Below are positions 1 to 64,000 of a stretch of DNA of 64,000 nucleotides, one piece after another. Origin of the DNA: a virus (Duplodnaviria > Caudoviricetes); the IMG/VR virus record IMGVR_UViG_3300031992_000011. One strand, 5' to 3'. The notes under the pieces were generated by a model. It was not told the DNA's origin. It worked only from the letters and a program-made list of their open reading frames with translations, and searched no databases. The translations under genes were made by a program, and so were the position numbers. The first letter of the stretch is position 1. The number at the start of each line of letters is the position of its first letter.

Positions 1-2
1 TA

Positions 3-137
3 GGCCTTTTCGGACTGACGTATTGTGACGGACACGTCCCGCCGGAGGGTGTAGACCTTGAAAAACTGCTTATTTCTGATGTCCAGAAACTGTCGATGCT
101 CCTTGATACGTACGATAAGGACGAAATCAAAAAGTAG
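3..137 (+). CDS. 3' end of a gene truncated by the window edge (possibly holin-like)
   Basis: Open frame GLFGLTYCDGH...DEIKK ending at TAG 135-137, directly before a membrane-anchored gene; function is a guess. Confidence 0.4.
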   Translation, partial: GLFGLTYCDGHVPPEGVDLEKLLISDVQKLSMLLDTYDKDEIKK

Positions 138-143
138 AACGTT

Positions 144-785
144 ATGGCACTGACGCGCAAACAAAAACTGTGGATAGATGTGGTGCAGTGGGCGCTTATT
201 GCTGTGTTGTTGGGCATATGCTGTGTTGTTTTCATCGGAAACAAGAACCTCAAACATGAGCGGGACATTGCAAAAGAAGAGTTGTACATCAAAATCTACC
301 AGTCGCAGACAATCGAGGAACTCAAGAAGAAGAACAAGGAACTCTACGACTCTGTGATGTCGATAAACAACGGGAAGGACGCTGAAAGCGCTTTGCAGAT
401 ACGGTACAAATACAAGTACAAGACCGACACTATCACCAAGACAGAATTTGTGCTGTCAGAAGACTCAGTCTACCACTATGTAAGTGACAACGACACGATA
501 AAGACGGAGATCGACGTCAAGGCCAAGGATCTGGCGTGGGTAAAGTCAAACACTGAGATAAGGGACAAGTTCACAATCATCAACCGCACGGACGGTAAAG
601 GGAACAACGAGACAACGATAAACCATTCAGCGAACGTCGAGATTGAGAAAGTGGACGCTTGGCGGAGAAAAACATCATGGAAGGACAGAATCAGCGCAGG
701 ACCGAGCATCGGTGCCGGATACGGGGTGTTCAACAACAAGTTTGATGTGTTCATCGGTTTCAGTGTGTCATACAAAATTAACTAA
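144..785 (+). CDS. membrane-anchored protein, possible spanin-like lysis protein
   Basis: N-terminal TM helix, coiled coil, C-terminal amphipathic beta strands (FIGFSVSYKIN). Confidence 0.55.
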   Translation: MALTRKQKLWIDVVQWALIAVLLGICCVVFIGNKNLKHERDIAKEELYIKIYQSQTIEELKKKNKELYDSVMSINNGKDAESALQIRYKYKYKTDTITKTEFVLSEDSVYHYVSDNDTIKTEIDVKAKDLAWVKSNTEIRDKFTIINRTDGKGNNETTINHSANVEIEKVDAWRRKTSWKDRISAGPSIGAGYGVFNNKFDVFIGFSVSYKIN

Positions 786-843
786 AAGAACTATTGAGTT
801 TTTTCGGTGCACGCCTTATCTTAAATGAAAAGGCGTGTTTTTT

Positions 844-1026
844 ATGCTTACGAAAATCTTAGTGTTCATACTCGTCATGGCGATCATCAGGGTTGTCATG
901 GAGACAGCAAGACTCGTGTATTGTTTTGTCGCGAGCAAGCGATTCACAAACACAAATACGGGCACAGCGCTGACGGTCTCTTCCGTGGCGTATATCATAA
1001 CGATACTATTATGCGGCGTCCAATGA
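844..1026 (+). CDS. small two-TM membrane protein
   Basis: Two hydrophobic segments; TGA overlaps the ATG of the next gene (ATGA at 1023-1026). Confidence 0.6.
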   Translation: MLTKILVFILVMAIIRVVMETARLVYCFVASKRFTNTNTGTALTVSSVAYIITILLCGVQ

Positions 1027-1574
1027 ACTCTCTACAGGACAAACTCGTAGAACTTTCCGAATACGCGATCGGGTTCAACGTGTATGACGGAAACTTCCTT
1101 GTGCATGTCACATATAATGAAGGGTGGGCGGTCATCGAACCGTCGGACAGCTCGATCACGTTCATGAGGGACAAGAAGGACGGGAACACATATTACTACT
1201 CGGCGCCGTTGACGACTGACATGTCAAAGATATTCAGCGCGATAGAGGAGACAATCAGCTACAACAAAGAACTCGAGGAAAAAGTCGTGCTGTTCAAGGA
1301 GAAAGTGGAGGAGATGCAGGAACTGTTCTCGTGCAAGAGCATAAGCGAACTCAGGAAGATGAGGTTTGACATACCTTCAACCCAACGCACGGAGAAACCA
1401 AAAAAGAAAACCGCACAAAAAAGGAAACCAAAGGTGGACGCGGCCGCAGTAAATCCCACTGTCAACAACGAAGACGGAAATGTTCCGGAAGTTCAGACTA
1501 CGGGCGAGGACATCGACTCGGTGATAATGAACGCCATCAAGGAAAAGGAGGTCAGCGAAAATGCTTCTGTTTAA
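1023..1574 (+). CDS. hypothetical protein
   Basis: ORF 825..1574; start moved to the coupled ATG at 1023 (MNSLQDKL). Confidence 0.75.
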   Translation: MNSLQDKLVELSEYAIGFNVYDGNFLVHVTYNEGWAVIEPSDSSITFMRDKKDGNTYYYSAPLTTDMSKIFSAIEETISYNKELEEKVVLFKEKVEEMQELFSCKSISELRKMRFDIPSTQRTEKPKKKTAQKRKPKVDAAAVNPTVNNEDGNVPEVQTTGEDIDSVIMNAIKEKEVSENASV

Positions 1575-1974
1575 ACTCACAGTCTACATACTGTTCGCAT
1601 ATGGTCTTGCCAACATGGTCGTATACGCGAACGGGCCGTTCGGCATATTCGAGAAGTGGCGAAACCTGTCCCACAGGATAAACGCCGGTTTCGGCGAACT
1701 GTTCACGTGCATGATATGCTTCTCGACATGGATAGGCATCGTGTTCAGCCTGCTGAACTCGTTCGTCGTCACAAGTGTCGCTTTCACGCCGTTCAGCGTG
1801 GTCTTCGGCGCCGGACACAATGACGTGGTGATAAAGACCTTCATGGACATGTGCGCCACAAGCGGCGCCGTGTGGCTGCTGCACAATTTTGAGGAGGCGT
1901 TCGAGAGGCACTGGGCGAACTTCAGTGAAGCCGAGGACGAAGGAGACATAAAGGCTGACATTATCGAATACTGA
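1561..1974 (+). CDS. DUF1360-like membrane protein
   Basis: TM helices with GPFGIFE..R and ELFTCMICFSTWIG (CxxC..W) pattern. Confidence 0.65.
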   Translation: MLLFKLTVYILFAYGLANMVVYANGPFGIFEKWRNLSHRINAGFGELFTCMICFSTWIGIVFSLLNSFVVTSVAFTPFSVVFGAGHNDVVIKTFMDMCATSGAVWLLHNFEEAFERHWANFSEAEDEGDIKADIIEY

Positions 1975-2177
1975 TGGGTATTGACGCGGAAGTCGCAAAA
2001 GAAATGGAGAAGATGAAGGTCGAGAGGACAATGCTGATGGAGGAACTGGCGCGGCACAGGGACAGCATGGCGGGAACTTTGCCTTCTGAGATTGGCAACG
2101 GAGGGACTTTGGTTGTCAAGAAGGGGTTGTGGACAAGAATAAGGCAGAAGATATCAGCTATGTTCTGTAATGAGTGA
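1974..2177 (+). CDS. hypothetical protein
   Basis: Coupled ORF in operon. Confidence 0.7.
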   Translation: MGIDAEVAKEMEKMKVERTMLMEELARHRDSMAGTLPSEIGNGGTLVVKKGLWTRIRQKISAMFCNE

Positions 2178-2409
2178 GGAAAAGAGCAACAGCGTGCTTG
2201 AACGCATCGTGAAGATAGTCGGCGCAATACGCGAGAACACCGAACAGAAGGAGACGTGCACACTCATTGTGACACTGCCAGACAAGTCGGCGCTTGCTGA
2301 CATTGACCGTGAGCTCTATGTGGACTCGAACGGGACGGACGAAGGTTTCACCCCCGGCGACGAGGTGGACGTGACCATATCCGGTGTCATGATAAAACTC
2401 AAAGTTTGA
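2170..2409 (+). CDS. hypothetical protein
   Basis: Coupled ORF in operon. Confidence 0.7.
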   Translation: MSEEKSNSVLERIVKIVGAIRENTEQKETCTLIVTLPDKSALADIDRELYVDSNGTDEGFTPGDEVDVTISGVMIKLKV

Positions 2410-3304
2410 ACTGCCGTTTGATGGCGGTGCGCGTCCATCCTGTTTTTGCCTCTATGAGGTTCATCACCCAAGTCACGATGTCTCCGCCGGCCTTTCCCTG
2501 AAAGAGAACGCCCGGTTCTTTGACCTCTTCCTCGAGTTTGTCGTATAGCGCCTCACATTGTCCGGATGTCTTGCATGACACAAAGTCTATGTCCATGTCA
2601 TCCTTTATGACCACAAGTTTGTTCTTGTACATCATCACCCTCTTGGACGACTCCTCGGTGGCGGAACTGATAATGTTCTCCTTAATGAATGTATAATCCT
2701 TGCGGTCAGTGGAAGGGTTGTAACCATACACGTTGAAAGTCTCTTCGACATACCACTCGTCGCGCTTCAGAATAAGGTAATCGGAGCGGTTCGCGAAGTA
2801 GTGCTCCACAAATCTTCCGTCATCGTCCCTGAAGGAGGCGATGTTGCTTGTCCCTGACTCCTCGTCAATTTTCCTGACAAGCAGTATCTCGTAGTTCACC
2901 TTGGCAGAACGCTCACCCTGTTTCTGCCGTTTCTCGGACGTCTCGGTTATCACCGCCGGGAACTTTACGGACTCGCGGTTCTCCTTGAGCGCTTCCTCAT
3001 ACCTCTCATATGAAACAGACGCCCACCATGAGTGGCCGAGGTTCTTTATCTTCTTGCGGTTCTTAGTGATGATCACCATGTGCCAACCCTTTTTGTCACC
3101 CATCAAACGATGACGCTCAAGTTCGGCCTGACGCCTTTTATGGTACACCTTGTTGTTGTACTTGCGCCTTTTGCGGGCGCGCTGTTTCTCCTTTATCTCC
3201 TTCTGCCGCTGCTTCTCACGCTCTTTCTTCTTCGCCTCACGCTCTTTTGCGCGCTGTATTTTCTCCTCGCGCTCTCGCAGCAATCTCTCAAGTAACTTGG
3301 ACAT
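2399..3304 (-). CDS. hypothetical protein with very basic coiled-coil N-terminus
   Basis: 301-aa ORF preceded by TATTTAT motif (3330-3336, minus strand). Confidence 0.8.
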   Translation of the reverse strand: MSKLLERLLREREEKIQRAKEREAKKKEREKQRQKEIKEKQRARKRRKYNNKVYHKRRQAELERHRLMGDKKGWHMVIITKNRKKIKNLGHSWWASVSYERYEEALKENRESVKFPAVITETSEKRQKQGERSAKVNYEILLVRKIDEESGTSNIASFRDDDGRFVEHYFANRSDYLILKRDEWYVEETFNVYGYNPSTDRKDYTFIKENIISSATEESSKRVMMYKNKLVVIKDDMDIDFVSCKTSGQCEALYDKLEEEVKEPGVLFQGKAGGDIVTWVMNLIEAKTGWTRTAIKRQFKL

Positions 3305-3421
3305 TATCAGTTAAAAAATGTTTATAGCAATAAATATATCTTATTGAATGTATACTATTAAACCATCATGTAGTATCTATGGGGAAAGAAATCAAGTTAA
3401 ACTTTTAACACATAATTTGAT

Positions 3422-3850
3422 ATGGCAAAATTTTTTGAACTGACCGACGAGAACATGGAGCTTGTCGAGGAATGCTTCCAAAAGACCGGACTCCACAACT
3501 ACATTGAGATGAAAGCGTTCGGAGTGTCAAAGTCGAAGAAGATGATAGAGGTCGCCAAGAACGGGCCTGTCACCGAATATCTTGCGAATGTGCCCGGCAG
3601 CATCAGCGTCAAGATATACGAGGCGGCGTTTGACCGTCTTGACGCACAGACCAAGAAGATGCTTCTTGACGACGCGTTCAACGCTGTGGCGTATGATGGC
3701 GAGAAGGACAAGATAATCATCGGAACGCCTCAGATCTGCGTCTCGGTCTCCGGACGCAGAACCTTTGGTGAGACGCTCATCAACGCTGCGGAGGCGGCCG
3801 TGATGGCTATAGAACAGATCGAAGAGGAAAAAAAGGCGGTGAAGGAATGA
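3422..3850 (+). CDS. hypothetical protein (possibly degenerate phage metallopeptidase-like fold)
   Basis: 142-aa ORF; no HExxH motif, so the family is uncertain. Confidence 0.6.
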   Translation: MAKFFELTDENMELVEECFQKTGLHNYIEMKAFGVSKSKKMIEVAKNGPVTEYLANVPGSISVKIYEAAFDRLDAQTKKMLLDDAFNAVAYDGEKDKIIIGTPQICVSVSGRRTFGETLINAAEAAVMAIEQIEEEKKAVKE

Positions 3851-4047
3851 GCGCGGAAAAGACTCGTGAGACCATAGAACGGATATATGAGTCCATGAGA
3901 AGAGGCGAGTCGATAGGGGATGACATGGCAAAGGTCATAGAGGAGGAAAAGAGAAGGATTGTCGATGAATACAGAAAACTTATGGAAAAACGGCAAGAAA
4001 CCTCCGAAGATGCACCTGACAGCGCCAAACCTACAGTGAGAACATAG
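3847..4047 (+). CDS. hypothetical protein
   Basis: Coupled ORF followed by terminator. Confidence 0.65.
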   Translation: MSAEKTRETIERIYESMRRGESIGDDMAKVIEEEKRRIVDEYRKLMEKRQETSEDAPDSAKPTVRT

Positions 4048-4071
4048 GCCGCAACAGCGCCACACAAACAG

Positions 4072-4114
4072 AAAAAAAACCCACCTATGATGATGTTCAT
4101 TGGGTGGTTTTTTT
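4072..4114 (+). terminator. intrinsic terminator
   Basis: CCACCTATGA/TCATTGGGTGG stem, T7 tail. Confidence 0.75.
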
Positions 4115-4172
4115 GTCTCTTACAAAATGACATAAAACGGTAGGATTGGAACACTTGCACACATTATCTAAC

Positions 4173-4179
4173 TATTTAT
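4173..4179 (+). promoter_or_regulatory. putative late promoter TATTTAT
   Basis: Motif recurs 17-55 nt upstream of more than 12 structural or leader-bearing genes. Confidence 0.6.
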
Positions 4180-4230
4180 AAGAAACTGTGTAAAACAGTA
4201 TAACATAAAATTTACGAAAATCAATAAGGC

Positions 4231-5184
4231 ATGTATTACCCAAAAACCTACATCACCAAGACGTGGTATCAGTACAACCCGTCGGCAGAGGAAAAGGTTG
4301 TCATTGAAAAATACGGAACCGATCCAAATAGTTCCGTTCGGGCATCTGTATGCGCAGGATATGACAATGACGGAAAAATAATTGCCGACGACGAGCTTGC
4401 AAAAATATTCCCACACATCAAGGTTGAATATTATATCAAGAGAAGGACGGCATGCACAGGAGATGAAGCAGAAGATGTGTGTGACGAGAACGGGTACAAG
4501 TTCCAATACAAGGCATCAGGCAATGACTGTTCATACTCGGACGATAAAACTGGTGCCGATAAGCGCACATCATACCTGTGGCTGGACATGATGATCAACG
4601 ACGGTGACGCTATATGCACGACAGCCGACGGTGACATTAACGGGAAAAACGTATGCTTTCAGTATAAGGGTCAAGGAGACGGTGAAATCCCTGCCGTGCC
4701 GAACAACTACTCGGACAGGTATTACATGGACATCAACGAGAAAATCATGGAAGGACTTGTCAACGGGGACACTGTCGATGACGTGCTCGCCACACTTCCA
4801 TGGTATATCCGTAGAGAAAAAGACCATGTGAAAGTCGGCGGAGAATGGAGGGAGATTATTTCTTCAGAAGTGAATAGTCCGTTGTGTAATGGTGGCGATC
4901 CGTATAGTGTAGATATATGTGATAAACTGTCGAACGTGGAACTCGCGGAGTCAGTATCTGCAGAACTAAACAGGATGGTGTATGAATACGCAAAAAATCT
5001 ACACGAGACGGTCAGTCCACGAGCGGAATCGGAAGTAGCCACTACTTTTCCAATCACCGAAGAAGGGCACGTTCCTGTAACCTTTAAATGGAACGGTACA
5101 GGTGACGTAAAAGCGTTCGAATCGACGCTGTCCCATGCGGAAGGGGAACATGGCGGAACAATAGAACAAGGCAACACACCATAA
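4231..5184 (+). CDS. acidic, Cys-containing putative virion protein, paralog of 5186..6688
   Basis: Shares MYYPK.xITKTWYQYNP, LWLDxM..DGD and LPWYxR blocks with the next gene. Confidence 0.8.
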   Translation: MYYPKTYITKTWYQYNPSAEEKVVIEKYGTDPNSSVRASVCAGYDNDGKIIADDELAKIFPHIKVEYYIKRRTACTGDEAEDVCDENGYKFQYKASGNDCSYSDDKTGADKRTSYLWLDMMINDGDAICTTADGDINGKNVCFQYKGQGDGEIPAVPNNYSDRYYMDINEKIMEGLVNGDTVDDVLATLPWYIRREKDHVKVGGEWREIISSEVNSPLCNGGDPYSVDICDKLSNVELAESVSAELNRMVYEYAKNLHETVSPRAESEVATTFPITEEGHVPVTFKWNGTGDVKAFESTLSHAEGEHGGTIEQGNTP

Positions 5185-5185
5185 A

Positions 5186-6688
5186 ATGTACTATCCCAAG
5201 GAACACATAACAAAGACGTGGTATCAATATAACCCCGATGCGTCTCCAAAGGTCGTGCTCGAGAAATACGATTACGACCCCAGTAATTCCGTACGAGAGT
5301 CAATATGCCCGGGTTTTGACAACAACGGACAAGAGAAAGATGAAGAGGCGCTGAAGGGTATATTCCCGTATTTGCTCGTGAAATATCACGTCGTGAAACG
5401 AGAAAGGTGCGCTGACAATGAAATTGACGGACCCGGTGTATGTGAGGAATGGGTGACAACAGAATCCGGGGGTGACGGCACTGACGACGGAGATACATCT
5501 CAACCGTGTGTCGACAGGAAATGTTCCACATGCCGTGACGGATACAAGTACAAATTCACAAACGACACTACCGGGGAGACCGCATATGGCGTGTTCACTG
5601 ACGACGGACTTATACACGTGCGAACAGACCAAGGTTTCACCGCTTCAGAAGTGTCTAAGATATTGTGGCTTGACGAAATGGTACAGGACGGAGACCTGTT
5701 GAGTTTCCATGACGATACCATAAGTTTTTGTTGCGAGGCGCAAAGTAATCCGGGGAGACAGAAGACTTATGGGGGAATATTCTCCCAGCAATGGGCGGAC
5801 GTGCTGTGCGAAAGGCTTCTAAACGGATTCAGTGTGGTGCAGGCATCACAGATACTCCCGTGGTATCTTCGTCCGGTCGGAAGTCTCGTTTATGTCGACG
5901 GAGAGTACAGGGTGATATCAGACATAGTTGTAATGGAAAAGATTGACGGGGTGGATGCCATATCTTGGTATAGCACTCCATTAAACAACTTATTCACTAC
6001 AAAGTCCATCCGGGACCAACTGTCTACCGCGATAAACGCAAGAGTCACGGACTATACCAATCAGTTGTTGAGACGTATCAACAAGGAGATAATCACATGC
6101 GTCGCCGACGAATGTGACTGTGAAGACGCGTCTGACGACCCGTGTTTCGGCGGGTACGCGTCATTGGGCATTCATTACGGAAAGTACACGTGCGACGAGC
6201 AACAACCGCCAAGTGGCGAGATATGCAACGCTGACCTCAGCGGGAACGGAGAAGTGGGTATTGAGGATGTAAACATCGTACTCGACATCGTACTCGGAAA
6301 ATTCATCAAGGATGACGCCACAGGATGTTATATACCCAACACTTCAAACGCCAATGCACCGTCAGCAGGCGGCACAAGAAGGATAACCGTCGAACTGGAA
6401 AGTCCGGTAAGCATCGGCAGCGGATACCAGGCCAATATGTACACGTTCGAGACAAGCTACGATGGCGAATCCGGCGAAGAAGCGGGGACAACCACGCAGA
6501 TCTCGTATATGAACAACGCCACCGGCAAGATGATGGACTACAACATCTCGCCAAACGGAACAGTTACCGTCGGAAAATTGTGGAAACTGACTGACGCGTC
6601 CGAATTCGTGATGCCGATGGAATCCGGAATGACACCGGAACAATGGGTGAACAACATGCAGTCGGCACAGGAGACAATAACACCTTAA
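5186..6688 (+). CDS. putative virion protein with dockerin-like EF-hand repeat
   Basis: Paralogous N-terminal domain; ADLSGNGEVGIEDVNIVLDIVLG fits the dockerin Ca-binding pattern. Confidence 0.75.
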   Translation: MYYPKEHITKTWYQYNPDASPKVVLEKYDYDPSNSVRESICPGFDNNGQEKDEEALKGIFPYLLVKYHVVKRERCADNEIDGPGVCEEWVTTESGGDGTDDGDTSQPCVDRKCSTCRDGYKYKFTNDTTGETAYGVFTDDGLIHVRTDQGFTASEVSKILWLDEMVQDGDLLSFHDDTISFCCEAQSNPGRQKTYGGIFSQQWADVLCERLLNGFSVVQASQILPWYLRPVGSLVYVDGEYRVISDIVVMEKIDGVDAISWYSTPLNNLFTTKSIRDQLSTAINARVTDYTNQLLRRINKEIITCVADECDCEDASDDPCFGGYASLGIHYGKYTCDEQQPPSGEICNADLSGNGEVGIEDVNIVLDIVLGKFIKDDATGCYIPNTSNANAPSAGGTRRITVELESPVSIGSGYQANMYTFETSYDGESGEEAGTTTQISYMNNATGKMMDYNISPNGTVTVGKLWKLTDASEFVMPMESGMTPEQWVNNMQSAQETITP

Positions 6689-6705
6689 ATTTTGCGTAAT
6701 TTAAA

Positions 6706-7008
6706 ATGGAAAGAAGAATCAATATCACAGAAACAGAACTCCGAAGGATAATAAGCGAAACAGTGCATCGTGCGTTGGCTGAATCCTTTGGTGGCGACGG
6801 ATATGACGCGTATGTTGTGGTCGACGAGGCGTCAGGGGAGATAATCGGGAACTACGCCACGTCAGACCGGGAAGAGGCGATTTCTGACGCCGAGGATATG
6901 GCGAGGAGCGGCGGCAGATATATGGTCCTTGGATGTGTCGGGAATGAGTACAGTTTCGATGACGTGGTGTACGACACCGATCCGGACGGTCCGAGTTATA
7001 GGTTTTAG
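6706..7008 (+). CDS. leader-family protein (ITETELRRIISETV)
   Basis: Shared N-terminal leader motif. Confidence 0.8.
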   Translation: MERRINITETELRRIISETVHRALAESFGGDGYDAYVVVDEASGEIIGNYATSDREEAISDAEDMARSGGRYMVLGCVGNEYSFDDVVYDTDPDGPSYRF

Positions 7009-7030
7009 TTCCAAACCACAATAATGGAAT

Positions 7031-7067
7031 ATCCGTCAATGACTTTTTTCATTGACGGATTTTTTTT
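7031..7067. terminator. terminator between convergent genes
   Basis: ATCCGTCAATGA/TCATTGACGGAT 12-bp stem, T tail. Confidence 0.8.
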
Positions 7068-7087
7068 GTTAACGAACATTATCAGTT

Positions 7088-8806
7088 TCAAATCTTGCGT
7101 CCGTTCCTCTGAAGGCTGAATGACCTGACATCCGGATAAAGGAAAACATGTATTCCCAGAGCGGACGCCTTTTGACTTATGGTGTTGATGGTCGACTCCA
7201 TGTCATCCGGGAATTCAGACATGCTATGGTCGGCATAAAGGTCGATTTGCTTTATGTACTTATTGGCGTCAGGTATATATTGCGCCTTTGTCGTCAGACG
7301 GTCTTCCGCCTGTGACATTGGGTGAGTGTACCTGTCGTCATACACAGTCCCGAATCCGTCCCATCCGAATGACGTTGTGCCATTGGTCTGCATCATTTCC
7401 TCTTTGCCGTTATGAGCGAATATTCCGTGTGTATTGTCAGCAAACGCCATTGGGTCACCCTTTCCGTTACCGTAGTCGTAATATTCCCAGTCCATCGGTT
7501 TTACCCTAAGGTTGTGCCTCTTCCCGTTCTTTTCGTTAGGGACTTTGAAATTGTTGTATGTGTTCAACGCTCGACCGTCTATTGCAAGGCGCGCCACAAT
7601 TCCATCATACCCGTTGGAACCATATTCACCGTAGGCAAGAACCGGATATCCTTCGTGGAAATTCTTGTTCCGCGTGAATGACATGAAATTCATGTCTGGA
7701 CCGTCAACATATTCCATGTCCCCGGTTTCTGTGTTCAGAAAAGTCTCAGGACCCTGCGGAAAAAATTTGTTGTGCGACAACAGTTTAATTAGGTTGTCGG
7801 CATTTGTGTAATGATAAAGCAAGGATGACGCAGATTCACGCAGAGCCGAACGGACGGCTTCATTGACCATGCCCGTGATTCTTCGTCTGATGAATGATTC
7901 GGTAAATAAAATTTGGAACTTGTTGCTGTATGATATGTTCCCGTTTGATTTAACAAGATACACGCATTCGTTCTTTTCATCAACGGCAAACGTCTTGTCA
8001 TATTTCTTTATTGTCGGGTAGGTTTCTCCGCTTTTGCGGTCTTTCACGACACCTTCACGGTTCTCAGGCATCACATCGTCCAAAGTGAACACCATTTCCT
8101 CCGCCTTGGGTTTTTCTTGCAATCCATTGAATTCCATGTTTATGTTTGAACCGTCCCCGTCAGAAACGACATCCCCCTCGAAACCCATGATATTGTCGCA
8201 TTCCATCTTGGTGACCGGTTTCCCGCTGAATATTCTATTGTAAAGCGCGACAACTTTGTCGTCATCACCTTTCGAGACACAGTACTCCCATATCTCGACG
8301 CGTGAGTGTTTGTTCCCCGCGAACTTCCTCAGCAGTGTGCGGTTGTTGTCGAAAACAACTGATATTCCGAAGTCGTGATGTCCATTGCGCTCCCATTCGG
8401 ACGGGTTCACCGTGTGGTTTGACAACCTGAAGTCGCCCTTCACTTCTACATGCGGACCGTCCTTTGTGGCGATGACCATCGTGAAGTTGTGTCCCATTAT
8501 GTACTGGGACGCGCTCTTTATAAAGTTAAGACGTGCAGATTCAAGGTCGTCCGGCGTAGAGGCCGACATTATCTTCCGAACGTTGTCCCCGATTTTCTTG
8601 AAATAAGCGAACTGTGCGGCGTAATCCCTTTTCAAAAGGCATTTCTTCACAAAACCGGTGTCGTCCGGATTTCTGAAATCCCCGACGGGACATCTTGCGT
8701 GACCGCCGGTTGTCTCATCGAAGAATTCGTACATCATGCCTGTTCCATCTTTCTCGATCCAACTCTCCGAAAGCACAAGACGGGGTATATGTGTGGATAA
8801 AACCAT
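7088..8806 (-). CDS. multidomain protein with internal leader motif and C-terminal ADP-ribosyltransferase-like motifs
   Basis: Internal FTESFIRRRITGMVNEAVRSALRE; then LYHYT...MSFTR...QAEDR. Confidence 0.7.
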   Translation of the reverse strand: MVLSTHIPRLVLSESWIEKDGTGMMYEFFDETTGGHARCPVGDFRNPDDTGFVKKCLLKRDYAAQFAYFKKIGDNVRKIMSASTPDDLESARLNFIKSASQYIMGHNFTMVIATKDGPHVEVKGDFRLSNHTVNPSEWERNGHHDFGISVVFDNNRTLLRKFAGNKHSRVEIWEYCVSKGDDDKVVALYNRIFSGKPVTKMECDNIMGFEGDVVSDGDGSNINMEFNGLQEKPKAEEMVFTLDDVMPENREGVVKDRKSGETYPTIKKYDKTFAVDEKNECVYLVKSNGNISYSNKFQILFTESFIRRRITGMVNEAVRSALRESASSLLYHYTNADNLIKLLSHNKFFPQGPETFLNTETGDMEYVDGPDMNFMSFTRNKNFHEGYPVLAYGEYGSNGYDGIVARLAIDGRALNTYNNFKVPNEKNGKRHNLRVKPMDWEYYDYGNGKGDPMAFADNTHGIFAHNGKEEMMQTNGTTSFGWDGFGTVYDDRYTHPMSQAEDRLTTKAQYIPDANKYIKQIDLYADHSMSEFPDDMESTINTISQKASALGIHVFLYPDVRSFSLQRNGRKI

Positions 8807-8810
8807 CTAA

Positions 8811-8866
8811 TTAACTATTTTTAACATTAAATATTTTTATATTACATTAGTTTTTATGTACCTTCG
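8811..8866 (+). promoter_or_regulatory. early-type promoter (TTAA-N6-TTAA + TACCTTCG), overlapping a divergent late-like site
   Basis: TTAA at 8811 and 8821, -7-like box 8859-8866. Confidence 0.55.
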
Positions 8867-8871
8867 CCGAT

Positions 8872-9414
8872 ATGGAAAACAGTAAAGAAAGATTTCTGAT
8901 CGGGATTGACGACACGCACGGCAATTACAAGGAACATGGCGCTGTCGTGGTCCGAACCGCGGGTTTGGACGAGTATATCGCGTCACGTCGCCGACTGATT
9001 GGTGACGGCATAATGGAGTTCCATTCAACCAAGAGCATAGAGAACATCGGCGGGTGCGAAAACACGCCATGTGTGCTCGTGTGCGCCGACAATGGGACGA
9101 AGTCATGGTTCATTACTGAGGCGGGCAACCTCCCGACTGTCATCAATGACAAATTCAGCGGATGCTCCGTTGAATACAACACGTCAAACCCGTTGTTCGG
9201 ATACAAGACGTGGAGAGTAAGCGGGACTGTAAGCGACACAGAAACCGCTATCACACACGTGGTGGAGCACATGCTTTCTGACGACTACAATCAGGCGGAG
9301 CACACGAGAGTCGTTGTCGTGGACAAGGAAGGGAGCGAGGTTTCATTGCTTACACTGTATCTGGTCAAGACCGCCGATTGTCTGAAAAACAGAAAAAATC
9401 CGCAAAATCCGTGA
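8872..9414 (+). CDS. hypothetical protein
   Basis: 180-aa ORF downstream of promoter. Confidence 0.75.
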   Translation: MENSKERFLIGIDDTHGNYKEHGAVVVRTAGLDEYIASRRRLIGDGIMEFHSTKSIENIGGCENTPCVLVCADNGTKSWFITEAGNLPTVINDKFSGCSVEYNTSNPLFGYKTWRVSGTVSDTETAITHVVEHMLSDDYNQAEHTRVVVVDKEGSEVSLLTLYLVKTADCLKNRKNPQNP

Positions 9415-9506
9415 TATTGGCGAAAAAAATCCACACAAAAGAAATTTTTTTGTTGAATTTTCAAAAGTTACTGCTATTTATATTTCGTAAAAAAAAATTC
9501 TGTAAA

Positions 9507-9712
9507 CGATGCGAATATATTGCACATCCACAAACGGTAAAAACGAATGGTCTGCATATGACAGTAGACCACTCGAAAACCCATACTGTTTGTCGTGCAT
9601 CGCATCACGGTAGTTTTATCAACCGTAGAATACTGATCAGAATTCCAATATATGAGGTCCGTGATGCATGTGGGAACACAAGCATTGCGGACTCCCCCTT
9701 TTCTAAAGAGGT
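9507..9712 (+). ncRNA. candidate structured ncRNA behind TATTTAT motif
   Basis: Nested stems CGATGC/GCATCG, ACAAACGGTA/TACTGTTTGT, TGGTCTGC/GTAGACCA, GCATCACGG/CCGTGATGC; no convincing ORF. Confidence 0.4.
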
Positions 9713-9724
9713 GCAGAAAATTTG

Positions 9725-9779
9725 TTAACATTCTTTAACATATAAAATTTGCAGAAGTCAACTTTTTGTTGTACCTTTG
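9725..9779 (+). promoter_or_regulatory. Bacteroidota-type promoter for tRNA array with TTAA-N6-TTAA box
   Basis: TTTG 9748-9751, TACCTTTG 9772-9779, TTAA at 9725 and 9735. Confidence 0.8.
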
Positions 9780-9830
9780 CAGCGCAAAAGCACTAAACAT
9801 AGTTCCTTGACATGTTGAAGCAGACCAAAA

Positions 9831-9901
9831 GCGTCCATAGCACAGAGGCAGTGCACCGGCTTCCCAAGCCGGGGACGCCAGTTCGATTCTGGTTGGACGC
9901 T
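9831..9901 (+). tRNA. tRNA-Gly(CCC)
   Basis: Cloverleaf GCGTCCA/TGGACGC, anticodon loop TTCCCAA. Confidence 0.95.
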
Positions 9902-9908
9902 CAAGTAC

Positions 9909-10119
9909 TGCGAGTATAGACCACTTAGTAGTGACCGGTGTAAGCGCTTGGGTAGCTCGAGGCAATGTCCGAGCGTGCAGTCGTGGGGCAACGTGCACCC
10001 TCAGACCGGTGAAACGTGTTGGTGCTTGTGAAGGCCCATACGAGGTGGCGCAACAGATACGGTTCCCGCGTGGGGAATATCCAAGCCCGTGACAGCCGCC
10101 GCTCGTCAATTTACTCGCA
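9909..10119 (+). ncRNA. unidentified multibranched ncRNA (~210 nt) between tRNAs
   Basis: Closing stem TGCGAGTA/TACTCGCA, GCTTGGGTA/TATCCAAGC, several internal hairpins. Confidence 0.6.
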
Positions 10120-10122
10120 TAT

Positions 10123-10197
10123 AGGGAAGTGGCTCAGTCCGGTTAGAGCGCTTGCTTTGGGAGCAAGAGGCCGCAGGTTCGAATCCTGTTTTCCCTA
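10123..10197 (+). tRNA. tRNA-Pro(TGG)
   Basis: Cloverleaf, loop TTTGGGA. Confidence 0.95.
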
Positions 10198-10211
10198 CAA
10201 AAAAAAATAAC

Positions 10212-10285
10212 ACTCCAGTGGCGCAATTGGTCAGCGTGTCTGTCTTATACACAGTAGGTTGTAGGTTCAAGTCCTACCTGGAGTA
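10212..10285 (+). tRNA. tRNA-Ile(TAT)
   Basis: Cloverleaf ACTCCAG/CTGGAGT, loop CTTATAC. Confidence 0.9.
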
Positions 10286-10309
10286 CATTTTTGAAAAACA
10301 ATCAGCATT

Positions 10310-10528
10310 ATGCCGAAACTTAATCTAAATGAAGTACTGAATGATGACGATGTCATCAAGGCGTTGAACCCTAAAGAATGGGAGTTCAGGTGTGGCAGTT
10401 GTGACAACTTCTGTGACATCTTCGGGAGATATTCCGAGTTCAAAACCATTGAAAGATGCCCGTTCGAGGGGAAGGTGACGTGGGACACTGATTGGAGAAA
10501 GATTGGCTGTAAGTGCTATTGGAACTAA
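10310..10528 (+). CDS. small Cys-rich protein within tRNA array
   Basis: CGSCDNFC...CPF...GCKC. Confidence 0.65.
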   Translation: MPKLNLNEVLNDDDVIKALNPKEWEFRCGSCDNFCDIFGRYSEFKTIERCPFEGKVTWDTDWRKIGCKCYWN

Positions 10529-10531
10529 AAT

Positions 10532-10605
10532 GGTCCTGTAACTCAGTTGGTCAGAGTGCCTGACTCATAATCAGGGAGTCGTAGGTTCAAGCCCTACCGG
10601 GACCA
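10532..10605 (+). tRNA. tRNA(CAT), probably Ile2 (lysidine type) or elongator Met
   Basis: Cloverleaf GGTCCTG/CGGGACC, loop CTCATAA. Confidence 0.9.
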
Positions 10606-10614
10606 CAATGCAAT

Positions 10615-10688
10615 TGCGGGGTGGAGCAGATGGTCAGCTCGTTTGGCTCATAACCAAAAGGTCGCAGGTCCGAGTCCTGCCCCCGCAA
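10615..10688 (+). tRNA. tRNA-Met(CAT), initiator-like body
   Basis: TGCGGGGTGGAGCAG 5' end typical of fMet; anticodon stem TTTGG/CCAAA; T-loop TCCGAGT. Confidence 0.85.
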
Positions 10689-10752
10689 CAACACAGTCTG
10701 CCGATAAGAGATGAACACCTATTTATGTCTATAGCAGATATAGCATTGAAAT

Positions 10753-11481
10753 ATGAATAGGATAAGGCAAATCATCAACGAGGCAGTCCGAGAGACCTTG
10801 TTGTTTGAAGCGATCAAGTCAAGTTGGTTGAAAAGGTTCTTCGCCGAGCATGGAGGTGTGGACAGCACTATGCACAACGACTACTTGGGCGACGCACAGG
10901 ATGAGGATATCGAGGACGTGAAGGTTTTTCCTTCAAAGAAGGAAGCGTTTGAAATGGCGTGGAAACTGAGACGTGAGCACATAACCGGTTTTCGTAAAGT
11001 ATATGTCGCCAAGGACGGCACGGCAGTTCTTGTCGTGTACAAGGATTCTGTAAAATCAAACCCGACATGGGGCGGAGAAGCGTCCGCAAAGACAGCCGAC
11101 AGGTATTGGAGAAACGGTGAAAGGTTCACTTCGTACAATCCTGAAACCGGTCAGAGAGTACCCGGATACCGTGACGACAGGGGCACCTACACATACAGTG
11201 ACGGAAAGTCAAGCGAAGGTGCCGCCAGATTCGGCATAAGGAATTCGGACGATTACCGTAGACATGTGGCGTTCGTCAGAGATCAGAGGGCGAAGGCAAA
11301 ACAGAACGGAAAAGAGGATGATTTCAACCGTTGGCGTGATGCAGAAGCCAAGAGAGTCAAAGACTACGCTGAAGAAAAGAAGAAGGAACGTGATTGGCAG
11401 AGGGAATATTTCGGGCTCAGTGACCGTGAGCGAGAACGCAGACTGTCAAGACCTGCCCCATTGGACAAGCGTTTCAAATAA
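10753..11481 (+). CDS. leader-family protein (IRQIINEAVRETLLFE)
   Basis: Leader motif; TATTTAT at 10720-10726. Confidence 0.8.
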   Translation: MNRIRQIINEAVRETLLFEAIKSSWLKRFFAEHGGVDSTMHNDYLGDAQDEDIEDVKVFPSKKEAFEMAWKLRREHITGFRKVYVAKDGTAVLVVYKDSVKSNPTWGGEASAKTADRYWRNGERFTSYNPETGQRVPGYRDDRGTYTYSDGKSSEGAARFGIRNSDDYRRHVAFVRDQRAKAKQNGKEDDFNRWRDAEAKRVKDYAEEKKKERDWQREYFGLSDRERERRLSRPAPLDKRFK

Positions 11482-11530
11482 CACGAATGCGTTAAACGGC
11501 CGCGCCGACATGTCAGTGCGGTCATTTTAT

Positions 11531-11602
11531 GCCCCCTTAGCACAGCGGTAGTGCAGTTCACTTGTAATGAACAGGTCGTTGGTTCGAATCCGACAGGGGG
11601 CT
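11531..11602 (+). tRNA. tRNA-Thr(TGT)
   Basis: Cloverleaf, loop CTTGTAA. Confidence 0.95.
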
Positions 11603-11694
11603 CAACATAGCAAGGTAACAACAAGGCGCGACTCCCCCAACCGCGCCGGTAACCCGCACGTAACAGCCGATAGGGGCGGCGACCTTGCCGATAC

Positions 11695-11766
11695 GCGGAT
11701 GTAGCACAACGGTTCGTGCACCAGCCTTCCAAGCTGGGGATGACGGTTCGATTCCGTTCATCCGCT
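11695..11766 (+). tRNA. tRNA-Gly(TCC)
   Basis: Cloverleaf, loop CTTCCAA. Confidence 0.95.
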
Positions 11767-11895
11767 CAAAAAATGGGCTGAAATTTGTGGGCATAAAGTT
11801 AAAACCTCAAGACGTTGAAAGCAGCAGTATAGGGACTGCTATTGGCGGTCAGATTAACCGTAGCCACATCTTGCAAGAGTTTCGGCCTTTAATAT

Positions 11896-11973
11896 AGCGG
11901 AGTGGAGCAGAAGCAGCTCGTCAGGTTCATACCCTGAAGGTCGTCTCAAACGGTGCAAGTCCTACCTCCGCCA
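11896..11973 (+). tRNA. atypical initiator-like tRNA-Met(CAT) with T-arm insertion
   Basis: A1:C72 mismatch, loop TTCATAC, T arm GT-CTCAAAC-GG TGCAAGT CCTAC. Confidence 0.6.
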
Positions 11974-11981
11974 CTAAAATA

Positions 11982-12105
11982 TGGGATTCTACACAGAGTA
12001 TTCTTTTAAGTAGATGCATATGCTTACTAGGATATTGGGTGGTATTAGATTTTGAAACTGCAGATAATCAAAATCTATTAGGAGGTTCGAGCCATCTGTT
12101 TCCCA
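11982..12105 (+). ncRNA. enlarged or degenerate tRNA-Gln(TTG)-like element
   Basis: TGGGA/TCCCA ends, GGTTCGAGCC T-loop, 10-bp TAGATTTTGA/TCAAAATCTA hairpin at the anticodon position. Confidence 0.45.
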
Positions 12106-12119
12106 CAAAATTCAAAAAT

Positions 12120-12193
12120 GGTGCGTTAGTTCAGTTGGTTAGAATGCCTGCCTGTCACGCAGGAGGTCACGGGTCCGAGTCCCGTACGCACCG
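12120..12193 (+). tRNA. tRNA-Asp(GTC)
   Basis: Cloverleaf, loop CTGTCAC. Confidence 0.95.
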
Positions 12194-12247
12194 CTTCTTG
12201 ATTGTTTGAATGAGTGGTTTGGGTCGTGTGAGCGCCCAGACCTTTTT

Positions 12248-12321
12248 GCTCCCTTAGCTCAGTTGGATAGAGCGTGAGGTTCCTAACCCCAAGGTCATGT
12301 GTTCGAGCCACATAGGGAGTA
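12248..12321 (+). tRNA. tRNA-Arg(CCT)
   Basis: Cloverleaf, loop TTCCTAA. Confidence 0.9.
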
Positions 12322-12325
12322 CTAT

Positions 12326-12411
12326 GGATGGGTGGCAGAGTTGGTCGATTGCACCGGTCTTGAAAACCGGCGGCCCGCAAGGGTCCGGGGGTTCGAATCC
12401 CTCCTCATCCG
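12326..12411 (+). tRNA. tRNA-Ser(TGA)
   Basis: Long variable arm, loop CTTGAAA. Confidence 0.95.
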
Positions 12412-12418
12412 CATAACA

Positions 12419-12502
12419 GCGACAGTGGCGGAACTGGTAGACGCGCCACCTTGAGGGGGTGGTGGGCACACGCCCGTGAAGGTTCGAGTCCTTTCTGTCG
12501 CA
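12419..12502 (+). tRNA. tRNA-Leu(GAG)
   Basis: Long variable arm, loop TTGAGGG. Confidence 0.95.
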
Positions 12503-12546
12503 CAGGCCGGCCGCGAGACGCGCAACGGTCCGTGGCATGGGCATTT

Positions 12547-12620
12547 GCTGCCATCGTCTAATTGGTTAGGACGTCGCCCTTTCACGGCGGAGATTACGGG
12601 TTCGAGTCCCGTTGGCAGTA
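12547..12620 (+). tRNA. tRNA-Glu(TTC)
   Basis: Cloverleaf, loop CTTTCAC. Confidence 0.95.
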
Positions 12621-12624
12621 CAAC

Positions 12625-12696
12625 GACTCCGTAACTCAGTGGTAGAGTATCGCACTTTTAATGCGAGAGTCGTGGGTTCAAGTCCCACCGGGGTCA
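12625..12696 (+). tRNA. tRNA-Lys(TTT)
   Basis: Cloverleaf, loop CTTTTAA. Confidence 0.95.
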
Positions 12697-12710
12697 CGAA
12701 CGCGACAAGA

Positions 12711-12783
12711 GGGCCGCTAGCTCAGATGGTAGAGCGCTACATTCGCATTGTAGAGGTCACCGGTTCGAATCCGGTGCGGTCCA
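12711..12783 (+). tRNA. tRNA-Ala(CGC)
   Basis: Cloverleaf with G3:U70, loop TTCGCAT. Confidence 0.95.
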
Positions 12784-12930
12784 CAGACAGAGCGTGTCGC
12801 GAACACGCACGCCATCGCACGAGAGGATTGGGGATGGTAACCCCGGATTGTGGAGGTCGTCTAACCAACGATAGAAGTGGCCGTCCGGTACATAATCAAC
12901 GGACAAACATCGTGACGCTTGGCATGTCAT

Positions 12931-13002
12931 GGGGTGATAGCTCAACGGTAGAGCAATTGGCTGTTAACCAATAGGCTGCAGGTTCGAATCCTGCTCACCC
13001 CG
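12931..13002 (+). tRNA. tRNA-Asn(GTT)
   Basis: Cloverleaf, loop CTGTTAA. Confidence 0.95.
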
Positions 13003-13076
13003 CAACTCAGAAGAACGGGCGAATCGCCCTGACAATGGGGATTGAACGGCACCGCCAAAAGTGGTGCCTTTTGCCG

Positions 13077-13160
13077 GGGAGCGTAACCGGTAATTGGTAG
13101 CCGCACGGACTGTAAATCCGTTCCTTAATTGGACTGGTCGTTCGAGTCGACCCGCTCCCA
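13077..13160 (+). tRNA. tRNA-Tyr(GTA)
   Basis: Variable arm, loop CTGTAAA. Confidence 0.9.
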
Positions 13161-13171
13161 CAATGACTGTT

Positions 13172-13245
13172 CTTCCTGTAGCTCAACTGAATAGAGCAAT
13201 GCACTTCTAATGCATAGGTTCTGGGTTTGAGTCCCAGCGGGAAGA
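13172..13245 (+). tRNA. tRNA-Arg(TCT)
   Basis: Cloverleaf, loop CTTCTAA. Confidence 0.9.
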
Positions 13246-13254
13246 CTAATAACA

Positions 13255-13327
13255 AGGCGGTTAGCTCAGTTGGTAGAGTGGCGGTCTCCAAAACCGCAGG
13301 TCGCACGTTCGAGCCGTGCACCGCCTG
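13255..13327 (+). tRNA. tRNA-Trp(CCA)
   Basis: Cloverleaf, loop CTCCAAA. Confidence 0.95.
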
Positions 13328-13335
13328 CAAAAAAA

Positions 13336-13425
13336 GGAAGCATACCCAAGTTGGTGAAGGGGGCGGCTTGCTAAGCCGCTAGGCCTCGGCGACGGGGCGC
13401 GGAGGTTCGAGTCCTCCTGCTTCCG
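13336..13425 (+). tRNA. tRNA-Ser(GCT)
   Basis: Long variable arm, loop TTGCTAA. Confidence 0.95.
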
Positions 13426-13432
13426 CACAAAC

Positions 13433-13505
13433 AGGGTAGTAGCGCAGTTGGTAGCGCGCTACGTTCGGGACGTAGAGGTCGCAGGTTCGAATCCTGTCTA
13501 CCCTA
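13433..13505 (+). tRNA. tRNA-Pro(CGG)
   Basis: Cloverleaf, loop TTCGGGA. Confidence 0.95.
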
Positions 13506-13513
13506 CTTGAATG

Positions 13514-13568
13514 TTAACAATTATTAACATGAAAAATTTGCAAGGTATATTTTTTTGTCGTACCTTTG
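13514..13568 (+). promoter_or_regulatory. Bacteroidota-type promoter for scaffold-RNA array
   Basis: TTAA 13514/13524, TTTG 13537, TACCTTTG 13561-13568. Confidence 0.8.
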
Positions 13569-13574
13569 CACTTG

Positions 13575-13662
13575 AAAACAATGGTGAGTGACAGGGTTAC
13601 TTCGCATACAAACTGTTACAAGATTAAAAAGCAACGAACCCTTCGCATATCTTCCTTGTTTT
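13575..13662 (+). ncRNA. scaffold RNA 1 (GGUUACUUCG family, minimal cargo)
   Basis: Closing stem AAAACAA.GG/CCTTGTTTT, AGGGTT/AACCCT, motif at 13595-13604. Confidence 0.65.
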
Positions 13663-13682
13663 TGTTCTTTGACATTCTTAAA

Positions 13683-13817
13683 ATGTGTGCAGTGACTGTG
13701 GCGGTTACTTCGTTGATTAGCTCATTTGGTAGAGCATAAGTTTATGGTACTTAGGGTAGATGGTTCGATTCCATCATCACAAAAGATTGTTTGCCGCCGC
13801 AAAATTTTCTCACACAT
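13683..13817 (+). ncRNA. scaffold RNA 2 with embedded tRNA-like body (anticodon ATG)
   Basis: ATGTGTG/CACACAT, TGTGGCGGT/GCCGCCGCA; D, anticodon and T arms at 13714-13779. Confidence 0.75.
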
Positions 13818-13825
13818 AACTCATA

Positions 13826-13958
13826 TTCCGCATAGTGACGGGCGGTGTTACTTCGAATTATTTAGCGCAGTGGTTAGCGCATCACACTTTTAATGCGAGA
13901 GTCGCCGGTTCGATTCCGGCAATGATTCTTTAAAAGCACCCCCATTTTTCTTGCGGAA
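13826..13958 (+). ncRNA. scaffold RNA 3 with embedded tRNA-Lys(TTT)-like body
   Basis: TTCCGCA/TGCGGAA closing stem; cloverleaf at 13856-13928. Confidence 0.75.
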
Positions 13959-13965
13959 AAGCACA

Positions 13966-14090
13966 ACCGGTTGTGACGTATCTCGGTTACTTCGATACGT
14001 TGGTTCGAGTCCAACTTTGTCCGCCATACAATTGGACGAATAGTCAAGTGGTTAAGACAGAATTCTTTACCGAGGCGAGTTTCCACCGGT
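13966..14090 (+). ncRNA. scaffold RNA 4, circularly permuted tRNA mimic (YrlA/Y-RNA-like architecture)
   Basis: ACCGGT/ACCGGT, CTCGGT/ACCGAG; order is T arm, closed acceptor stem, D arm. Confidence 0.75.
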
Positions 14091-14141
14091 ACAAAAAACG
14101 GTCTGCTTCAATGTAGATGGATTTTGTAGATGGTTTAACGT

Positions 14142-14174
14142 GCGGTGCGCTGTATATCAGTGTGCCGCTTTTTT
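14142..14174 (+). terminator. intrinsic terminator ending the scaffold-RNA transcript
   Basis: GCGGTGCGCTG/CAGTGTGCCGC + T6. Confidence 0.8.
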
Positions 14175-14207
14175 GTTTGAGTATAAAAAGACAACACAAA
14201 AAAAATA

Positions 14208-14516
14208 ATGAACGACATTGACAAATGGATGTGGAAGCCATGCACATTCACAGTATTCAACAACGCCGTGGACAACGGATGGGCAATAGACATGCGGAAC
14301 AGCACAGGACAAGACGTGGACATATCGGATTGCGAATTCCATAAAGTTGATATGGGTGACAGCGTGCGAGACGGAATAAAGAGCGGGAACAAGACATTGG
14401 TGAACGCAGAACAAGAGAAGATAGACACATTCAACAAGGAGAACTATCCGGGTATGGCCATGTTCCTGATACAGGACATAGGTTTGCTCTATGTCATAAG
14501 GCAACGAAATGATTAA
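14208..14516 (+). CDS. hypothetical protein
   Basis: 102-aa ORF with A-rich leader. Confidence 0.7.
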   Translation: MNDIDKWMWKPCTFTVFNNAVDNGWAIDMRNSTGQDVDISDCEFHKVDMGDSVRDGIKSGNKTLVNAEQEKIDTFNKENYPGMAMFLIQDIGLLYVIRQRND

Positions 14517-14625
14517 CAGGCCACTACACGTTTCGGCGCACTTACCGCGTGAGGGCGTTCGCTGCTTTTGACATTTGACATTCTGCGTGTCGCTTTAATT
14601 GGATAAGTGAACATGATACAGAAAG

Positions 14626-14665
14626 AAAATCCACCGGTGGTTTGGACTATCGGTGGATTTTTTTT
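14626..14665 (+). terminator. intrinsic terminator
   Basis: AAAATCCACCGGTGGT/ACTATCGGTGGATTTT + T tail. Confidence 0.75.
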
Positions 14666-14739
14666 GCGAACAAGTTTTAACTACCTTTGGTTTGGTGGTG
14701 ACACTTCCGAGAGGTACCGGAGTCAAAAACATTCAAGTT

Positions 14740-14794
14740 TTAAAGAAAATTAACTTGTTATATTTGACATCCTAAGTCATTTTTTGTACCTTTG
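14740..14794 (+). promoter_or_regulatory. Bacteroidota-type promoter with TTAA-N6-TTAA box
   Basis: TTAA 14740/14750, TTTG 14763, TACCTTTG 14787. Confidence 0.8.
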
Positions 14795-14813
14795 TGCCAA
14801 AATATAATCACTC

Positions 14814-16922
14814 ATGCTATACGACGAAGATATAAAGGCGAAGGAACAAATAGTTGAAGATGCCAAGTTGGTGTTGAAACGCGAGTTTGTCGGTATTGAC
14901 GACATCATTGACGGTGTAATGGAGAATGTGCGAACATGGTACATGTTTCCGAACCTGTACAACCGCCCGCTCATCATCAACCTGTTCGGAATGACAGGTG
15001 TCGGCAAGACAAGTCTTGTGCAGCGCATATCCCAGCTGCTTGATTTGGAAAAGGACTACTATTATTTCAACTTTGGTGAGATAAGCGAATGTACTGCGTG
15101 GGATATTGAAGAGAGAATAAATGACGAGATCAGCGACGAGAAATCGAACCGTGTTTTCGTGTATGATGAATTTCAGTACGCGTCTACCATTGCCGAAGAT
15201 GGAACTGAGAGAGAAAAGAGAAGCGGACTTAAACCGTTCTGGGAACTTATGGACGCAGGAAAGATGCACAAGCGGGACTCGGTTTACCTGTACAGTTCGT
15301 TATTCAGCACCGCCAATTATCTTATACGCATAAATAACGTGTGCAGAATACAACTTGAGAACGGCGCTTGGGTTAACCGCGACGAATGCCTCTCACATTT
15401 CGGCGAATACGAGATTTCCAGATTCAGCACAGTCCTCAACACAAGAGGCGCGAGCGGAGCCCCAACTGAACGACCGAATGCCATTGGAAAAATTGAAGCC
15501 GATGGAATGGGCAGTAATCTCCCAAACAACATGCCGAGCAAGGGAAGCATGCAATCATTCATATTGACAGCGGACACATTCTCCACAATCGTAAGGCGGT
15601 CTCGCAGGAGCAGAAGGGACACTGACAGTTACATAGAACTCTTCAACGAGTTTTGCACATACGATATAGACCAACTGATCGCCCGGATTGTCGACGTGTA
15701 CAACATGGCGTGCAAGGGATTTGATCTGGATTTTCACAATTCTCTCATCTTTGTCTTGGCGAACCTTGACGAGGCGTACAACATGACGTTCAACCTGAAC
15801 CCGGACATGTCGGCCGACACTTTCCATAAGATGACGAAAAATATCTCCATCGTCAACATCAAGAAGGCGCTGCAGAAAAGGTTCAGAAACGAGCAGATTG
15901 CGCGTTTGGGCAACATACATTTCATATACCCTTCATTGTCAAGCAAGACTTACCGCGAGATAATACGCCGAAACCTTGACAAGTTCACGGTTGAATTCCG
16001 TACAATGACCGGAATAGAGGCTTCTTATGACAAGAAGATTGTTGACCTTATATACAAAGACAGTGTGTTCCCGACGCAGGGGACGCGTCCGGTATTCTCG
16101 ACAATATATGATTTCGTGAACTCGAAGGTGTCAAACATCATCATAGACATATATGACACGGGTATAACAGCGCAGTCAGTACACTTTACCGCAAGCGGAA
16201 GGATGACAAAGGTTGTCGTCACAAGCGGTGACTGTCAAGGAAAAAAAGTGTTCAAGTACAAGAACGTAATCCGTGTCGACTCATTGAGGGACACGAAGAA
16301 GGACACACAACAGGCGATAGTGGCACTTCATGAGAGTGGACACTTTGTCACCTATCTCCTCACCTTCGGCAAGACGCCGGAAAAACTTGTGTCGCGCACA
16401 GCGAATGACGGCGACGGAGGGTTCATGCAGCATTTCGCCGATGACGATGTATCGTCATTCACCAAGATAGGTCTTAAAAGACATCTGATCGTTCTGCTCG
16501 GAGGATATGCCGCAGAGAAGATGTTTTTCGGCGATGACCACATGACGGGCGGCGCCTGCTCGGATCTGGAATCTGCGACAAAACTGGCCGTCAGGATGGT
16601 CCGTGAATACGGGATGGGGTCGTTCAAGTTCACATCAACGACAATGTCTTCACCGATGCATGAGAGGATGATACTTCTTGACCATGACAGGAAGAAGCAC
16701 GTCGATGACGAGGTCAACAGGTTAATAGAAGGCGCGTACAGTGAGGCGTGCGAATATCTCGACAAGTGGCGGAGCATATTAAAGGAATCTGCCGAGTATC
16801 TGTGCACACATTCATCCATGCCAAAGGAGATAATGGAAAAATTGTTCAAGAAAATACCGGCAGAAGCGATAGGGGAGAATTTTGACAGGCAGTTTTATAT
16901 GGATATGATACATAAAATCTGA
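14814..16922 (+). CDS. AAA+ ATPase fused to M41 (FtsH-type) zinc peptidase, no TM anchor
   Basis: Walker A GMTGVGKT, Walker B VYDEFQ, HESGH, LLGGYAAE, GACSDLESAT. Confidence 0.85.
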   Translation: MLYDEDIKAKEQIVEDAKLVLKREFVGIDDIIDGVMENVRTWYMFPNLYNRPLIINLFGMTGVGKTSLVQRISQLLDLEKDYYYFNFGEISECTAWDIEERINDEISDEKSNRVFVYDEFQYASTIAEDGTEREKRSGLKPFWELMDAGKMHKRDSVYLYSSLFSTANYLIRINNVCRIQLENGAWVNRDECLSHFGEYEISRFSTVLNTRGASGAPTERPNAIGKIEADGMGSNLPNNMPSKGSMQSFILTADTFSTIVRRSRRSRRDTDSYIELFNEFCTYDIDQLIARIVDVYNMACKGFDLDFHNSLIFVLANLDEAYNMTFNLNPDMSADTFHKMTKNISIVNIKKALQKRFRNEQIARLGNIHFIYPSLSSKTYREIIRRNLDKFTVEFRTMTGIEASYDKKIVDLIYKDSVFPTQGTRPVFSTIYDFVNSKVSNIIIDIYDTGITAQSVHFTASGRMTKVVVTSGDCQGKKVFKYKNVIRVDSLRDTKKDTQQAIVALHESGHFVTYLLTFGKTPEKLVSRTANDGDGGFMQHFADDDVSSFTKIGLKRHLIVLLGGYAAEKMFFGDDHMTGGACSDLESATKLAVRMVREYGMGSFKFTSTTMSSPMHERMILLDHDRKKHVDDEVNRLIEGAYSEACEYLDKWRSILKESAEYLCTHSSMPKEIMEKLFKKIPAEAIGENFDRQFYMDMIHKI

Positions 16923-17048
16923 CATATTGTCATTTTTTTGCCGTGGTATTGACTTTGCTATATCATATAATGGATTTTTAAATAAAGTACTACAATGTAA
17001 AGCACTTTGTTTATCAGTCAAAAAGACGACACAAAAATTTTAAGGATT

Positions 17049-17495
17049 ATGATATTTGATTTTAGCAAAACACCAATTTTCAGTTTATTTGACCCGTTTG
17101 AGACTTTTGAAGAAATCTTTTCGGATGTACTGAAGGAAAAGAATGGAAAGTTCGACAGCGAAAGAAGTGAGAAGACTTCCATATACAAGGACAACGATCT
17201 TGTATACGAGAGAGAAAAAGAATGGAAGAACGATGAGTTGGTGAAGGACGAAGAGAAAGGACGTGACACACTGAAGTCGCTGACCGGACGCAATGACAAG
17301 CGTTCATGTGAAAAAAAGTCGGAAACTTCGGAAGATACCAAGAGTACAGGCATCATGCTTGCAAAGAAGGACAAGTACATAAACACTCTTATCGAGAAGA
17401 ACAGAAAACTCAAGGCGCTGAACGATCATCTCTCCGAAGAAAACGAAAGACTGCGCAACAAAATAAAACAAGCACACGACAGTCTCAGACCATAA
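17049..17495 (+). CDS. hypothetical protein with C-terminal coiled coil
   Basis: ORF 17007..17495, ATG start at 17049. Confidence 0.7.
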   Translation: MIFDFSKTPIFSLFDPFETFEEIFSDVLKEKNGKFDSERSEKTSIYKDNDLVYEREKEWKNDELVKDEEKGRDTLKSLTGRNDKRSCEKKSETSEDTKSTGIMLAKKDKYINTLIEKNRKLKALNDHLSEENERLRNKIKQAHDSLRP

Positions 17496-17558
17496 AGGGA
17501 TTTTTTCTGCATAGTATGTTCAGGTGCGTTTGACAATTTTGGCATTCGCACTTGTTTT

Positions 17559-17613
17559 TTAACAATTTTACACACAAAAAATTTTGAAAAAGGCAAAGTT
17601 CAATGTAACTTTG
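17559..17613 (+). promoter_or_regulatory. Bacteroidota-type promoter
   Basis: TTAA 17559, TTTG 17583, TAACTTTG 17606. Confidence 0.75.
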
Positions 17614-17634
17614 CGGTGTCTTATAAATGGTAAA

Positions 17635-18729
17635 ATGTCAAACAAGGATTATTACAACATACTTGGTGTCGGAAGGGACGCGACGGATGAAGACATAAAA
17701 AAAGCGTACAAGAAACTTGTGCTGCAATATCATCCTGACCGTCAACAAGGTAAGACTGACAAGGAGAAGGAGATTGCAGACGCCAAATTTAAGGAAATAA
17801 ACGAGGCATACCATATATTGACAGACAGCACCAAGCGGAAACTTTACGACACATACGGAACAGTCGATGAACAGGTGGATGAAGGCATGGGACACATGTC
17901 AGATTTCATGCGCGAATTCATGAGACGGAACGGTTTCACCGAAAATGGATTCCAAAACAAGTCAATGGGCAGCAATATTGAAGTACACGTCAATCTGACT
18001 GTCGCGGAGATTCTTGGCGGAAAGAAGAAGGAAGTGACGTTCAAACGTGCACGGAAATGTGTACATTGCAACGGGACCGGGTCAGCTGACGGGAGAGAAT
18101 CGAAATGCCCAAATTGTGGAGGTACCGGATTTGTCACAAGGTTCCACAGGAGTGGATTCGGCGCGGTACAACAGACGATGACGTGCCCTTCCTGTGGGGG
18201 AAGCGGAAAGGTGGTCACATCACCGTGTCATCATTGCGGGGGAAGTGGGCTCGAAGACAAGGAAGACAAAATCTCATTCAACATACCTATAGGTGTTTGT
18301 GACGGAGCATATACTGTGTTCTCTGGATATGGGGATGAATCTCCCGACGGCGGACCGGCAGGTGATGCGATACTCATATTCCACATCGACATGCCTGACG
18401 GTTTCTCCGTAGGGAAAGCGGCAATGCAATACGGAATACCGACGTCTGACATATACAGTATCGTCGGTGAGATCAACGTGCCTATATTAGACTGCATAAC
18501 GGGCGGGGATGTAAAATTCGTACATCCCGACGGAAAGAAGATAAAGTTCAAGATAGGCAAATGCACTGAGGACGGAACAAGCGTCAGGATGGCAGGAAAG
18601 GGACTTCCTCGGAAAAATGGAACCATGGGGGACTTATATATGGTGATACATGCCAAGATGCCGAAAACGCTCAATTTCGACGACATAAAGAAAATAAACG
18701 AACTTAAAAAAAGTAATTCGTTCAAGTGA
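17635..18729 (+). CDS. dnaJ: DnaJ (class A) chaperone
   Basis: DYYNILGV, HPD, four CxxCxGxG repeats, GDLY. Confidence 0.95.
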   Translation: MSNKDYYNILGVGRDATDEDIKKAYKKLVLQYHPDRQQGKTDKEKEIADAKFKEINEAYHILTDSTKRKLYDTYGTVDEQVDEGMGHMSDFMREFMRRNGFTENGFQNKSMGSNIEVHVNLTVAEILGGKKKEVTFKRARKCVHCNGTGSADGRESKCPNCGGTGFVTRFHRSGFGAVQQTMTCPSCGGSGKVVTSPCHHCGGSGLEDKEDKISFNIPIGVCDGAYTVFSGYGDESPDGGPAGDAILIFHIDMPDGFSVGKAAMQYGIPTSDIYSIVGEINVPILDCITGGDVKFVHPDGKKIKFKIGKCTEDGTSVRMAGKGLPRKNGTMGDLYMVIHAKMPKTLNFDDIKKINELKKSNSFK

Positions 18730-18730
18730 T

Positions 18731-19177
18731 ATGATACACTCATGCGGAATCATACCGTTCAGGGTCAACGATGACGGAAAAATGGAATTTTTCGTCGGAC
18801 ATCCGGGTGGATGGAACAGGGATTACTGGGCAATGCTGAAAGGGCAGATGGAGGACGGCGAGAACGCGTCCGAGTCCGCAGTAAGGGAATTTACCGAAGA
18901 GAGCGGTGTGGACCTGTCGTCTTGCCGCAGTCAGATGCTGATACCGTTGGGCTCGGTGATGCAGAACCCCAAGAAAATGGTGACGGCATTCGGTTTGCAT
19001 TTTCCGGAAATAGACCCGGAAAAGTGCCATTCCAACATGGCAGACAATGGTCTGAATCCGGAGATAGACAGTTACCGGTGGATGACAATGGACGAACTTG
19101 CACATAAGACCCATGCCACACATATTGTCTTTTACGAGAAGTTGTTGTCGATGGCAGAAAACGAAGAAAAGATATGA
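18731..19177 (+). CDS. Nudix hydrolase
   Basis: Nudix box KGQMEDGENASESAVREFTEESG. Confidence 0.9.
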   Translation: MIHSCGIIPFRVNDDGKMEFFVGHPGGWNRDYWAMLKGQMEDGENASESAVREFTEESGVDLSSCRSQMLIPLGSVMQNPKKMVTAFGLHFPEIDPEKCHSNMADNGLNPEIDSYRWMTMDELAHKTHATHIVFYEKLLSMAENEEKI

Positions 19178-19755
19178 GGATAATTACCGGAAAAGACGCG
19201 ATATTCTATACCGACAGTTATGACGTGGTGCTGGTTGGGACAAGCGTGTACAATATGCTGACAAACGGTTTCCAATCCAAGATACGGTTCAAGTATCCGA
19301 ATGTGCGGGACGCAAACGACAGGACGGGATACGGCGATCTCAGGAAACTCGGCACACGTCTCACAGTTGACTGTGGAAGCACGCAAGTCTCATTAATGTA
19401 TGTGTCGAAATTTCCGAACAGCCGGCGTGTTTTCGTGGACTACGACGCGCTGAGGAACGCGCTTCTTACTGCACGGAAAGAATTTAACGGGAAACGGATA
19501 ATGACAACCGTTGTGGGTTCTACACCTTTCGACGGAAACGGAGACAAGGAGACATGCCTGTCGATAATTTCTGACTGCATGAACGGGGTCGATATTGATG
19601 TCTACGACTACGAACAAGTCCCGAGACTCGTCGAACTTGAACATTACAGGAAAATGTTAAGCGGAAAGAGGCAGACAGAACCCGAAAAATACGACAGGAT
19701 GAGATCCGAATGGGACAAATTGATGGCACGCATATACCTTCAGTCACAGAAATGA
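19174..19755 (+). CDS. macrodomain-like protein
   Basis: IITGKDAIF...IRFKYP...KLGT...VDYDAL...GNGD pattern resembling phage Poa1/Tk.4-type macrodomains. Confidence 0.55.
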   Translation: MRIITGKDAIFYTDSYDVVLVGTSVYNMLTNGFQSKIRFKYPNVRDANDRTGYGDLRKLGTRLTVDCGSTQVSLMYVSKFPNSRRVFVDYDALRNALLTARKEFNGKRIMTTVVGSTPFDGNGDKETCLSIISDCMNGVDIDVYDYEQVPRLVELEHYRKMLSGKRQTEPEKYDRMRSEWDKLMARIYLQSQK

Positions 19756-19758
19756 CAT

Positions 19759-20310
19759 ATGGCTAAGAAGAATACATACAAGAAAAAACCGCTATTCGAC
19801 GAACCGAGGATAAACGGAGAAATCACATGTAAAGGTTCTGTGAGAGTCGTGTTCAAGAGCAGAGAGAATGAACAAGAGTCTTTCAATCAGGTGATGAGTA
19901 TCGACGCCGCAAGGTCTGAGGCGGCATCTAGGTCGCTCGACCTAATTGAAATCAACCCTTCAACGACACCTCCCATATTGCGTATAGACAATTACTCTAA
20001 GTATCTGTTCGAGCAGAAAAAGAGAGTGAAGGAGAACAAGAAACCGTCGCAGCAAGTCAAAGAGATACAATTGTCGACCAACATATCCGAGCACGACATG
20101 GAGACAAAGGCCAAGATGGCCGAACGCTTCCTGTCCGAAGGGGACAAGGTCAAGGTTGTACTGAAAATGCGCGGGCGCGAACTTGGGCGACGCGAACAGT
20201 CCAAAAAATCCATACTCTTATTCATGGACCGACTTGCCGATGTCTCGCTGCCGGAGAGCATGCCGCGTGACGAGGGCAACAAGTGCATCGTCATACTCAA
20301 GAAAAAATGA
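19759..20310 (+). CDS. infC: translation initiation factor IF-3
   Basis: RINGEI, LDLIEI..PP, KEIQLSTNISEHDMETK, FLSEGDKVKV..RGRE. Confidence 0.92.
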   Translation: MAKKNTYKKKPLFDEPRINGEITCKGSVRVVFKSRENEQESFNQVMSIDAARSEAASRSLDLIEINPSTTPPILRIDNYSKYLFEQKKRVKENKKPSQQVKEIQLSTNISEHDMETKAKMAERFLSEGDKVKVVLKMRGRELGRREQSKKSILLFMDRLADVSLPESMPRDEGNKCIVILKKK

Positions 20311-21149
20311 CAAGGAGACTGAACACACGGACCACAGACAAGCCGATACCGCGTATGACTGACGCCCTGTCGGCCTACTATGCGGACATACGCAAATACC
20401 CGCGTCTGAACAAAGACGAGACGTGCCGTCTGTTCAGTGAGATGCGTCTCGGCGGCGAGGCTGCTGACAAGGCACGCGAGAGCGTCATATACAGACTTCA
20501 GAGATTTGTAGTTTCTGTCGCCAGATGCTACAGCAAGTACGGGGAGATGAGCGACTTGATAAGTGAAGGCAACTTGGGCCTGATGCGCGCCGTTGAACTG
20601 TACAATCCGGAATCAGGGAACGAGATCACATCATACGCCGTGTTCTGGATAAGGAAATACATCATCCAATACATCACCGACCAAGTCCCTCAGGTGCGTC
20701 AGAAGAACACCACAAGGAGGGTGACGTATTCAACAAAGGCAAACAGCCTGTTCTTCACCGAGCACGGGCGCTTCCCGACAGAGACCGAATTGGCCGATTT
20801 CATAGAGGAGAGATATGGGGAGAAGATAAGGGATGCTTCAGACCTCACGCAATTGTCATTCATCTCTTCTGACACTGAGTATGGAGAGGGCATTTTCGGC
20901 AGTGTCACCCAAGACATCGGAAAAAAGATGAACGAAGAAAAGAACCGGCATGACGTGGAAGTGATGATGTCTTCCCTGAACGACAGAGAGCGTGACATCA
21001 TAATGTCATACTACGGGATAGGGGGACAGAACGAGGAAAGCGCACTCGAGATAGGCGCACGCCTTTCACTCAGCGAGGAACGTGTCAGACAGATACACAG
21101 GGACGCAATCAAAAAACTCAACAAGAAATATGGCAAAAATCAAAATTAA
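20307..21149 (+). CDS. RNA polymerase sigma-70 family factor
   Basis: DLISEGNLGLMRAVE, SYAVFWIR, region 4 LNDRERDII...ERVRQI. Confidence 0.9.
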   Translation: MTRRLNTRTTDKPIPRMTDALSAYYADIRKYPRLNKDETCRLFSEMRLGGEAADKARESVIYRLQRFVVSVARCYSKYGEMSDLISEGNLGLMRAVELYNPESGNEITSYAVFWIRKYIIQYITDQVPQVRQKNTTRRVTYSTKANSLFFTEHGRFPTETELADFIEERYGEKIRDASDLTQLSFISSDTEYGEGIFGSVTQDIGKKMNEEKNRHDVEVMMSSLNDRERDIIMSYYGIGGQNEESALEIGARLSLSEERVRQIHRDAIKKLNKKYGKNQN

Positions 21150-21642
21150 ACTCAGTCAACTGCAGTTGTCGGCAATTGCAGGTATCTACGTCAAAAAAAT
21201 GGACCTTGACATCAAGGGGGCGTATGTGGACAGGAATGTCAGAGCGATAAAGGCGTTACTCAAGAACGTGACGATGGACGAATACACCGAAGTCAAGGTG
21301 AAAGACAATCTTGCGTCCATACAAGAGGCGGCGGAACATGACACCCAAACAATGAACAGTCTCGACGCAGTTGTGTGCATGAACGGCAAAGACTTATTCG
21401 GCGGAACAGACCCGATAGTCGCACTTCTGCTTGCGAGCGGTGATTTCGAGAAATACGGTATTGACGGCGCAACGATTCCGGCGGACGTCAGGGACAAGTA
21501 CGTTGAGGCGATGGATTACATCTCCGACAATCTACCGCATATCGAGGAAATAATCCACCAGTTCTGCACAAAGGGAGGAATCAAGGCGGACACAGAATAT
21601 TGGTGTCTTGACCACGAGCACATTTGGCATGAGGGGAATTAG
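21130..21642 (+). CDS. hypothetical protein
   Basis: ORF; ATG start at 21130. Confidence 0.7.
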   Translation: MAKIKIKLSQLQLSAIAGIYVKKMDLDIKGAYVDRNVRAIKALLKNVTMDEYTEVKVKDNLASIQEAAEHDTQTMNSLDAVVCMNGKDLFGGTDPIVALLLASGDFEKYGIDGATIPADVRDKYVEAMDYISDNLPHIEEIIHQFCTKGGIKADTEYWCLDHEHIWHEGN

Positions 21643-22043
21643 AAACTGTTGTAGGTTCGGAGTATCTTGTAGACCTCGCGCAGACATTTAGCGTTCGGCC
21701 ACGGCCTTTTACCCGCAAGTATCTTTGAACCCCAGCTGCGCGCAGTGTCCGAATCGCAGCCGAGGACTTCCTCCCATATCGGGGCCATGTCAATCTTCTT
21801 GTCCTTAAGCATCCCGACGACCGCTTTTTCGAGGTCTGACTGGTTTTTATACCCAAACCAATCCTTATCCGACGCGTTACTGTCGTCAGAATCGGTGTCG
21901 TCGTCTTTCTCCTCGTTCAACGATTGGACATGTGAGTATACCGACTCGGAAACAATACCGCGGACTCTACGGCGTAATATTTCATCCTCAACCGCCTCAC
22001 GGATGATGTTTTGAAGTGCGCTGCTGTTTATGACCATTTTCAT
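21639..22043 (-). CDS. leader-family protein (tandem leader copies)
   Basis: INSSALQNIIREAV...VRGIVSESV...LNEE; TATTTAT at 22082-22088 (minus). Confidence 0.8.
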   Translation of the reverse strand: MKMVINSSALQNIIREAVEDEILRRRVRGIVSESVYSHVQSLNEEKDDDTDSDDSNASDKDWFGYKNQSDLEKAVVGMLKDKKIDMAPIWEEVLGCDSDTARSWGSKILAGKRPWPNAKCLREVYKILRTYNSF

Positions 22044-22204
22044 TATGACATTCTGTTTTTGTGAATGTGCTGTATGCGATTATAAATATGTTTCAACACG
22101 TTAAAAAATATTAAGATAACCGGTAATGTTGACAAAATTCGGCACATCGGAGTATCTTTAATGTGAATAATAAATTCTAGTTTTTTAATTAATCTAAGTA
22201 GTTT

Positions 22205-23242
22205 ATGAAGAAAACAATTCTGTTTGTCATGGCGGCACTGTTTGCCGTGACAATGAACGCGCAAAGCGTCAATGATGACCTCTATGTAGGACTCAAGGGT
22301 GGAGCAAGCGGTCTTGTGCATCCCGGTTGCAACGGGTACGAGAACTTCGGGCACACAATCGAGGGTCTTGCCACACTCGAGTTTGGCAAATGGATCACGC
22401 CAAGCGTTGCGTTTGGCATCGAATCCACCGCCGGTTTTGAGAACGGGAGCAAGTTCGGTAGATTCCAGGGGAAGAACTGGCTTAACTACGTCGACGTCCT
22501 TGCCGTGACGAAACTGAATCTGAACAATGTGTTCCGCGGATACCGCGGATATGCGGACAAGGTTGAGTTCGTTCCTTCGGTCGGTATCGGTTGGGTGCAC
22601 GGATTCACATATGGGGCAACGGAGAAGACAAACCACACTAATGACATCATGACAAAGTTCGCCTTCGATGTTGCGTACAATGTAGGCAAGCATGTGCAGT
22701 TGAATTTCACCCCATTCCTTTCGTACAATCTGACAGGCGGATATCAGGGACAGAACAACCCCCGTTTTGACAGCCGTAACGCTTGGTGGGGTGTCGAGGC
22801 CGGTGTCGCATACAAGTTCGGCAAAGGACTCCGCACTTGTGGAAAGTACACACAGGATGACATTGACGCCCTCAACGCGAAGATCGACGAATTGAGAAAC
22901 AGGCCGGCAGAGGTTCAGTATGTTGACCGCGAGAAGATCGTCGAAAAAGAGAAGGTTGTCGAGAAACCAGTCTATAAGGACATCGTGATAGACTTCCGTA
23001 ACAATTCGTGGGAACTCGAGTCCTACCAGCAGGCGATTCTCAGGACAATCCCCGCAGGTTTCAAGGTGTCTATCGTGGGCAGCGCGACAAAGTTCGGCAA
23101 CATCTGGCGCAACGACGAGCTGGCAAAGAACCGCGCAAAGGTCGTGGCCGACTATCTGAAGGCGCGTGGAGTTGAGGTTGTCGACTGCAAGGGTGTCGGA
23201 ACCGACCTCAACGGCCGAGTGGCAATCGTGAAAATCCAATAA
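22205..23242 (+). CDS. OmpA-family outer membrane protein
   Basis: Signal peptide, beta-barrel strands, C-terminal OmpA domain NDELAKNRAKVVADYL. Confidence 0.88.
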   Translation: MKKTILFVMAALFAVTMNAQSVNDDLYVGLKGGASGLVHPGCNGYENFGHTIEGLATLEFGKWITPSVAFGIESTAGFENGSKFGRFQGKNWLNYVDVLAVTKLNLNNVFRGYRGYADKVEFVPSVGIGWVHGFTYGATEKTNHTNDIMTKFAFDVAYNVGKHVQLNFTPFLSYNLTGGYQGQNNPRFDSRNAWWGVEAGVAYKFGKGLRTCGKYTQDDIDALNAKIDELRNRPAEVQYVDREKIVEKEKVVEKPVYKDIVIDFRNNSWELESYQQAILRTIPAGFKVSIVGSATKFGNIWRNDELAKNRAKVVADYLKARGVEVVDCKGVGTDLNGRVAIVKIQ

Positions 23243-23268
23243 GAGTTTTATTCATTGGTTAGTTGTTT

Positions 23269-23302
23269 GGGCTGATTTGGGTGTAACCCGGTCAGCCCTT
23301 TT
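23269..23302 (+). terminator. intrinsic terminator
   Basis: GGGCTGATTTGGG/CCCGGTCAGCCC + T4. Confidence 0.7.
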
Positions 23303-23314
23303 GCAATAAGACAG

Positions 23315-23713
23315 ATGGCACAAATAATAAGATATTGCAAGACAGAGGAGGAACATCACGAGGAGAACGCATTTGACTGCTCAAGACCCGGAATATTCGG
23401 AAATCCATACACCCATATCAAAGGCAAGAAGACACTTGCGAGCGTTGTCGTCAAGGATAGGGAAGAGGCCATCAGGATGTTCGACCCGTATTTTGACGCC
23501 GTGATGAGCGGAGACGACTCGTTTTCTACGGCATTTCGGGAAGCGTTCGAAGAAATGTACAGGATGTACAAGAAGCATGGTGTCGTTTATCTCGGATGCT
23601 ACTGCAAAAGAAACGAGACATGCCACTGTGACGTCATACGCAAGAAACTGATGGAAAGGTCGCTTAGGGACAGGATAGACGAGATAAGGCGCATCAGAGA
23701 CGAACGTCAATGA
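23315..23713 (+). CDS. DUF4326-like protein
   Basis: RPGIFGNPY...REEAI...LGCYCK...CHCDV. Confidence 0.8.
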   Translation: MAQIIRYCKTEEEHHEENAFDCSRPGIFGNPYTHIKGKKTLASVVVKDREEAIRMFDPYFDAVMSGDDSFSTAFREAFEEMYRMYKKHGVVYLGCYCKRNETCHCDVIRKKLMERSLRDRIDEIRRIRDERQ

Positions 23714-24036
23714 ATGTCCCTCATGAAGAACGGATTCTCCTTGAGGGACTCAATGATTCGCTCAACCTCGGCACAATGTTCCGAGAAGTGCAGCACGTCA
23801 TCATCAGACAGCGCGAACCATTCATTCAACTCATTCTGCGAATAGAAACGGTTGTGAAGCATTTTCTCAACTCTGAATGGATAGTCTGAGACGTGCAGAT
23901 GCACAAAGAATAATTCAGTTCCGTTGCCGGTCTGAAGTTTCTTGAGTCTCTTGGACGGGGAACCAGTCGTCACGCCTATTTTGTACAGAGAACTCACAGG
24001 GTCACATATCAGATATACAGTTCCTTGCTTTGCCAT
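23707..24036 (-). CDS. GIY-YIG (T5orf172/MUG113-like) nuclease
   Basis: VYLI..YKIGVT..RLKKLQTG..EKMLH..EWF. Confidence 0.85.
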   Translation of the reverse strand: MAKQGTVYLICDPVSSLYKIGVTTGSPSKRLKKLQTGNGTELFFVHLHVSDYPFRVEKMLHNRFYSQNELNEWFALSDDDVLHFSEHCAEVERIIESLKENPFFMRDIH

Positions 24037-24047
24037 ACAAATAAAAT

Positions 24048-24449
24048 ATGAGCAACATTAAGAAGTTTTTCAACGTCTCGATGGACACCGTCAGGGAAGT
24101 GTTCACAGGAACCACGCATCGCAGACGATTATTCGCGCTCTCGTTCTCGATGGAGGTGGTGGCGCTTTTGACGTCATCATATCTGTTCGGGACGCTTCTG
24201 GCACTGGCAGCATGCCCGGTTGGTGAGTTCATACACGTGAACTGTCCAAGAAAGTACACCAAGATATTTTGGTGGGAGATTGACGTTCCTGACCTGTCAG
24301 GTTTTATGGAGAGGTTAAAAGACGACATCGTGCACGGACAAGTAAGCAAAACGGACGAATCCAACATCAGATTCGGCGTCGCAGGAGTCATCGTGGGCAT
24401 CATTTTCTATATTTTGATACGCATAGTGCTTCATTTTTGCTTTAATTAA
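24048..24449 (+). CDS. membrane protein
   Basis: Hydrophobic segments. Confidence 0.65.
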   Translation: MSNIKKFFNVSMDTVREVFTGTTHRRRLFALSFSMEVVALLTSSYLFGTLLALAACPVGEFIHVNCPRKYTKIFWWEIDVPDLSGFMERLKDDIVHGQVSKTDESNIRFGVAGVIVGIIFYILIRIVLHFCFN

Positions 24450-24516
24450 CATTTTTATTGCGGTAAATAATATTTTTTTTATTACCTTTGCGAGCAAAAC
24501 ATAACGAATAAACACT

Positions 24517-24693
24517 ATGGCAAACGACACGAAGAAGCTCGAGCAAGAAATATCGACACTTTCCAAGGAAGTAGGAAAGATGTCCGACACAATGAAGGAA
24601 AGCAACCGGGTGCTGCAGCAATTGGTGAGGCAGATGGAAAAAATCACCGAGCGCATGACGCAGCAGAACGAACTGTTACGCAACGGAAAATGA
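24517..24693 (+). CDS. small coiled-coil protein (58 aa, not on ORF track)
   Basis: MANDTKKLEQEISTLSKEV...; follows TACCTTTG at 24483; ATGA-coupled to the next gene. Confidence 0.7.
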   Translation: MANDTKKLEQEISTLSKEVGKMSDTMKESNRVLQQLVRQMEKITERMTQQNELLRNGK

Positions 24694-26042
24694 TCGGATT
24701 TGACGACATAAGGAAAGAAGGACTTCTGCTCTATGAGTATGTAAGAGGCAGTCACGCATACGGACTTCAGAAACCGGACGGAAGCAGCGACATTGACACC
24801 GGCGGTGTATTCATTGAACCATACGAGTGGATAGCCGGTCTCGGGCATGACGCAGTCGAACAGGTGGCGGATGCACGCGGTGACACTGTGTGGTATGCAC
24901 TCAAGAAATACCTCAGGCTCCTCATTGTCGCAAATCCGACTATGTTGGAGAGTCTGTTCGTGCCGGAACGTTGTGTCCTGTATGAACATCCTTTGTTCGG
25001 GACAATCAAGGCGAACCGAGACATCTTCGTCACCAAAGAATGTTTCAAGTCATTCCTTGGATATGCGGTGAATCAGATAAAGAAGTGCCGCGGACTGCAC
25101 AAAATGATAGTACAAGAGGATTTCGAGCGGAAACAGCCGCTTGATTTCTGCTATACGTTCTATGGGCAAGGAAGCAGCAAGATAACCAACTGGCTTGAGT
25201 ACAGAGGTCTCAAGCAGGAGTATTGCGGACTGGTGAATATTCCGAATATGCGAGACATCTACGGATGCTACTATGACTGGCACAGACATTTTACCGAGTG
25301 CGGAATCACATATGAAGAATTAATTGAGACATTTCTCAATGGCCGTCCGGACACAAATCTGTCTGTCGTCATTGACCGGATCAAGACATGCTCCGACAAT
25401 GCCGAGAAAGAACACCTTGAACGGATGCGTGAACTCGCGGTGAAATGGAACATGGTAGATTTCATAACGAGGGAAGTCCTCGGTATGAATGAGATTTATG
25501 ACGAACACGCCGCCTGCGCTGTGATAGCAGAATGGATGAACAGACTTCAAGACAATCACTACAGTGGAATTGTCGGTCCTGACGGTCAGTCAAACGAAAT
25601 TCGACTCTCGTCCATACCAAAAGGTGAGATGCCGATATGCAACATATCGTACAACAAGGACGGATACACCAAGCACTGCGTCGAATACAAGAACCTTCAG
25701 AGATGGAAAAGGGAGAGAAACCCCGAACGCTACAAAGAAAATGTCGGCAAGAACTTTGACCGAAAGAATGTCGCCCACGCCGTGCGATTGATGCACATGG
25801 GGATAGAGATCGCCAGAACCGGAAAGGTCAATGTAGACAGGACTGACATCGACCGCGACTTTATAATGGGGATACGAATGGGTGACACGTCATATGACGA
25901 GATAATGTCATATCTTGAGTCAAAAAAGTCCGAGCTTGAAGACGCCATGATGACGTCGACGATACCGGATAGCGTTGACATGGACAAAGTAAGTGAATTG
26001 CTTGTGGCAATGAGAGAACAATTCAATAATGTCAAAAACTGA
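24690..26042 (+). CDS. Pol-beta superfamily nucleotidyltransferase (RlaP/YcgL-like)
   Basis: GSHAYGL...SDIDTGGVF, ANPTMLESLF, KNVAHAVRL. Confidence 0.85.
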   Translation: MIGFDDIRKEGLLLYEYVRGSHAYGLQKPDGSSDIDTGGVFIEPYEWIAGLGHDAVEQVADARGDTVWYALKKYLRLLIVANPTMLESLFVPERCVLYEHPLFGTIKANRDIFVTKECFKSFLGYAVNQIKKCRGLHKMIVQEDFERKQPLDFCYTFYGQGSSKITNWLEYRGLKQEYCGLVNIPNMRDIYGCYYDWHRHFTECGITYEELIETFLNGRPDTNLSVVIDRIKTCSDNAEKEHLERMRELAVKWNMVDFITREVLGMNEIYDEHAACAVIAEWMNRLQDNHYSGIVGPDGQSNEIRLSSIPKGEMPICNISYNKDGYTKHCVEYKNLQRWKRERNPERYKENVGKNFDRKNVAHAVRLMHMGIEIARTGKVNVDRTDIDRDFIMGIRMGDTSYDEIMSYLESKKSELEDAMMTSTIPDSVDMDKVSELLVAMREQFNNVKN

Positions 26043-26053
26043 ACGAAAGTAAT

Positions 26054-26251
26054 ATGCAATATCCGTATCTTGGAAGGAAATACTTGGACGGCAAACCGTT
26101 TGTCGTCATGTTCTTTGAGGAAGAAAGGGGCATCGTTGTCATGAACGAAACCGGACACGATGAACTCAACATTGGGCAAGTGAAGGATTTTGACGAGGAT
26201 TCTTTTGAATACCTCCCGAATGACGTTGATGTGAGACTTAACAATGATTGA
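26054..26251 (+). CDS. hypothetical protein
   Basis: Coupled ORF. Confidence 0.7.
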   Translation: MQYPYLGRKYLDGKPFVVMFFEEERGIVVMNETGHDELNIGQVKDFDEDSFEYLPNDVDVRLNND

Positions 26252-27269
26252 TATGTTTTTTATAGGCAAAAATAAATTACCGGACAATTTCTACGGCTTT
26301 GGTGAACTGGCAAAGACGTTCATAAAAGACAACAACCTCAACTTCACATATGTGAATCCGAAGCAGTTCATGTACAGTCTCAAGATGAGGGACAGTGACG
26401 AATATATGGTTGAGAAATGGGAGTCCACACTCAGGCTTATTCTCGACACATTCAACGGGAATGTGTGGAAGTACTATGCATACAGGGAACATGTCATGAG
26501 GGATGCCATTCAGCAAATCACTTCTACGGATGCATACCAACAGTTTATCAACGGAGACATGTCCAAATATCAAACTGTGGATGCGGAAAAAGCGAGATAC
26601 AAGACCCATTACAACGAGGAATGTCTGAAAAAAGTCAAATATTTTTTCTCTGTTGACATGAATAACGCGAACTTTCAATCTATGAGTCATGTCGACAGTG
26701 CGATGTTTATGGGTGACATGACTTATTCGGCGTTCATCAGCCGATTCACCACAGTGCCAGACATTGTAATGAGCAAGCATTTCCGCAGTGTGCTTTTCGG
26801 CAAACTTTGTCCAAAACGCACGGTTCAAGTGACGAGACATTTAATGAGTGGTGTCGAGGACACTGTCAGAAGGGCGCTCAAGGCGAAATACAAACATTTC
26901 GTGCTGGTGTGCAGGAACACGGACGAGGTGATATATGAGACCGACCGGATGGTTTCTCCGTATGACGCGATGTACATCCGCATGATGGTTGGACAAGACA
27001 ACAAAATCAGCGTGAAGACACGATGCTTCACCATGGACGGGTACAAACTCATGTGTGACAAAAACATACCGGTCGACACGTTCTACATGTCGCATGACAT
27101 CGTGACCGGACATGACAAGACACATTCAATGAATGCGAGATATGCGAACATATGCCATAAACTGCTCGAAGGGAAAAAGGTCAGAAGAATGGATCGTCTG
27201 ACCTGTATAGAAAATGTCGAGATGGAGATGAAGGGAAATTTTAAAATTGAAAAAATCAAGAAGGGATGA
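26244..27269 (+). CDS. hypothetical protein with polymerase-palm-like acidic motifs
   Basis: FSVDMNNANFQS and NTDEVIY. Confidence 0.6.
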   Translation: MIDMFFIGKNKLPDNFYGFGELAKTFIKDNNLNFTYVNPKQFMYSLKMRDSDEYMVEKWESTLRLILDTFNGNVWKYYAYREHVMRDAIQQITSTDAYQQFINGDMSKYQTVDAEKARYKTHYNEECLKKVKYFFSVDMNNANFQSMSHVDSAMFMGDMTYSAFISRFTTVPDIVMSKHFRSVLFGKLCPKRTVQVTRHLMSGVEDTVRRALKAKYKHFVLVCRNTDEVIYETDRMVSPYDAMYIRMMVGQDNKISVKTRCFTMDGYKLMCDKNIPVDTFYMSHDIVTGHDKTHSMNARYANICHKLLEGKKVRRMDRLTCIENVEMEMKGNFKIEKIKKG

Positions 27270-27652
27270 AAAGTTTATTTGTAAAAATTTTCGTGACGTC
27301 AGTTATAGCGCTAACCAGCATATTCGCTTTCCCGTCGCATGTGGTGAGGGCGACAAAGTACTACGCAGGACACAATTGCGGTTTCGTCACCGCTGACGGA
27401 AGCCGAATAAATGTGGGCAAGGTTCACAATGGGCAGCACAGATGGGTTGCGTTGAGTCATGACATGTTCAGAAAAGGATATCGGCTCGGTGACAAAATAA
27501 TGGTCACGTCGTCGAACAGCCGGCTGAATGGAGTTTGGGTCGTGAAGGATAAAATGGGACCGAGGAAGCGGAACTCCATTGACTTCCTTATGACTCGCGG
27601 AAACAGCAAATGGTTCACGTCACCGTGCAAGGTGACAATAAGGAAGGTGTGA
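27266..27652 (+). CDS. 3D-domain (double-psi barrel) cell-wall enzyme-like protein
   Basis: Signal peptide, TADGS, WVALSHD, VKDKM, IDFL. Confidence 0.8.
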   Translation: MKSLFVKIFVTSVIALTSIFAFPSHVVRATKYYAGHNCGFVTADGSRINVGKVHNGQHRWVALSHDMFRKGYRLGDKIMVTSSNSRLNGVWVVKDKMGPRKRNSIDFLMTRGNSKWFTSPCKVTIRKV

Positions 27653-27653
27653 T

Positions 27654-27902
27654 ATGTTGAGCGGAAACAAGGAACACGACCGGTTGAGGCAGGAATATAA
27701 CCGCCGCATCATCAGAATGATTTCCGACAAGGTTGAAAATCATCCATACCTCAGGTTTGGACAGATACTTGTGAGTTGTGGCGTGATAGAAGACGGTAAG
27801 GACCCGTTCTATGACGAGCCTTGGGAAATTTATTATCGCATGAAAAGATATGCTTCAAAAGAAGAAACCGAATATGGAAACCAACAGGATAACAATAAGT
27901 GA
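27654..27902 (+). CDS. hypothetical protein
   Basis: HPYLRFGQIL...DPFYDE. Confidence 0.7.
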   Translation: MLSGNKEHDRLRQEYNRRIIRMISDKVENHPYLRFGQILVSCGVIEDGKDPFYDEPWEIYYRMKRYASKEETEYGNQQDNNK

Positions 27903-28626
27903 GGCCAGTCCTGTCGACAAACTCAATGGAAAGGTCGTGGACAAGATGATCATCACAAAGCCTTGCGACACATGCGGGAGTATGATGGTGATGACATTCA
28001 TGGACGGAACTTATTTTGCCATAACAGTCAACATGGATTCACTGAGCGGGAACTGTGAGTTTAAGAACATGCAACTTATGTCGCCGGTAGCGTATCTCAA
28101 GGGAAAAATCATATTCGACGGAGAATCTGTCCATGTTGACGACAGTGTCAGAAAAATGCAAGAGGTTGGTGTCATAGGTCTCACGGATGAACATGTACAG
28201 AACGAGACCGAGCGTGTTGTGGTTGACGCAGAGATGAAACTGATGGAGGAATACAATTCCTTCAGGTACAAATACGCGAACGGATATCGCGGGGCAACGC
28301 CTGTGGTGAAACTGTGGCAGATGTCAAAAGACGGCAGAATCCCCAAAGACGTGATAGAACGCGTCAAGGGTGTGATGTCAAAAACAGAGCAGAGATATTG
28401 GGATGTTTTTGAAGGCGCATATGGCAATCTGATAATTCAACTTAAAAGCATGCGAACACTTCTGCTCGTCATCGTATCCGAAAACTCCGTGTCATACATC
28501 CTCGATAAAGGGGATGACGCCCAACGGAGGACATACAAGGGGAAGTTCAACGGACGGGACGAGGATTCATTGTCGATTCTGTTAAACAATCTAAAAGATT
28601 CACAGTTCCCGATGTGGTTTGGCTGA
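27874..28626 (+). CDS. hypothetical protein
   Basis: ORF 27850..28626. Confidence 0.7.
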   Translation: METNRITISEASPVDKLNGKVVDKMIITKPCDTCGSMMVMTFMDGTYFAITVNMDSLSGNCEFKNMQLMSPVAYLKGKIIFDGESVHVDDSVRKMQEVGVIGLTDEHVQNETERVVVDAEMKLMEEYNSFRYKYANGYRGATPVVKLWQMSKDGRIPKDVIERVKGVMSKTEQRYWDVFEGAYGNLIIQLKSMRTLLLVIVSENSVSYILDKGDDAQRRTYKGKFNGRDEDSLSILLNNLKDSQFPMWFG

Positions 28627-28665
28627 AAATTATTAACTTTGCGGTACAAAAAATAGAAACACAAT

Positions 28666-29451
28666 ATGCCATCTTTCAATGAGACAATAAAAAGTGTGTC
28701 ATACAGTCAGCATGAGATATTGTACAACATCATGCAGATGCACAACGAAGGAAAACCATTCGACTGTGACATGACCTATTCAAAGGGAGCGTTCTACGGT
28801 GATTTCACCATACAGCGCGACAACGGGGAAAAGTTCAGTTTCTCCGTGCCAAGACCGGAGCACACGTTCGACGTCGCGCCTCAGGACGACCTCACCGTGA
28901 AGATAGACCCTCTCGGTCCGCTTCCGCTGAACGACGCTTCAATAGACTCGATAGTCTGCGACTTACCGTTCGTCATATCGTGCGGACCTTCGATGGACGG
29001 ACCTGACTACGACGAGGACGGAAAACGGGTGAAGAACAACATCATATCACGAAGGTTCGCATCGTACTATCCTGTTGCGCAACTGACCGAGTCATATTAC
29101 CATTGGATGGAGGAGATGCATCGTGTGCTAAGGCCGGACGGCATCGCCATCGTGAAGTGCCAGAAGACGATAACGGGCAGCAAGGCGCTGAACACGCCGG
29201 AGTTCGTGTGGATGGCCGCAGAGAGTCTCGGAATGGACATGATGGACTCGTTCATGCTCGTGGCGAAGGCAAGACTCATATCAGGAAAGGTCAAACAGCA
29301 GCAGCACAGCAGAAGATTCGAGAGTGAATTCCTCGTGATACGGAACAACATGAAGAAAAAAATCAAGTACCTTGACTTCTGCAGCGAGGAAACAGCAAGG
29401 AAGATAGTGGACGGACTGTTCATCAACAACATCGCCAAACGGCGGAAATAA
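28666..29451 (+). CDS. DNA amino-methyltransferase-like protein
   Basis: DMTYSKGAFY, IVCDLPF (DPPY variant), RVLRPDG; TAACTTTG at 28634. Confidence 0.75.
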   Translation: MPSFNETIKSVSYSQHEILYNIMQMHNEGKPFDCDMTYSKGAFYGDFTIQRDNGEKFSFSVPRPEHTFDVAPQDDLTVKIDPLGPLPLNDASIDSIVCDLPFVISCGPSMDGPDYDEDGKRVKNNIISRRFASYYPVAQLTESYYHWMEEMHRVLRPDGIAIVKCQKTITGSKALNTPEFVWMAAESLGMDMMDSFMLVAKARLISGKVKQQQHSRRFESEFLVIRNNMKKKIKYLDFCSEETARKIVDGLFINNIAKRRK

Positions 29452-29471
29452 TACGGAAAATATGCAAACGA

Positions 29472-30254
29472 TTGTCACACCACATCATTCAGTTCAACCG
29501 GGAATCTTGCATACAGGCAAGATCCATATTAGGGAAGGACAAAACCGCAAGTGTAACATGGCGGTTCAATTTTGCGCCCAGCAACCGAATCGGAAACTGC
29601 ACGAACCTTTACCGAAAGATCAGGCCAAAGAATGTCGAGGAGTTTTTTGACAAGTACGTCGGGTTCGCGGAGGAGCACCTGTCACTGCCGATAAGGGACA
29701 GAGGTTTAACCGAGCACGAAATACTTCAGGTTGCGCGTGACTACAAGATGATGAGCGAGAACGGCACTGACAAGAACATCGAAGTGTCGACGTATCTGTA
29801 CGACGCATTGTGCCACATCATAGTGGAAACATGGGACGGACAGAGAAACGAGCGCGAATTCGCTGATTTTTTACGGTCGCTCGGATATCGTTGTGAGAAC
29901 TTCGACGGAAGCATAGACGCAAAATACGGTCTCGACATCAAGGTCACGCGGGCAGACGGGAGAGTTTCCGCCATCCAAATAAAGCCTGTCTCGTTTTTCC
30001 TGTCAAACCGTCCCGATGTGCAGATGGACCGCATCAACCTCTGCAAAAAGTATGAGGACGCGCTCGAACAACTTGGGGTCAAAACATATTACGCAATATA
30101 CAGGACCGACAAGGAAAGCGGAGACACCCTATGGTCAAAGAACGGGCAAGGGTTCAGATATCGCATCAATGAACTGTTCTCATATCAGAAGGGGGATATC
30201 GAAGGAACTTTCGCAAGAATGCCCCACACATACAATTTCCAACCGTTGCCATAA
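29472..30254 (+). CDS. PD-(D/E)XK restriction endonuclease-like protein (MjaI-like)
   Basis: ETWDG..E..DAKYGLD..AIQIKP.SF; adjacent to MTase. Confidence 0.6.
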   Translation: MSHHIIQFNRESCIQARSILGKDKTASVTWRFNFAPSNRIGNCTNLYRKIRPKNVEEFFDKYVGFAEEHLSLPIRDRGLTEHEILQVARDYKMMSENGTDKNIEVSTYLYDALCHIIVETWDGQRNEREFADFLRSLGYRCENFDGSIDAKYGLDIKVTRADGRVSAIQIKPVSFFLSNRPDVQMDRINLCKKYEDALEQLGVKTYYAIYRTDKESGDTLWSKNGQGFRYRINELFSYQKGDIEGTFARMPHTYNFQPLP

Positions 30255-30292
30255 TGACGGACAAAGATGGATAAATGACATGGTTTCTATTG

Positions 30293-30347
30293 TTAACATT
30301 TATTAACAAAAAAGATTTTGTCATTCCATTTTTTTTACATACCTTTC
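30293..30347 (+). promoter_or_regulatory. promoter with TTAA-N6-TTAA box
   Basis: TTAA 30293/30303, TTTG 30317, TACCTTTC 30340. Confidence 0.7.
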
Positions 30348-30416
30348 GGTTGTTCCGTTTGAATGAGGCGGAACAATATACAAAGTACAACCATTTTATA
30401 AAACATTAAAGTTAAC

Positions 30417-30638
30417 ATGAAAATTTCAATCAGCAAGACGAAAGCTACTATCATCGAGAAAATCAACGAGAAAATGCAAAACGACCCGGACTTCATGAAG
30501 ACGTTCGTGCAGAACACAGATACTGTACCCGCAGAAGGCACTGATGCGTACAACTTTGTGACAGACCTCTTCGGAGAGTGGACGCTTGCCGGCATGGTGC
30601 AGATCCGTTCATGCATCGCAGGGTTGCTTTGCCGCTAA
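30417..30638 (+). CDS. hypothetical protein
   Basis: ORF after promoter. Confidence 0.7.
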   Translation: MKISISKTKATIIEKINEKMQNDPDFMKTFVQNTDTVPAEGTDAYNFVTDLFGEWTLAGMVQIRSCIAGLLCR

Positions 30639-30658
30639 TCCAAAATAACACAACGGTC

Positions 30659-31363
30659 ATGAAAACAATGAAATTAAGTATTGAGCGCCTAATGGTCGGG
30701 GACTATGTCTACTACGACGGCAATGTATTCATCGAGGACGAATACGAACCTGCTGTCGAGTTGGAAATCGTTAAGATTCTCAATGGGGACGACATAGACC
30801 TTGCCTACGAGGAATGTTTCTATGGCATTCCGTTGTCTGATGATTCGTTGACCCGATTTGGGTTCAAAAAAGCGACCGAGAAATGTGAAGACCCGTTCAA
30901 CGAAGGAACCGAGTTGACGATGCACGTTGCCGAGTTCAAGGAACAATTGTCAGGTGACGGTGTTGCCACGAACCGAGTTGTTGTCTACCCTGGCGGGTCT
31001 GTCAGCATTGATTCGGCAACGTGCCACATTACGGTACACTGTGAGTACATCCACGAGATTCAGCACGCCATGCGGGTGGCCGGAATGAAGAAGGATTTGG
31101 TATTGACAGAAGACAAACCATTGGCAATGACAGAAGACGAACCGGCGAATCAGTGGCACGACAACGAAAAAGAGGACATTTGGGACTCGTTCGATGACTG
31201 GGAATTTCACCATTTCATCTGTATGATGAAGGACGGCAATGTTGTCACATTTAGAGGCATTTGTGACGAGACTGCGGACGGTGAAATACACAAGCACATA
31301 GACTGCACGGACGCTGACTATAACACGGACGACATCCGTTGTTGGGTTGAAACGCCACGATAG
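30659..31363 (+). CDS. hypothetical phage protein
   Basis: LMVGDYV...IPLSDDSL.RFGF...HEIQH. Confidence 0.7.
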   Translation: MKTMKLSIERLMVGDYVYYDGNVFIEDEYEPAVELEIVKILNGDDIDLAYEECFYGIPLSDDSLTRFGFKKATEKCEDPFNEGTELTMHVAEFKEQLSGDGVATNRVVVYPGGSVSIDSATCHITVHCEYIHEIQHAMRVAGMKKDLVLTEDKPLAMTEDEPANQWHDNEKEDIWDSFDDWEFHHFICMMKDGNVVTFRGICDETADGEIHKHIDCTDADYNTDDIRCWVETPR

Positions 31364-31391
31364 ACCTGTTAACTACTCACGAATGAAAAAT

Positions 31392-31841
31392 ATGATTGAC
31401 ACAAGAGAACTACGAGAGAAGATAAAGGAAAACGCCATCCGTTTGAACGACATGGGGCGTGAAGTCGAAACCAAAAAGAGGGAAATCAATCATCAGGCAC
31501 TGGAACTCATTTCAAAACTGAAAGAAATCCCCAATTGGGAGGAGTTGGTGCGTGAGACATCTAGATGGGTGTTACAGGTCCCTGGTTTCACTAAAAGATG
31601 CTATGCTGACTGCGACACGTTGGATAATACAATAAGCATGTATTACACCACGCATGACGTTTTTGACATCGAACTTTTACTTTTTGAGATACCTCTCGAT
31701 GTCGAACTCGACGAGCTCGTCAAGGACGCAGTCAGAAAAAGCGATGAGTTGAAGAAGATACAGGAAAAGAAAAAGATGGAGAAAGAACTAGCTGAACTCA
31801 AAAGACTGCAGGAGAAATACAAAGACTACGAAAAGCAATAA
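31392..31841 (+). CDS. hypothetical protein
   Basis: ORF; start uncertain. Confidence 0.65.
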   Translation: MIDTRELREKIKENAIRLNDMGREVETKKREINHQALELISKLKEIPNWEELVRETSRWVLQVPGFTKRCYADCDTLDNTISMYYTTHDVFDIELLLFEIPLDVELDELVKDAVRKSDELKKIQEKKKMEKELAELKRLQEKYKDYEKQ

Positions 31842-31847
31842 AACAAT

Positions 31848-32066
31848 ATGGAAAGTCAGGAGGCGAAACTGTATAGCGGGAAGAGACTGGTACATCAGTT
31901 GTACCTGCTTGGGTGTAACGACGACATTGACGAAATAACAATCGGAAAAGACGGCAATATGGTTGTTTCGACAATAGAGACGGTTCAGAAGGGCGAAGGA
32001 GACCATGTCGAATTCGTATCCGAGGAGAGAGAATATACAGGTATCACAAGAATCAGTTTCAAATAA
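31848..32066 (+). CDS. hypothetical protein
   Basis: Operon ORF. Confidence 0.65.
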   Translation: MESQEAKLYSGKRLVHQLYLLGCNDDIDEITIGKDGNMVVSTIETVQKGEGDHVEFVSEEREYTGITRISFK

Positions 32067-32070
32067 AGTC

Positions 32071-32319
32071 ATGGATAAGGAAAAACTAGAAAGACTGTTG
32101 AATGTCGCCATCAAGGTACTGCTTGGAGACGAGCATGAGGAGAACGGAACGTATTCCCTTTATTTCGACAGGGAGCTGTACATTGACACCAACGGTGACA
32201 AAAGAAAGATTGCAGAATTGTTCAACGAAGGAAAACTTGACATTGTTGAGATGCCAGAATACCCATATGACAACCACTGCGGTCTAAAGTTAAAGTACAA
32301 GGACGAGAAGGAGGACTGA
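32071..32319 (+). CDS. hypothetical protein
   Basis: Operon ORF. Confidence 0.65.
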   Translation: MDKEKLERLLNVAIKVLLGDEHEENGTYSLYFDRELYIDTNGDKRKIAELFNEGKLDIVEMPEYPYDNHCGLKLKYKDEKED

Positions 32320-32321
32320 CC

Positions 32322-32738
32322 ATGGACGATAACTTCAATTCTATTGATTATGCTGACCTTTATGACGTAAAACCTGGCGAGAAAGATTTCGGCGGCGCAA
32401 TTGAAAGGGCAATTGAAGAAGGACCGAAACATGTCGGCGAAGACTTCCTCGACGCAAACGCCGAAATGCGTGAAATGAGAAGGGAGGAAGTCATAAACAG
32501 TCTGCAATACAACGCGGCAAAGGAAGCGCTGCGTAGAAACGCAAACTCTGCCGATGATTTCGAGGATGGCGCAGAATACGGATACCAGTTTGCAATTGAC
32601 AAGGTATGCAGATGGCTTGAGACGAACTGGGAAGATTTGGGTTACGCCTGGTTAAGAGGATACTCTGGCAAGGACGTTGCCGACTTTTTAAAAGAAGAAA
32701 TTGAGAATGGAGAAACGGGACAAGGAAATACTGATTAG
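32322..32738 (+). CDS. hypothetical protein
   Basis: Operon ORF. Confidence 0.7.
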   Translation: MDDNFNSIDYADLYDVKPGEKDFGGAIERAIEEGPKHVGEDFLDANAEMREMRREEVINSLQYNAAKEALRRNANSADDFEDGAEYGYQFAIDKVCRWLETNWEDLGYAWLRGYSGKDVADFLKEEIENGETGQGNTD

Positions 32739-33102
32739 GTTCATGTGCGAATGTCAGCCATACGGAATGAAGTGTGACGTACACGGACGCGTGCGTGAAC
32801 TAAGATATGTCGACACCAAGAAAGGAACGGCTTGCTTCGAGTCTGAACTTGGAAACGGCTATGTTCCACAGGAGTATCCGATTGAGGAGGCAAAACCATA
32901 TGTAAGGCCATTAAAAAACCTTACAGAGGAGGAGTTTTCCGAAATCAAACCGACGCTGCTTTCGACCCCATCAAACATTGAGGAGTCACTCGCCATAATA
33001 GACAAGTGGGGCTTTTTCGTGAGAAGAAAACATATTGACTATTTGGGACTGCTCGAAAATGGGCTAGGCGTCTCAACAGAAACGTTTAACCCGTACGAAT
33101 AA
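32707..33102 (+). CDS. hypothetical phage protein
   Basis: KPYVRPL...HIDYLGL. Confidence 0.7.
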   Translation: MEKRDKEILIRFMCECQPYGMKCDVHGRVRELRYVDTKKGTACFESELGNGYVPQEYPIEEAKPYVRPLKNLTEEEFSEIKPTLLSTPSNIEESLAIIDKWGFFVRRKHIDYLGLLENGLGVSTETFNPYE

Positions 33103-33115
33103 AAACTATAAAGAT

Positions 33116-33472
33116 ATGGAAACATTCAATGTATTGTTATGGGACTTCAACAGAGATGAGCTTGAGTACTATGATGTGCTCCCTTATCTCAGGGACAGGT
33201 ATGATGAGAGAAAGAAACGTTCCAAAAAGGTTGGAAAGGACAAGGAAGTCTCAAAGTTTTGGAAGGTCCCGGAGACGCTTGACGAGTTCAAGGAGTTCAT
33301 CAAGGAAGAGTCCATGCACCAGTTCTGGGCGAGATGCGAATACGAGATGATTTGCCACGGATGGCCGGTGAGGAAGAACGACCATAAACTTGACGTCCAT
33401 GAGCAGATAATGATGAACCTCGACGTAATCGCGAGGATTATGCACGATGAATTGGGCAAGAAGGCTAAGTGA
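33116..33472 (+). CDS. hypothetical phage protein
   Basis: FWARCEYE...KLDVHEQI. Confidence 0.75.
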   Translation: METFNVLLWDFNRDELEYYDVLPYLRDRYDERKKRSKKVGKDKEVSKFWKVPETLDEFKEFIKEESMHQFWARCEYEMICHGWPVRKNDHKLDVHEQIMMNLDVIARIMHDELGKKAK

Positions 33473-33522
33473 CCGCCCCAACGGATTCATTCGTTGGTTT
33501 TCCCGCAGGCATGTTATGACAC

Positions 33523-33560
33523 AAATCCTCCGAAAGGTGAAAAACCTGCCGGAGGATTTT
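33523..33560 (+). terminator. intrinsic terminator
   Basis: AAATCCTCCG/CGGAGGATTT. Confidence 0.65.
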
Positions 33561-33634
33561 CATGTTTAGTTTCTGTAAGTATATTAATTCGTGTGAACAA
33601 CAGTCATATGCTTCTCTAAAAAGTTCCGTCAATT

Positions 33635-33689
33635 TTAACAATTTTTTTGAAAAAACTTTTGCGTATGAGAAATATTTTCACTACCTTTG
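33635..33689 (+). promoter_or_regulatory. Bacteroidota-type promoter
   Basis: TTAA 33635, TTTG 33658, TACCTTTG 33682. Confidence 0.75.
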
Positions 33690-33717
33690 CCACATAAAGA
33701 AAAAAAAATAGTGAAAT

Positions 33718-34245
33718 ATGTCAAAAACAGTGAAGATGAAACAGATTGATGAGATGCAAATTTATGTCGTCAAGTCTGTCACCGGGCAATATGAAGACAA
33801 GACGTTTCACGTCGAGCGTGCATTCACGACTGTCGAGTCGGCGAAGGCATATGCGAGGGCGATGAACAGTGACCTCAAAAAATACGAGGACGCCTATTCT
33901 CTATGTGATGATTACGAGAAGAAGCGTGACGGTGTATACCGAGAATACCTGAGAAGCGTCGACGCAGGACTTCTTGATAGATGTGAGCGACTGTTCGGTG
34001 GCGAAGAACCGACAGATGGAATTCTCACCGACGAACAGGAAGCGGATATCAACCGCTATGAAGAAATGTTCGCCGTTCTCATGAGAAACTGCGAATCAGA
34101 TGAATTCACCAAAGCGGCCGTGTCTTATGGTCTTAGTGACGCGGAGATTGAAGAATTGCGCAACGCAGTGACATACGAGGAGAAATCGTATGAGATTCCT
34201 TATTATTATGTGCAGCACGAACCTGTGACGCTTAAACTGTTCTGA
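33718..34245 (+). CDS. hypothetical protein
   Basis: ORF. Confidence 0.7.
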   Translation: MSKTVKMKQIDEMQIYVVKSVTGQYEDKTFHVERAFTTVESAKAYARAMNSDLKKYEDAYSLCDDYEKKRDGVYREYLRSVDAGLLDRCERLFGGEEPTDGILTDEQEADINRYEEMFAVLMRNCESDEFTKAAVSYGLSDAEIEELRNAVTYEEKSYEIPYYYVQHEPVTLKLF

Positions 34246-34247
34246 GT

Positions 34248-35018
34248 ATGCGATATCTTGGTAGCAAAAGAAGGTTTGTGAAGTCAATGATGCCGGTGCT
34301 TCTGTCGGGAACAAACACCGACACAGTGTTTGTCGACGCGTTCTGCGGAGGATGCAATGTTGTGTCTGCCATCCCCCTCAAAAACAAGTTCGCCATAGAC
34401 ACCAACAAGTACATGATAGCCTTTTGGAAAGAAGCGGTGGACGAATACATGAACGGGGACGGTTTCACGTGCATGCTGCCGTCATACACCGAGGACACAT
34501 ACCGTGACGTGATGAGGTCTTACCGAGACAATGACGGCCGGTACAAGGACTCGTTCATCGGATATGTCGGTTCCGCCGGTTCTTGGGGTGGAGGATGGTT
34601 CAAGGGTTACCCGCACTACAATCCGAACAAGGACGAGGACCATCTTAAAGAGGCGTTCAACGGTGTCATCAAGCAGCTGTCGAATTGGAAGAGTCTTTCG
34701 AGCACTGTGTTCATCAACGCTTCATATGATGAGTTCGACTATCCGGCGGGATGTGTGATATACTGCGACCCGCCATACAGAGGGACTGTCGGATACGAGA
34801 AGGAAAAGCAGTTTGACCATGCCGCATTCTGGGATTGGGTCAGAAAGATGAGTCGAAAAGGGCATAAGGTGTATGTCTCAGAATATGCCGCACCTGACGA
34901 TTTCAGATGCGTATGGTCCGCCGAGAAACCTGACGGTTTGGGCACATGCCGAACCGGATACAAACAGAACAGGAAAGTTGAACGCCTTTTCGTTTACGGA
35001 AATGAGGATCAAGATTGA
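34248..35018 (+). CDS. Dam-like DNA adenine methyltransferase
   Basis: RYLGSK, FVDAFCGGCNV, IYCDPPY, VYVSEY. Confidence 0.9.
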   Translation: MRYLGSKRRFVKSMMPVLLSGTNTDTVFVDAFCGGCNVVSAIPLKNKFAIDTNKYMIAFWKEAVDEYMNGDGFTCMLPSYTEDTYRDVMRSYRDNDGRYKDSFIGYVGSAGSWGGGWFKGYPHYNPNKDEDHLKEAFNGVIKQLSNWKSLSSTVFINASYDEFDYPAGCVIYCDPPYRGTVGYEKEKQFDHAAFWDWVRKMSRKGHKVYVSEYAAPDDFRCVWSAEKPDGLGTCRTGYKQNRKVERLFVYGNEDQD

Positions 35019-35583
35019 TTTGGACGGTGTGATAAGGGACATCGTGACGCCAATGTGCCATGTGTACAACCGTGACGTCCCACACGGCACCAAAGTAAGA
35101 CCCGGTGACATTGTCCACTACGATGTCGGGGTGATGTTTCCGCAAATCGCTGAATGTGAAAAGTATGACGGACTTTGTGTGCGCGACATATTCTTCACCG
35201 GTGAAAATGCGCGTACAGTGTTTCTCGACAGAGCGCTTATCATTCCGGGCAGCGTCGAGGCCATCAGACGGATGATGGACGCCGGACACACAGTGTCCAT
35301 CGTGACGTGGCAGATGAACGAGGACAACATACGTTACGCCATTGAGTTCCTGTCAAGGCACAAGGTGCCCTACGACGAGATAATGTTCACTCACGCAAAG
35401 GAGATGGTGATAACCGACTTTGCCGTCGACGACAACCCGGAGTTCCTTGAGCCCGAAGGCCGGGAAGTGGGAAAGATATTGATAGACGCACCATACAACA
35501 AGTGGTATGACCGTGCAGTCCGCAAGAATAGTCTGGCTGACGCCGCTGAATATATACTGACATTTAAACAAGAGACGACATGA
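35002..35583 (+). CDS. HAD-family 5'(3')-deoxyribonucleotidase
   Basis: IDLDGVIRD, VDDNP, APYN. Confidence 0.85.
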   Translation: MRIKIDLDGVIRDIVTPMCHVYNRDVPHGTKVRPGDIVHYDVGVMFPQIAECEKYDGLCVRDIFFTGENARTVFLDRALIIPGSVEAIRRMMDAGHTVSIVTWQMNEDNIRYAIEFLSRHKVPYDEIMFTHAKEMVITDFAVDDNPEFLEPEGREVGKILIDAPYNKWYDRAVRKNSLADAAEYILTFKQETT

Positions 35584-36971
35584 CAAGTTTTTTCGGAGAA
35601 TTGATAGACAGAGAGACGTTCGACGTCAGATGGGACGACGTGATGCAGATACCGGAGTTCAGCGTATTGTCTGAGACAAAACAGACGCCTGTTTGGCACA
35701 GGGAGGGTGACGCGATGGCACACACCCGTCTTGTGGTCGAGTCCATGCAGCGCAGAATAAACGGTGACACATCATTGAGTGATGACGACAAACTCATACT
35801 TGTCGCCGCGGCGTTGTGCCATGACATAGGGAAGGGAACCACCACATCGTATGACGAGAGCAAAGGGGATTACGTGTCGCACAACCATTCGGTCGAAGGA
35901 GAAAGGATTGTCCGCGAGTTGTTCTTCGACGAGGACTTCGTCATCCGTGAGAGGGTGTGCAACCTTGTCAGACATCACATGACCTTCCATCACATATTCG
36001 AGAAGGGAAAGGACAAGCAGTACCGTGACATCGAGCGGCTGATGCAGTCATGGAATCCGCTGACCATGCACCTTATGCTATGGGAATCGGACTGTGAAGG
36101 TTCAATAAACGACATGAACACTACGGAAGAAACGGAGGCTGAACGTGAGGCGATCCTTGCGATGTCGCGCAAAGCGAGGATTGAGTCAGACCCCATGAAG
36201 AGGTTTGTCAGATATTTTGGACCGAAGTCAGAATCCTATCCGAAAAAAATTGACGCGGAATCCGGTTGCGACGAAGGAATCGCGCCGAGGATGTTGGTTA
36301 TGATAGGACTGCCCGGCAGCGGAAAGAACTTTTATATCGACAATCTGAGCGAGGACATGGAGGCGTTCGTGCTGTCACGCGACGACATCAGGACAGAGAT
36401 GGGACTTTCGGGTGAGAAACCGCAAGGAAACGCCGAAGAGGAGAACCGTGTGACCGAGATATTCAACGGCCGTCTGGAAGACGGAATCAGGGAAAGGATG
36501 AACATCGTGATAAACAATGTGAATCTCAGAAAACGCTACCGCGAGTATGTGGTCGGAATGGCAAGGCGCAACGGATACCGTGTGGAATATGTGATTGTCG
36601 ACACGCCGCTTACACTGTGCCGCCACCGTCGTTACGGCATGATGCCCGAAAGCGTCATCACGCGTATGCTTCGTTCTGCCGACTTTCCTGAACCGTACGA
36701 GTGCGACAAGATGACAGTCATCGAGACTCGGATGCACAAGTTCGACGCGGATGGATCCCATGTCGACAAACAATGGCTTGACGAGGTTGTGCGGCGTTTG
36801 GAGTCTGCCGGGGAGAAGGTTGACGACGAGAAAGTGAACATCATCGAGGAAAACCTGCTTCACGGGACAACCTACCCGTGCCTCACGACAGGGTACAACA
36901 TCACAGAGAAAGGGAAGGATGTGTTTTTGGTGTACACTTTTGACCTTGAAGACGAAAGGAGGGACGTGTGA
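35580..36971 (+). CDS. HD-domain phosphohydrolase fused to polynucleotide-kinase-like P-loop domain
   Basis: WHREGDAMAHT, LCHDIGK, HHM; MIGLPGSGK, LSRDDIR. Confidence 0.85.
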   Translation: MTSFFGELIDRETFDVRWDDVMQIPEFSVLSETKQTPVWHREGDAMAHTRLVVESMQRRINGDTSLSDDDKLILVAAALCHDIGKGTTTSYDESKGDYVSHNHSVEGERIVRELFFDEDFVIRERVCNLVRHHMTFHHIFEKGKDKQYRDIERLMQSWNPLTMHLMLWESDCEGSINDMNTTEETEAEREAILAMSRKARIESDPMKRFVRYFGPKSESYPKKIDAESGCDEGIAPRMLVMIGLPGSGKNFYIDNLSEDMEAFVLSRDDIRTEMGLSGEKPQGNAEEENRVTEIFNGRLEDGIRERMNIVINNVNLRKRYREYVVGMARRNGYRVEYVIVDTPLTLCRHRRYGMMPESVITRMLRSADFPEPYECDKMTVIETRMHKFDADGSHVDKQWLDEVVRRLESAGEKVDDEKVNIIEENLLHGTTYPCLTTGYNITEKGKDVFLVYTFDLEDERRDV

Positions 36972-36972
36972 C

Positions 36973-37122
36973 ATGACACTGGACAAAGCCGTTGATATTA
37001 TTTACTACCCGTCTGACTTGTTTGGGAACAAACCGTCAGAAGACGACGTCAAGAAGGCACGTTCTGTCATCGACGAATATCTTAAGAAAAAACGGGAAAA
37101 GAAAAAAGTTAAGAAAAATTAA
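36973..37122 (+). CDS. small hypothetical protein
   Basis: MTLDKAVDIIYYP... Confidence 0.5.
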   Translation: MTLDKAVDIIYYPSDLFGNKPSEDDVKKARSVIDEYLKKKREKKKVKKN

Positions 37123-37186
37123 CAATTATTGTGTTGTATATCGTGGTATGAGACACTCATTTTAAAGGTATAAAGCATACCATACG

Positions 37187-37420
37187 ATGAGCAAGACAAT
37201 ATTTGATGTGAGCGGCAAGGCAAATGACCTGCTGTCCGTCAGCAATGACGGTTCGATGAAGATGACGAGACTTTTTGTGCTTGGCGATGGACTTGATGTG
37301 GAAAACGACGAGGTTGTTGACTTATGTGTCACATCAACGAATCCGAACCTGTCACATCCGCTCTTTGACCAACTCATAGGCAACGAGATACGAATTACTG
37401 TAAGCGTAGAAGATAAATGA
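37187..37420 (+). CDS. hypothetical protein
   Basis: Coupled ORF. Confidence 0.65.
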   Translation: MSKTIFDVSGKANDLLSVSNDGSMKMTRLFVLGDGLDVENDEVVDLCVTSTNPNLSHPLFDQLIGNEIRITVSVEDK

Positions 37421-38226
37421 TATACAAAAGTTCGCACGGCACTGTATACGCCACCGGTGACATACATGGAAACTTCACGGGTCTCGTAAAGTTCGTGGTT
37501 GAAAACCTCGAAAACTGCGACGTCATAGTCTGCGGCGACATAGGCGTTGGTTTCGAGAAATGCGCACATTATGAGAACATGTTCGCCAAACTGGACGCGA
37601 AACTTGCCTCGCGGGACGTGAAACTGTACATGTTCAGAGGAAACCATGACGATCCGGCATATTTCAACGGCGACAATGGAATGAAGGGGTTTGATAACAT
37701 AATATTGGTCCCGGACTATTCGGTTCTGTTGTCTGCCGACGGATACACCATACTGATGATAGGCGGCGCGGTCTCAATAGACAGGAAGTACAGGATAGTA
37801 GGCGACACCGGCAGACGGAACATGTTCCTCCGTTACCATAACAGCGCTGAAGGATTCATCCCTACATTCTGGCCGAACGAGGAACCGTTCATGTCGGTGG
37901 AAGATTTGCGGAGTATCGAGGACGAAGGCATTAGGGTCAACTGCATATGCACGCACACGTGCCCGTCAGACTGCCGGCCGCCATCAAGCGAACTTCTTGA
38001 GAATGCGTTTGCCGCTGACCCGTCGTTAAGGGAGGACTTGGATGCCGAGGGCGGGACGATGGACACCATCAGGTCATGGATGAAGACGCACGGACACCCT
38101 CTGACGAGGTGGGTGTTCGGACATTACCACCAACACTACGACAATGAAATAGAAGGTATAAGGTACACTGCGCTTGACATGTACAGAGAGAGAAGGCAGA
38201 AACCTGACATCATAGAGATTTTGTAG
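37417..38226 (+). CDS. calcineurin-like metallophosphoesterase
   Basis: GDIHG, CGD, RGNHD, THTCP, FGHYH. Confidence 0.9.
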   Translation: MIYKSSHGTVYATGDIHGNFTGLVKFVVENLENCDVIVCGDIGVGFEKCAHYENMFAKLDAKLASRDVKLYMFRGNHDDPAYFNGDNGMKGFDNIILVPDYSVLLSADGYTILMIGGAVSIDRKYRIVGDTGRRNMFLRYHNSAEGFIPTFWPNEEPFMSVEDLRSIEDEGIRVNCICTHTCPSDCRPPSSELLENAFAADPSLREDLDAEGGTMDTIRSWMKTHGHPLTRWVFGHYHQHYDNEIEGIRYTALDMYRERRQKPDIIEIL

Positions 38227-38245
38227 AACTTCAAATTGAAACGCG

Positions 38246-39751
38246 ATGGAGAAAAATGTGTTTTCACTTTCAGCAGACGCTCGCAAAGAGTACTGCGCCT
38301 CAGTGGTTAGAATTGGGGAGTTGTTCCCTATTGAGGGTTCGGATTTCCTTGCGAGGACAGTCGTCGACGGTTTCGACGTCGTCGTCCGCAAGGACGAGGT
38401 GAGCACCGGCGACGTCATGGTGTACGCAGAGAACGAAACGATGCTGCACAAGGGATTCCTCGGGGCGAACAATCTGTTCGAACTGAGCGAGCGTTCCATG
38501 AACTCGAACGCCGAAGAAGTGGAGCGACTCATATCTGAAGGCAAGACTGATGAGGCGAAACGAAAGGTCGGGTTCTTCAACAAGCACGGACGGGTCAAGA
38601 TGATACGTCTGCGCGGATGCCCGTCGATAGGATTCCTGTTCAACAAGGAGTCACTTGTCAAATGGGACAAGCGGTTCGGCAACGTGAACCTTGAGGACTA
38701 CGTCGGAACAGAGTTCGACACCGTGTTCGGAGAACTGTTCATCAAGGTCTACATGCCACCTGTGCGAGAGACCAACAACACAGGCGGAGGGAAGAGCGCG
38801 AAACGCAACAAGTCACTGAAGAGGTTCGACCGGATCATCCCCGGCATGTTCTCGTTCCATTATGACACGGACCAGCTGAACAAGAACGTCTGGAAGATAA
38901 ATCCTGACGACAAGATATGCGTGTCGGTGAAGTTGCACGGAACCAGTGGCATTTTCGGAAACGTGAAGATACGAAAACCGATCGTGCTCAACGCCGCACA
39001 GAAGGTACTCAACCGCTCACTGCGCAAGACGGCGAAACGACGCGGCGACACGAGGTTCCTCAGACATCAGGCGAAGGACTTTATCGTCGGTTATGGCAAC
39101 GTATACTCTTCGCGCACGACCATAAAGAACAAGTACATCAACAAAGACGTAAAAGACGGTTTCTACGGCACTGATGTGTGGGCGGAGATAAATGATATCA
39201 TCCGGCCGCATTTGAGCGCAGGAATGACCGTTTACGGCGAAATAGTGGGATATGTCGGCGGTACGTCCAAGATGATACAGAAACAATATGACTACGGGTG
39301 TGAAAGCGGTGTAAACAAAATCATGCCGTACCGCATCACTGTAGACAGCGAGGACGGAGGCAAGGCCGAATGGAACGTGACGGATGTCGCGAAATGGACC
39401 GCCGCCACCGCCAAGAAGGACAAGACGTTCGCGGAACGCTCGTTGGTCATACCGGTTCTGTACCACGGCAAGGCGAAGGACATGTATCCTGACATACCGG
39501 TCGACAAGGATTGGCACGAACGGTTCCTCGCCGCAATGAAAACCGACAGCGAGAGACTGCTGATGGAGAGAAACGAACCGATGTGCAAAAACAAGGTGCC
39601 AAGAGAGGGCGTGTGTGTGCGTATTGACAATGACAAGGTGGCTGAATGCTTCAAACTCAAGTGCGACGCGTTCAGGATGAAGGAGCAGAAAGACATCGAC
39701 GCAGGCATTGTGGACATCGAAACCGAGCAGTCATACGGAGAGGGGAAATGA
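38246..39751 (+). CDS. ATP-dependent RNA ligase
   Basis: Motif I VKLHGTS, YGEIVG, REGVCVR, FKLK; N-terminal PIEGSD OB-like domain. Confidence 0.85.
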   Translation: MEKNVFSLSADARKEYCASVVRIGELFPIEGSDFLARTVVDGFDVVVRKDEVSTGDVMVYAENETMLHKGFLGANNLFELSERSMNSNAEEVERLISEGKTDEAKRKVGFFNKHGRVKMIRLRGCPSIGFLFNKESLVKWDKRFGNVNLEDYVGTEFDTVFGELFIKVYMPPVRETNNTGGGKSAKRNKSLKRFDRIIPGMFSFHYDTDQLNKNVWKINPDDKICVSVKLHGTSGIFGNVKIRKPIVLNAAQKVLNRSLRKTAKRRGDTRFLRHQAKDFIVGYGNVYSSRTTIKNKYINKDVKDGFYGTDVWAEINDIIRPHLSAGMTVYGEIVGYVGGTSKMIQKQYDYGCESGVNKIMPYRITVDSEDGGKAEWNVTDVAKWTAATAKKDKTFAERSLVIPVLYHGKAKDMYPDIPVDKDWHERFLAAMKTDSERLLMERNEPMCKNKVPREGVCVRIDNDKVAECFKLKCDAFRMKEQKDIDAGIVDIETEQSYGEGK

Positions 39752-40509
39752 AGATACTTGTGATACCTGACGTACACGGAAGGACATTCTGGCGCGAAAC
39801 CGTCAAACGTGACGATGTCGGACGGGTCGTGTTCCTTGGCGACTACCACGACCCGTATCGCTTTGACGGGATCAAGACCTCGGACTCCGTGACCAATTTC
39901 AGCGACATACTGTCATACGCTGACCGTTCCAGTGACAGGGTCGTTATGCTCTTGGGCAACCACGACCTACCGTATTTCAGCAAGCATTACCTCAGCCTGT
40001 CCCGCTATCACAGCCGATATGACCGTGAGAACCATGAGAGGATGGAGGAAATGTTTGAAAGTCACAAGGACCGTTTCCGGATAGCATACTGTGAGGGTGG
40101 CGTATTGTTCACACACGCCGGTGTGATACCGGAATGGTTCAGAAAGGCAACAGGCGCAGAGTTCAGTGAAGGCACAGACCTTTACGAGGCCGCCGGTCTG
40201 CTCAACACACTGTTGGACACAGACCGTGGGATTGAGAGTCTTTTCAGTGTGGGCGAATGGAGAGGCGGTGACGACGCTTTCTCGTCGTGTGTATGGGCGG
40301 ACATTCACGAGACGGTGATGGAATATGACGACAAGGACAATCCGGCATACGGTGTCAAGCAAGTGTTCGGCCACACCATTCAGGGGTATTACGGCGAGGA
40401 CGGACAAGTGCGGTACGGAAAACCGTTTGAGTTCGCCAATCTCAAGATGCTCGACACCGCCTGCGCGTACATACTTGACACGGATAATTTCACAATCGAG
40501 AAAACATGA
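39748..40509 (+). CDS. calcineurin-like metallophosphoesterase
   Basis: PDVHG, LGDYHD, LGNHD, THAG, FGHT. Confidence 0.9.
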   Translation: MKILVIPDVHGRTFWRETVKRDDVGRVVFLGDYHDPYRFDGIKTSDSVTNFSDILSYADRSSDRVVMLLGNHDLPYFSKHYLSLSRYHSRYDRENHERMEEMFESHKDRFRIAYCEGGVLFTHAGVIPEWFRKATGAEFSEGTDLYEAAGLLNTLLDTDRGIESLFSVGEWRGGDDAFSSCVWADIHETVMEYDDKDNPAYGVKQVFGHTIQGYYGEDGQVRYGKPFEFANLKMLDTACAYILDTDNFTIEKT

Positions 40510-40994
40510 GGATACAACTAAGAAGAAGCGACAGTGACAGCGGACTCCCGTTGCGATTCCTTGCCGCAATAGGATACGAGAAGATACCGGTTTCCGACGG
40601 AGACACATTCATATACGCCGACACGACCGACAGGACATACTTCTGCACAGAAGTGAGGACAGACGGTCCGGTCACCATCGACTGCTCGACCAACTATGGC
40701 CTTTTCTGCGCTTTGTGCGTGCAGAGCGGAGAGACGGACATGTACAATCTGTTCGTCACTGATGCGGACTGTCACTGGTACACACTCGGGACTTATATGT
40801 GTAAGGGTGACTTTACCGTTTCGTTGGTCGACAAGCAACCGTATGATCCGTTCTCAAGCACACTGCAACCGCAGCATAAGGCGACAACAGATGAAATAAT
40901 CAAATATTTCTCCGAGAAAAAATGGGACTGGACGTTGGACAGTATCATCGCACACTGTTCCGAACGAAAAAATGACGACGGTTCTGAAAAATAG
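40506..40994 (+). CDS. hypothetical protein
   Basis: Coupled ORF. Confidence 0.7.
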   Translation: MRIQLRRSDSDSGLPLRFLAAIGYEKIPVSDGDTFIYADTTDRTYFCTEVRTDGPVTIDCSTNYGLFCALCVQSGETDMYNLFVTDADCHWYTLGTYMCKGDFTVSLVDKQPYDPFSSTLQPQHKATTDEIIKYFSEKKWDWTLDSIIAHCSERKNDDGSEK

Positions 40995-41000
40995 GTGAAC

Positions 41001-41027
41001 AATCCGGCGGAAACGCCGGATTTTTTT
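41001..41027 (+). terminator. intrinsic terminator
   Basis: AATCCGGCG GAAA CGCCGGATT + T tail. Confidence 0.85.
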
Positions 41028-41129
41028 GTTAAACCTTGTTAATATATTTGCCCAAACGGAAGTAAACGATTATTTTTGCCGTGAAAAAATGAATCACGAC
41101 GGAAAGGATATATTAGTTACATTCATTCG

Positions 41130-42005
41130 ATGATAAATCTATATGACATAAAGAAAAGATACCGGGACAACCCTGAGCCAAAGGAGATAGGCGAAGTGCG
41201 CAGACTCATCATCGATGCGTTCAAAGCACTTACGTTCGTCGAGGACGTGCACAAGTACTACATACCCGACGGGAATGGCGGCACAATTGAACTGCCGTCC
41301 GTATCGTCCGTCGTCCACTCGTTCGAGCCTTATGTTGACTGGGACGAGAAATGCGCAATCAAGGCGGAGAAACTTGGGATAACCAAGGAGGAGCTTTCGA
41401 AACAGTGGCACGAGAACAACATACGCGCGACACACTGCGGCAGCAAGACGCACTTCTTCGGCGAGAACATGATGAACATGTTCATCGGCAAGGAGGAAAC
41501 GGCGAGGAAGTCGCTCGTCTTTCAGTACACAGATGACGGATATCTTATCCCTTATTGCCCGAAGGAGGAGGCGGTGTCCAAGTATTATGAGGACATACTC
41601 GCCAACGGTGACGTGTACCCTGTGATGCCGGAGGCGATGATATACACCGGAATAAACGACAAGATAAATCTCCGCACCAACTATGCCGGCACGTTTGACA
41701 TACTGTTGGCGTACAGGTACAGGGGCGGCATATCATATGCGATCAACGACTTCAAGACAAACGCGGACATATACAAGTCATTCTCAAGGTCGCACGACGT
41801 GATGATGAACGAACCGTTTGGATCCATGGGATACTACTCCGAGCCATACAGTTGCTACACCATACAGCTTTCACTGTATCAGATAGGGCTGATGCAACTT
41901 GGACTTGACATAGTTGACCGGAAACTGATATGGTTGAAGGACGACGCGACTTACGAGAAGGTAAAGACGGACGACATTACTGAGACATTACTCGGCATCA
42001 TATGA
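41130..42005 (+). CDS. PD-(D/E)XK exonuclease (RecB/Cas4-like)
   Basis: HKY, PSVS, GSKTH, AGTFD, NDFKT, QLSLY. Confidence 0.8.
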   Translation: MINLYDIKKRYRDNPEPKEIGEVRRLIIDAFKALTFVEDVHKYYIPDGNGGTIELPSVSSVVHSFEPYVDWDEKCAIKAEKLGITKEELSKQWHENNIRATHCGSKTHFFGENMMNMFIGKEETARKSLVFQYTDDGYLIPYCPKEEAVSKYYEDILANGDVYPVMPEAMIYTGINDKINLRTNYAGTFDILLAYRYRGGISYAINDFKTNADIYKSFSRSHDVMMNEPFGSMGYYSEPYSCYTIQLSLYQIGLMQLGLDIVDRKLIWLKDDATYEKVKTDDITETLLGII

Positions 42006-42274
42006 TAGAGACGAAATTCCAAGTCGGCGAGGCGGTCATTTTCCGTTGTCCTGACAGATGTGACACGTGGCAGTTGGGAACAGTCATCATGATTGCGCCA
42101 GGCACGGTCATAATTGAACCTCACGAGGATCAGTGCTACACATATCACAAAAACAAAGTGTACATGTTCACTGATGACGATTACCGTCTGTCAATATTGG
42201 CGTGGACATACACAAGGCATGTAAAATTGATCGGAAAAGACACAATGTACAAAGATGAAAAAGAAAGAACGTGA
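42002..42274 (+). CDS. hypothetical protein
   Basis: Coupled ORF. Confidence 0.6.
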   Translation: MIETKFQVGEAVIFRCPDRCDTWQLGTVIMIAPGTVIIEPHEDQCYTYHKNKVYMFTDDDYRLSILAWTYTRHVKLIGKDTMYKDEKERT

Positions 42275-43886
42275 AATAATATCTGACGCTTTAGTTGAAA
42301 CATATGCTGCAGTACAGAATGCGGGTTCAATGGAAAACGCCGTCAATAATGCGAGAGAGCATATAATGGAGATAAGGAGGAACATCGATAAAGATGACAT
42401 TACAGACGAAGAGATTGTTTTGTTGTCCGTCATCGGTGCCGGACACAACACGATACAAAGCATAAGAAACTATCTCGGAAGTTCAAATTTCTTCAAGTTT
42501 CCGGAACTTAATGGCATTGTCAATGACTTGAAACTTAAATGGATGGTTTTCTTTTGGTCAGAGGGAAAAATATCCATCACCAGTTGTTTCAATCAATGGT
42601 TTGTCGACGAAACTTGCAGCACACTGTCGCCGAAATTGTCAAAAGTCACCACGTTGCGCAGACTGTTTGACATGTTTTACAAGCAAATGGACATTTTCCA
42701 TGAGGAAGAAGCATTCGATTCCATGTGTACGCATATGATAATGGGATATGAGTGTGACGGTGAACTAAAGACTTTTATAAATCACTGTGTTCAGGACGAA
42801 GACCACATAAATGTGCGAACGTTGCTTTATCTGACATACACGGCTTTTCGACCGGGCAATCAGACATATGAGGTCAATGTCGTTGAGACTATACGTCAAG
42901 CGAAAGACATACTCCTTGAACCGGGTATTACCGACAGCAAAGTGTTCAACGAGTGGTTCATACCAAAATGCGAGAACGGGATGGCGAGCAGCGACACGTA
43001 CGAACCATCACGGGCGTTCTATAAAGCATTCCCTTCTCTAAATTGCCAACAGACAGACGTAGATCTGGCCAGAAGCAACGTAATGGCAGCAAAGAGCATA
43101 CCGCAGGTGGAATTATATTTTGACGACGAGACACAGTCACAATACGACAGGATATCATTCATACTGTCCGACGAAGGTTATTCAAAGATAACGACGCGAC
43201 TGTCCTCAAAAAACATGTCAACCGGAATAACGATGCTGTTTTATGGTCCGCCGGGGACTGGGAAGACTGAAAGCGCCAAACAGATGGCGAGAGCGAGCGG
43301 AAGGGACCTGATCATTCTCGACCTGTCATCATTGAGGGACAAATATGTGGGGGAAACCGAGAAGAATGCCGCAGCAGCGTTTCAAGAATACAGGGAACTG
43401 TGTATAACATCCGCGAAGAAACCCATACTTCTTCTCAACGAGGCCGACGCAGTACTTGGCAGAAGAAACGGACAATCAGAGACCTCTGTAGACAAAATGG
43501 AGACCGCGATGACAAACATATTCCTGAACGAGCTAGAAAACTTCAGCGGCATAATGGTCGCAACGACCAACCTGACCAGTTTGTTTGACACCGCATTTGA
43601 AAGGCGTTTCCTTTTCAAGATGAAATTCAACAGACCGACAGACACGGCGAGACTCAAGATGTGGATGTCAAAAATAGAGTCCGTCTCGCCCGAAGAACTG
43701 GGCGGCATATCCAAAAAATACGACTTCACCGGCGCGGAGATAGACAACGTCTGCAAGAAGGTGCTCATAGAGTCATTGTTCAGCGACAACCCGCAAATCA
43801 CCGTGGAAGAACTCGACAAAATCTGTTCGATGGAGAGAATACACGACGGGAACGAACGTAAGAAGGTATGTGGCTTTTCGAATTAA
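42255..43886 (+). CDS. AAA+ ATPase
   Basis: YGPPGTGKT, KYVGETEKN, LLNEAD, ATTN, AFERRF. Confidence 0.9.
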   Translation: MKKKEREIISDALVETYAAVQNAGSMENAVNNAREHIMEIRRNIDKDDITDEEIVLLSVIGAGHNTIQSIRNYLGSSNFFKFPELNGIVNDLKLKWMVFFWSEGKISITSCFNQWFVDETCSTLSPKLSKVTTLRRLFDMFYKQMDIFHEEEAFDSMCTHMIMGYECDGELKTFINHCVQDEDHINVRTLLYLTYTAFRPGNQTYEVNVVETIRQAKDILLEPGITDSKVFNEWFIPKCENGMASSDTYEPSRAFYKAFPSLNCQQTDVDLARSNVMAAKSIPQVELYFDDETQSQYDRISFILSDEGYSKITTRLSSKNMSTGITMLFYGPPGTGKTESAKQMARASGRDLIILDLSSLRDKYVGETEKNAAAAFQEYRELCITSAKKPILLLNEADAVLGRRNGQSETSVDKMETAMTNIFLNELENFSGIMVATTNLTSLFDTAFERRFLFKMKFNRPTDTARLKMWMSKIESVSPEELGGISKKYDFTGAEIDNVCKKVLIESLFSDNPQITVEELDKICSMERIHDGNERKKVCGFSN

Positions 43887-43953
43887 CATTTTTTAATTTT
43901 GTTGTTAGAAAAATGTTCACTAACTTTGCGGTGTTCAAAAATAATGAACATAT

Positions 43954-44952
43954 ATGGAAAACAAAGGATTTACACTGAAGGATCGTATGTCCGCTATGGC
44001 AAGGCACTATGACATAAGGCTTGACAAGGATGGATATGTGCTTGTCATGGTGGACGGCAAGAACTTCTCCACAATGATAAAGAACAGGTATGACAAACCT
44101 TTCAGTGACGAGTTCATCGGACTGATGGACTCAACCGCCAGGTATGTGTGCGAGAATGTGGACGGATGCAAGTTTGCCTACGTGCAGAGCGACGAGATAA
44201 CGTTCGTCATCACATCATTCGACAAGAAGGAGAACATGCCGTATTTTGACAACAGACTGCTTAAGTTATGTTCGATTATACCATCGTTGGCGACCGCCAA
44301 GTTCAACAGTATGCGGGAAAAATCTGAGAAGCTATGCGTGTTTGACGCCAAGGTGTTCCCGTGCCGTTCATTCACGGACGCGTATTCGTTTCTTCTTTGG
44401 AGGCAGAACGACTGTGTGAGGAACTCAAAACAGCAGGCGGCACAAACATACCTGGACAAACGCTCCCTGCTCAACAAAAACACGGACGAACAAATCCGTT
44501 TACTTCGTGACACAACCGGAATAGAGTGGGACGGATATGATGACGGAAAGAAATACGGGCGATTCATATACAAAGTCAACGAGACACACATCAACCCGGA
44601 CGGTGAAGAGTACACAAGAGGCAGATGGAAGGTAAACGACGCATTCCTTCTCGGTGGGGACGGACGCGAGAAACTGAAGTCACTCGGGGCGATACCTGTC
44701 CGTGAGCCAGCGAATGCGAACCGTCGGTTCGAACCGTGCGAATTTTGGAGATGCCCCAAATGTGGGGGCAATCTGATTTGGGAGAATGACTATGACTGTT
44801 CGGACGTGTTTGGTGACGAATGGGGATACAGAGACGTTGACGGAAGCATAATAACGCAGTTCAGATGCGCCGACTGTGGGCGGTCTGTCGAAGTGACCGA
44901 CCCGACTCCCGACATGAAGGAGGAACAATACAGTGACTATTGGTTCAATTAA
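43954..44952 (+). CDS. Thg1-like 3'-5' nucleotidyltransferase with C-terminal Zn ribbon
   Basis: VDGKNFS, YVQSDEI, FDAK, WRQNDCVRNS; CPKC...CADC tail. Confidence 0.9.
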   Translation: MENKGFTLKDRMSAMARHYDIRLDKDGYVLVMVDGKNFSTMIKNRYDKPFSDEFIGLMDSTARYVCENVDGCKFAYVQSDEITFVITSFDKKENMPYFDNRLLKLCSIIPSLATAKFNSMREKSEKLCVFDAKVFPCRSFTDAYSFLLWRQNDCVRNSKQQAAQTYLDKRSLLNKNTDEQIRLLRDTTGIEWDGYDDGKKYGRFIYKVNETHINPDGEEYTRGRWKVNDAFLLGGDGREKLKSLGAIPVREPANANRRFEPCEFWRCPKCGGNLIWENDYDCSDVFGDEWGYRDVDGSIITQFRCADCGRSVEVTDPTPDMKEEQYSDYWFN

Positions 44953-44985
44953 TGATAATGTAGAACAATTTAATAAACAAGAAAG

Positions 44986-45456
44986 ATGAGAAACATTTCA
45001 TTGATCGGCCGTGTCGTGGCCGACGCAGAAATCAAACAGACAAAGAACGGGGCGAACTACCTTGAGTTCAGATTCGCCAACAACGAGTACGGGGATCCGG
45101 AGGGGACGACGTATTGGTTCCGTGTTTCAAGTTTCCAACCGAATGCCATCAGCATCAAAAAGTACATCACCAAGGGCAAACCGCTGTTCGTGGAGGGTAG
45201 ATACCATGACCGTGTGTACACCACACAGTCAGGCGCCACAGAGATCGGCCGCGACATCACCGCCTACAACATCGAGTTCATCAGCACGGGCGAGAGGAAC
45301 GGAGAGCAGCAGCAGCCCGCACAGACAGCGTCAAAACCGGCACAGCCGATAGCAAACCCGACGGTAATGCCGACAGCGGCGGCATCGGCGCCGGCAGCGA
45401 AGACCGTCGCCCCACCACAACCGGTGTCACAAGAAGAAGACGATCTGCCGTTTTAA
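44986..45456 (+). CDS. ssb: single-stranded DNA-binding protein
   Basis: LIGRVVADAE, KG..LFVEGR, C-terminal EEDDLPF. Confidence 0.92.
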   Translation: MRNISLIGRVVADAEIKQTKNGANYLEFRFANNEYGDPEGTTYWFRVSSFQPNAISIKKYITKGKPLFVEGRYHDRVYTTQSGATEIGRDITAYNIEFISTGERNGEQQQPAQTASKPAQPIANPTVMPTAAASAPAAKTVAPPQPVSQEEDDLPF

Positions 45457-45471
45457 CGAGTTCGTGGGACA

Positions 45472-45786
45472 ATGAAACCGAAAATAATACCGTACTCCCT
45501 GCCTGAGCACGACCGCATCGGCATACGCAAGATGTCCATCACATATGTTCAAATGGACGACACCAACCATAAAAGTGACGAATATGACGAACAGAGCATA
45601 ACCATAGAGACAGAGGACACCATATGCAGTGAGAAAGAGGCCATTGACGGTGAGGGGTATTATCTTGTGTTAAAGTCAGACAGATGGGCATTCACCGATC
45701 CGGAAGAAATCATGGAGCTCACCAATGACTTCATCAAAAGGCTCATGATAACTTCTAACTTCGTCAAAGAAGAACCAGAAGGTTAG
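45472..45786 (+). CDS. hypothetical protein
   Basis: ORF. Confidence 0.7.
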   Translation: MKPKIIPYSLPEHDRIGIRKMSITYVQMDDTNHKSDEYDEQSITIETEDTICSEKEAIDGEGYYLVLKSDRWAFTDPEEIMELTNDFIKRLMITSNFVKEEPEG

Positions 45787-45807
45787 TTAGACTTGCGTTT
45801 TAGTTGT

Positions 45808-45848
45808 GACGCCACCGCCCGTTACTTCCGGATGGTGGCGTCTTTTTT
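45808..45848 (+). terminator. intrinsic terminator
   Basis: GACGCCACC/GGTGGCGTC + T6. Confidence 0.8.
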
Positions 45849-45851
45849 ACA

Positions 45852-45977
45852 TCAACGCGCCGGTCTCCTTATGATTCTTCTGCTCGACGATGGTGCCGGT
45901 TTGTGTGCTCTCGAAGGATTCTTAGAAATGCTCTTCGGTTGTGTTATCTGCTTCTTTTTTGTGCAACTGCAGGCCAT
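45852..45977 (-). CDS. 41-aa highly basic peptide (MACSCTKKK...RRIIRRPAR)
   Basis: Translated by hand; lies downstream of a late leader-family gene. Confidence 0.6.
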   Translation of the reverse strand: MACSCTKKKQITQPKSISKNPSRAHKPAPSSSRRIIRRPAR

Positions 45978-46021
45978 GTCTTAGTTATTTTTTGTGGTGA
46001 TTTGAAACTGTGTAAGGCAAG

Positions 46022-46297
46022 TTAATATCCGAAGTGATATGGTTCTCCTTCGTATGGACCGTAAGCATATGACTTCTTTATTTTCGTAGATACGGCACTA
46101 AGTTTTCTGTAAAGGTCATCCAGTTCTTCTTGGGTTATGACATCCCCAAATTGTGACTCCGTAAACCCTGCCATAACTCCCATCAAGTTGTCTACGGCAT
46201 CCTCCAATTCGCGTTTTGGACCATTATTCCATGCACCTTTGACAGCTTCCTGTATTATTCTGCGGAGTTTTGATTCTGTTATTCTGTACTTCCTCAT
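46022..46297 (-). CDS. leader-family protein (ITESKLRRIIQEAV)
   Basis: Leader; TATTTAT at 46325-46331. Confidence 0.8.
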   Translation of the reverse strand: MRKYRITESKLRRIIQEAVKGAWNNGPKRELEDAVDNLMGVMAGFTESQFGDVITQEELDDLYRKLSAVSTKIKKSYAYGPYEGEPYHFGY

Positions 46298-46336
46298 AAT
46301 AATCTAAAGTTTGTTATGCTGTCAATAAATAGCGAC
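46241..46336 (-). repeat. promoter+leader cassette, copy 1 (similar to 49854-49949)
   Basis: Shared TGCGGAGT.TTGATTCTGTTATTCTGTA.TTCCTCATAATAA...AAAGTTTGTT...ATAAATAG. Confidence 0.8.
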
Positions 46337-46446
46337 ATTTGGGTGAAACGGAATGATGGATTACAACAGTGACAATGTTTAACCTTTTTTAACTTGCATA
46401 TGTGGATATAAAGTTTTATCTTTGCGGCGTAAAATTGATTTAATCT

Positions 46447-47094
46447 ATGGATTATGAACAAATGTCAAAAGTGTGGTTTACGGCCGACACACACTTCATG
46501 CACAAGAATATTCTGAAACACTGTCCGTCACGCTCAGAGCATGGCGGTTTTGAGGTAGATGATGTCGACGCGCATGACCGATGGGTCATCGACGCGTGGA
46601 ACAGAAAGGTGGCAAAAAAAGACACGGTGTACATTGTCGGGGACTTCGCATTCGGCTCGGCCGACAAGGTGAAGAAGTTTATCGGCAAATTGAACGGCAA
46701 CAAGTTCCTTGTGTTGGGCAACCATGACGGGTCGTCAGACCATCTTGTCGGATATTTCAAACAGATAGTACAACTCAAGGACATCGTCTTTAAGAAAAAG
46801 AACTATGATTTCCTTGAAGAGGACTTCCATGTGTTCCTTTGTCATTATCCTATGGTCACATGGCCGGCCAAGCATTATGGAAGCGTGAATGTCCATGGAC
46901 ACTGCCATGGCAGGCTTGACAAATACAACGAGGAGTCAACAGACTTGAGGGTGGACGTCGGCATTGACGGAAAACTGTCGGGGTTTGAGCCTGTCGGACT
47001 CCCGGAACTATATGCGTATTTCAAGGAGAAGGCGTCAGGAATGATGTTCCGTGAATACGCAGAAAAAATGCGCGAACAGAATATGGTAGTATAA
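46447..47094 (+). CDS. calcineurin-like metallophosphoesterase
   Basis: ADTHF.H, VGD, LGNHD, CHYP, HGHCH; TATCTTTG at 46417. Confidence 0.9.
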   Translation: MDYEQMSKVWFTADTHFMHKNILKHCPSRSEHGGFEVDDVDAHDRWVIDAWNRKVAKKDTVYIVGDFAFGSADKVKKFIGKLNGNKFLVLGNHDGSSDHLVGYFKQIVQLKDIVFKKKNYDFLEEDFHVFLCHYPMVTWPAKHYGSVNVHGHCHGRLDKYNEESTDLRVDVGIDGKLSGFEPVGLPELYAYFKEKASGMMFREYAEKMREQNMVV

Positions 47095-47109
47095 AAAACA
47101 GATACAAAT

Positions 47110-47730
47110 ATGTCAAAATTCAGAAAAGGACAGAGGGTCACCGTGGATGGCGGGTTGCTCTCGAAACAGAAGAACGCCGTCGTTCATGACATACGGTACA
47201 TCAAAAAAGGGGACAAGAAAGTCAACAAACGTTATGTCATCGAATTCACCGACGCGGAATGGAACCTTACAGGCAAATTCAAGACGGTTGACAAGTCGGC
47301 AATGTCAAAGGTTGATACAAACCCGGTCAAACAAGAGAAACAGAAAAAGTTCTCGCCGAAACTTTATTACAGTTCAGTCGCCACAGAAGACGGAAACAGA
47401 ATTGTCACCGTGTGCGGCATGGTGTTCACCACCCGTGCAGTGGAAACCGAGGCCGCTCCGAACCAGAGTCTCATGCTCATGCCGAAACTGCGGAAACACT
47501 TGTGTGTCGGTTTCGCTATCAAGCATCCAGAAGACACGCCACGCCAAAGCGTGGCAAAGAGCGTCGCGGCAAAAAGGGCACGATGGAATCCACTAAGCAC
47601 CTACATGAGCGACAACCCCAACGAATTCCGTGAAGACATGGTAATGGCGGTATTGTCCGTCAAGGCGAAGTACATCGCAGAGAACATCGGAGATTTTGTG
47701 ATAAACGGCGGCACACATGAGACAGATTAA
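47110..47730 (+). CDS. hypothetical protein
   Basis: ORF. Confidence 0.7.
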   Translation: MSKFRKGQRVTVDGGLLSKQKNAVVHDIRYIKKGDKKVNKRYVIEFTDAEWNLTGKFKTVDKSAMSKVDTNPVKQEKQKKFSPKLYYSSVATEDGNRIVTVCGMVFTTRAVETEAAPNQSLMLMPKLRKHLCVGFAIKHPEDTPRQSVAKSVAAKRARWNPLSTYMSDNPNEFREDMVMAVLSVKAKYIAENIGDFVINGGTHETD

Positions 47731-48529
47731 GATACTGCTCGCGGCGACAAGAGGGGACGCGGATCCTGACAACGCTGTCATGAAGTTCGCCAAAGAGTCT
47801 GAGTCCAAAGAGCATGTCGCGATGACAACAGGCATTGCACATGACATCACGCAGTCAATAGCGTTGAATGTGGAGTGCCTGCTGATGAACACGAGAATAC
47901 CAATCAGCGACAAGCAAGCGGCGGAATACCGTAAACTCGTGCGGAAACTGACTGACATGGACGACAAAGAGCGATGTGTCTATGTCGCAGAAGAACTGAA
48001 GAAACTCAAGTGCCGGTATGACGAAGACGGCAACGCGCTGACGACTGAAAATGAGAATTATCTGTATTCCAAGGTCGAGAACCAAGCCAAAGAGCACGAG
48101 AAATTCAGCACCGAAGACCTTCTTGTCGGTCCGTTCATGCTTCTTGACGGTTCGAAGGCATACTCTGCGAAAAAGGGCGACATAGATTGGGAACAGATGC
48201 ACCTCAACCACTATGACGTGCACAAAAGACTGTGGAATGTCTGTGTTGACGGCGATGAACCGCAGACTGACCAAGAACGGAGATGGGTTGAACAGATGGC
48301 GTTCCACACTGACTATTTCGCACGATTCTATGACGCTGACGACTATGCCACAAGGTCAACCGCATTCTTCTGCCACTTCTTTATCGACGCGCAGGACAGC
48401 GAAAAGGTGAAAGCATACAGTTTCAACCGGGCGAACGAGGACAAATGGCCATATGATTTCTACGAGAAATTCATCGAGCCGTTGGACAATGACACAAAAC
48501 TGACATTATACATTGTAACAACTGAATGA
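47717..48529 (+). CDS. hypothetical protein
   Basis: ORF. Confidence 0.75.
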   Translation: MRQIKILLAATRGDADPDNAVMKFAKESESKEHVAMTTGIAHDITQSIALNVECLLMNTRIPISDKQAAEYRKLVRKLTDMDDKERCVYVAEELKKLKCRYDEDGNALTTENENYLYSKVENQAKEHEKFSTEDLLVGPFMLLDGSKAYSAKKGDIDWEQMHLNHYDVHKRLWNVCVDGDEPQTDQERRWVEQMAFHTDYFARFYDADDYATRSTAFFCHFFIDAQDSEKVKAYSFNRANEDKWPYDFYEKFIEPLDNDTKLTLYIVTTE

Positions 48530-48536
48530 TGACATC

Positions 48537-48956
48537 ATGACCAACGAAAACAAACAACAGAAATGGGGGACTATAGAACTTGTCCTCAAGCGCGTGTGGT
48601 ACGACAAAATAGAGAACGGCGAGAAGAATGTGGAGTACCGCGAACTCAAACCGTATAACTGCAAAAGAATAAAGGGTCTCGGACTTGTGTGCCCATATGC
48701 CATGCCTTCCGGTAAGAAAGAAACGAGAATATGCCAGAAGGACGGCAAGGAATGTGTCAGTGGATGCCAAATCACACAGTCGACGGTGAACTTCAGAAGA
48801 GGATATACCAAGACGACAATGAAGTTCACCATAGACACACTGTCCGTCCAACGTGGCGACCCGTCATTGGGCGCGCCTGAGAACGACATTGTCATCAACA
48901 TCGGGCTCGGTCGCAGACTTAAGGACGGAGAGACATATCCAAATCAGGAACAGTAG
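48537..48956 (+). CDS. ASCH/PUA-like protein
   Basis: LVLKRVWYDKIENGEKNVEYRE...FRRGY. Confidence 0.75.
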   Translation: MTNENKQQKWGTIELVLKRVWYDKIENGEKNVEYRELKPYNCKRIKGLGLVCPYAMPSGKKETRICQKDGKECVSGCQITQSTVNFRRGYTKTTMKFTIDTLSVQRGDPSLGAPENDIVINIGLGRRLKDGETYPNQEQ

Positions 48957-48978
48957 ATGTGTTCCGTTGAAACACAAG

Positions 48979-49012
48979 AAAAATGGGCGAACCTTGATTG
49001 GCTCGCCCATAT
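48979..49012. terminator. terminator between convergent genes
   Basis: ATGGGCGA/TCGCCCAT; same arms as 62788-62820. Confidence 0.65.
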
Positions 49013-49072
49013 GTTTCGTATGTTTGTTGGACTGATTGTCACTTGGTGTGAATTAAGATTGTGTGAGGTGAC

Positions 49073-49609
49073 TTAATAATGGCAATTTATAAAATCTTGA
49101 AGACCACGTATAGCAGCAACAAGATAATTTCGTGCTTCGCCTTCATTGCCATATTGAGGCATTTTTGCTCTTGCCTCAGCTTGTTTTAATTTACTCTTTA
49201 ATTCTGCAAGACACGAAAAAATATCTTCATCTCTATAAGTGCCATCCGTTGTGTGTAAAACATCCAAGTTTCTGCCTGCTTTATATCCTCTGTGAAAACT
49301 ATTTTCATTCACTATACTTCTGATAGTTTCAGCAATCATCCGTTTCAATTCGGATTCTCTAAGTTGAATAGTTCGCCTCATATTTCTTGATTCATTTTGT
49401 ACATTACCATATCTTTCGTCAAATACCTTGTTAATTAGATCAGCATCTATTCCAAGAGACATTGATAACCATTTGAACAATAGTCTTTTTTCCCTTTCTC
49501 TCCCACGTATCGCACAATGCATATAGTATTCAGGCATACTATAATTTGCACTTGGTGACACATCGGCATTTTCTAACTTATCGAATATTCTGTTAATGGT
49601 GTCTTCCAT
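49073..49609 (-). CDS. protein with internal leader motif (QLRESELKRMIAETIRSIVNE)
   Basis: AT-rich ORF; motif begins at about aa 77. Confidence 0.65.
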   Translation of the reverse strand: MEDTINRIFDKLENADVSPSANYSMPEYYMHCAIRGREREKRLLFKWLSMSLGIDADLINKVFDERYGNVQNESRNMRRTIQLRESELKRMIAETIRSIVNENSFHRGYKAGRNLDVLHTTDGTYRDEDIFSCLAELKSKLKQAEARAKMPQYGNEGEARNYLVAAIRGLQDFINCHY

Positions 49610-49646
49610 CTTTTTGAACTATTTTGCAAGTATATAGATCCCTAAT

Positions 49647-49910
49647 TTACAAAGTGGCATATTCAAATTTCACACGGAAACCTAAACCATAGTCCGATGA
49701 ATATTCATCATCTCCGCCTAAGTCAACAGTTATGGCATCAAACCCATTTCCGTCCACCGCTTGTCCTCCGAACATTTTTCTCAACCCTCTCTCAACCATT
49801 GTGTAAGCATGCTGAATACTCTCGGTTTGAAAGTCGTCGTTCAACGCCCCATTCACGGCCTCCTGTATCATATTGCGGAGTCTTGATTCTGTTATTCTGT
49901 ATTTCCTCAT
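49647..49910 (-). CDS. leader-family protein (ITESRLRNMIQEAV)
   Basis: Leader; TATTTAT at 49937-49943. Confidence 0.8.
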   Translation of the reverse strand: MRKYRITESRLRNMIQEAVNGALNDDFQTESIQHAYTMVERGLRKMFGGQAVDGNGFDAITVDLGGDDEYSSDYGLGFRVKFEYATL

Positions 49911-49949
49911 AATAAGCCAAAGTTTGTTGTTCAGATATAAATAGTCGCC
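49854..49949 (-). repeat. promoter+leader cassette, copy 2
   Basis: Similar to 46241-46336. Confidence 0.8.
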
Positions 49950-50144
49950 GGTGCGGAAACTTGCACGAAAGCATCATACATACCGAATTGGATTGGGAAT
50001 AAGTTGGCAGAAGGCACTATCATTAAGATTTGTGTTTCTATTGCATTTTGCACATTATATCATGTGTGAAATTTTGTGCAAAAATACATATAACACCAAT
50101 ATCATTGCCTACCTATTTATGTAGAAGAAAACGATGACAAAAGA

Positions 50145-51629
50145 ATGAACATCAAACTTAAAGACAATGAAGCGTTCACTGTTACCGACGGGTCCGGTGT
50201 TGTCACTGACGTTCTCTCAATAAGAGGCAAACAAGATGCTCTTACTGCAGGTGACGGTATAGCGATAGACAGCAATGACACCGTCCGAACCACCGGTATT
50301 CCATTCGGCAGATGTGACAGCACTTCAACTTCAACGGCATTCACGGCGACAGTCCCCGGCATAGACAGACTTGAGGATGGTGTGTGCTGCATGATTGAGA
50401 ATGGTGTGGTCACATCAGCAGCAGGTTTCACATTGAATGTGAATGGACTGGGTGGAAAACCTGTGTACAATAACATGGCGGCCGCTACTCGTGACACCAC
50501 TATATTCAATGCCAATTATACAATGCTGTTTGTGTATGATGAAACACGAGTGGAGGGTGGATGCTGGATATGCTATAGAGGTTATGATGCTAATACTAAC
50601 ACCACTGGTTATCTGTTGAGAACCGATAAGACAGTGATGAATGTCTCAGATACTGCCAGATATTATAAGATATATTTCACATCAGCAGACGGCACAAAAT
50701 GGGTTCCCGCATCAGTTAATAGCACTAACAACGCCACATCAGCAAGACCTGTTAACCAAAGACCTATTGACCCGTTTGGTAGGATTGTTTATACTTCAGC
50801 TAGTACAAGCTATACCGCCGGCGCTAATTTAGCCGCGACTACCATATGGGACCAATATAATTTCGCATTAGGTTACTCTTTCAACAGAACAGGTGCGGCA
50901 TTAACTTTAACAGTAGAAGCGCCTGTATATCTTAAATGTGCCCCCCAGACCGACGGCTCTGCTATAATGGATGCGGACACTCCCATTGTACAGGCGTTGC
51001 CTACAACTAATGACGGTAAAATATATATCTATTTAGGCGTGGCATACAGCGCTACCAATATTGAGCTAGTGCCTCATCATCCTGTGTATTATCACGATGG
51101 TACTGGTATTAGGATATGGACTGGTAGTACTGGTGCTGACTTGACAAACTACTACACTAAGACGGAGGTGAATACCGCTTTAAATGGCAAGCAAGCTACC
51201 TTGGTTAGTGGCACTAACTTGAAGACCATCAACAACGAAAGCTTGTTGGGTAGTGGGAACATCTCCATACAAGGTGGGGGTGGTTCTGCAAACATTGAAT
51301 ACAATTCAAGCAAAACTGCACTAGTAATTGGTGGTGGAAGTACGAAATATACAATAAGTTTATCTGATGGAGATTTGTTGCGTCCAAGTGTAAAAATCAA
51401 CGATTTCACCTATTCAGCATCGAATTTCCCATTAGAGGTTAACTCTGGTGACATTTTAAATATTGTTGTTAGTGCAGCAGGAGGTAGCACTTGCACTACA
51501 ACTATGGGTGGAACTACGGTTTCAACATCAACGTCATTCAGCATACAAAGTGTAAGTGGGAATATAGTTATAACAGTTTCAGCCCCAGGCAGCGGGCCAG
51601 GTGGAGATGGTCCTATCATTGTAAATTAA
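50145..51629 (+). CDS. tail fibre / receptor-binding-like protein
   Basis: KQDALTAGDGIAI, TLNVNGLGGKP, KQATLVSGTNLKTINNESLLGSGNI; TATTTAT at 50114. Confidence 0.75.
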   Translation: MNIKLKDNEAFTVTDGSGVVTDVLSIRGKQDALTAGDGIAIDSNDTVRTTGIPFGRCDSTSTSTAFTATVPGIDRLEDGVCCMIENGVVTSAAGFTLNVNGLGGKPVYNNMAAATRDTTIFNANYTMLFVYDETRVEGGCWICYRGYDANTNTTGYLLRTDKTVMNVSDTARYYKIYFTSADGTKWVPASVNSTNNATSARPVNQRPIDPFGRIVYTSASTSYTAGANLAATTIWDQYNFALGYSFNRTGAALTLTVEAPVYLKCAPQTDGSAIMDADTPIVQALPTTNDGKIYIYLGVAYSATNIELVPHHPVYYHDGTGIRIWTGSTGADLTNYYTKTEVNTALNGKQATLVSGTNLKTINNESLLGSGNISIQGGGGSANIEYNSSKTALVIGGGSTKYTISLSDGDLLRPSVKINDFTYSASNFPLEVNSGDILNIVVSAAGGSTCTTTMGGTTVSTSTSFSIQSVSGNIVITVSAPGSGPGGDGPIIVN

Positions 51630-51641
51630 CAATTATGAATT

Positions 51642-51869
51642 ATGGCAAACATAGATAAAGTAACTTTAAACGGAACTGACTACACGATAGTAGACAGCAC
51701 AGTTCCAAGTTGGGCGAAGAATAGCACTAAGCCCACATACAATGGTGGCGAGGTGAAGTACACGGGCACTAGTGGAAATGTAGTGACTAACAACACTACA
51801 TTGAATGTTGCCATTAAGGCGATAGATGATGCGATAGGTAACGTAGAAACCTTATTAGCAAGAATTTGA
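51642..51869 (+). CDS. small tail-associated protein
   Basis: VPSWAK..KPTY motif. Confidence 0.65.
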   Translation: MANIDKVTLNGTDYTIVDSTVPSWAKNSTKPTYNGGEVKYTGTSGNVVTNNTTLNVAIKAIDDAIGNVETLLARI

Positions 51870-53509
51870 TTATGAGTATAGCAAGTGAGATAAGCCGAAT
51901 ACAAACGGCAAAAGCAGATTTAAAAACTGCTATAGAAAATAAAGGTGTTACTGTTCCTAGTAGTACTAAGTTAGATGGTTATGCTGATTTGGTTGACAGT
52001 ATTGAGCAGGGTGGTAGCGGCACTGTTGAATCAAATGATGTTGAGTTTATCGACTATGATGGCACGATTGTTGCCTCGTACTCTGCTGCTGAGTTTGCTA
52101 ATCTTGCTGCGTTCCCTGATAATCCTGACCACACGGCAGATGGACTGGTTTCACAAGGTTGGAACTGGACACTGAGTGAGGCAAAAACCTATATGGCTGA
52201 CCACAAAGGTCTAATTATAGGCCAAATGTATACTACTGATGATGGTGCTACAAGGATCACAATAAACTTGACTGATAATAAAAGTACCTTCTACTTATAT
52301 TTTACGCAAAGTAAAACTAACGGAGTAACTATTAATTGGGGTGATGGAAGCCCTGTGGAGACAGGTTCTAGTACAACTATTACTATCACACATAGTTATA
52401 CATTAGCTGGAACATATATAATATCTTTATTGCCTGAGGATAATTGTACTTTAACAATTCCATACTCACCATATAATTTTACTATAATGATAGGAGGGAG
52501 GTCTAGTTCAACTGATAATGATAGAAATTCTGTAATAGCAATCAATATCGGGAAAAATGTAGCTGCTGAGAATAATCCATTTGGGATGCTCGGAAGGCTT
52601 CGTACTATAACACTTTCTAATAATATAGGGACATGTAAATTTTGGCGATGTACACATTTAAAAGCATTAGTACTTCCTCCTAGTATCACAGCACTGCCAA
52701 GTAACTTTGCTGAGAATTGTTTTTCTCTAGTAAAAATATCACTGCCTAATACTATTACAACTTTTGGCTCAGGTGCGTTTAGGTACTGTTACGCACTTAA
52801 AAAAATTACTATACCAAATAGCGTTACATCACTTGGAAGCGAGGCAATACGAGATTCTCTGTCATTAGAGAACGTACAGCTTTCAAATTATGCTGACATT
52901 CCTGATTTTTGCTTTTATAACTGTCGGTCATTAAAGGAAATAAATATTCCTAATAGCGTAGTGTCTATTAATAACTATGCTTTTGGGGATTCTAGTGTTA
53001 CGTCAGTAGTAATTCCTGATTCAGTAACTTCTCTTGGAAATTCAGTATTTGCAAACTGTTATAAGTTACAAGAACTGGTAATCGGCAATGGGATTACTAA
53101 TTTAGGCTCTGGCTTATGCTACTACTGTAAATCCCTGCGAAAAATAGTTATACCAGATAATATTACTGGCGCTTTTAATGGAATTGGTTCATATTGTCAA
53201 TCGTTAGAAAATATAATTTTACCAAGCACGATTACGGCTATTGGAAATTCTGCATTTGATGGGTATTATATTTTAGACCACCTAGATATACCGAGTAGTG
53301 TTACTTCTATAGGGACTAGCTGCATAAATACTGCATTACGATATTTAGTATTGCGCAGCGTATCGCCACCAACATTAGGCAATGCATCAAACTCGCTAGG
53401 CTCCACTTCTTTTACATTCCCGATATATGTTCCTGATTCGGCTATTGAAGCCTACAAGAGTGCTTACACGAACTATGCTAGTAGGATTAAGGGTATCAGC
53501 GAGCGTTAG
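51866..53509 (+). CDS. BspA-type leucine-rich repeat protein
   Basis: Repeats of AF..C..L..I.IP.SVT.IG; ends IYVPDSAIEAYK. Confidence 0.9.
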   Translation: MIMSIASEISRIQTAKADLKTAIENKGVTVPSSTKLDGYADLVDSIEQGGSGTVESNDVEFIDYDGTIVASYSAAEFANLAAFPDNPDHTADGLVSQGWNWTLSEAKTYMADHKGLIIGQMYTTDDGATRITINLTDNKSTFYLYFTQSKTNGVTINWGDGSPVETGSSTTITITHSYTLAGTYIISLLPEDNCTLTIPYSPYNFTIMIGGRSSSTDNDRNSVIAINIGKNVAAENNPFGMLGRLRTITLSNNIGTCKFWRCTHLKALVLPPSITALPSNFAENCFSLVKISLPNTITTFGSGAFRYCYALKKITIPNSVTSLGSEAIRDSLSLENVQLSNYADIPDFCFYNCRSLKEINIPNSVVSINNYAFGDSSVTSVVIPDSVTSLGNSVFANCYKLQELVIGNGITNLGSGLCYYCKSLRKIVIPDNITGAFNGIGSYCQSLENIILPSTITAIGNSAFDGYYILDHLDIPSSVTSIGTSCINTALRYLVLRSVSPPTLGNASNSLGSTSFTFPIYVPDSAIEAYKSAYTNYASRIKGISER

Positions 53510-53523
53510 GATGGGATGATAAT

Positions 53524-53555
53524 GGGCACCGAAGAAATTCGGTGCTCTTTTTTTT
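53524..53555 (+). terminator. intrinsic terminator
   Basis: GGGCACCGAA/TTCGGTGCTC + T8. Confidence 0.85.
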
Positions 53556-53628
53556 GTGAACTATACGCCAAAAGCAAATGGGCAACCGTCACCGGTCGCC
53601 CATTCTTCGCATATTTCCGTATGCGCCC

Positions 53629-54213
53629 CTAATCTTTTCCGAACATCTTGCTGTAACTTCTTCTCGCAAAGTCGAACATCGGTTCTTTCTCTCCGCTGTC
53701 CTTCCACTTCCCGTAAGTGTAGCTGTCATTGTTCCTCACGTGTCCTATGACATTGTATTTGGATTGTCTCGCCTTGTCCCCATACATGTCGTCTGTGGCC
53801 ATACGGTTGTTGAGGCGGTCAATATCCCCTCTTAGCGAATCCACAGAAGGACGCTCATCGCCTCTGTATTTTTTCATGCACGCCCAGAATATGCTGTTGA
53901 CCATTTCAGCGTGCCTCACAGCGTCAGAAGTGAGCAAATTCCACACTTCGATGTCGTCGTCGTACGGAATCAGGTCATCAACCTCGTTTTCGACAAGGTC
54001 GTGAAGATCGTCGATTGAGTTCGAAGGTTCGGAGAAATACATCCCTATCACCTTGTCGCCTAAGATTTTTTCACCTATACTTCGGACCAAATTGGCGGCC
54101 TTCCCGTAGTCCGGCTCTTGGCCGAAGTTCGGGTTCTCTCTCCGCCACTGACGGTTCAGTCCGTCGATGACTGATTCAGTTATCAGTCGGGTGATATTCT
54201 CAACATTCTTCAT
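53629..54213 (-). CDS. leader-family-like protein (ITRLITESV)
   Basis: Short leader variant. Confidence 0.7.
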   Translation of the reverse strand: MKNVENITRLITESVIDGLNRQWRRENPNFGQEPDYGKAANLVRSIGEKILGDKVIGMYFSEPSNSIDDLHDLVENEVDDLIPYDDDIEVWNLLTSDAVRHAEMVNSIFWACMKKYRGDERPSVDSLRGDIDRLNNRMATDDMYGDKARQSKYNVIGHVRNNDSYTYGKWKDSGEKEPMFDFARRSYSKMFGKD

Positions 54214-54700
54214 GCTCGATCATTGTTGTCAGTTTATTCGGCGAGTAAAGGAAGTCCACGAGACTGTCGGACAGACATCTGTACTTCTCGTCGACCGGCG
54301 TGATGTACAGGAAGGTGGAAGGCTGGACACCCTCACATGCGTCGTTCATCTCCACGTAAATCATCCATTCAGGTTTCTCGATATCTCCGTTGAGTATTGA
54401 CTCTATCACCTTGTTGACATAACATATCCTCTCGCATGGCCTTGAGCAGTCGGCCGTCATTATGTCCGGTATGTCAAGGTCTTGCGGAGCATCATCCCAT
54501 CCGGTGAAGTTGGCGTACGTGTCCGCACGGCAGAAGACGCCGTATCGGATGATGTCCTCAAGTTTTCTGCCCTCGCAGTCGAATATTGAGAGCACACATC
54601 GCATGAGCGTCTCAAGCGCTTGTATTGATTCGCTCGAGTATATGGTTGTAAGTTCCTCGTGGCACTTGCAGTCGCAGCAACATTCCTTGCAGTTGAACAT
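54200..54700 (-). CDS. Cys-rich hypothetical protein
   Basis: MFNCKECCCDCKCH. Confidence 0.7.
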   Translation of the reverse strand: MFNCKECCCDCKCHEELTTIYSSESIQALETLMRCVLSIFDCEGRKLEDIIRYGVFCRADTYANFTGWDDAPQDLDIPDIMTADCSRPCERICYVNKVIESILNGDIEKPEWMIYVEMNDACEGVQPSTFLYITPVDEKYRCLSDSLVDFLYSPNKLTTMIEHEEC

Positions 54701-54761
54701 GTTCGTTCGGTTTAGTTTTGCGTTATTTCATTCGAGTTGTGACGGACCATGTTTCAGTACG

Positions 54762-55691
54762 TCATCTCATCGACCGAAGATACTCGCCCATCTCCTTTCT
54801 CGTCAAAGGATGGATATCTTCCTTGATTAGCATCCTGCCGGCAACCATATTCTGCCAGAAATCAAGCGCTTCTCCGATGCTGCGTTTTCTGTTGTTCTTG
54901 CGTCCGCTGAACGATGTTCCGTCATTGTCACGCCAGTACCTTTGACGCCATTCGTCGTCAGTTCCTCGGTCACGTTCAATACTGTCCATCGCATCTTTCC
55001 TGCTTCCGACCTTCTCTGCGTTGTCTCCCACAAAAGAAAACGCTTTGTTGCCCATCCTTGACATGTAGTTTGAGGCGGTGTCGATATGCAACTCATTGTT
55101 TTCACCTTTCTGATGCCACCCAGGGACTTCGCAATTGTTTGTGCCTATCAAATTTCCCTTAGTTTTACCTTTTTCCTTGTAGTAAATGGAATCTTGGTTG
55201 TAATACTCGGCAATGCGCAATAAATTGTCCAAGAAATTACTGTCATCATCACGGTTGACAACCAAGTATGATTCCTCAGAAGACTCATCGGTCATCCCTT
55301 CGGGGTAGACACCCTTTATTTTGGTTACACCATATCCTAACTGCAACAGTTCCGTCACCATCATCTTGTTTTTCTGACGGTTTTCCTCATGGGTAAAACG
55401 CTTGCCCACCACCCAGTCCTTGTTATGACCGAGATAAGTCGCCTTTTTGTCTCTAATGTCTTTCAACTCACTGCGGAAGGCACTGATGAATGCGCAGTCA
55501 CAATCCTTCAGCCATTGCAGCATCCTGTTGATATTGCTTTCGTTAATGCGCTGCTTTGTGGCGCGAACCACATTGTTGAAGTTGCGCACCTCGTCAATGC
55601 GGTGCTCATACATTTCATGCAGTGCCGTTTTAACGGTTTTGTGTATGATGCGTTGCAAATCACTTTCTTGCAAATATGTTGTCTTTTTCAT
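54762..55691 (-). CDS. leader-family protein with DUF3293-like domain
   Basis: LQESDLQRIIHKTV..LHE; FISAF..KGVY..EESYLV..YNQDSI. Confidence 0.75.
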   Translation of the reverse strand: MKKTTYLQESDLQRIIHKTVKTALHEMYEHRIDEVRNFNNVVRATKQRINESNINRMLQWLKDCDCAFISAFRSELKDIRDKKATYLGHNKDWVVGKRFTHEENRQKNKMMVTELLQLGYGVTKIKGVYPEGMTDESSEESYLVVNRDDDSNFLDNLLRIAEYYNQDSIYYKEKGKTKGNLIGTNNCEVPGWHQKGENNELHIDTASNYMSRMGNKAFSFVGDNAEKVGSRKDAMDSIERDRGTDDEWRQRYWRDNDGTSFSGRKNNRKRSIGEALDFWQNMVAGRMLIKEDIHPLTRKEMGEYLRSMR

Positions 55692-55806
55692 TTGGAAATA
55701 ATTTTGATATGTTTAGTAGTCACCGATGAATATCCAAACCTCATCATAGAATGAACTCTCAGCGCATTTGGTTCCGAAACATTATCCCTTGTGGCGGAAA
55801 AATATC

Positions 55807-56472
55807 TCATCTCAATTTACCATGTAATTTTCCCCTGCAGAAATACCTGTGCTTTCCGCTCCATCCGGGTTCGACACACTCGGTAATCAGTCGGTCGACA
55901 TCATATTGCGATGTTCGTGCTTCAATGAGGTCATAATACGACTCCACGCATTCGAAGAACGGGATGCGGAACTTGAATTTGCGCGATATCTTTGTATAGA
56001 AATCACGGTCATTGGTGGCATCGACAATCTCATGCTCCTCTCGCTGAAGTTTCAGCGGTGAATTGTGGTCATCGCCTTCCCAATATTGGTACGACACATC
56101 GTCCCCGTTGGTCATGTCGACGAAAATCGCCGATTCCTGATTGAACATGTATGCCAATTTTATGAGTTCGTCGCGAGATATGTTGAAAACCATGACACTA
56201 GTTTCGGACGAGCCATACATTCCGTCCGTGACATAGAACCTGTACTGTCCGTTTTTCAACAAGTCCAACAGTTCTTCGTGTGACTTCTTGTTGTAGTCCG
56301 ATGGGAGGTCGCTACCGTCCGAACCCATCGGGTTCTGTGCTGATACTATGCCGATAGTCTTCACCCTGCGGTTCTTCCCCTGAATCGCCTGTTGGGCCTT
56401 TTGTCTGCGAGAGGTCTCATTCACGGCATCTCGCACCGCCTCGCTGATGATGTTCTTTAACTTGTCGTACAT
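55807..56472 (-). CDS. leader-family protein with DUF3293-like domain
   Basis: LKNIISEAVRDAVNE; VSAQNP..GMY..ETS..FNQESAI; TATTTAT at 56496-56502. Confidence 0.75.
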   Translation of the reverse strand: MYDKLKNIISEAVRDAVNETSRRQKAQQAIQGKNRRVKTIGIVSAQNPMGSDGSDLPSDYNKKSHEELLDLLKNGQYRFYVTDGMYGSSETSVMVFNISRDELIKLAYMFNQESAIFVDMTNGDDVSYQYWEGDDHNSPLKLQREEHEIVDATNDRDFYTKISRKFKFRIPFFECVESYYDLIEARTSQYDVDRLITECVEPGWSGKHRYFCRGKLHGKLR

Positions 56473-56510
56473 GTGTTCACTTGATTTGTTTCCTAATAAA
56501 TATTATGGTT

Positions 56511-56900
56511 TCACGCTCGCTTGTCCCACGATATCAGGTACAGTTCCTCGCTGCCGACCTCCGCAATCCGTCCTGAAAGTTTGACGATGTTGAATCCGGA
56601 TTCGACGAAAGGGGCAAATATCTCCGGGATGTGCTCAGACATCTCAGGGTCAAAGTCCACCACGCAGCAGTACGAACGGAAACGAGGTTCGTCAGTGTTG
56701 TAACTTTCCGGACTGATGCGCGTCATGATCATTCGCTTGATGTGACGCTGTGCCACCTCGATGTACTGTTGCGGAGACTTGATGTCCCCATACTTGGTGC
56801 GCATGAACGCGTCCATTGCGTTCACCGTGTCGTTAACGTGACTGCCGCACAGCAGGTCCACAACCTTGTGGAACATTCCTTTTTTTTCGTTCTCTTTCAT
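56511..56900 (-). CDS. hypothetical protein
   Basis: ORF; upstream TACCTTA (56963-56969) and TTAA-N6-TTAA (57003-57016). Confidence 0.7.
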   Translation of the reverse strand: MKENEKKGMFHKVVDLLCGSHVNDTVNAMDAFMRTKYGDIKSPQQYIEVAQRHIKRMIMTRISPESYNTDEPRFRSYCCVVDFDPEMSEHIPEIFAPFVESGFNIVKLSGRIAEVGSEELYLISWDKRA

Positions 56901-57012
56901 GTCTTTGTTTTGTCTTGAATGGTTTAACATATAAAAACCGCCATTCTGCCTGAATGACGGTGTAAGGTAATAAAAGAAATGGAATTACTGAAACATTTCA
57001 AGTTAAAAAAAC

Positions 57013-57609
57013 TTAACCCGTGATTTTTTTTCTCGCTAAATATCCGTCTACACTTTTGTGGCAAAGTTCCGAGAACTCCTTGTTCGTTATCTCCACGAGC
57101 GTGTCCCCATAGTCGGACAGTCTGCTGACATTCATCGTCATCTCGATTGGAATCCTGACCGACGACGCGTCGACGAACAGTATGTCTAATGTGGGGTTGT
57201 TAACGTGGGTGTTTTCCTGTGCGTTGAAGTGGCCGACAATACGTCCGCCCCTCTTCAACGTCCACGACCGTCCGATAATTTCCTTGAAAACGTCAGAATA
57301 TTCAGAAGCAGTCACCCGGTGACGTGAAAGCAGTTCATGTGCCGCCTCCTCCGCATTGACTAACGGTTCGGTCCGTGACTCATCGCTTAGTCTTTTGCAA
57401 AAGCGCTCGATTGCCCCTAAAGCCGAAATGTCTTCGGACGGCAAGGTGTCCTTTGGTAGTCTAATTGTTTTCATCACTGTTGGCTGTTGATATAAATTGA
57501 AAATAGTTTCTTTGCCTGTCACGCCGGTCACTATGAGACAAATCAATAGAACGACAAGTAGTATCGCAACTATCCAACACAGCACCTCGTCAACTTTTGT
57601 CATTGGCAC
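57013..57609 (-). CDS. membrane-anchored hypothetical protein
   Basis: N-terminal TM helix. Confidence 0.7.
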   Translation of the reverse strand: MPMTKVDEVLCWIVAILLVVLLICLIVTGVTGKETIFNLYQQPTVMKTIRLPKDTLPSEDISALGAIERFCKRLSDESRTEPLVNAEEAAHELLSRHRVTASEYSDVFKEIIGRSWTLKRGGRIVGHFNAQENTHVNNPTLDILFVDASSVRIPIEMTMNVSRLSDYGDTLVEITNKEFSELCHKSVDGYLARKKITG

Positions 57610-58166
57610 ACATTTTTGTACACCTCTTCGGTGAGCTTGATGTCGTATGAAGAGTCATGGAGTTTCGACTCGTCCAACGTTATGCCCAAGAACGACGCCA
57701 CAGTGGACAGCCTGAAATTCGGCATCTCGCTCCGTTTTTCGATGAGTTTCGCTGACGCGAGGATCATGACGTCTATTGTGTCCGGCCAAAACCAAGAACC
57801 GTAGTACGGGTCACCGTTGACAAGGAAAAAATTGCGCATGAATTGTGAGTCGAACGACTGACAGTTGTAACCCACCATGTGGAACTTGTCCTTGCGGTCG
57901 TAGCGGTTCACGTATTTCGACAGCATCGCCACAAAACTGCGGAATACCTCCTCATGCGGAGGGTATGACATCAGCGTCTCTGTCGTCAGGCCGCCGACAT
58001 CAAGGGCGTCTTGGTTTATTTCTGCGCCTTCGAACGGGCGCACGTGGTAGTCGAAAGACTCCTTGAACTCACCGTCGACATAAATACTGCCGCTTATTTG
58101 ATGGATGGCGCACCGTGCCGGGTTTGTGCCGGTCGTCTCCACGTCCAAAAAGCAAAGTTTTGTCAT
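57600..58166 (-). CDS. DEDDh 3'-5' exonuclease (DnaQ-like)
   Basis: LDVETTG, GYNCQSFD, LHDSSYD. Confidence 0.9.
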   Translation of the reverse strand: MTKLCFLDVETTGTNPARCAIHQISGSIYVDGEFKESFDYHVRPFEGAEINQDALDVGGLTTETLMSYPPHEEVFRSFVAMLSKYVNRYDRKDKFHMVGYNCQSFDSQFMRNFFLVNGDPYYGSWFWPDTIDVMILASAKLIEKRSEMPNFRLSTVASFLGITLDESKLHDSSYDIKLTEEVYKNVCQ

Positions 58167-58411
58167 TTTTTGGTCTTTTTTACTGTTAATACACTGTCGA
58201 AATGCCGTATCACTTCGGACATTGACGATATGATCGACTTACCGAGTGTCTGAAGGTTGTCCTGATGGATGCAGAACATAATGTATATCAAGCCGAAGAA
58301 CACCGACAAGACCACCCATATGCGCCACGTGAACCAAGACTCCATGAACAGCAGCGAACTCACAGCCATAGCGACCATGATAGCGGCGATAAAACGGAAC
58401 AAGTTTAGCAT
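58163..58411 (-). CDS. small membrane protein
   Basis: Two TM helices. Confidence 0.7.
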   Translation of the reverse strand: MLNLFRFIAAIMVAMAVSSLLFMESWFTWRIWVVLSVFFGLIYIMFCIHQDNLQTLGKSIISSMSEVIRHFDSVLTVKKTKK

Positions 58412-58444
58412 CTGAATTTTCTTTAAAACTTTCTTTTATATGCG

Positions 58445-58499
58445 CAAAGGTACCAAAAAAACATAGAATCACAAAGAAAGTATGGTTAAATTTTGTTAA
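58445..58499 (-). promoter_or_regulatory. Bacteroidota-type promoter with TTAA-N6-TTAA box
   Basis: TACCTTTG at 58445-58452 (minus), TTAA at 58486 and 58496. Confidence 0.8.
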
Positions 58500-58568
58500 A
58501 CTAAAAAAAAAAATCCGCCGCCATTCATCATGACGGAGGATTCCTTTTGGGTAATTGGGCACAATATG

Positions 58569-59012
58569 TTAACCTGCGCCGAGATCCTTAAGGTTGTTGT
58601 CTATCGCTGCGCTTTGCGTGAATTCACGGAACGCGTCCTTCGCCACTTCCATATCACGGAGTCCGCGGCGCTTGCTCATTGTCCCTCCCTTGGTCAAGTC
58701 AGTTCCGACACCCTGCGCAAGGTGTTTGACCGGGTTTTTCCCGACCTTCGCCATGAGTTTGTCGAGTTGTGCTCGCAGTTCGCTGAATTTCTTCACATCC
58801 ATTTTTTTCCCTTTCCTCAGACGGCGCATCTCTTCCTTGACATCCTCAATCATCCCCTCGATTTCCTTGGTGTCCTGTATGATGTCATCGGGTACGTTTT
58901 CCTCTGATGAAGAGTCTTTCCCTTCCTCGGCCTCATATATGGCGCGCCTCACTGATTCTGTGATGATTCTTCTGAGCGCGCTTTCGGTAAGTTTGATCGT
59001 TCTTTTCGCCAT
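58569..59012 (-). CDS. leader-family protein (LTESALRRIITESVRRAIYE)
   Basis: Leader; TATTTAT at 59030-59036. Confidence 0.85.
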   Translation of the reverse strand: MAKRTIKLTESALRRIITESVRRAIYEAEEGKDSSSEENVPDDIIQDTKEIEGMIEDVKEEMRRLRKGKKMDVKKFSELRAQLDKLMAKVGKNPVKHLAQGVGTDLTKGGTMSKRRGLRDMEVAKDAFREFTQSAAIDNNLKDLGAG

Positions 59013-59127
59013 TGTGCTTTGGTTTTATGATAAATAGTGGAAAGGTTTTGTTTCGGAAGATATCCTGTGACATTGGGGCATGCGTCCAGACTGACGGCAA
59101 GACGCTGTGAGCCAATCTTGTTTTAAC

Positions 59128-59592
59128 TTAAATGTAGTCCTGAATTTTGTTGAGCAGCATGACGGCTCCCTTTGGGAGAACCCCATTGGCGTCCCACTCC
59201 GCCAACTTGCGTCGCATCTTTGCGGCCAGCTGGAAATCATCTGCAGTATTGCCGAACCATGTCACAGAAAGCACATCGCAGCCAAGACGTTTAGCCCAAT
59301 CATTTCGCAAGTAAATGAATCCCTTAGGGGTCATTTCGCCAATCTCACCGTATTTCGCGTTCCACCTGTCACGCAAATGGCTCTTTTCAAGACCGCGTCT
59401 GACGTATTCATTGCCCAAATTAACGAACGATTCACTCTGTTTGCGAGTCGGACTCGCCCACGTAAGTTGTCTGGCAGTCTCGGATCTTGGAACATCGTCA
59501 CTCGGACCCTTTATCTCATTAATGACACGCCTCACGCTCTCGCTGATAATGGTGCGGAGAGAACTCTCCGTCAAACGTATTTTTCTTCCCAT
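59128..59592 (-). CDS. leader-family protein (LTESSLRTIISESVRRVINE)
   Basis: Leader; TATTTAT at 59619-59625. Confidence 0.85.
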   Translation of the reverse strand: MGRKIRLTESSLRTIISESVRRVINEIKGPSDDVPRSETARQLTWASPTRKQSESFVNLGNEYVRRGLEKSHLRDRWNAKYGEIGEMTPKGFIYLRNDWAKRLGCDVLSVTWFGNTADDFQLAAKMRRKLAEWDANGVLPKGAVMLLNKIQDYI

Positions 59593-59638
59593 ATTATCTT
59601 GTCTTTAGTATTTTGATAATAAATATAGACTAAACCTG

Positions 59639-60817
59639 TTATGACAATGGGGCTTGTGTCCAGCCTGACGGCAAGACGCTCGAACTGCCTTGTGTGTCTA
59701 TGTACCTACAGTACACCGTCCCTGTCGGGGCGCATCCTGTGAGCCAATCTTGGGCATACCCATAACTTATTGTCGTGTCCACGTCGACCCTGACAGACGA
59801 CACGTTCGGTGAGTTCTGGTACATCTGTCGGAAGCACATCTCCTTAAAATCGCCTGTCACGGTGATGTCAGGCGTCACCCTAAGGTTCGGGCAACCGTAG
59901 AACATCAGCATGTAGCATCTTTCCGGCAGTGAAGTCGCCGGAAGCGCCGGGGCCACCTCTATCGCCGTGCTGTTGTACATCGCGAAGTAGCAAGCTATCT
60001 CCAACTGTGTCGAGTGGAGCACTGACGGTGTCGTAAGTGACGAGCACTCTGAGAACATACCGTAGTAGCATAATTGCGCCATCTGCGTCGCCGGCAGTTC
60101 CGGCGAACTTGTCAGTGAAGAGCATTGCGCGAACATCTCATCGTAGCATGCGTATGCGAGCGTCGTCGCCGGAAGCGCAGGTGTCCTAAGCAGTGACCTG
60201 CATGTGGCGAACATGAGTTTGTAGCACTGTGTCGTGGCGGTCATTGCCGGCAGTTCCGGTGCGGTGACGAGTGACGTGCACGCCTCGAACATTGATTCAT
60301 AGCATCCGCTGGAAAGTGTCGTGGCGGCCAGTGACATTTCTGACGCGTTCACCACGTGGGTGTTGTTCTTGAACATCTGTTTGAACGCATGGTCTTTGCC
60401 TGTAAGGTCACGGACTCCCCTGTAGTTGTCCCCGTACAGCATGGACAGCGGGTTGCCCGTCACGTCGAAGTCGCCTGTCGCGGAGAATGTACCTACCCCG
60501 GCCGAAGACGTCGGCGCTATCTCGGCCTTCCACAGGACTTTTTGCCCGGCATTTATCTGCGGAGTGCTCTCCCCTGCGGGAAGCTCCGTCCACGTTTCCC
60601 CGTCGTCGACACTGTAGAACGACGCGTTGGCGCTGAGCGAGAATGTCCCGGACTCAATGGCCGAGAACGTCAGGTAGTCGTCGGCCGGCGTGTGCGGACT
60701 GTTGTAAGTGACGGTGTCCGTGTCCGACTGAAGCGCCAGCCAAGGCTCTTCGTAGGACGGGCCGTGATACACCGCGTCGTGTTCGGCGGCAGTTCCGTAA
60801 AGATGGATATATATCAT
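59639..60817 (-). CDS. BspA-like repeat surface/virion protein
   Basis: 24-aa repeats LPATTL...CY..MF..C.SL. Confidence 0.85.
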   Translation of the reverse strand: MIYIHLYGTAAEHDAVYHGPSYEEPWLALQSDTDTVTYNSPHTPADDYLTFSAIESGTFSLSANASFYSVDDGETWTELPAGESTPQINAGQKVLWKAEIAPTSSAGVGTFSATGDFDVTGNPLSMLYGDNYRGVRDLTGKDHAFKQMFKNNTHVVNASEMSLAATTLSSGCYESMFEACTSLVTAPELPAMTATTQCYKLMFATCRSLLRTPALPATTLAYACYDEMFAQCSSLTSSPELPATQMAQLCYYGMFSECSSLTTPSVLHSTQLEIACYFAMYNSTAIEVAPALPATSLPERCYMLMFYGCPNLRVTPDITVTGDFKEMCFRQMYQNSPNVSSVRVDVDTTISYGYAQDWLTGCAPTGTVYCRYIDTQGSSSVLPSGWTQAPLS

Positions 60818-61017
60818 TGCTTGTTTCTTTTGTTGTCTTCGTTTTCGTCCACTATGTAGTCGAACACGGTGGAGTTCAACCTTATTTCTTTCCCGTTGTC
60901 GTCGATGAGATGGTACGACAGGGCGTCATTCCTTTCGGTGAGATAGATGACGTTGCTGAATATCATCGAGTTGTCCAGCTTGGCCCATCGGCCTTTGTCG
61001 GAGACGAGGCGCATCAT
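60814..61017 (-). CDS. hypothetical protein
   Basis: Coupled ORF. Confidence 0.65.
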   Translation of the reverse strand: MMRLVSDKGRWAKLDNSMIFSNVIYLTERNDALSYHLIDDNGKEIRLNSTVFDYIVDENEDNKRNKQ

Positions 61018-61667
61018 TGCCGCTTTCCGAGTTTGTAGGACACCCAGTCAAGTATGCCCTCGACATGCGCCCTGACTATCTGGTGCTGGCCGAGGTCTGA
61101 AAGCAGGTACTTCACGTCATCCTTGTTCGTCATGAAGAAGTTCTCCGTGAGGCAGCACGGGCATTTCGATTTATGGATGATGTAGAAGTCGCTCTCCCAG
61201 TCGGGGTCTCCGTCAGACATCTCCTTGCGCAACGTCATTCCGTCCTCCTTGAACCTCTTTTCGGCGCGCTTGTAAATCATGTCGGCGAGTTTGTCTGAGT
61301 TGTTCTGCCCCCTTGTCGTCCATATGGTCCATCCCCTTGCGCTCGTCCACTCGGACGCGTCGCCGTGCGCGTTGACGTGGATGCTTACCATCACGACGTT
61401 TCCCGCGCCTTCCTTGTCGCACACCTTGTTGATTCTTCTCACCCTCTCCTTGAGGGATATGTCGTTCTCCTCGGGGGCGACGATCCTCGCGTCGTAACCG
61501 AACGACTTGAGTATGTCGCACAGGTCGTTCGCTATTATCCTGTTGTAGCGGTACTCCCTGAACCTTCCGTCCTCTATCGCGTCACCCTTGATTCCTGTTC
61601 CGTCAACCTTCGGTGAGTATTTGCCCGGAGTGTTCTTTCCGTGTCCGTGGTCTATAAGTATAACCAT
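61014..61667 (-). CDS. N-acetylmuramoyl-L-alanine amidase (Amidase_3), probable endolysin
   Basis: IDHGHG, FRE, SIHVNA, LTENFFM; TATTTAT at 61705-61711. Confidence 0.9.
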   Translation of the reverse strand: MVILIDHGHGKNTPGKYSPKVDGTGIKGDAIEDGRFREYRYNRIIANDLCDILKSFGYDARIVAPEENDISLKERVRRINKVCDKEGAGNVVMVSIHVNAHGDASEWTSARGWTIWTTRGQNNSDKLADMIYKRAEKRFKEDGMTLRKEMSDGDPDWESDFYIIHKSKCPCCLTENFFMTNKDDVKYLLSDLGQHQIVRAHVEGILDWVSYKLGKRQ

Positions 61668-61728
61668 AAAAAATCCGCGGCGGTGATTTTGTCCACCGCC
61701 ACAGATAAATATCAGGGATGACGCCAAC

Positions 61729-61917
61729 TCAAATTCCGTCCAGCTCGGAGAGAAGTTTTTCCTTGTATTCGTTCAACTTCTCCACTGCCTCTGACAGTAT
61801 TCCCTTGACCACATTGTCGTCGCAAGCGTCCACGAGACTAATCTCCGAGGCGACATCCTCGCATCTTTCAATCTTGTACAGCAGGTTAGCCACCTGCACC
61901 GCCATATTTCTTTCCAT
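61729..61917 (-). CDS. small hypothetical protein
   Basis: ORF after TACCTTTG (61922-61929, minus). Confidence 0.6.
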   Translation of the reverse strand: MERNMAVQVANLLYKIERCEDVASEISLVDACDDNVVKGILSEAVEKLNEYKEKLLSELDGI

Positions 61918-62017
61918 GCCGCAAAGGTAGCGAATTAATTTGGAAAAAAAACAATATACTTGATAAAAAATTAGCGAATCAGAACGATTCGCCAATATGT
62001 TCAACAAGTCCATTGGA

Positions 62018-62275
62018 TTAGTGCCTAGTACCAATACCGGATTGGTTATGCAAAATAGTTTGAACTTTTCTTTCTAGTTCTTCGCCTGATAACCCTTTGC
62101 TTGCCCAATATTTCCTAAGACCATCAACTTTACGCGGATCAACATTTTTACCCATCTCTGTTTGAGACCGTTCTCCCCAATTTGGATACTCAGAATTCTC
62201 CCTGATTATTCTTTTTACCGACTCTTTCACGATTCTGTGAAGGTCTGATTCGGTTAATCTTATTATTTGTTTCAT
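62018..62275 (-). CDS. leader-family protein (LTESDLHRIVKESVKRIIRE)
   Basis: Leader motif. Confidence 0.85.
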   Translation of the reverse strand: MKQIIRLTESDLHRIVKESVKRIIRENSEYPNWGERSQTEMGKNVDPRKVDGLRKYWASKGLSGEELERKVQTILHNQSGIGTRH

Positions 62276-62396
62276 ATTATGAAATGTGCTTAATTCATTA
62301 TTTTATTAATAACTATTACAATGAACGCGTATATTGTCCCCTTAATTTGATGATGAAAGATTTTTCCCCACTAATTATTGTGAAAAAGGGAAAGAA

Positions 62397-62771
62397 ATGG
62401 GAAAGATTGTCATATTGAGCGAGGAGTCAGCGAAATGCGTCAGAAGGGGTGTGCTGAACGAGTCGTTCCACCCGTTAAGGGCGCAGGTGCTCAAGGTGAA
62501 GAGATACCTTGACAGCATGTTCGTCAGGGACAAGCAGTACGACATAGACGCCGACGGAATGCCAGTCAAGAAGGCGACTGCCGTGATGATGAGCGACGGA
62601 CAGGCGCTCAAAGCGATGAACGGTGAAGAGCTTCTCTCGCTGCTTGACGACCATTTCGGGGACATAATCAAGAACGACTCGGACCGCAGGAAGTTCCTCA
62701 AGGCAGTGATAAACTATTGGTACACGGGTGACATCAGTAAGGAGGGGATGCTTCCTGTCAACACGCTATAG
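62397..62771 (+). CDS. leader-family-like protein (IVILSEE...VLNE)
   Basis: Divergent leader variant. Confidence 0.7.
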   Translation: MGKIVILSEESAKCVRRGVLNESFHPLRAQVLKVKRYLDSMFVRDKQYDIDADGMPVKKATAVMMSDGQALKAMNGEELLSLLDDHFGDIIKNDSDRRKFLKAVINYWYTGDISKEGMLPVNTL

Positions 62772-62787
62772 ACAAAACAGAGGACAG

Positions 62788-62820
62788 AAATGGGCGAGAC
62801 TTGTAGTTTCGCCCATATTT
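62788..62820. terminator. terminator between convergent genes
   Basis: ATGGGCGAGAC/GTTTCGCCCAT. Confidence 0.7.
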
Positions 62821-62844
62821 CTTGCTACTCTATTGTCCTTTTCA

Positions 62845-63240
62845 TTACCGGTCTTCTCTCTTTGAACCAACATATCCGTTTGACATGTCCAACACCGTGT
62901 CCCATCTGTCGTCGGAAAGTGTTATGATCAGTCGCTCGATACGGAATTGCTTTGCGAAAACGCCTTGCCCGCTGTATTTACGCTTCAGTTCATCGACCAA
63001 AGATTGCGCTTCTTCCTTTGAGTTTACGACCTCGTCTCCCCAATCAATGTCTTCCCAGTCGTGATATCCCACATTCTTGATGAAATCCCAGGTAACGCGG
63101 TATTTTCCTGTCCGCCTGACGTCAAATATGTCGTTGTCACCGTCGTCGGGGTCGAATATGCCCTCACGCAGTATCTTCCTGATTGATTCTTCAACCAGAC
63201 CTCTAAGGTCCGATTCTGTCAGTCTTATTCTTCTTTTCAT
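62845..63240 (-). CDS. leader-family protein (LTESDLRGLVEESIRKILRE)
   Basis: ATG at 63240; TATTTAT at 63260-63266. Confidence 0.85.
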   Translation of the reverse strand: MKRRIRLTESDLRGLVEESIRKILREGIFDPDDGDNDIFDVRRTGKYRVTWDFIKNVGYHDWEDIDWGDEVVNSKEEAQSLVDELKRKYSGQGVFAKQFRIERLIITLSDDRWDTVLDMSNGYVGSKREDR

Positions 63241-63321
63241 GCCACATAGGTTATTTCCCATAAATAGGACATAGGTGGACCGCACAGATATTTATCCGGA
63301 AGACACAAACACTACACAAGA

Positions 63322-64000
63322 ATGGAATATATACGTTTATTCAAAACAAAATCCGCCCATGACACAGCCCGCGCCTATGTGGGTGGTGAGTATAAAGAAC
63401 CATGGGTGGCGTACGTGGACGACAACTCGAAACTTGTGACATACAACAAGGGATGGGACGAGAAGTATTTGACGTTTGAGGCGATTGAGAGCGGAACGTT
63501 TAGCTTCTCGAACAGCGGTCTGTCATATTCAATAGACGATGGTGACACTTGGACAGAAATTGCACAAGACACTGACACACCAACAGTGAACGCCGGTGAT
63601 AGAATTATGTTCAAGGGTGTTCTGAATTTTGTTGAGGGAAAAGAAGGTCCAATGGGGGTTGGAACTTTTTCTTCCTCAAATTCATTTAATGCGATGGGTA
63701 ACCCTTATTCATTGCTGTATGGGGACAACTTTGCGGGGGTTAGGGACCTAACCGGAAAGATCTCTGCATTGGCTTTATTATTCAATAATTGCCAAGGATT
63801 AATATCAGCCAAAAACGTTGCTCTTCCTGCGACAACGTTGTCTGACGGTTGCTACTTCAGCATGTTCAGTCGGTGTTATTCACTAATATCGGTTCCAGAT
63901 CTTCCTGCTACCACGTTGGCTATTGGTTGCTATGGAAGCATGTTCTCGAGTTGCGAATCACTGACGACAGCACCTGATCTTCCTGCAACAACGTTGACCC
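63322..64000 (+). CDS. BspA-like repeat protein, paralog of 59639..60817 (truncated by window end)
   Basis: MEYIRLF..EPW..YLTFEAIESGTFS..LPATTL..CY..MF; TATTTAT at 63289-63295. Confidence 0.85.
   Translation, partial: MEYIRLFKTKSAHDTARAYVGGEYKEPWVAYVDDNSKLVTYNKGWDEKYLTFEAIESGTFSFSNSGLSYSIDDGDTWTEIAQDTDTPTVNAGDRIMFKGVLNFVEGKEGPMGVGTFSSSNSFNAMGNPYSLLYGDNFAGVRDLTGKISALALLFNNCQGLISAKNVALPATTLSDGCYFSMFSRCYSLISVPDLPATTLAIGCYGSMFSSCESLTTAPDLPATTLT

Follow-up and report, generated by a model that had tools for sequence, protein, structure and literature searches.

The internal proteins of T-even phages have only an N-terminal packaging leader in common, and act against restriction (PMC3012670; PMC12373910). 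In T4 this leader, the capsid-targeting sequence (CTS), precedes IPI, IPII, IPIII and Alt, and is removed by gp21. It is a short peptide found on otherwise unrelated, non-essential proteins, the products of late genes, and ends in hydrophobic-x-Glu; though the classic CTS is N-terminal, Alt is trimmed at both ends (PMC5694885). Cleavage takes place after Glu with proteases of both the T4 and the phiKZ type. In phiKZ-like jumbo phages (SPN3US, phiKZ, 201phi2-1) head proteins are cut after Glu at x-x-E, the propeptides of ejection and inner-body proteins may contain several sites, N-termini stay conserved between diverged paralogues, and a role of the propeptides in directing proteins to the prohead is presumed (PMC5694885). 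Cut sites are of the A/S/G-x-E type in these phages, the protease belongs to the S80 family, propeptides often exceed 100 residues, and no single portable tag is spread across dozens of unrelated proteins. Phage P1 carries in its head, and injects, the Dar anti-restriction enzymes (DarA, DarB, Hdf), including a methyltransferase-type protein, but these are loaded by an ordered hierarchy of protein-protein interactions, and not by a common cleavable peptide tag. In encapsulins, short peptides located at either terminus lead varied cargo into an HK97-fold shell; they are non-viral, interact with the shell protein itself and stay uncleaved.

A peptide tag which invites comparison with the T4 CTS recurs in the window, that is the whole stretch of 64,000 nucleotides of viral DNA analysed. 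The DNA apparently comes from an uncultured giant phage related to T4, of a lineage endowed with a T4-type capsid protein and an S77 protease. The motif is real, and is shared by about a dozen otherwise unrelated proteins encoded in the window. As in T4, a short leader ending in hydrophobic-x-Glu sits on unrelated cargo encoded by putatively late genes, a likeness drawn here from sequence alone; a T4-type capsid protein and an S77 protease are found in relatives, and T4 cargo is anti-restriction (PMC3012670; PMC12373910), as some cargo domains look to be here. Unlike the CTS, which in T4 has about 10-20 residues, the tag spans 24-26 and has three cut-site motifs. It may also be C-terminal, internal, or present in two to three copies, and is carried by a dozen or more genes per genome and by 4,954 protein clusters; T4 has 3 such proteins, and at least 10 are reported across T-even phages. 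No sequence similarity between the two is recognisable, both peptides being too short for a meaningful homology test, and the tag has no sequence relation to encapsulin peptides. We set at about 0.6 the probability that the tag is an enlarged variant of the T4 capsid-targeting and cleavage signal, a portable device by which proteins would be loaded into the prohead and then cut in a clade of uncultured jumbo phages akin to T4.

The consensus of the tag is R/K-T-I-R-L-T-E-S-D-L-x-R-I-I-K-E-S-V-K-R-V-L-N-E. Genes carrying it in the window, and the TATTTAT elements discussed below, are as follows.

6706..7008 (+), tagged gene, 100 aa; tag at aa 3-26 (nt 6712-6783), HMM score 38 bits; starts 17 nt past 5186-6688, in a gene run headed by the TATTTAT at 4173
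10753..11481 (+), gene with a borderline half tag, 242 aa; half tag at aa 4-16, 7.5 bits; within the tRNA array, TATTTAT at 10720, 26 nt ahead of the ATG
21639..22043 (-), half-tag gene, 134 aa; 14.5 bits; two tandem half copies at aa 8-18 and about 28-37, both stretches weak; TATTTAT at 22082
46022..46297 (-), tagged gene, 91 aa; tag at aa 2-25 (nt 46223-46294), 46.6 bits; TATTTAT at 46325, 27 nt ahead of the ATG
49073..49609 (-), gene with an internal tag, 178 aa; tag at aa 79-103 (nt 49301-49375), 34 bits; same strand as 49647 and 37 nt downstream of it
49647..49910 (-), tagged gene, 87 aa; tag at aa 2-25, 44.2 bits; TATTTAT at 49937
54762..55691 (-), tagged S-adenosylmethionine (SAM) lyase-like protein, 309 aa; tag at aa 3-27, 42.4 bits
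55807..56472 (-), half-tag gene, 221 aa; 23.9 bits; TATTTAT at 56496
58569..59012 (-), tagged gene, 147 aa; tag at aa 4-28, 47.1 bits; TATTTAT at 59030; hairpin 58536-58518 past the stop
59128..59592 (-), tagged gene, 154 aa; tag at aa 3-26, 43.2 bits; TATTTAT at 59619
62018..62275 (-), tagged gene, 85 aa; tag at aa 3-27, 50.8 bits; no upstream TATTTAT; hairpin 61996-61970 past the stop
62845..63240 (-), tagged gene, 131 aa from the Met at 63240, most likely the true start; tag at nt 63160-63234, 42.2 bits; TATTTAT at 63260, 19 nt ahead of this Met
4173..4179 (+), TATTTAT, late-promoter-like element, intergenic and in gene orientation
10720, 50114, 63289 (+), other TATTTAT elements
3330, 22082, 46325, 49937, 56496, 59030, 59619, 61705, 63260 (-), other TATTTAT elements

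A preliminary description of this DNA had attributed a shared leader to about 15 ORFs. Pattern and HMM searches bear this out for nine ORFs with a full tag, N-terminal in eight (6706 on the plus strand; 46022, 49647, 54762, 58569, 59128, 62018 and 62845 on the minus strand) and internal in 49073, and for 55807 and 21639, in which the second half only is clearly found. ORF 10753 is borderline, its score being close to the top of those of shuffled sequences. The other three drop out: 53629 (3.8 bits) and 62397 (under 3 bits) have no supported tag, and an internal copy in 7088 (E=0.008) was detected with the seed model only, and is gone with the iterated one. The leader HMM scan that had been suggested gave N-terminal full tags of 38-51 bits in the window, and copies also in the related contigs G003, G005 and G001. 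When the N-terminal 45-residue segments of 868 called proteins were scored against shuffled N-termini, 39 real segments reached at least 8 bits, against 0.6 per shuffled set of equal size.

That the sequences past the tag are unrelated, as had been proposed, holds well. BLASTP with masked tags of 36 tagged proteins, from the window and three related contigs, returned one pair at E<=1e-3, found within G003 and not within the window. Tag copies have a mean nucleotide identity of 51%, and identical residues share their codon in 37% of pairs, where codon usage predicts 31%; the tag is conserved as protein, not as DNA, and persists as such in distant contigs of 30-39% GC. Cargo is mostly made of ORFans of fast turnover. 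Cargo proteins, of 85-310 aa, either contain a domain of SAM lyase, DUF3293 or methylase type or match none that is known. The cargo of 54762 matches PF23780 (46.4 bits, above cut-off, aa 99-186), that of 55807 is a DUF3293 domain (PF11697, 31.2 bits, above cut-off), and a relative encodes an EcoRI-type methylase with a C-terminal tag. A weak ART-PolyVal match is also found among the cargo. The SAM lyase of the window and this methylase look like anti-restriction functions. It counts against packaging that T3-type phages make their SAM lyases early, and not as virion proteins. Some homologues of the SAM-lyase cargo bear the tag in full or in half, others a different N-terminus or none, and the tag of 59128 is kept in most homologues.

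Candidate cut sites are seen in the tag itself. In 331 distinct copies, Glu is conserved at tag positions 7, 16 and 24 (99, 85 and 98%, respectively; Asp <=1%), and [LIV]-x stands ahead of all three; the residues that come next are Ser, Ser and Gly/Asn/Ala, respectively. A hydrophobic-x-Glu followed by a small residue should be the cleavage motif expected of a head protease, and several sites per propeptide are known (PMC5694885). In the window, the first site (L/I-x-E) is present in 9/9 full copies and the middle one in 8/9, and the earlier remark that most copies end in hydrophobic-x-E applies to 7/9. I/L-K-E, and L-I-x-E followed by A, are found in the capsid proteins of G003, G005 and G001 at the places where T4 gp23 is cut. 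The protein encoded by 54762 has an extra I-D-E site immediately ahead of the conserved cargo start, and [LIVMF]-x-E occurs at the corresponding junction in 77/113 homologues of the SAM-lyase cargo. It counts against the cut-site reading that [LIV]-x-E is short, and common in charged helices. The 331 copies are rich in R/K, and form a putative amphipathic helix with hydrophobic residues spaced 3-4. In the predicted fold of the 59128 protein the tag is a detached helix of low confidence, followed by a linker. The tag is modelled, at low pLDDT, as a separate helix, not packed against the globular domain, and continued by a disordered linker.

The tag is not a strictly N-terminal leader, contrary to what a simple leader model would predict. 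In the window, G003, G005 and G001 about 80% of the copies are N-terminal, and about 20% C-terminal or internal. Top database matches have the copy at the N-terminus in 133 cases, inside the protein in 140 and at the C-terminus in 22, and two per protein are usual. The notion that internal copies are fused genes retaining the start Met was rejected, since a Met occurs at the matching position in 12/151.

The timing of expression is suggested by TATTTAT. In the window, 13/18 sites are intergenic, oriented as the gene, and 17-51 nt ahead of a start codon. Most tagged genes (8/12) have a TATTTAT of their own, 17-38 nt ahead of the ATG, as had been noted; 6706, 49073 and 54762 lie downstream of a gene bearing the element. 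The absence of TATTTAT upstream of 62018 counts against the head-loading reading. The element is enriched at tagged genes in the window (6/10 vs 7/81 other genes, p=4e-4), in G003 (8/12 vs 44/390, p=1.6e-5) and in G001 (8/8 vs 58/301, p=3e-6). In G003 it lies ahead of the capsid, scaffold-position, protease and tail sheath genes, in G005 and G001 ahead of the protease genes, and in the window ahead of an amidase gene at 61014. Being common to tagged genes and to the head and tail genes of G003, TATTTAT indicates that tagged genes are probably late, expressed along with head genes. The related proposal that tagged genes are cassettes lying between terminators fared less well. Terminator-like sites show no enrichment in the window (18 found, 16.6 expected from shuffles), although a few strong hairpins are seen after 62018, 58569 and 49073.

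No head genes reside in the 64-kb window, and the link between tag and protease therefore rests on relatives such as G003, a complete 339-kb IMG/VR phage contig. About 30 window proteins match G003 at 30-48% identity, and gene order is partly kept. An S77 prohead protease (PF03420) and a gp23-type capsid protein (PF07068) were identified in the tag-bearing contigs G001, G003, G004, G005 and G006. A kinship between the tag and the N-terminus of the scaffold-position protein, suggestive by eye, scored -1 to 2 bits and was dropped.

Since the tag carries three motifs of the head-protease type, it most likely loads proteins into the capsid in a T4-like manner. The course we infer is one of docking, cleavage, packaging and injection. 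Tagged proteins would be made late, alongside head proteins, and the basic amphipathic helix would dock them within the assembling prohead, on its scaffolding core or inner shell. The S77 prohead protease may then cut after Glu at up to three sites, L-T-E and I-x-E ahead of Ser, and L-x-E ahead of a small residue. Cutting would free the cargo and leave tag fragments small enough to exit the head, and the cargo would remain with the DNA and reach the host at injection. The capsid-targeting and processing tag of the preliminary description is favoured by circumstantial evidence (the lineage with its S77 protease, TATTTAT, Glu conservation, unrelated cargo, anti-restriction-like domains); it is weakened by the three of 15 ORFs without the motif, and by the fifth of copies which are not N-terminal.

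Among other explanations, the least unlikely is that the tag is a docking or oligomerisation helix serving another late assembly, either by anchoring proteins to an adaptor of tail, baseplate or fibre, in the way that tailspikes of multi-spike phages are held by their N-termini, or through coiled-coil self-association. The amphipathic character, the freedom to occupy either protein end or the interior, and the vicinity of tagged genes to the lysis amidase and to large late proteins, a BspA-type LRR protein among them, would fit. Plain coiled coils are not expected to feature near-absolute Glu, and no Asp, at three [LIV]-x-E. Moreover, cargo is small, includes enzyme domains (SAM lyase, methylase) rather than fibre or spike folds, and is wholly different even among related phages; no tagged cargo is recognisably a fibre or spike with a receptor-binding or depolymerase C-terminus, as a receptor-binding-protein anchor would imply. 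Rather more improbable is that tagged proteins are packaged, and the tag is retained as a basic helix binding DNA or the core. About 1000 internal protein molecules are embedded in the DNA of T4 heads (PMC3012670), and Arg/Lys richness, the two copies of many proteins and the C-terminal location of some agree with retention. A retained helix has no need for three invariant Glu, each followed by a small residue, nor for the extra [LIVMF]-x-E that marks the boundary of tag and cargo in the SAM-lyase family.

It is very doubtful that the tag is recognised by a phage AAA+ machine for timed unfolding or degradation of late proteins. Among the genes of the window are one for a protein combining AAA with peptidase M41, one for a DnaJ and one for a further AAA ATPase; the FtsH-like protease (14814-16922) and the AAA ATPase (42255-43886) would be the candidate machines. 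Degrons may lie at the N- or the C-terminus. On the other hand, we know of no FtsH degron that is a sequence-specific helix of such kind, the only link to the AAA genes is residence in the same genome, and both the [LIV]-x-E pattern and the head-gene promoter are left unexplained. A feature of the nucleic acid, such as a translation start region or a recombination site, or the remnant of a recent duplication in a single gene family, is scarcely credible. The motif lies at the 5' end of most genes, near a common promoter element, but codon usage and the masked-cargo comparison reported above led us to reject elements of this type.

If the loading function is correct, a profile search would mark as injected proteins thousands of phage ORFans that escape annotation. 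Injected proteins are the likeliest to counter host defences within minutes of the start of infection, in this case by phages that infect abundant Bacteroidota of gut and rumen. The T4 trick, limited to three proteins, would be extendable to a large modular delivery with tags at either cargo end, and a compact, self-removing packaging signal would be available for engineered phage heads carrying cargo. A broader scenario is tentative, and falls somewhat short of even odds: the tag could be a clade-wide, bidirectional address (N-terminal, C-terminal or between domains) with triple cut sites, by which uncultured T4-like jumbo phages of rumen and gut load and inject dozens of fast-changing effectors per phage. 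The roughly 5,000 clusters would then be a catalogue of functions for counter-defence and host takeover in the first minute, and multi-tag proteins polyproteins cut inside the capsid.

The 4,954 clusters matched by the tag profile are metagenomic. No family in Pfam or PHROG covers the tag, and a literature search on the motif letters found nothing relevant. Neither megablast with 22 kb of the window nor tblastn with a two-tag protein gave matches among GenBank phages. Of the closest named T4-like phages compared, no tag was found at E<=0.01 in Flavobacterium phage immuto, Microcystis phage Mel-JY01 and the uncultured huge phage LR756511, and LR756508 gave weak matches only. For the FtsH-like protein, of 702 aa, a word-pattern search of IMG/VR retrieved no relative, and tblastn finds one in G003.

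The motif, a helical stretch of about 25 residues (the tag), is directly visible in translations of the listed ORFs, named here by their first coordinates. Nine copies, and no others, match a strict regular expression applied to the six-frame translation. The profile built from these nine, searched against the 1,528 six-frame ORFs of the window, adds three independent matches: ORF 55807 (E=2.5e-5), ORF 21639, which carries two half copies (E=1e-3), and an internal stretch of ORF 7088 (E=8e-3). The last dropped out when the profile was iterated three times on the window plus three related contigs. When N-terminal segments of 45 residues were scored against composition-matched shuffles, 39 of 868 real N-termini reached at least 8 bits, against 0.6 per shuffled set. 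Eight full N-terminal tags of the window score 38-51 bits, and ORF 49073 has a full internal copy (residues 79-103). The true start of ORF 62845-63285 is most likely the Met at 63240, which places its tag at the N-terminus. The preliminary list of carriers holds for the nine full copies and, as half tags (second half of the motif only), for 55807 (23.9 bits) and 21639 (14.5 bits); 10753 is borderline (7.5 bits), while 53629 (3.8 bits), 62397 (<3 bits) and the internal copy of 7088 are unsupported.

The sequences following the tag are unrelated, as had been noted for most of them. In BLASTP with the tag masked, 36 tagged proteins of the window and of the related phage contigs G003 (from IMG/VR), G005 and G001 give one pair at E<=1e-3, and that pair lies within G003. 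Identical residues in different window copies share their codon in 37% of cases, where codon usage predicts 31%, and the mean nucleotide identity of the copies is 51%. Such near-random codon sharing, together with this level of identity, rules out both a DNA or RNA element and a recent duplication. No family in Pfam or PHROG covers the tag. Among 1.84 billion proteins searched, its profile reaches E<=1e-3 for 4,954 cluster representatives, of which 122 are at E<=1e-10; all ten matches looked up are metagenomic proteins without names. G003 contains no tagged orthologue of any tagged window protein, which means that the repertoire turns over fast.

The 64-kb window has no head gene. About 30 window proteins match G003 (339,287 bp, direct terminal repeats, rated complete) at 30-48% identity, and the genes at 14.8-23.7 kb of the window follow the same order as those at 78-70 kb of G003. 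The tag is present in G003, G001 (272 kb), G004, G005 and G006, and all five encode both a prohead protease of MEROPS family S77, the T4 type, and a gp23-type capsid protein. The capsid protein of G003 matches 2,550 T4-like phage records, and solved T4 gp23 structures as well. Among 185,579 species genomes the only match is a human-gut bin named Prevotella sp. CAG:1092 (G008), in which several contigs (C293, C282, C271 and others) carry a total of ten tags, along with a fragment of a gp23 capsid gene. The bin probably contains a jumbo phage co-binned with its Prevotella host, and hints at a Prevotella host.

The heptamer TATTTAT is strongly enriched at tagged genes, and its reported presence at most of them is borne out. 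Of its 18 sites in the window, 13 lie in gene orientation 17-51 nt upstream of a start codon.

TATTTAT upstream of tagged and other genes
Window: 6 of 10 tagged, 7 of 81 other genes (p=4e-4)
G003: 8 of 12 tagged, 44 of 390 other genes (p=1.6e-5)
G001: 8 of 8 tagged, 58 of 301 other genes (p=3e-6)

The same element precedes the G003 genes for the capsid protein, the protease, a 1,479-aa tail sheath protein and a 513-aa acidic protein in scaffold position, and is therefore read as a putative late promoter element of this lineage. In G005 and G001, too, it lies upstream of the protease gene. Other window genes following TATTTAT encode a lysis amidase (61014) and large proteins without assigned function (50145, 63322, 4231); no TATTTAT lies upstream of 62018. 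In G003, two ORFs whose N-termini resemble TnpB/OrfB-type transposon proteins (38044-39303 and 264789-266018) are each preceded by TATTTAT; a distance of about 3 kb separates one of the two from a tagged gene beside the capsid and scaffold-position genes.

The alignment of 331 distinct tag copies yields the consensus R/K-T-I-R-L-T-E-S-D-L-H/R-R-I-I/V-K-E-S-V-K-R/K-V/I-L-N-E. The Glu residues at positions 7, 16 and 24 are conserved in 99, 85 and 98% of the copies, and are replaced by Asp in at most 1%. Each is preceded by [LIV]-x, and they are followed by Ser, Ser and Gly/Asn/Ala, respectively; the third corresponds to the hydrophobic-x-E ending noticed at the outset. The first nine residues, M-K-R-T-I-R-L-T-E, presumably match in length and ending the capsid targeting sequence (CTS) of T4 internal proteins, which is cut by the prohead protease gp21. 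Capsid proteins of G003, G005 and G001 retain I/L-K-E and L-I-x-E|A sites immediately ahead of the conserved N-terminal region of the mature protein, the part that can be aligned with mature T4 gp23. Prohead proteases of both T4 and phiKZ type cleave after Glu, often at multiple sites of a single propeptide, and T4 Alt loses residues from both termini (PMC5694885).

Among known systems, the T4 CTS with gp21 processing comes closest. We favor, with a probability of roughly 0.6, a mechanism of this kind, in which the tag would load late proteins into the prohead and the protease would cut after the Glu of [LIV]-x-E. Docking, packaging and cleavage of tagged proteins are candidate functions. The tag differs from the T4 CTS in length, in having three sites, in position and in scale. 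About one fifth of the tag copies are C-terminal or internal, positions which exceed the T4 precedent. Cutting at the first site of the tag would free the cargo, the rest of the protein, whichever end bears the tag, so that these copies would be compatible with the mechanism. The best database matches usually carry two copies. No significant similarity was detected between the tag and the scaffold-position protein.

The cargo of 54762 matches PF23780 (SAM lyase-like) above cut-off. Out of 242 homologues found, 120 were examined, and the tag is present in 48; the others have only its second half, an unrelated N-terminus or a helical leader of very few residues, and some begin directly at the conserved cargo. 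[LIVMF]-x-E occurs at the conserved cargo start V-x-N-F-N, or one residue before it, in 77 of 113 homologues, and the junction site of 54762 is I-D-E|V. Most members of the 59128 family keep the tag; in the AlphaFold model of 59128, residues 9-26 form a helix of low confidence, which is followed by a disordered linker and, from about residue 50 on, by a confidently modelled globular domain. Pfam domains are absent in 126 of the 140 top database matches. Cargo that could be recognised comprises two window proteins (SAM lyase and DUF3293), a C-terminally tagged adenine methylase of EcoRI type in G005, and, in G003, a 709-aa protein with an internal tag and a sub-threshold ART-PolyVal match. Such cargo may correspond in role to known packaged proteins (T4 IPs and Alt, P1 Dar), which act in anti-restriction and host takeover.

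Accessory genes of the window also encode RNA ligases, a polynucleotide kinase-like protein, a nucleotidyltransferase, a sigma-70 family factor and an amidase. Further features are:

9831-13929, plus strand: array of 21 tRNA genes (ARAGORN)
14814-16922: FtsH-like protein (AAA + peptidase M41), conserved in G003
17635-18729: full-length DnaJ (J domain, zinc-finger domain, C-terminal domain), conserved in G003
22205-23242: OmpA-like outer-membrane protein, Bacteroidota-style signal peptide, both Pfam matches below cut-offs
51872-53509: BspA-type leucine-rich repeat protein, 545 aa (PF13306, 176 bits)

ORF 10753-11481 lies inside the tRNA array and has its own TATTTAT site. Rfam adds two weak tRNA-like matches (11896-11973 and 13714-13779) and, in the array, a weak YrlA match (12588-12655, 27 bits). 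The OmpA-like protein looks host-derived, and the BspA-type protein, encoded downstream of the late-promoter gene 50145, may be a host-binding protein. Two pairs of ORFs have common N-terminal sequences, 4231-5184 and 5186-6688 (M-Y-Y-P-K...T-K-T-W-Y-Q-Y-N-P), and 59639-60817 and 63322-63999 (...Y-x-E-P-W-x-A...V-T-Y-N), which are unrelated to the tag and match no family. The S77 protease gene of G003 (L015:2353-4155, corresponding to G003 22353-24155, plus strand) encodes 600 aa, against the usual 240 or so. The S77 protease of G005 has no intein. In G003 the protease match is split by an insert of about 370 aa, adjoining the conserved stretch L-D-H-P-S; the insert has an Intein_splicing match below cut-off (26 bits), and looks like an intein.

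What the first reader, a model, noticed from the sequence alone, without database searches (positions are those of the whole stretch)
13514..14174. Dedicated operon of four scaffold RNAs with a shared GUGA...GUUACUUCG frame and interchangeable tRNA-derived cargo
Seen: its own promoter (13561) and terminator (14142) bracket four units. Each has a closing stem, GTGA, an inner stem, the invariant GTTACTTCG (13596, 13704, 13847, 13986), a cargo, and a pyrimidine-rich 3' internal loop. The stem sequences differ between units yet stay paired, which is internal covariation. Cargos: minimal, a His-like tRNA body, a Lys(UUU) tRNA body, and a permuted T-acceptor-D module. Known: bacterial/phage YrlA Y RNAs join a Ro60-binding stem to a tRNA-like module. 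Inference: a protein-bound RNA platform displaying tRNA mimics, for example as decoys for anticodon nucleases or as tethers for repair/decay enzymes. Normal-order tRNA bodies inside such a scaffold are not something I recognise. No Ro60/TROVE gene is in this window.
Basis: partly seen in the sequence, partly recalled or inferred. Interest (0 to 1): 0.92.

Follow-up and report, generated by a model that had tools for sequence, protein, structure and literature searches.

The report
Phage Y RNAs displaying tRNA mimics
A 330-kb rumen phage carries four small RNA genes in a row that share one handle for the RNA-binding ring protein Ro60 but display different tRNA look-alikes; they are a divergent, uncatalogued branch of the known bacterial Y RNAs and may bait or redirect host enzymes that attack tRNA.

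Summary
Observation confirmed. Four units share GTGAC…GTTACTTCG (4 matches, 0 by chance). Each 5' half pairs only with its own 3' half, and homologues covary strongly. They are Y RNAs of the YrlA/YrlB class with a variant handle (UAGYRA, not GNCGAAG). Unit 4 aligns over the whole Rfam YrlA model but scores 18 bits (cut-off 69). In 150 Bacteroidota genomes the frame lies beside the Ro60/TROVE gene in 8 of 10 TROVE genomes and in 0 of 140 others, often before RtcB. The window has no TROVE gene, but a 545-aa TROVE protein is recorded on a 330,287-bp contig, the same length as the contig carrying the window's proteins. Unit 3 is a tRNA-Lys(UUU) body with no G-C pair in its acceptor stem; Lys(UUU) cargo recurs in related and crAss-like gut phages. 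Unit 2 is not His-like: a sister strain has a Gln(UUG)-type loop. Most likely a Ro60-clamped platform that displays tRNA mimics against host tRNA-targeting enzymes; binding and function are untested. This is a new variant of a known kind, and the scan met the same frame earlier in crAss-like phages.

The parts
13537..13568 (+). Bacteroidota sigma-A type promoter (-33 TTTG, -7 TACCTTTG); predicted start about 13573-13575
   Evidence: same motif heads the tRNA operon at 9772; the homologous unit in L269 starts a few bases after the same motif
13573..13664 (+). Unit 1: minimal Y RNA (YrlB-like hairpin); frame conserved, cargo loop variable between strains
   Evidence: cargo 13605-13635 carries many substitutions and insertions in sister strains while the frame is nearly unchanged; model R1 31.9 bits
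13664..13674 (+). GTTCTTTGACA, a boxA-like spacer motif (inferred antitermination/stable-RNA element)
   Evidence: only two plus-strand matches in the window: here and 9802, just before the first tRNA; the boxA identity is from memory
13683..13817 (+). Unit 2: Y frame carrying a normal-order D-anticodon-T body (13713-13779) with a 4-bp acceptor and a Gln(UUG)-derived loop; not chargeable as folded
   Evidence: Rfam tRNA 44.9 bits over model 4-67
13826..13958 (+). Unit 3: Y frame carrying a whole tRNA-Lys(UUU) body (13856-13928): 7-bp acceptor without any G-C pair, C73, no CCA, A29-C41 mismatch
   Evidence: anticodon arm plus variable loop match the phage's own tRNA-Lys (12625) at 22 of 23 bases
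13966..14090 (+). Unit 4: YrlA-type permuted mimic: T arm 13999-14015, closed 7-bp acceptor-like stem 14016-14040 (loop begins GCCA), D arm 14043-14058
   Evidence: aligns to Rfam YrlA positions 1-114, 18 bits; two double changes that keep pairing in sister strains: 14018/14038 and 14020/14036
14142..14174 (+). Intrinsic terminator (11-bp stem, U tract)
9831..13506 (+). Ordinary tRNA cluster directly upstream (context; probable donor of the Lys cargo)
24690..47094 (+). RNA heal-and-seal genes in the same window: RlaP nucleotidyltransferase (24690), HD-kinase (35580), RNA ligase (38246), phosphoesterases (37417, 39646, 46447), Thg1 (43954); context, link to the array inferred

Best explanation
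The four units are Y RNA genes of a divergent YrlA/YrlB subfamily typical of Bacteroidota and their phages. They are transcribed as one stable-RNA operon and cut into four RNAs of about 90-135 nt (inferred). Each folds into a long stem whose base (outer helix, UAGYRA/UUUUCU internal loop, inner helix, invariant UACUUCG) is bound by the phage's own Ro60/TROVE ring, encoded far away in the genome (binding inferred from linkage). The far end of the stem displays a swappable cargo. Shown: structure, covariation, homology to YrlA, linkage to TROVE, non-standard acceptor stems. Inferred mechanism, my most likely (about 45% given the identity): Ro60 stabilises the RNAs so that the tRNA elbow and anticodon arm, above all Lys(UUU) and Gln(UUG), act as non-translating baits or competitive inhibitors for host tRNA-cutting or tRNA-modifying defence enzymes. 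They would work alongside the phage's spare tRNAs and RNA repair enzymes. Unit 4 and unit 1 play the classical YrlA tether and YrlB gate roles.
For: Unit-specific pairing (own halves 48/107 pair at a fixed register, swapped halves 4.2%). 25 of 28 predicted pairs show double changes in 17 permuted units. Arrays sit directly next to TROVE genes in phages and MAGs. Sample of 150 Bacteroidota genomes, training genome left out: full-length hits of 47 bits or more in 8 of 10 TROVE genomes, all within about 2 kb of the gene, and in 0 of 140 without TROVE (Fisher p about 1e-11); RtcB follows in at least 3. Homologues score 28-47 bits on Rfam YrlA; YUAY is a known YrlA feature. TROVE P0182 (545 aa, DHSGS MIDAS motif, homologous to phage Ro60 PDB 9kop at E 2e-14) has longest contig 330,287, like the window's proteins; a 99%-identical copy and the array occur in one other sample, SRR27755828. 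Syntenic jumbo phages keep TROVE a few kb before the tRNA cluster and carry the same frames. The Lys loop CUUUUAA is kept on five different anticodon stems in two architectures. U3's acceptor has 0 G-C pairs against 3-6 in the 20 ordinary tRNAs. tRNA-Lys(UUU) is the target of PrrC and AriB (PMC12409363); competitive inhibition of an anticodon nuclease by YrlA was proposed in PMC7790460; a Ro60-like protein counters the Ppl defence in phage Bas63 (PMC11482910).
Against: The defining GNCGAA motif is absent (0 of 48 units), and no binding was tested. Array and TROVE gene are unlinked in this phage (no unit within 6 kb of the sister strain's gene). Anticodon loops in non-gut phages are diverse, which fits an elbow-based role as well as an anticodon bait. 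Lys recurrence is partly shared ancestry: three of the four groups are related jumbo phages, and about 65 crAss-like copies are one lineage. RNA evidence is weak: contigs only.
Confidence: 0.62

Rival explanations
1. Same Ro60-Y RNA particle, but the cargo is a tether. The tRNA-like end recruits host PNPase or the phage's ligase, kinase and nucleotidyltransferase to Ro60 for decay or repair of damaged RNA, and the anticodon identity is incidental.
For: Deinococcus and Salmonella Y RNAs tether Rsr to PNPase (PMC4201824); Thermus phage Ro60-Yrl binds and dampens host PNPase (PMC12135203); bacterial loci read TROVE, Y RNAs, RtcB; the repair toolkit is in this window; loops vary widely outside gut phages.
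Against: It does not explain why gut phages keep an intact Lys(UUU) arm on different stems and in both normal and permuted order.
Confidence: 0.25
2. The frame is a protected precursor. RNase P and 3' trimming release a working tRNA-Lys from unit 3 (and a two-piece GCCA-ended RNA from unit 4) as nuclease-resistant spare tRNAs.
For: U3 has a full cloverleaf with a 7-bp acceptor; U4 has a 7-bp stem followed by GCCA, like the RNase P-cleaved M. smegmatis YrlA; the A29-C41 change lies at the AriB cut site 40/41 (PMC12409363).
Against: U3's acceptor has no G-C pair and ends in C73; homologous Lys units have degenerate acceptors; the phage already has a normal tRNA-Lys(UUU) at 12625 that also has C41; GCCA is not conserved among permuted homologues.
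Confidence: 0.07
3. The array is a decaying relic, left behind when the TROVE gene moved away, with cargos picked up by recombination with neighbouring tRNA genes.
For: TROVE is unlinked here but linked in relatives; U3's arm is nearly identical to the phage's own tRNA-Lys.
Against: Promoter, terminator and all four frames are intact; strain differences in the stems keep pairing, including two compensatory pairs; the TROVE gene is whole.
Confidence: 0.04

Closest known systems
YrlA Y RNA (Rfam RF02553; Chen et al. 2014 PMC4201824; structure Wang et al. bioRxiv 10.1101/312249)
   Same: 5'-3' long stem, conserved YUAY, permuted T-acceptor-D module (unit 4), linkage to Ro60/TROVE and RtcB, several Y RNAs from one precursor, presence in phages.
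   Different: The 5' motif is UAGYRA rather than GNCGAAN0-1G; YUAY is extended to GUUACUUCG; unit 4 scores 18 bits against a cut-off of 69; units 2 and 3 carry normal-order bodies with an anticodon loop, which YrlA lacks; the array is far from the Ro60 gene in this phage.
YrlB of Salmonella and M. smegmatis; Yrn2 of Deinococcus
   Same: Minimal long-hairpin Y RNA beside a tRNA-mimic Y RNA (unit 1).
   Different: No direct sequence comparison was possible; different 5' motif.
Deinococcus radiodurans Yrn1
   Same: tRNA-like domain in normal D-anticodon-T order on a Ro60-binding stem (PMC4201824).
   Different: Yrn1 has a metazoan-type bulged helix, an incomplete D arm and a 6-nt loop; here the D arm, a 7-nt anticodon loop and the T arm are complete.
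Thermus phage phiLo Ro60 with Yrl1/Yrl2 (PMC12135203; PDB 9kop, 9l5y)
   Same: Phage-encoded Ro60 homologous to P0182 (E 2e-14) with several phage Y-like RNAs.
   Different: Its RNAs have a CGAA motif, lie next to the gene, and no whole-tRNA cargo was described in the passages read.
DUF2828-linked 'UACAGCAA-handle' phage RNAs (earlier scan notes only, unpublished)
   Same: Arrays of one handle with swappable tRNA-mimic cargo, including Lys(UUU) mimics.
   Different: Different handle and a different Ro60-like protein family; not tested here.

Membership tests
Bacterial Y RNA (class) | Long stem formed by the 5' and 3' ends with a large internal loop, 80-220 nt | tested here: met
Bacterial Y RNA (class) | Genomic association with a Ro60/TROVE gene | tested here: met
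   Family level: 8/10 against 0/140 genomes. This phage: TROVE present but unlinked; same-contig placement rests on the equal contig length and a scan note.
Bacterial Y RNA (class) | Physical binding to Ro60 | not testable with these tools
   needs EMSA or immunoprecipitation
Bacterial Y RNA (class) | Expressed as discrete small RNAs | tested here: inconclusive
   metatranscriptome run X16 has identical contigs over 13549-13992 and 13963-14094, but contigs show no ends and may include DNA
YrlA (RF02553) | Score at or above the gathering threshold (69 bits) | tested here: not met
   unit 4: 18 bits, E 0.13; homologues 28-47 bits
YrlA (RF02553) | 5' motif GNCGAAN0-1G | tested here: not met
   0 of 48 units; consensus UAGYRA at the equivalent place
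YrlA (RF02553) | Conserved YUAY before the tRNA-like module | tested here: met
   UUAC within GUUACUUCG aligns to the model's CUAc
YrlA (RF02553) | Permuted T arm, closed acceptor-like stem, D arm; no anticodon loop | tested here: met
   unit 4 only; units 1-3 have other cargos
Functional tRNA gene (unit 3) | Cloverleaf with a chargeable acceptor stem and discriminator | tested here: inconclusive
   cloverleaf met; acceptor has 0 G-C pairs, C73 and an A29-C41 mismatch, and is enclosed in the frame; homologues have broken acceptors
tRNA-His mimic (unit 2) | GUG anticodon or conserved His-type loop | tested here: not met
   AUG in the window, UUG in the sister strain; UUUUGGU is the tRNA-Gln loop of related phages

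The most novel reading that the evidence does not exclude
Gut Bacteroidales phages use Ro60-clamped Y RNAs as a programmable RNA anti-defence platform. Whole, non-chargeable tRNA bodies, repeatedly Lys(UUU), are recombined into one handle to soak up tRNA-targeting immune nucleases. This would give Ro60/Y RNA particles a defined function in phage-host conflict and make some annotated phage tRNA genes decoys.
Probability: 0.3. Interest if true: 0.82.

Novelty: new variant of a known kind. Interest (0 to 1): 0.52.

Why it matters
What the tRNA-like domain of bacterial Y RNAs is for has been open since 2014. A family in which one handle carries minimal, permuted and whole-tRNA cargos, with real anticodon loops, makes that directly testable by swapping cargo. 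The subfamily is below Rfam's threshold, and its members are mis-annotated as tRNA genes (tRNA-Tyr and tRNA-Lys in OR575929, tRNA-Gln in MT774387, and tRNA-Lys at 13855 here), which affects counts of phage tRNAs. It also supplies the partner RNAs for the Bacteroidota clade of Ro60 proteins.

Tried and rejected
Rfam at the gathering threshold and at E<=10 over 13500-14820 gave only tRNA hits, so ribozyme, tmRNA and riboswitch families were not supported. blastn against INPHARED found only T4-type tRNA matches. No own genome was held, and the JGI/ENA/Logan records could not be searched by handle. P0182 itself had no contig on record, so its neighbourhood was read from a 99%-identical copy. The exact unit-3 pattern found nothing in JGI metagenomes. 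No relatives of two window proteins were found in IMG/VR. Most hits of the 14-base pattern were chance matches in coding DNA. Fragments G003 and G004 carry frames but no TROVE; at 11-19% complete they are uninformative. Partial R1 hits (model 32-114) and L306 are tandem tRNA genes. The 45810 look-alike is a terminator and the one at 63852 lies in coding sequence. The 29-41 mismatch occurs in only 2 of 5 framed Lys stems, so I do not treat it as a conserved feature. RNA run X12 has no contig over the array, which proves nothing. Two key reviews (PMC10870794, PMC6542706) and the 2014 supplement were not available, so prior description of this subfamily cannot be excluded. Y RNAs were reported in B. 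thetaiotaomicron Ro60 particles (review PMC11277228) but could not be compared.

Full report
Observation. The window belongs to a phage of about 330 kb (longest contig of its proteins 330,287) found in sheep and cattle gut samples, with Bacteroidota-type promoters. After a cluster of 20 tRNA genes come a promoter (TACCTTTG at 13561, TTTG at 13537), four units and an 11-bp terminator at 14142. The pattern GTGAC-N-GTTACTTCG occurs four times against none in shuffles. The units span 13573-13664, 13683-13817, 13826-13958 and 13966-14090. Each has an outer helix, a 5' motif facing a pyrimidine loop, an inner helix, UACUUCG and a cargo. Each 5' half pairs with its own 3' end at -18 to -24 kcal/mol and with the others at -5 to -14. 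Sister strains change the stems without breaking them, including two compensatory pairs in unit 4, while unit 1's cargo loop varies freely.

Cargos. Unit 1 is minimal. Unit 4 is a T arm, a closed 7-bp acceptor-like stem and a D arm; it aligns over all 114 positions of Rfam YrlA but scores only 18 bits. Unit 3 is a whole tRNA-Lys(UUU) body whose anticodon arm matches the phage's own tRNA-Lys at 22 of 23 bases. Its acceptor has no G-C pair (3-6 in the other 20 tRNAs), its discriminator is C, and it has an A29-C41 mismatch. Unit 2 is a D-anticodon-T body with a 4-bp acceptor.

What it belongs to. A motif scan of IMG/VR led to arrays of the same frame directly upstream of TROVE (Ro60) genes. TROVE loci from phages and MAGs nearly all carry such units. 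A second scan found a framed Lys(UUU) body about 196 bases before TROVE in about 65 crAss-like gut phage contigs, one lineage. Across homologues the consensus is UAGYRA ... GUUACUUCG ... UUUUCU; own halves pair at a fixed register in 48 of 107 anchored cases against 4.2% of swapped halves. In 17 permuted units, 25 of 28 predicted pairs show double changes. A model built from them (R1) finds all four window units at full length. In an even sample of 150 Bacteroidota genomes, with the training genome left out, full-length hits of 47 bits or more occur in 8 of 10 TROVE-encoding genomes, always beside the gene, and in none of 140 others; RtcB follows in at least three. Homologous permuted units score 28-47 bits on Rfam YrlA, below the cut-off of 69. 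So the frame is homologous to YrlA but fails two of its defining tests: the score and the GNCGAAN0-1G motif (PMC4201824). It works like a Y RNA and belongs to the class, but it is not a member of RF02553 as curated.

The partner protein. The window has no TROVE gene. A note of this scan reported one 117 kb before the window (e1-5674829). I tested this by another route. A homologue search returned P0182, 545 aa, whose longest contig is 330,287 bp from the same three sources as the window's proteins. It hits Pfam TROVE, carries a DHSGS MIDAS motif and is homologous to the solved Thermus phage Ro60. A 99%-identical copy lies among methyltransferases in sample SRR27755828, which also holds a near-identical array, and has no unit within 6 kb. 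Syntenic jumbo phages (30-54% identical orthologues of the window's first genes) keep TROVE a few kb before the tRNA cluster and have frames, including Lys(UUU) cargo in normal order (L266) and in permuted order with an anticodon arm (L267).

How it most likely works. Shown: fold, covariation, homology, linkage, odd acceptors. Inferred: the operon is transcribed as stable RNA (it shares a promoter type and a GTTCYTTGACA motif with the tRNA operon), is cut at the short spacers, and each RNA is clamped at its base by Ro60. An RNA library holds identical contigs over the array, but contigs cannot show ends or exclude DNA. I put about 0.87 on the Ro60-bound Y RNA identity. For the cargo I favour bait. 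The Lys loop CUUUUAA sits on five different stems in gut phages, tRNA-Lys(UUU) is the target of PrrC and AriB (PMC12409363), competitive inhibition of an anticodon nuclease by YrlA has been proposed (PMC7790460), a Ro60-like protein counters a defence system in Bas63 (PMC11482910), and the window encodes an RNA repair kit. The main rival is a tether to PNPase or repair enzymes, as shown for Deinococcus and for phage phiLo; loops in non-gut phages are diverse, which fits it. Release of a working tRNA and a relic state are less likely.

Novelty. Y RNAs beside phage Ro60 genes, several per locus, are known (PMC4201824, PMC12135203), and Yrn1 already has a normal-order tRNA-like domain. I found no paper on the UAGYRA handle or on complete anticodon-bearing bodies in it, but two reviews were unavailable. 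The scan described the same frame in crAss-like phages (e1-3669744, e1-3643250) and an analogous family with another handle. What this locus adds is the four cargo types under one dedicated promoter, uncoupled from the Ro60 gene. Verdict: real, a new variant of a known kind, interest 0.52.

Noticed in passing
L128:2666-2884 (OR575929) and L129:1917-1992 (MT774387): GenBank tRNA-Tyr, tRNA-Lys and tRNA-Gln annotations are framed Y RNA units with degenerate acceptors.
   Followed up: partly
L165:3992-4132, L267:12345-12487, L231, L150, L169, L209: A further cargo type: T arm, closed acceptor, D arm and then an anticodon arm (a fully permuted cloverleaf), with loops such as CUUUUAA, CUUAUAA and CUCAUAA.
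   Followed up: partly
L302 (reverse strand, about 1795-1900): A bacterial genome (G154) also carries a normal-order body in the frame, with a UGU (Thr)-type loop, so whole-tRNA cargo is not limited to phages.
   Followed up: no
window 14091-14127: Imperfect hairpin with a 12-nt direct repeat (14112, 14125) between unit 4 and the terminator; not a frame unit, unexplained.
   Followed up: no
window 9905-10110 and 12785-12930: G+C-rich, tRNA-free spacers inside the tRNA cluster that look structured; no Rfam hit at the gathering threshold.
   Followed up: no
window 11896-11973 and 11989-12106: A weak tRNA (Rfam 31.5 bits, missed by ARAGORN) with an enlarged T loop, and a following tRNA-like stretch with acceptor-like ends and a long insert.
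   Followed up: no
window 14814-21642: Host-like gene block: FtsH-like AAA/M41 protease, DnaJ, NUDIX, IF3 and a sigma-70 factor.
   Followed up: no
L273:2542-3561: The sister strain has an extra 339-aa gene between the 102-aa ORF and the FtsH-like gene, absent from the window.
   Followed up: no
window 45793-45850: The terminator hairpin there contains GTGAC...GTTACTTCC by coincidence.
   Followed up: yes

What the first reader, a model, noticed from the sequence alone, without database searches (positions are those of the whole stretch)
13826..13958. Scaffold RNA 3 copies the anticodon arm of the phage's own tRNA-Lys(UUU)
Seen: TCACACTTTTAATGCGAGAGTCG differs by one base from TCGCACTTTTAATGCGAGAGTCG in tRNA-Lys at 12625. 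It has an AU-rich acceptor stem and no free CCA end. Known: tRNA-Lys(UUU) is the target of the anticodon nuclease PrrC and of other anti-phage tRNases. Inference: a decoy substrate or a protected reserve tRNA.
Basis: partly seen in the sequence, partly recalled or inferred. Interest (0 to 1): 0.7.

Follow-up and report, generated by a model that had tools for sequence, protein, structure and literature searches.

The report
Phage Y-like RNA with lysine arm
A rumen jumbo phage encodes a small RNA of the Ro60-partner (Y RNA) type that carries a whole tRNA look-alike whose anticodon arm was swapped in from a phage lysine tRNA, most likely its own; related RNAs display many different anticodons, so it may be bait for host proteins that read or cut tRNAs, but that is untested.

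Summary
Observation confirmed: 13881-13904 matches 12649-12672 (own tRNA-Lys) at 23/24 bases; the next-best match in the window has 6 mismatches. The element is unit 3 of four scaffold RNAs (GTTACTTCG handle, covarying bulged-U stem). Nine of nine other phages with this handle encode a TROVE/Ro60 protein, and siblings align weakly to Rfam YrlA, so it is a divergent Y-RNA-type RNA that ARAGORN and Rfam call a tRNA. It is a mosaic: the arm is 22/23 identical to the phage tRNA-Lys (host 17/23), the T arm 16/17 to a scaffold RNA of another phage. That points to an arm graft. Such a close own-tRNA match is exceptional in the family, and the same arm occurs in tRNA-Lys genes on 14 other viral contigs. 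Family cargos show 19 anticodons that obey tRNA loop rules; Lys(UUU) is one of several common ones. A decoy role is plausible but unshown. Against it, the arm is phage-type, not host-type, and the single difference favours an anticodon-hiding fold in silico. A reserve tRNA is unlikely. The scan has noted Ro60-linked anticodon-mimic RNAs, including Lys(UUU), on other genomes before.

The parts
13826..13958 (+). Scaffold RNA 3, a Y-RNA-like ncRNA: outer stem 13826-13832/13952-13958, bulged U 13833, AG/CU pairs 13834-35/13950-51, inner stem 13840-13849/13935-13943
   Evidence: Fold z -3.55; pair probabilities; family covariation
13847..13855 (+). Conserved handle motif GTTACTTCG; its last G is position -1 and pairs with C73
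   Evidence: Four exact copies in the window, all in this array; near-invariant in the alignment; on sibling RNA 4 it aligns to the YUAY motif of YrlA
13856..13928 (+). Unpermuted tRNA-like body (D arm, anticodon arm, T arm) with an A/U-only acceptor stem and C73
13881..13904 (+). Grafted tRNA-Lys(UUU) anticodon arm plus variable loop; anticodon 13889-13891; A29 at 13884
   Evidence: 23/24 identical to 12649-12672; unchanged in strains L797 and L798
12625..12697 (+). The phage's ordinary tRNA-Lys(UUU), likely donor of the arm (block 12649-12672)
13537..13568 (+). Bacteroidetes-type promoter (TTTG, 20 nt, TAnnTTTG) in front of the array
   Evidence: Sequence directly; consensus from own knowledge; not tested
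13580..13650 (+). Scaffold RNA 1, handle with a short variable insert
   Evidence: hypervariable between strains
13683..13817 (+). Scaffold RNA 2, tRNA body with short acceptor; anticodon ATG here, TTG or TGG in other strains
13966..14093 (+). Scaffold RNA 4, circularly permuted (T arm before D arm), YrlA-like order
   Evidence: Full-length weak alignment to RF02553, 18 bits, E 0.17
14142..14178 (+). Intrinsic terminator closing the array
   Evidence: 11-bp stem plus T run

Best explanation
RNA 3 is one of four small RNAs cut from a common transcript. Its paired ends form a bulged helix that is bound by the phage's Ro60/TROVE ring protein, as Y RNAs are (inferred from gene co-occurrence and likeness to YrlA). 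The ring displays and stabilises a tRNA-shaped domain that is not meant to be charged. The anticodon arm of that domain is an exchangeable part, and here it was replaced by recombination or gene conversion with a phage tRNA-Lys(UUU), most likely the gene at 12625 (mosaic shown; donor inferred). The particle most likely works as a bait or competitive inhibitor for host proteins that recognise anticodon arms, with tRNA-cutting defence nucleases the prime candidates. RNA 3 would be the Lys(UUU) member of a panel rather than a dedicated anti-PrrC RNA (inferred, untested). Odds by step: Ro60-partner RNA about 0.8; arm grafted from a phage-type tRNA-Lys about 0.8; own gene as donor about 0.65; bait function about 0.45.
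For: TROVE gene in 9/9 handle-bearing phage records (8 over the Pfam cut-off), mostly within 5 kb, and none in the one control record. In phage csAssE-Sib two such RNAs, annotated tRNA-Tyr and tRNA-Lys, directly precede the Ro60 gene; in its relative G001 they are the only tRNA-like genes. Outer helix with the U bulged out: own pairing 7.7 of 8 against 5.9 for swapped partners; A-U/G-C covariation 54/0/0/9. YrlA model aligns full length to permuted siblings, up to 41 bits, E 4e-9. Mosaic: arm 22/23 to own tRNA-Lys and 11/24 to scaffold RNA L532; T arm 11/17 and 16/17. The arm is not found in 301 Bacteroidales genomes beyond chance. Loops across the family stay authentic: G36 with G37 19/19, other 36 without G37 28/29, U33 45/48. 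In the csAssE-Sib lineage the Lys loop is kept in 23/24 contigs of an anticodon-blind sample, with compensatory stem changes. RNA 3's 74-nt body is unchanged in strain L797, while RNA 4 has 6 and the next ORF 10 differences. The window also encodes tRNA repair-type enzymes (RlaP, HD-kinase, Thg1, phosphoesterases). AAA_13 (PrrC/RloC-type ATPase) proteins occur in 8/151 Bacteroidaceae genomes. A phage Ro60-like gene counters a defence system in Bas63 (10.1101/2024.10.10.617714).
Against: No binding, expression, cleavage or rescue data. The TROVE gene of this genome lies outside the window and was not checked by me (note e1-5674829 puts it 117 kb before the window). The arm is phage-type: the Bacteroidaceae host arm differs at 6/23 positions, and C41 is the base that hinders AriB on E. 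coli tRNA-Lys (PMC12409363). A29 makes an anticodon-hiding hairpin 2.9 kcal/mol more stable than the cloverleaf in ViennaRNA (P 0.82). Copying an own tRNA is not the family rule: the 7 other cargos whose locus holds an own tRNA with the same anticodon differ from it at 3-13 of 17 bases. Published phage tRNA counter-defence works by supplying chargeable or uncleavable tRNAs, not decoys (PMC11464382, PMC11555353). Zero changes in 74 nt at about 3% strain divergence is not significant alone.
Confidence: 0.45

Rival explanations
1. Neutral graft: the RNA is a working Ro60 partner whose tRNA shape (elbow, D and T arms) is what matters. Any authentic arm will do, and the Lys arm arrived by chance gene conversion from a neighbouring tRNA gene and is starting to decay (A29-C41).
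For: Anticodons differ freely among orthologues and even strains (RNA 2: ATG, TTG, TGG; L497/L515/L532). The mismatch is uncompensated and destabilising. The close own-tRNA match is a one-off.
Against: The 36/37 rule and U33 are kept across 19 anticodons. The Lys loop is conserved with compensatory stem changes in another lineage. The A29 arm also occurs in a stand-alone tRNA-Lys gene (L748), so it need not be decay.
Confidence: 0.25
2. Tether or sensor for RNA repair and turnover: as with Rsr-Y RNA-PNPase, the tRNA domain recruits host tRNA-binding enzymes (PNPase, modification enzymes, synthetases) or phage ligases to the Ro60 ring. The anticodon picks the partner or reports nuclease attack when it is cut.
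For: This is the known role of Y RNAs (PMC4201824; phage phiLo Ro60-Yrl dampens host PNPase, PMC12135203). The genome carries a repair toolkit.
Against: It does not by itself explain 19 different, quickly switching anticodons.
Confidence: 0.2
3. Protected reserve tRNA: RNase P and a 3' nuclease release a second tRNA-Lys from the scaffold, CCA is added and it is charged.
For: Complete cloverleaf, 63.9 bits. No phage tRNA here encodes CCA, so the lack of it is no bar. M. smegmatis YrlA is cut by RNase P and gains CCA (PMC4201824). A29 may mask the anticodon.
Against: No G-C pair in the acceptor, G-1:C73 and C73 instead of the A73 of the own tRNA-Lys, and no C74. Siblings have 1-9 bp acceptors, 14 of 51 with almost none. 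The phage already has a normal tRNA-Lys.
Confidence: 0.1

Closest known systems
YrlA Y RNAs with Rsr/Ro60 (Rfam RF02553; Chen et al. 2014, PMC4201824)
   Same: 5'-3' handle stem plus tRNA-like domain with D and T arms; several RNAs from one precursor; TROVE gene in related phages; YUAY motif; sibling RNA 4 has the permuted YrlA order and aligns weakly to the model.
   Different: RNA 3 is not permuted: the handle extends the acceptor stem and a full 7-nt anticodon loop is displayed. GNCGAAN0-1G is absent and the score is below the Rfam cut-off. The Ro60 gene is reported to be far away in this genome.
Deinococcus radiodurans Yrn1 (PMC4201824)
   Same: D-anticodon-T order with the handle at the acceptor side; both handle strands kept as a bulged helix.
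   Different: Yrn1 has only a partial D arm, a 6-nt loop and no variable loop. RNA 3 is a near-complete tRNA with a real Lys arm and a different handle sequence (bulged U).
Thermus phage phiLo Ro60 with Yrl1/Yrl2 (PMC12135203; PDB 9KOP, 9L5Y)
   Same: Phage Ro60 RNP. It is the only solved relative of the TROVE protein beside this RNA family (E 6e-17).
   Different: CGAA-motif hairpin RNAs with no reported anticodon display; function tied to PNPase.
Phage counter-defence tRNA-Lys(UUU), T5 and SP15 against PARIS and PrrC (PMC11464382, PMC12409363, PMC11555353)
   Same: Phage-encoded Lys(UUU) arm that differs from the host's in the stem (C41, as in T5).
   Different: Those are chargeable tRNAs that replace the cut pool. 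RNA 3 is locked in a scaffold and keeps A31-U39, so it lacks the U39A change that blocks AriB.

Membership tests
Y RNA (Ro60/Rsr partner) | Bound by a Ro60/TROVE protein | not testable with these tools
   Needs co-immunoprecipitation or EMSA
Y RNA (Ro60/Rsr partner) | Co-occurs with a TROVE gene | tested here: met
   9/9 handle-bearing relatives. For this genome only an unchecked note (e1-5674829); no genome was held.
Y RNA (Ro60/Rsr partner) | Encoded within about 4 kb of the Ro60 gene | tested here: not met
   No ORF of Ro60 size lies within 4 kb except an FtsH-like gene. Met in most relatives; about 20 kb in G011.
Y RNA (Ro60/Rsr partner) | 80-130 nt RNA whose 5' and 3' ends pair into a bulged stem | tested here: met
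   133 nt predicted; ends not mapped
YrlA (RF02553) | GNCGAAN0-1G motif near the 5' end | tested here: not met
   The handle is GTRGTRA...GTTACTTCG
YrlA (RF02553) | Circularly permuted tRNA domain (T before D, no anticodon arm) | tested here: not met
   RNA 3 is D-anticodon-T; met by sibling RNA 4
YrlA (RF02553) | Score at the gathering threshold (69 bits) | tested here: not met
   No hit on RNA 3 at E up to 10; siblings 18-41 bits
Functional tRNA-Lys(UUU) | Cloverleaf with UUU anticodon, U33, A37 | tested here: met
   with an A29-C41 mismatch
Functional tRNA-Lys(UUU) | Stable 7-bp acceptor with A73, like the phage's and host's tRNA-Lys | tested here: not met
   0 G-C pairs, C73, G-1:C73, T74
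Functional tRNA-Lys(UUU) | Released by RNase P, CCA-added and charged | not testable with these tools
   Only contigs, no raw reads
Anticodon-nuclease decoy | Copies the host target arm | tested here: inconclusive
   Positions 29-40 equal the main Bacteroidaceae tRNA-Lys; outer stem and variable loop differ, 17/23 overall. The host species is not known.
Anticodon-nuclease decoy | Binds or inhibits the nuclease and rescues infection | not testable with these tools
   Bench test needed

The most novel reading that the evidence does not exclude
Bacteroidetes phages use a Ro60 ring loaded with uncharged whole-tRNA mimics as a re-programmable RNA sponge against tRNA-targeting immunity. They change specificity by point changes in the anticodon (RNA 2) or by grafting whole arms from real tRNA genes (RNA 3), and many genes annotated as phage tRNAs are in fact these RNAs.
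Probability: 0.3. Interest if true: 0.8.

Novelty: new variant of a known kind. Interest (0 to 1): 0.52.

Why it matters
The role of the tRNA-like domain of bacterial and phage Y RNAs is an open question (PMC4201824). This family displays full, rule-abiding anticodon arms that switch between strains, and RNA 3 catches an arm graft from a real tRNA gene, so the question can be tested with simple anticodon swaps. If bait function holds, it would be an RNA-based anti-defence strategy distinct from supplying resistant tRNAs. Whatever the function, tRNA finders call these RNAs tRNAs (here, and in GenBank OR575929), which inflates phage tRNA counts.

Tried and rejected
No whole genome was held, and look-ups of this contig or of ENA/Logan relatives failed, so the genome's TROVE gene was not checked. 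FtsH-like relatives at 45-47% identity (L344, L346, L348) show no array in the flanks fetched. Expression: a sheep-gut RNA library holds identical contigs over 13549-14094, but they start upstream of the predicted start site and the ORF beyond the terminator has similar depth, so this is not evidence of transcription. The difference table is truncated, so 'no change in RNA 3' for X4, X6 and X12 is only suggestive; L797 and L798 are the firm cases. Patterns had a wrong spacing and mean nothing; replace them. The A29G fold and the G-C counts were off register; replace them. One search selected for Lys loops, so Lys counts that include it are inflated (2 of 6 clusters came only from it). Host origin of the arm rejected (3 two-mismatch hits against 6 for the control). 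The handle-plus-D-arm pattern was at chance level in 151 Bacteroidaceae genomes; the 120 bacterial loci yielded only two parsed units, both ordinary-looking tRNA-Pro. RNAalifold on the MAFFT alignment missed the handle stems because the 3' side aligns poorly. Literature searches found no paper on this handle; the library lacks most subscription papers, and the 2020 Wolin review was not held. No protein complex job was sent, since the claim is RNA-protein.

Full report
Setting. The window is part of a 330-kb contig found in sheep and cattle gut runs. It holds 20 ordinary tRNA genes, Bacteroidetes-type promoters (sequence; consensus from own knowledge) and RNA repair-type genes: a rumen jumbo phage, probably of Bacteroidales. 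After the tRNA cluster come a promoter (13537-13568), four units that each contain GTTACTTCG (13596, 13704, 13847, 13986, the only exact copies in the window) and a terminator (14142-14178).

Observation. RNA 3 folds into a cloverleaf whose acceptor stem is continued by an inner stem, an internal loop and an outer stem (z -3.55). ARAGORN and Rfam score the body as tRNA-Lys(UUU). Positions 13881-13904 match 12649-12672 of the ordinary tRNA-Lys at 23 of 24 bases; nothing else in the window comes closer than 6 mismatches. The acceptor has no G-C pair (ordinary tRNAs: 3-6), the discriminator is C and pairs with G-1, and position 74 is T where all 20 ordinary genes have C. None of those encodes a full CCA either.

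What the scaffold is. The handle recurs in many phage and metagenome contigs, usually in arrays, followed either by an unpermuted tRNA body or by a permuted one. The outer helix with a bulged U is real: each unit pairs with its own 3' side at 7.7 of 8 against 5.9 for swapped partners, and 6.0 if the U is not bulged; the base after the bulge covaries A-U/G-C at 54/0/0/9. All nine handle-bearing phage records tested encode a TROVE protein, mostly within 5 kb, and one control without the handle does not. In phage csAssE-Sib, two units annotated as tRNA-Tyr and tRNA-Lys lie right before the Ro60 gene, and in its relative G001 they are the only tRNA-like genes. The YrlA model aligns over its full length to permuted siblings, below its cut-off (41 bits in G005, 18 bits for RNA 4), placing YrlA's YUAY on the handle's UUAC (PMC4201824). 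I conclude that these are divergent Y-RNA-type RNAs. RNA 3 fails the YrlA membership tests (motif, permutation, score) but probably works like a Y RNA; its order of arms resembles Deinococcus Yrn1. A first-stage note places a TROVE gene 117 kb before the window (e1-5674829); I could not check it.

Where the arm came from. By segment, RNA 3 against own tRNA-Lys, scaffold RNA L532 and host tRNA-Lys: anticodon arm plus variable loop 22/23, 11/24, 17/23; T arm 11/17, 16/17, 9/17; acceptor 4/14, 8/14, 5/14. The frame therefore belongs to the scaffold family and the arm to a tRNA-Lys. Its stem has two G-C pairs, where 72 of 75 cargos have 0-1. The arm is not from the host: Bacteroidaceae tRNA-Lys has a different outer stem and 301 Bacteroidales genomes lack the 19-mer. 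It is not unique to this phage either: 14 viral contigs carry it in stand-alone tRNA-Lys genes, and L748 has the same A29. The own gene, 1.2 kb away, is the simplest donor, but that is inference. Such a graft is not the family norm: among 20 cargos whose loci hold 14 or more own tRNAs, none is within 2 differences of one, and the 7 with a same-anticodon own tRNA differ at 3-13 of 17 bases. The graft predates the split of known strains: L797 and L798 have the identical body, and L797's two changes in RNA 3 fall on unpaired handle bases.

Is Lys special? In 35 frame clusters the cargos show 19 anticodons; TTG 7, TTT 6 (2 only from a Lys-biased search), TGG 6, GTT 5. Orthologues swap them, and RNA 2 of this phage reads ATG, TTG or TGG in different strains. 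Yet the loops stay tRNA-like: G36 goes with G37 in 19/19 and other bases at 36 lack G37 in 28/29, U33 in 45/48 (the m1G37 rule is own knowledge, and the counts are not phylogenetically independent). In the csAssE-Sib lineage the Lys loop is held in 23/24 contigs with compensatory stem changes. So anticodon mimicry is selected, and Lys(UUU) is one recurring choice among several, many of them known nuclease targets (PMC12409363). Acceptor stems run from 1 to 9 bp, which argues against translation.

Mechanism. Shown: structure, covariation, TROVE co-occurrence in relatives, mosaic origin, authentic and switching loops. Inferred: Ro60 binding, and bait or competitive inhibition of anticodon-reading host proteins (0.45). 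PrrC/RloC-type ATPase domains occur in 8/151 Bacteroidaceae genomes (the Pfam family is not specific), and a Ro60-like gene counters a defence system in phage Bas63. Against: the arm is phage-type and carries C41, which hinders AriB on E. coli tRNA-Lys, though an uncleaved binder could still compete. A29 makes a hairpin that buries the anticodon 2.9 kcal/mol more stable than the cloverleaf in a model without tertiary contacts or modifications; L748 suggests it is tolerated. Rivals are a neutral graft (0.25), a tether for repair or turnover enzymes (0.2) and a reserve tRNA (0.1).

Verdict. Real, and a new variant of a known kind. I found no paper on this handle. The scan has already noted Ro60-linked arrays with Lys(UUU) mimics on other genomes (e1-5402594, e1-5378702, e1-5688787); those notes are unchecked and are not support. 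What this locus adds is a whole-tRNA body and a visible arm graft. Interest 0.52.

Noticed in passing
window 13738-13752 (RNA 2): The anticodon differs between strains of the same phage: ATG in the window and X10, TTG in L797, TGG in X4, X6 and X12, always keeping G36-G37. It is a fast-switching site.
   Followed up: partly
window 13834-13852 and family alignment A1: The two conserved handle motifs (AGTGAC and GTTACT) are complementary to each other, so an alternative hairpin or pseudoknot is possible. The pairs show no two-sided covariation.
   Followed up: no
L787:8034-8252 (OR575929, phage csAssE-Sib): The annotated tRNA-Tyr and tRNA-Lys in front of the Ro60 gene are scaffold RNAs, probably misannotated.
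   Followed up: partly
window 11896-11973 and 11982-12105: Two irregular tRNA-like elements missed by ARAGORN: one scores 31.5 bits in Rfam and has a longer variable region; the other has a long insertion in the anticodon arm (also note e1-5674876).
   Followed up: no
window 9831-13506: All 20 ordinary tRNA genes encode C74 but none a full CCA; a Thg1-like gene (43954-44952) and an RlaP-like nucleotidyltransferase (24690-26042) lie in the window.
   Followed up: partly
window 13030-13040 and 14540-14800 versus L797: Strain L797 has an extra 224-aa gene inside the tRNA cluster and a 339-aa gene (no Pfam hit) between the 102-aa ORF and the FtsH-like gene: indel hotspots on both sides of the array.
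   Followed up: no
window 14208-14516: The 102-aa ORF after the array terminator has no homologue outside this phage's own cluster.
   Followed up: partly
window 9907-10110 and 12790-12925: Non-coding, GC-rich stretches between tRNA genes with no Rfam hit at the gathering threshold; possible further structured RNAs.
   Followed up: no
L791 (G006), one search hits at 53605-53675 and 55041-55113: Two scaffold RNAs (TTT and GAT anticodons) lie upstream of the TROVE gene, on the strand opposite the tRNA cluster. The Lys arm there is of a different type from the phage's own tRNA-Lys (5 differences).
   Followed up: partly
window 14814-21149: FtsH-like AAA protease, DnaJ, Nudix, IF3 and sigma-70 genes form a block conserved in related rumen jumbo phages, which also carry HSP70 there.
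   Followed up: no

Follow-up and report, generated by a model that had tools for sequence, protein, structure and literature searches.

A probable YrlA-class Y RNA with an encoded G-CCA in its acceptor loop at the end of a phage tRNA array

The last of four tandem Y-like RNAs at the end of a phage tRNA array, referred to as RNA 4 (positions 13966–14090, + strand, 125 nt), very probably belongs to the YrlA class of Y RNAs—a known class rather than a new kind of RNA—and contains, within the loop of its acceptor hairpin, a discriminator base followed by an encoded CCA. The window, that is, the whole 64-kb stretch of DNA analyzed here, would derive from a large Bacteroidota phage, and RNA 4 is recognized within it by alignment to the Rfam YrlA model and by a covariance model of phage relatives (R1). 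The YrlA class, its occurrence in phages, and a cleaved form are known already; what is modestly new is that N-CCA is encoded and that it recurs across phage relatives.

RNA 4 consists of an outer scaffold and, within it, the elements of the upper half of a tRNA, arranged in a permuted order. Its two ends would form a stem consisting of a terminal helix P1 (5′ strand ACCGGU, 13966–13971, paired with 14085–14090), an internal loop with UGUGACGUA on the 5′ side (13972–13980) and the pyrimidine-rich CGAGUUUCC on the 3′ side (14076–14084; from sequence and folds), and a helix P2 (5′ strand UCUCGGU, 13981–13987, paired with ACCGAGG at 14069–14075). Both helices were assigned from folds and the Rfam alignment; a naive 6-mer search for P2 in relatives was unreliable in their AT-rich sequence, and the other two lines of evidence were therefore used for this helix. 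A conserved stretch, GGUUACUUCG (13985–13994), recognized from its copies in the array and in relatives, overlaps the end of the P2 strand and includes a YrlA-type YUAY, namely UUAC at 13987–13990, which opens the variable region in YrlA.

The part of RNA 4 inside the scaffold had been described, in the sequence-only reading of this DNA, as a T arm, an acceptor 3′ strand, G-CCA, a 7-nt linker, an acceptor 5′ strand, TA, and a D arm, and this series was confirmed base for base. The T arm (GUUGG-UUCGAGU-CCAAC, 13999–14015) and the acceptor 3′ strand (UUUGUCC, 14016–14022) are supported by the sequence and by R1. The discriminator G (14023) and the CCA (14024–14026) are read directly, and are followed by the 7-nt linker UACAAUU (14027–14033), with an RNase P cut predicted after U14033. 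The acceptor 5′ strand (GGACGAA, 14034–14040) is supported by sequence, R1, and covariation, as is, beyond the dinucleotide UA (TA in the DNA; 14041–14042, from the sequence), the 3-bp D arm (GUC-AAGUGGUUAA-GAC, or GTC-AAGTGGTTAA-GAC in the DNA; 14043–14058). According to sequence, R1, and fold, the acceptor stem has seven pairs, one of them G-U, and the T stem has five. On the 3′ side of the D arm, an A and the 9-nt linker GAAUUCUUU lead into helix P2 with no hairpin between them (sequence and fold). RNA 4 has neither a variable (V) stem-loop nor an anticodon arm, and helix P2 occupies the place of the anticodon stem. In relatives, the D arm is followed by an anticodon-like hairpin that RNA 4 lacks, in agreement with the earlier proposal that the scaffold replaces the anticodon arm.

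The bases expected of a tRNA-like elbow, which are conserved in the T and D loops of YrlA, are present: the T loop is UUCGAGU, the D loop AAGUGGUUAA contains GG, and the equivalents of U8 and A14 are found. By analogy with tRNA and YrlA, the D-loop GG could pair with the T loop, and G14048–C13998 is a possible 15–48 pair.

The sequence-only reading had also stated that the order of these modules matches YrlA. It does: the series of 5′ scaffold strand, T arm, acceptor hairpin, D arm, and 3′ scaffold strand is that of YrlA, with an end-to-end alignment to the Rfam model and a high score with R1. The latter model was built from 28 short-type phage RNAs from IMG/VR as seeds, with the window excluded. 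Searched against the 64 kb, it matched 13976–14059 over its full length with 70.7 bits (E = 1e-13), part of this score being built in because the pattern used to fetch the seeds occurs in the window too, and all 15 of its 15 pairs are standard in RNA 4. The second-best match in the window (18.6 bits) lies at a junction of tRNA-Glu and tRNA-Lys.

The Rfam YrlA model (RF02553), when searched against 146 nt, aligned from 1 to 114 over 13966–14093 with the same helices, but with 18.0 bits (E = 0.13), as compared with a gathering cut-off of 69 bits. A search of 751 nt gave no match up to E = 10. The same model scores the phage cousins L014, L044, and L046 at 41–44 bits, and gives 27.3 bits to the tRNA-Glu/tRNA-Lys junction at 12588–12655 of the window, above the 18 bits of RNA 4. 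Because a tRNA dimer junction scores this well, the Rfam model is a poor discriminator here. Neighboring tRNAs imitate the T–acceptor–D order, and caution is therefore needed with sub-threshold YrlA matches in tRNA arrays; Chen et al. have cautioned about such false positives (PMC4201824). At the gathering level, Rfam reported nothing except tRNAs in the window, neither ARAGORN nor the Rfam tRNA model called a tRNA at RNA 4, and a blastn comparison of 13500–14250 with GenBank phages matched only the tRNA-Lys part. For annotation, the lesson is that phage RNAs of the RNA 4 type are missed by the Rfam YrlA model.

With the proposed pairs enforced, the fold of RNA 4 has an energy of −34.6 kcal/mol, as compared with −36.9 kcal/mol for the unconstrained minimum free energy (MFE) structure, which favors a different pairing of the acceptor and D regions by 2.3 kcal/mol. 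Comparison with relatives—in an alignment that was itself fitted to the covariance model—showed 96.5% of cells to be paired, as opposed to at most 51% with slid partners (49 hits, 43 distinct relatives), and changes on both sides of the pair in all seven acceptor pairs, three of the five T pairs, and two of the three D pairs (43 distinct relatives). Because the helices covary in these 43 relatives, the permuted cloverleaf was settled on over the slightly more stable alternative. The MFE pairing of UUUGUC with GACAGA was dropped, given the covariation of the acceptor and D helices.

RNA 4 is the last of four tandem Y-like RNAs (13575–14090) that are built on one common scaffold with different inserts, and that would be transcribed from a promoter of their own. 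A Bacteroidota-type promoter of the array, recognized as a motif pair (TTTG ... TAcCTTTG), lies at 13537–13568 (+ strand); the same motif pair is found ahead of the tRNA array at ~9763–9786, and a sigma-70 scan at 13537–13568 gave a weak overlapping site only. The array is closed by an intrinsic terminator at 14142–14175 (+ strand), with an 11-pair stem followed by a T run. The four RNAs have in common GUGAC, a variable helix, GGUUACUUCG, and a pyrimidine-rich 3′ strand. Three exact copies of GGUUACUUCG and one with a single mismatch occur in 13595–13994, and the motif is invariant across the 28 phage relatives. The 3′ side of the internal loop is likewise pyrimidine-rich in RNAs 2 and 3 (AAAUUUUCU and AUUUUUCU), in which the folds show helix P2 to be changed in sequence and kept in pairing.

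The inserts differ in kind. RNA 1 is the scaffold without an insert, RNA 2 carries a tRNA-like insert with a vestigial acceptor stem of 4–5 bp only (Rfam tRNA model, 4–67), RNA 3 carries an entire tRNA-Lys(UUU), and RNA 4 carries the permuted form. An unpermuted, tRNA-Sec-like reading of the region, with GCGGAAAAG pairing with CUUUGUCCGC (19.8 bits, E = 0.35), was rejected because UGCGGAA is part of the closing helix of RNA 3 and because the reading is unsupported in relatives.

ARAGORN finds a 21-tRNA array at 9831–13929, and the window has Bacteroidota-type promoters. Within the tRNA array, a weak tRNA-like element without an ARAGORN call (11896–11973; 31.5 bits with the Rfam tRNA model) may be a degenerate or unusual tRNA, and three long, G+C-rich inter-tRNA spacers (9903–10122, 11604–11694, and 12785–12930), in which no Rfam family at E = 0.5 and no convincing ORF were found, may be further structured RNAs. 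Immediately downstream of the four Y-like RNAs, the stretch 14814–20310 has genes for an FtsH-like AAA/M41 protease, a complete DnaJ, a NUDIX hydrolase, and a homolog of IF3. For the FtsH-like protein, IMG/VR yielded neither a relative nor an exact record, and a search of the metagenome collection for an exact 50-mer gave nothing. An RNA-repair set is distributed over 24690–26042, 35580–40509, and 43954–44952, and comprises an RlaP nucleotidyltransferase, an HD plus kinase fusion, a Thg1-like enzyme, and an RNA ligase with a PHA02142 OB fold and two metallophosphoesterases on its flanks. TROVE has been noted among the RNA-repair genes of jumbo phages.

RNA 4 belongs to a phage family tied to Ro60 genes. 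A first pattern scan of IMG/VR (GTGAC...GTTACTTCG) returned mainly chance matches in coding sequence, but a small number of real relatives among them supplied the lead; in the pattern scans, GTTACTTCG followed by a T arm proved widespread among phage contigs. TROVE (PF05731) is present in nine of the nine viral records with such RNAs, including fragments of 12–18 kb, and in three complete genomes a GCCA-type RNA lies less than 1 kb from the TROVE gene on the same strand. A Ro60-like gene is located downstream of the Y-like RNA in L014 and L044. The layout of L127 matches that of the window—a tRNA array, four Y-like RNAs, and a terminator—with 25 tRNAs, the GCCA-type RNA last of the four, and rsr directly after the terminator; its four RNAs (L127:4731–5245), comparable to the set in the window, stand directly upstream of TROVE in a complete 173-kb phage genome. 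By tblastn with seven phage TROVE proteins, no TROVE gene was found in the 64-kb window, and hence none on the same strand within ~4 kb of RNA 4.

The 316-kb metagenome contig L298 has an acceptor identical to that of RNA 4 with a GCCAAAAUU (GCCA) loop; its Y-like RNA at L298:4620–4830 has another 5′ motif, no GTTACTTCG, and an anticodon-like arm with CGU, and a nearby tRNA with the anticodon TCA (ARAGORN; L298:4073–4147) may be an opal suppressor. In the 299-kb IMG/VR contig L060, from a huge phage, two Y-like RNAs are built on the GTGAC...GTTACTTCG scaffold; the contig also has over 25 tRNAs and a tmRNA that scores 70 bits.

The internal loop, with GUGAC facing the pyrimidine-rich strand, would most likely bind a phage Ro60/TROVE protein. 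The position of UGUGACGUA agrees with the location, near the 5′ end, of the Ro60-binding motif GNCGAAN0-1G described in PMC4201824. It contains GACGUA, with one mismatch to GNCGAA, and therefore corresponds to GNCGAAN0-1G only approximately; relatives have strings resembling GU(A/G)G(C/U)(A/G)A at this position of the loop strand. The UGUGACGUA strand is thus a candidate Ro60-contact site, a binding role proposed from the sequence.

As partners of Ro60, YrlA RNAs have been reported from 22 phages and over 250 bacteria; their modules follow one another as V, T, acceptor hairpin, and D (PMC4201824). With Salmonella Typhimurium YrlA, which functions with Rsr (RF02553; Chen et al., 2014, PMC4201824; bioRxiv 10.1101/312249), RNA 4 shares the stem formed by the two ends, which would bind Ro60, the YUAY, the order of T arm, acceptor-like hairpin, and D arm, and loop bases permitting an elbow. 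It differs in having a 7-bp rather than a 6-bp acceptor, an acceptor loop with G-CCA and a 7-nt linker, no adjoining rsr in the window, and a location behind a phage tRNA cluster as one of an array of four RNAs; the V stem-loop, absent from RNA 4, occurs in many but not all YrlA RNAs. Phage Y-like RNAs that partner phage Ro60 have been described in mycobacteriophages, CcrColossus, and Bacillus phage G (PMC4201824), and, as Yrl1 and Yrl2, in the Thermus phage phiLo, in which phage Ro60 and Y-like RNAs have been studied (PMC12135203). Several Y-like RNAs per genome occur there, as in the window; these RNAs adjoin the Ro60 gene, unlike RNA 4, which has no TROVE gene in its window and a Bacteroidota-type host. 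An encoded CCA loop is not described for them in the passages searched.

That the internal GCCA of RNA 4 is not due to chance is shown by a census of acceptor loops. Among 110 family members parsed, 51 have plain tetraloops and 59 have loops of at least 7 nt. N-CCA stands one base past the 7-bp acceptor 3′ strand in 16 of the 59 long loops, as compared with 0.9 expected (P = 4e-16), or in 13 of 55 if only distinct acceptor sequences are counted; CCA at other offsets occurs just three times. All 16 NCCA-type members have seven of seven acceptor pairs, with U(−1) in 11 and G(+1) in 12. The non-NCCA members have tetraloops or loops starting N-C, like the trailers of the tRNAs in the window. None of these 21 tRNAs encodes CCA, as had been noted from the sequence, and in this system they must therefore be matured at the 3′ side of the discriminator and then receive CCA. 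In 20 of the 21, the discriminator is directly followed by C, and in ten by CAA (tRNA genes at 9831–13506), which looks like a common trailer signal or a partly encoded CCA.

The built-in CCA end within the loop suggests cutting of RNA 4 into two pieces. RNA 4 combines G-CCA, U(−1), and G(+1) with an intact elbow and a 7-bp acceptor stacked on the 5-bp T stem, features that together would make it a good substrate for RNase P. Cleavage would fall between 14033 and 14034, and subsequent trimming of the 7-nt tail would leave CCA as the 3′ end. This assessment draws on what is established about the enzyme and on the remark of Chen et al. about the 7-bp stem. Because all known RNase P determinants are present, cleavage after U14033 with trimming to A14026 is the preferred reading, at not quite an even chance. 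The product would be a two-piece RNA joined by about 20 pairs, as in Mycobacterium smegmatis YrlA. In the latter, whose acceptor hairpin is likewise 7 bp long, RNase P cleavage has been seen both in vivo and in vitro, and is followed by nibbling and by the addition of CCA (PMC4201824). The cut expected in RNA 4, 5′ of the acceptor 5′ strand, and a 5′ piece ending in CCA are common to both; in M. smegmatis, cleavage has been shown and CA is added after it, whereas in RNA 4 the full CCA is encoded and cleavage is predicted. The likeness to two-piece tmRNA that had been pointed out from the sequence holds for topology only: two-piece tmRNA genes also place the acceptor 3′ strand and an encoded CCA ahead of the 5′ strand, and an intervening segment is excised to leave two paired RNAs, as is proposed for RNA 4.

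The strongest alternative is that the same YrlA-type Y RNA stays closed, its loop N-CCA guarding against RNase Z or showing a CCA-like surface to a protein partner. A CCA at positions 74–76 is an anti-determinant of RNase Z, and a closed tRNA-like hairpin in this phage would be exposed to the 3′ maturation activity implied by its CCA-less tRNAs. G14023 can pair with U14033 in the fold, adding an eighth acceptor pair in the closed form. A structural study likened most YrlAs to circularly permuted tRNAs, with acceptor loops taken to be closed (bioRxiv 10.1101/312249), and the frequency of plain tetraloops in the phage family is in keeping with this. However, a tetraloop would give equal protection, every NCCA-type loop is accompanied by a complete 7-bp acceptor, the U(−1) and G(+1) that RNase P prefers are enriched among these loops, and the sole 7-bp YrlA studied experimentally is cleaved (PMC4201824). 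The closed form is accordingly considered rather unlikely, and opening by RNase P is still preferred.

A further alternative holds that RNA 4 is the functionless remnant of a decayed tandem tRNA duplication (3′ half, CCA, spacer, 5′ half) that lies inside a Y-like scaffold by chance. The series of T arm, acceptor 3′ strand, NCCA, spacer, acceptor 5′ strand, and D arm is indeed the leftover expected from a CCA-encoding duplicate, and duplication may well be the route by which the family arose. Decay is nevertheless very improbable, given the compensatory changes, the conservation in dozens of phage contigs, and the retention of a scaffold, promoter, and terminator of its own; moreover, neither half of RNA 4 is closely matched by any of the 21 tRNAs of the window. 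Tracts flanking RNA 4 contain no tRNA remnants, with no 5′ acceptor strand upstream and no T arm downstream, and RNA 4 is therefore not a place where two tandem tRNA genes meet either. Least probable of all, with hardly any chance of being correct, is a two-piece tmRNA or a permuted tRNA gene maturing to a working translation adaptor: the permuted order and the CCA encoded before the 5′ acceptor strand recall both two-piece tmRNA and the permuted tRNA genes of the red alga Cyanidioschyzon merolae (Soma et al., 2007, in bioRxiv 10.1101/312249)—in which a loop likewise closes the acceptor, the transcript ends pair elsewhere, and working tRNAs with an anticodon arm arise via a circular intermediate—but RNA 4, at 125 nt, has no anticodon arm, mRNA-like tag reading frame, or pseudoknots, is not called by ARAGORN or by the Rfam tmRNA and tmRNA_permuted models at E up to 10, and has A-U as its third acceptor pair instead of the G-U (G3-U70) of tmRNA alanine charging.

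Aminoacylation of RNA 4 is speculative and improbable, even though the authors of the M. smegmatis study raised this possibility for their YrlA (PMC4201824). The acceptor GGA... together with G73 is shared, within the window, only with two tRNA-Ser genes. Recognition by seryl-tRNA synthetase depends mainly on the long variable arm, which is absent from RNA 4. In a similarly speculative vein, RNA 4 may act as a tRNA mimic on a Ro60 platform, together with the RNA-repair genes of the phage or against host defenses that target tRNA.

Mimicry of tRNA by Y RNAs is known, and opening of the acceptor loop with formation of a CCA end has been demonstrated in one species only, M. smegmatis. A discriminator and CCA at the canonical position with RNase P-friendly neighbors are found in RNA 4 and in about one-quarter of its long-loop relatives; this recurrence suggests that the open, CCA-ended form has been selected in many phages and is not an oddity of one. 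RNA 4, with RNA-repair genes nearby, provides a compact 125-nt substrate for RNase P, RNase Z, and charging tests. A broader proposal, with only a slim chance of being right, is that phage Y RNAs with N-CCA loops form a widespread subclass, whose members host RNase P would convert into two-piece RNAs that end in a genuine CCA, this lineage perhaps being aminoacylated as well. If such a subclass is indeed opened or charged, a Ro60 particle would, during infection, be linked to the machinery of translation or of tRNA surveillance.
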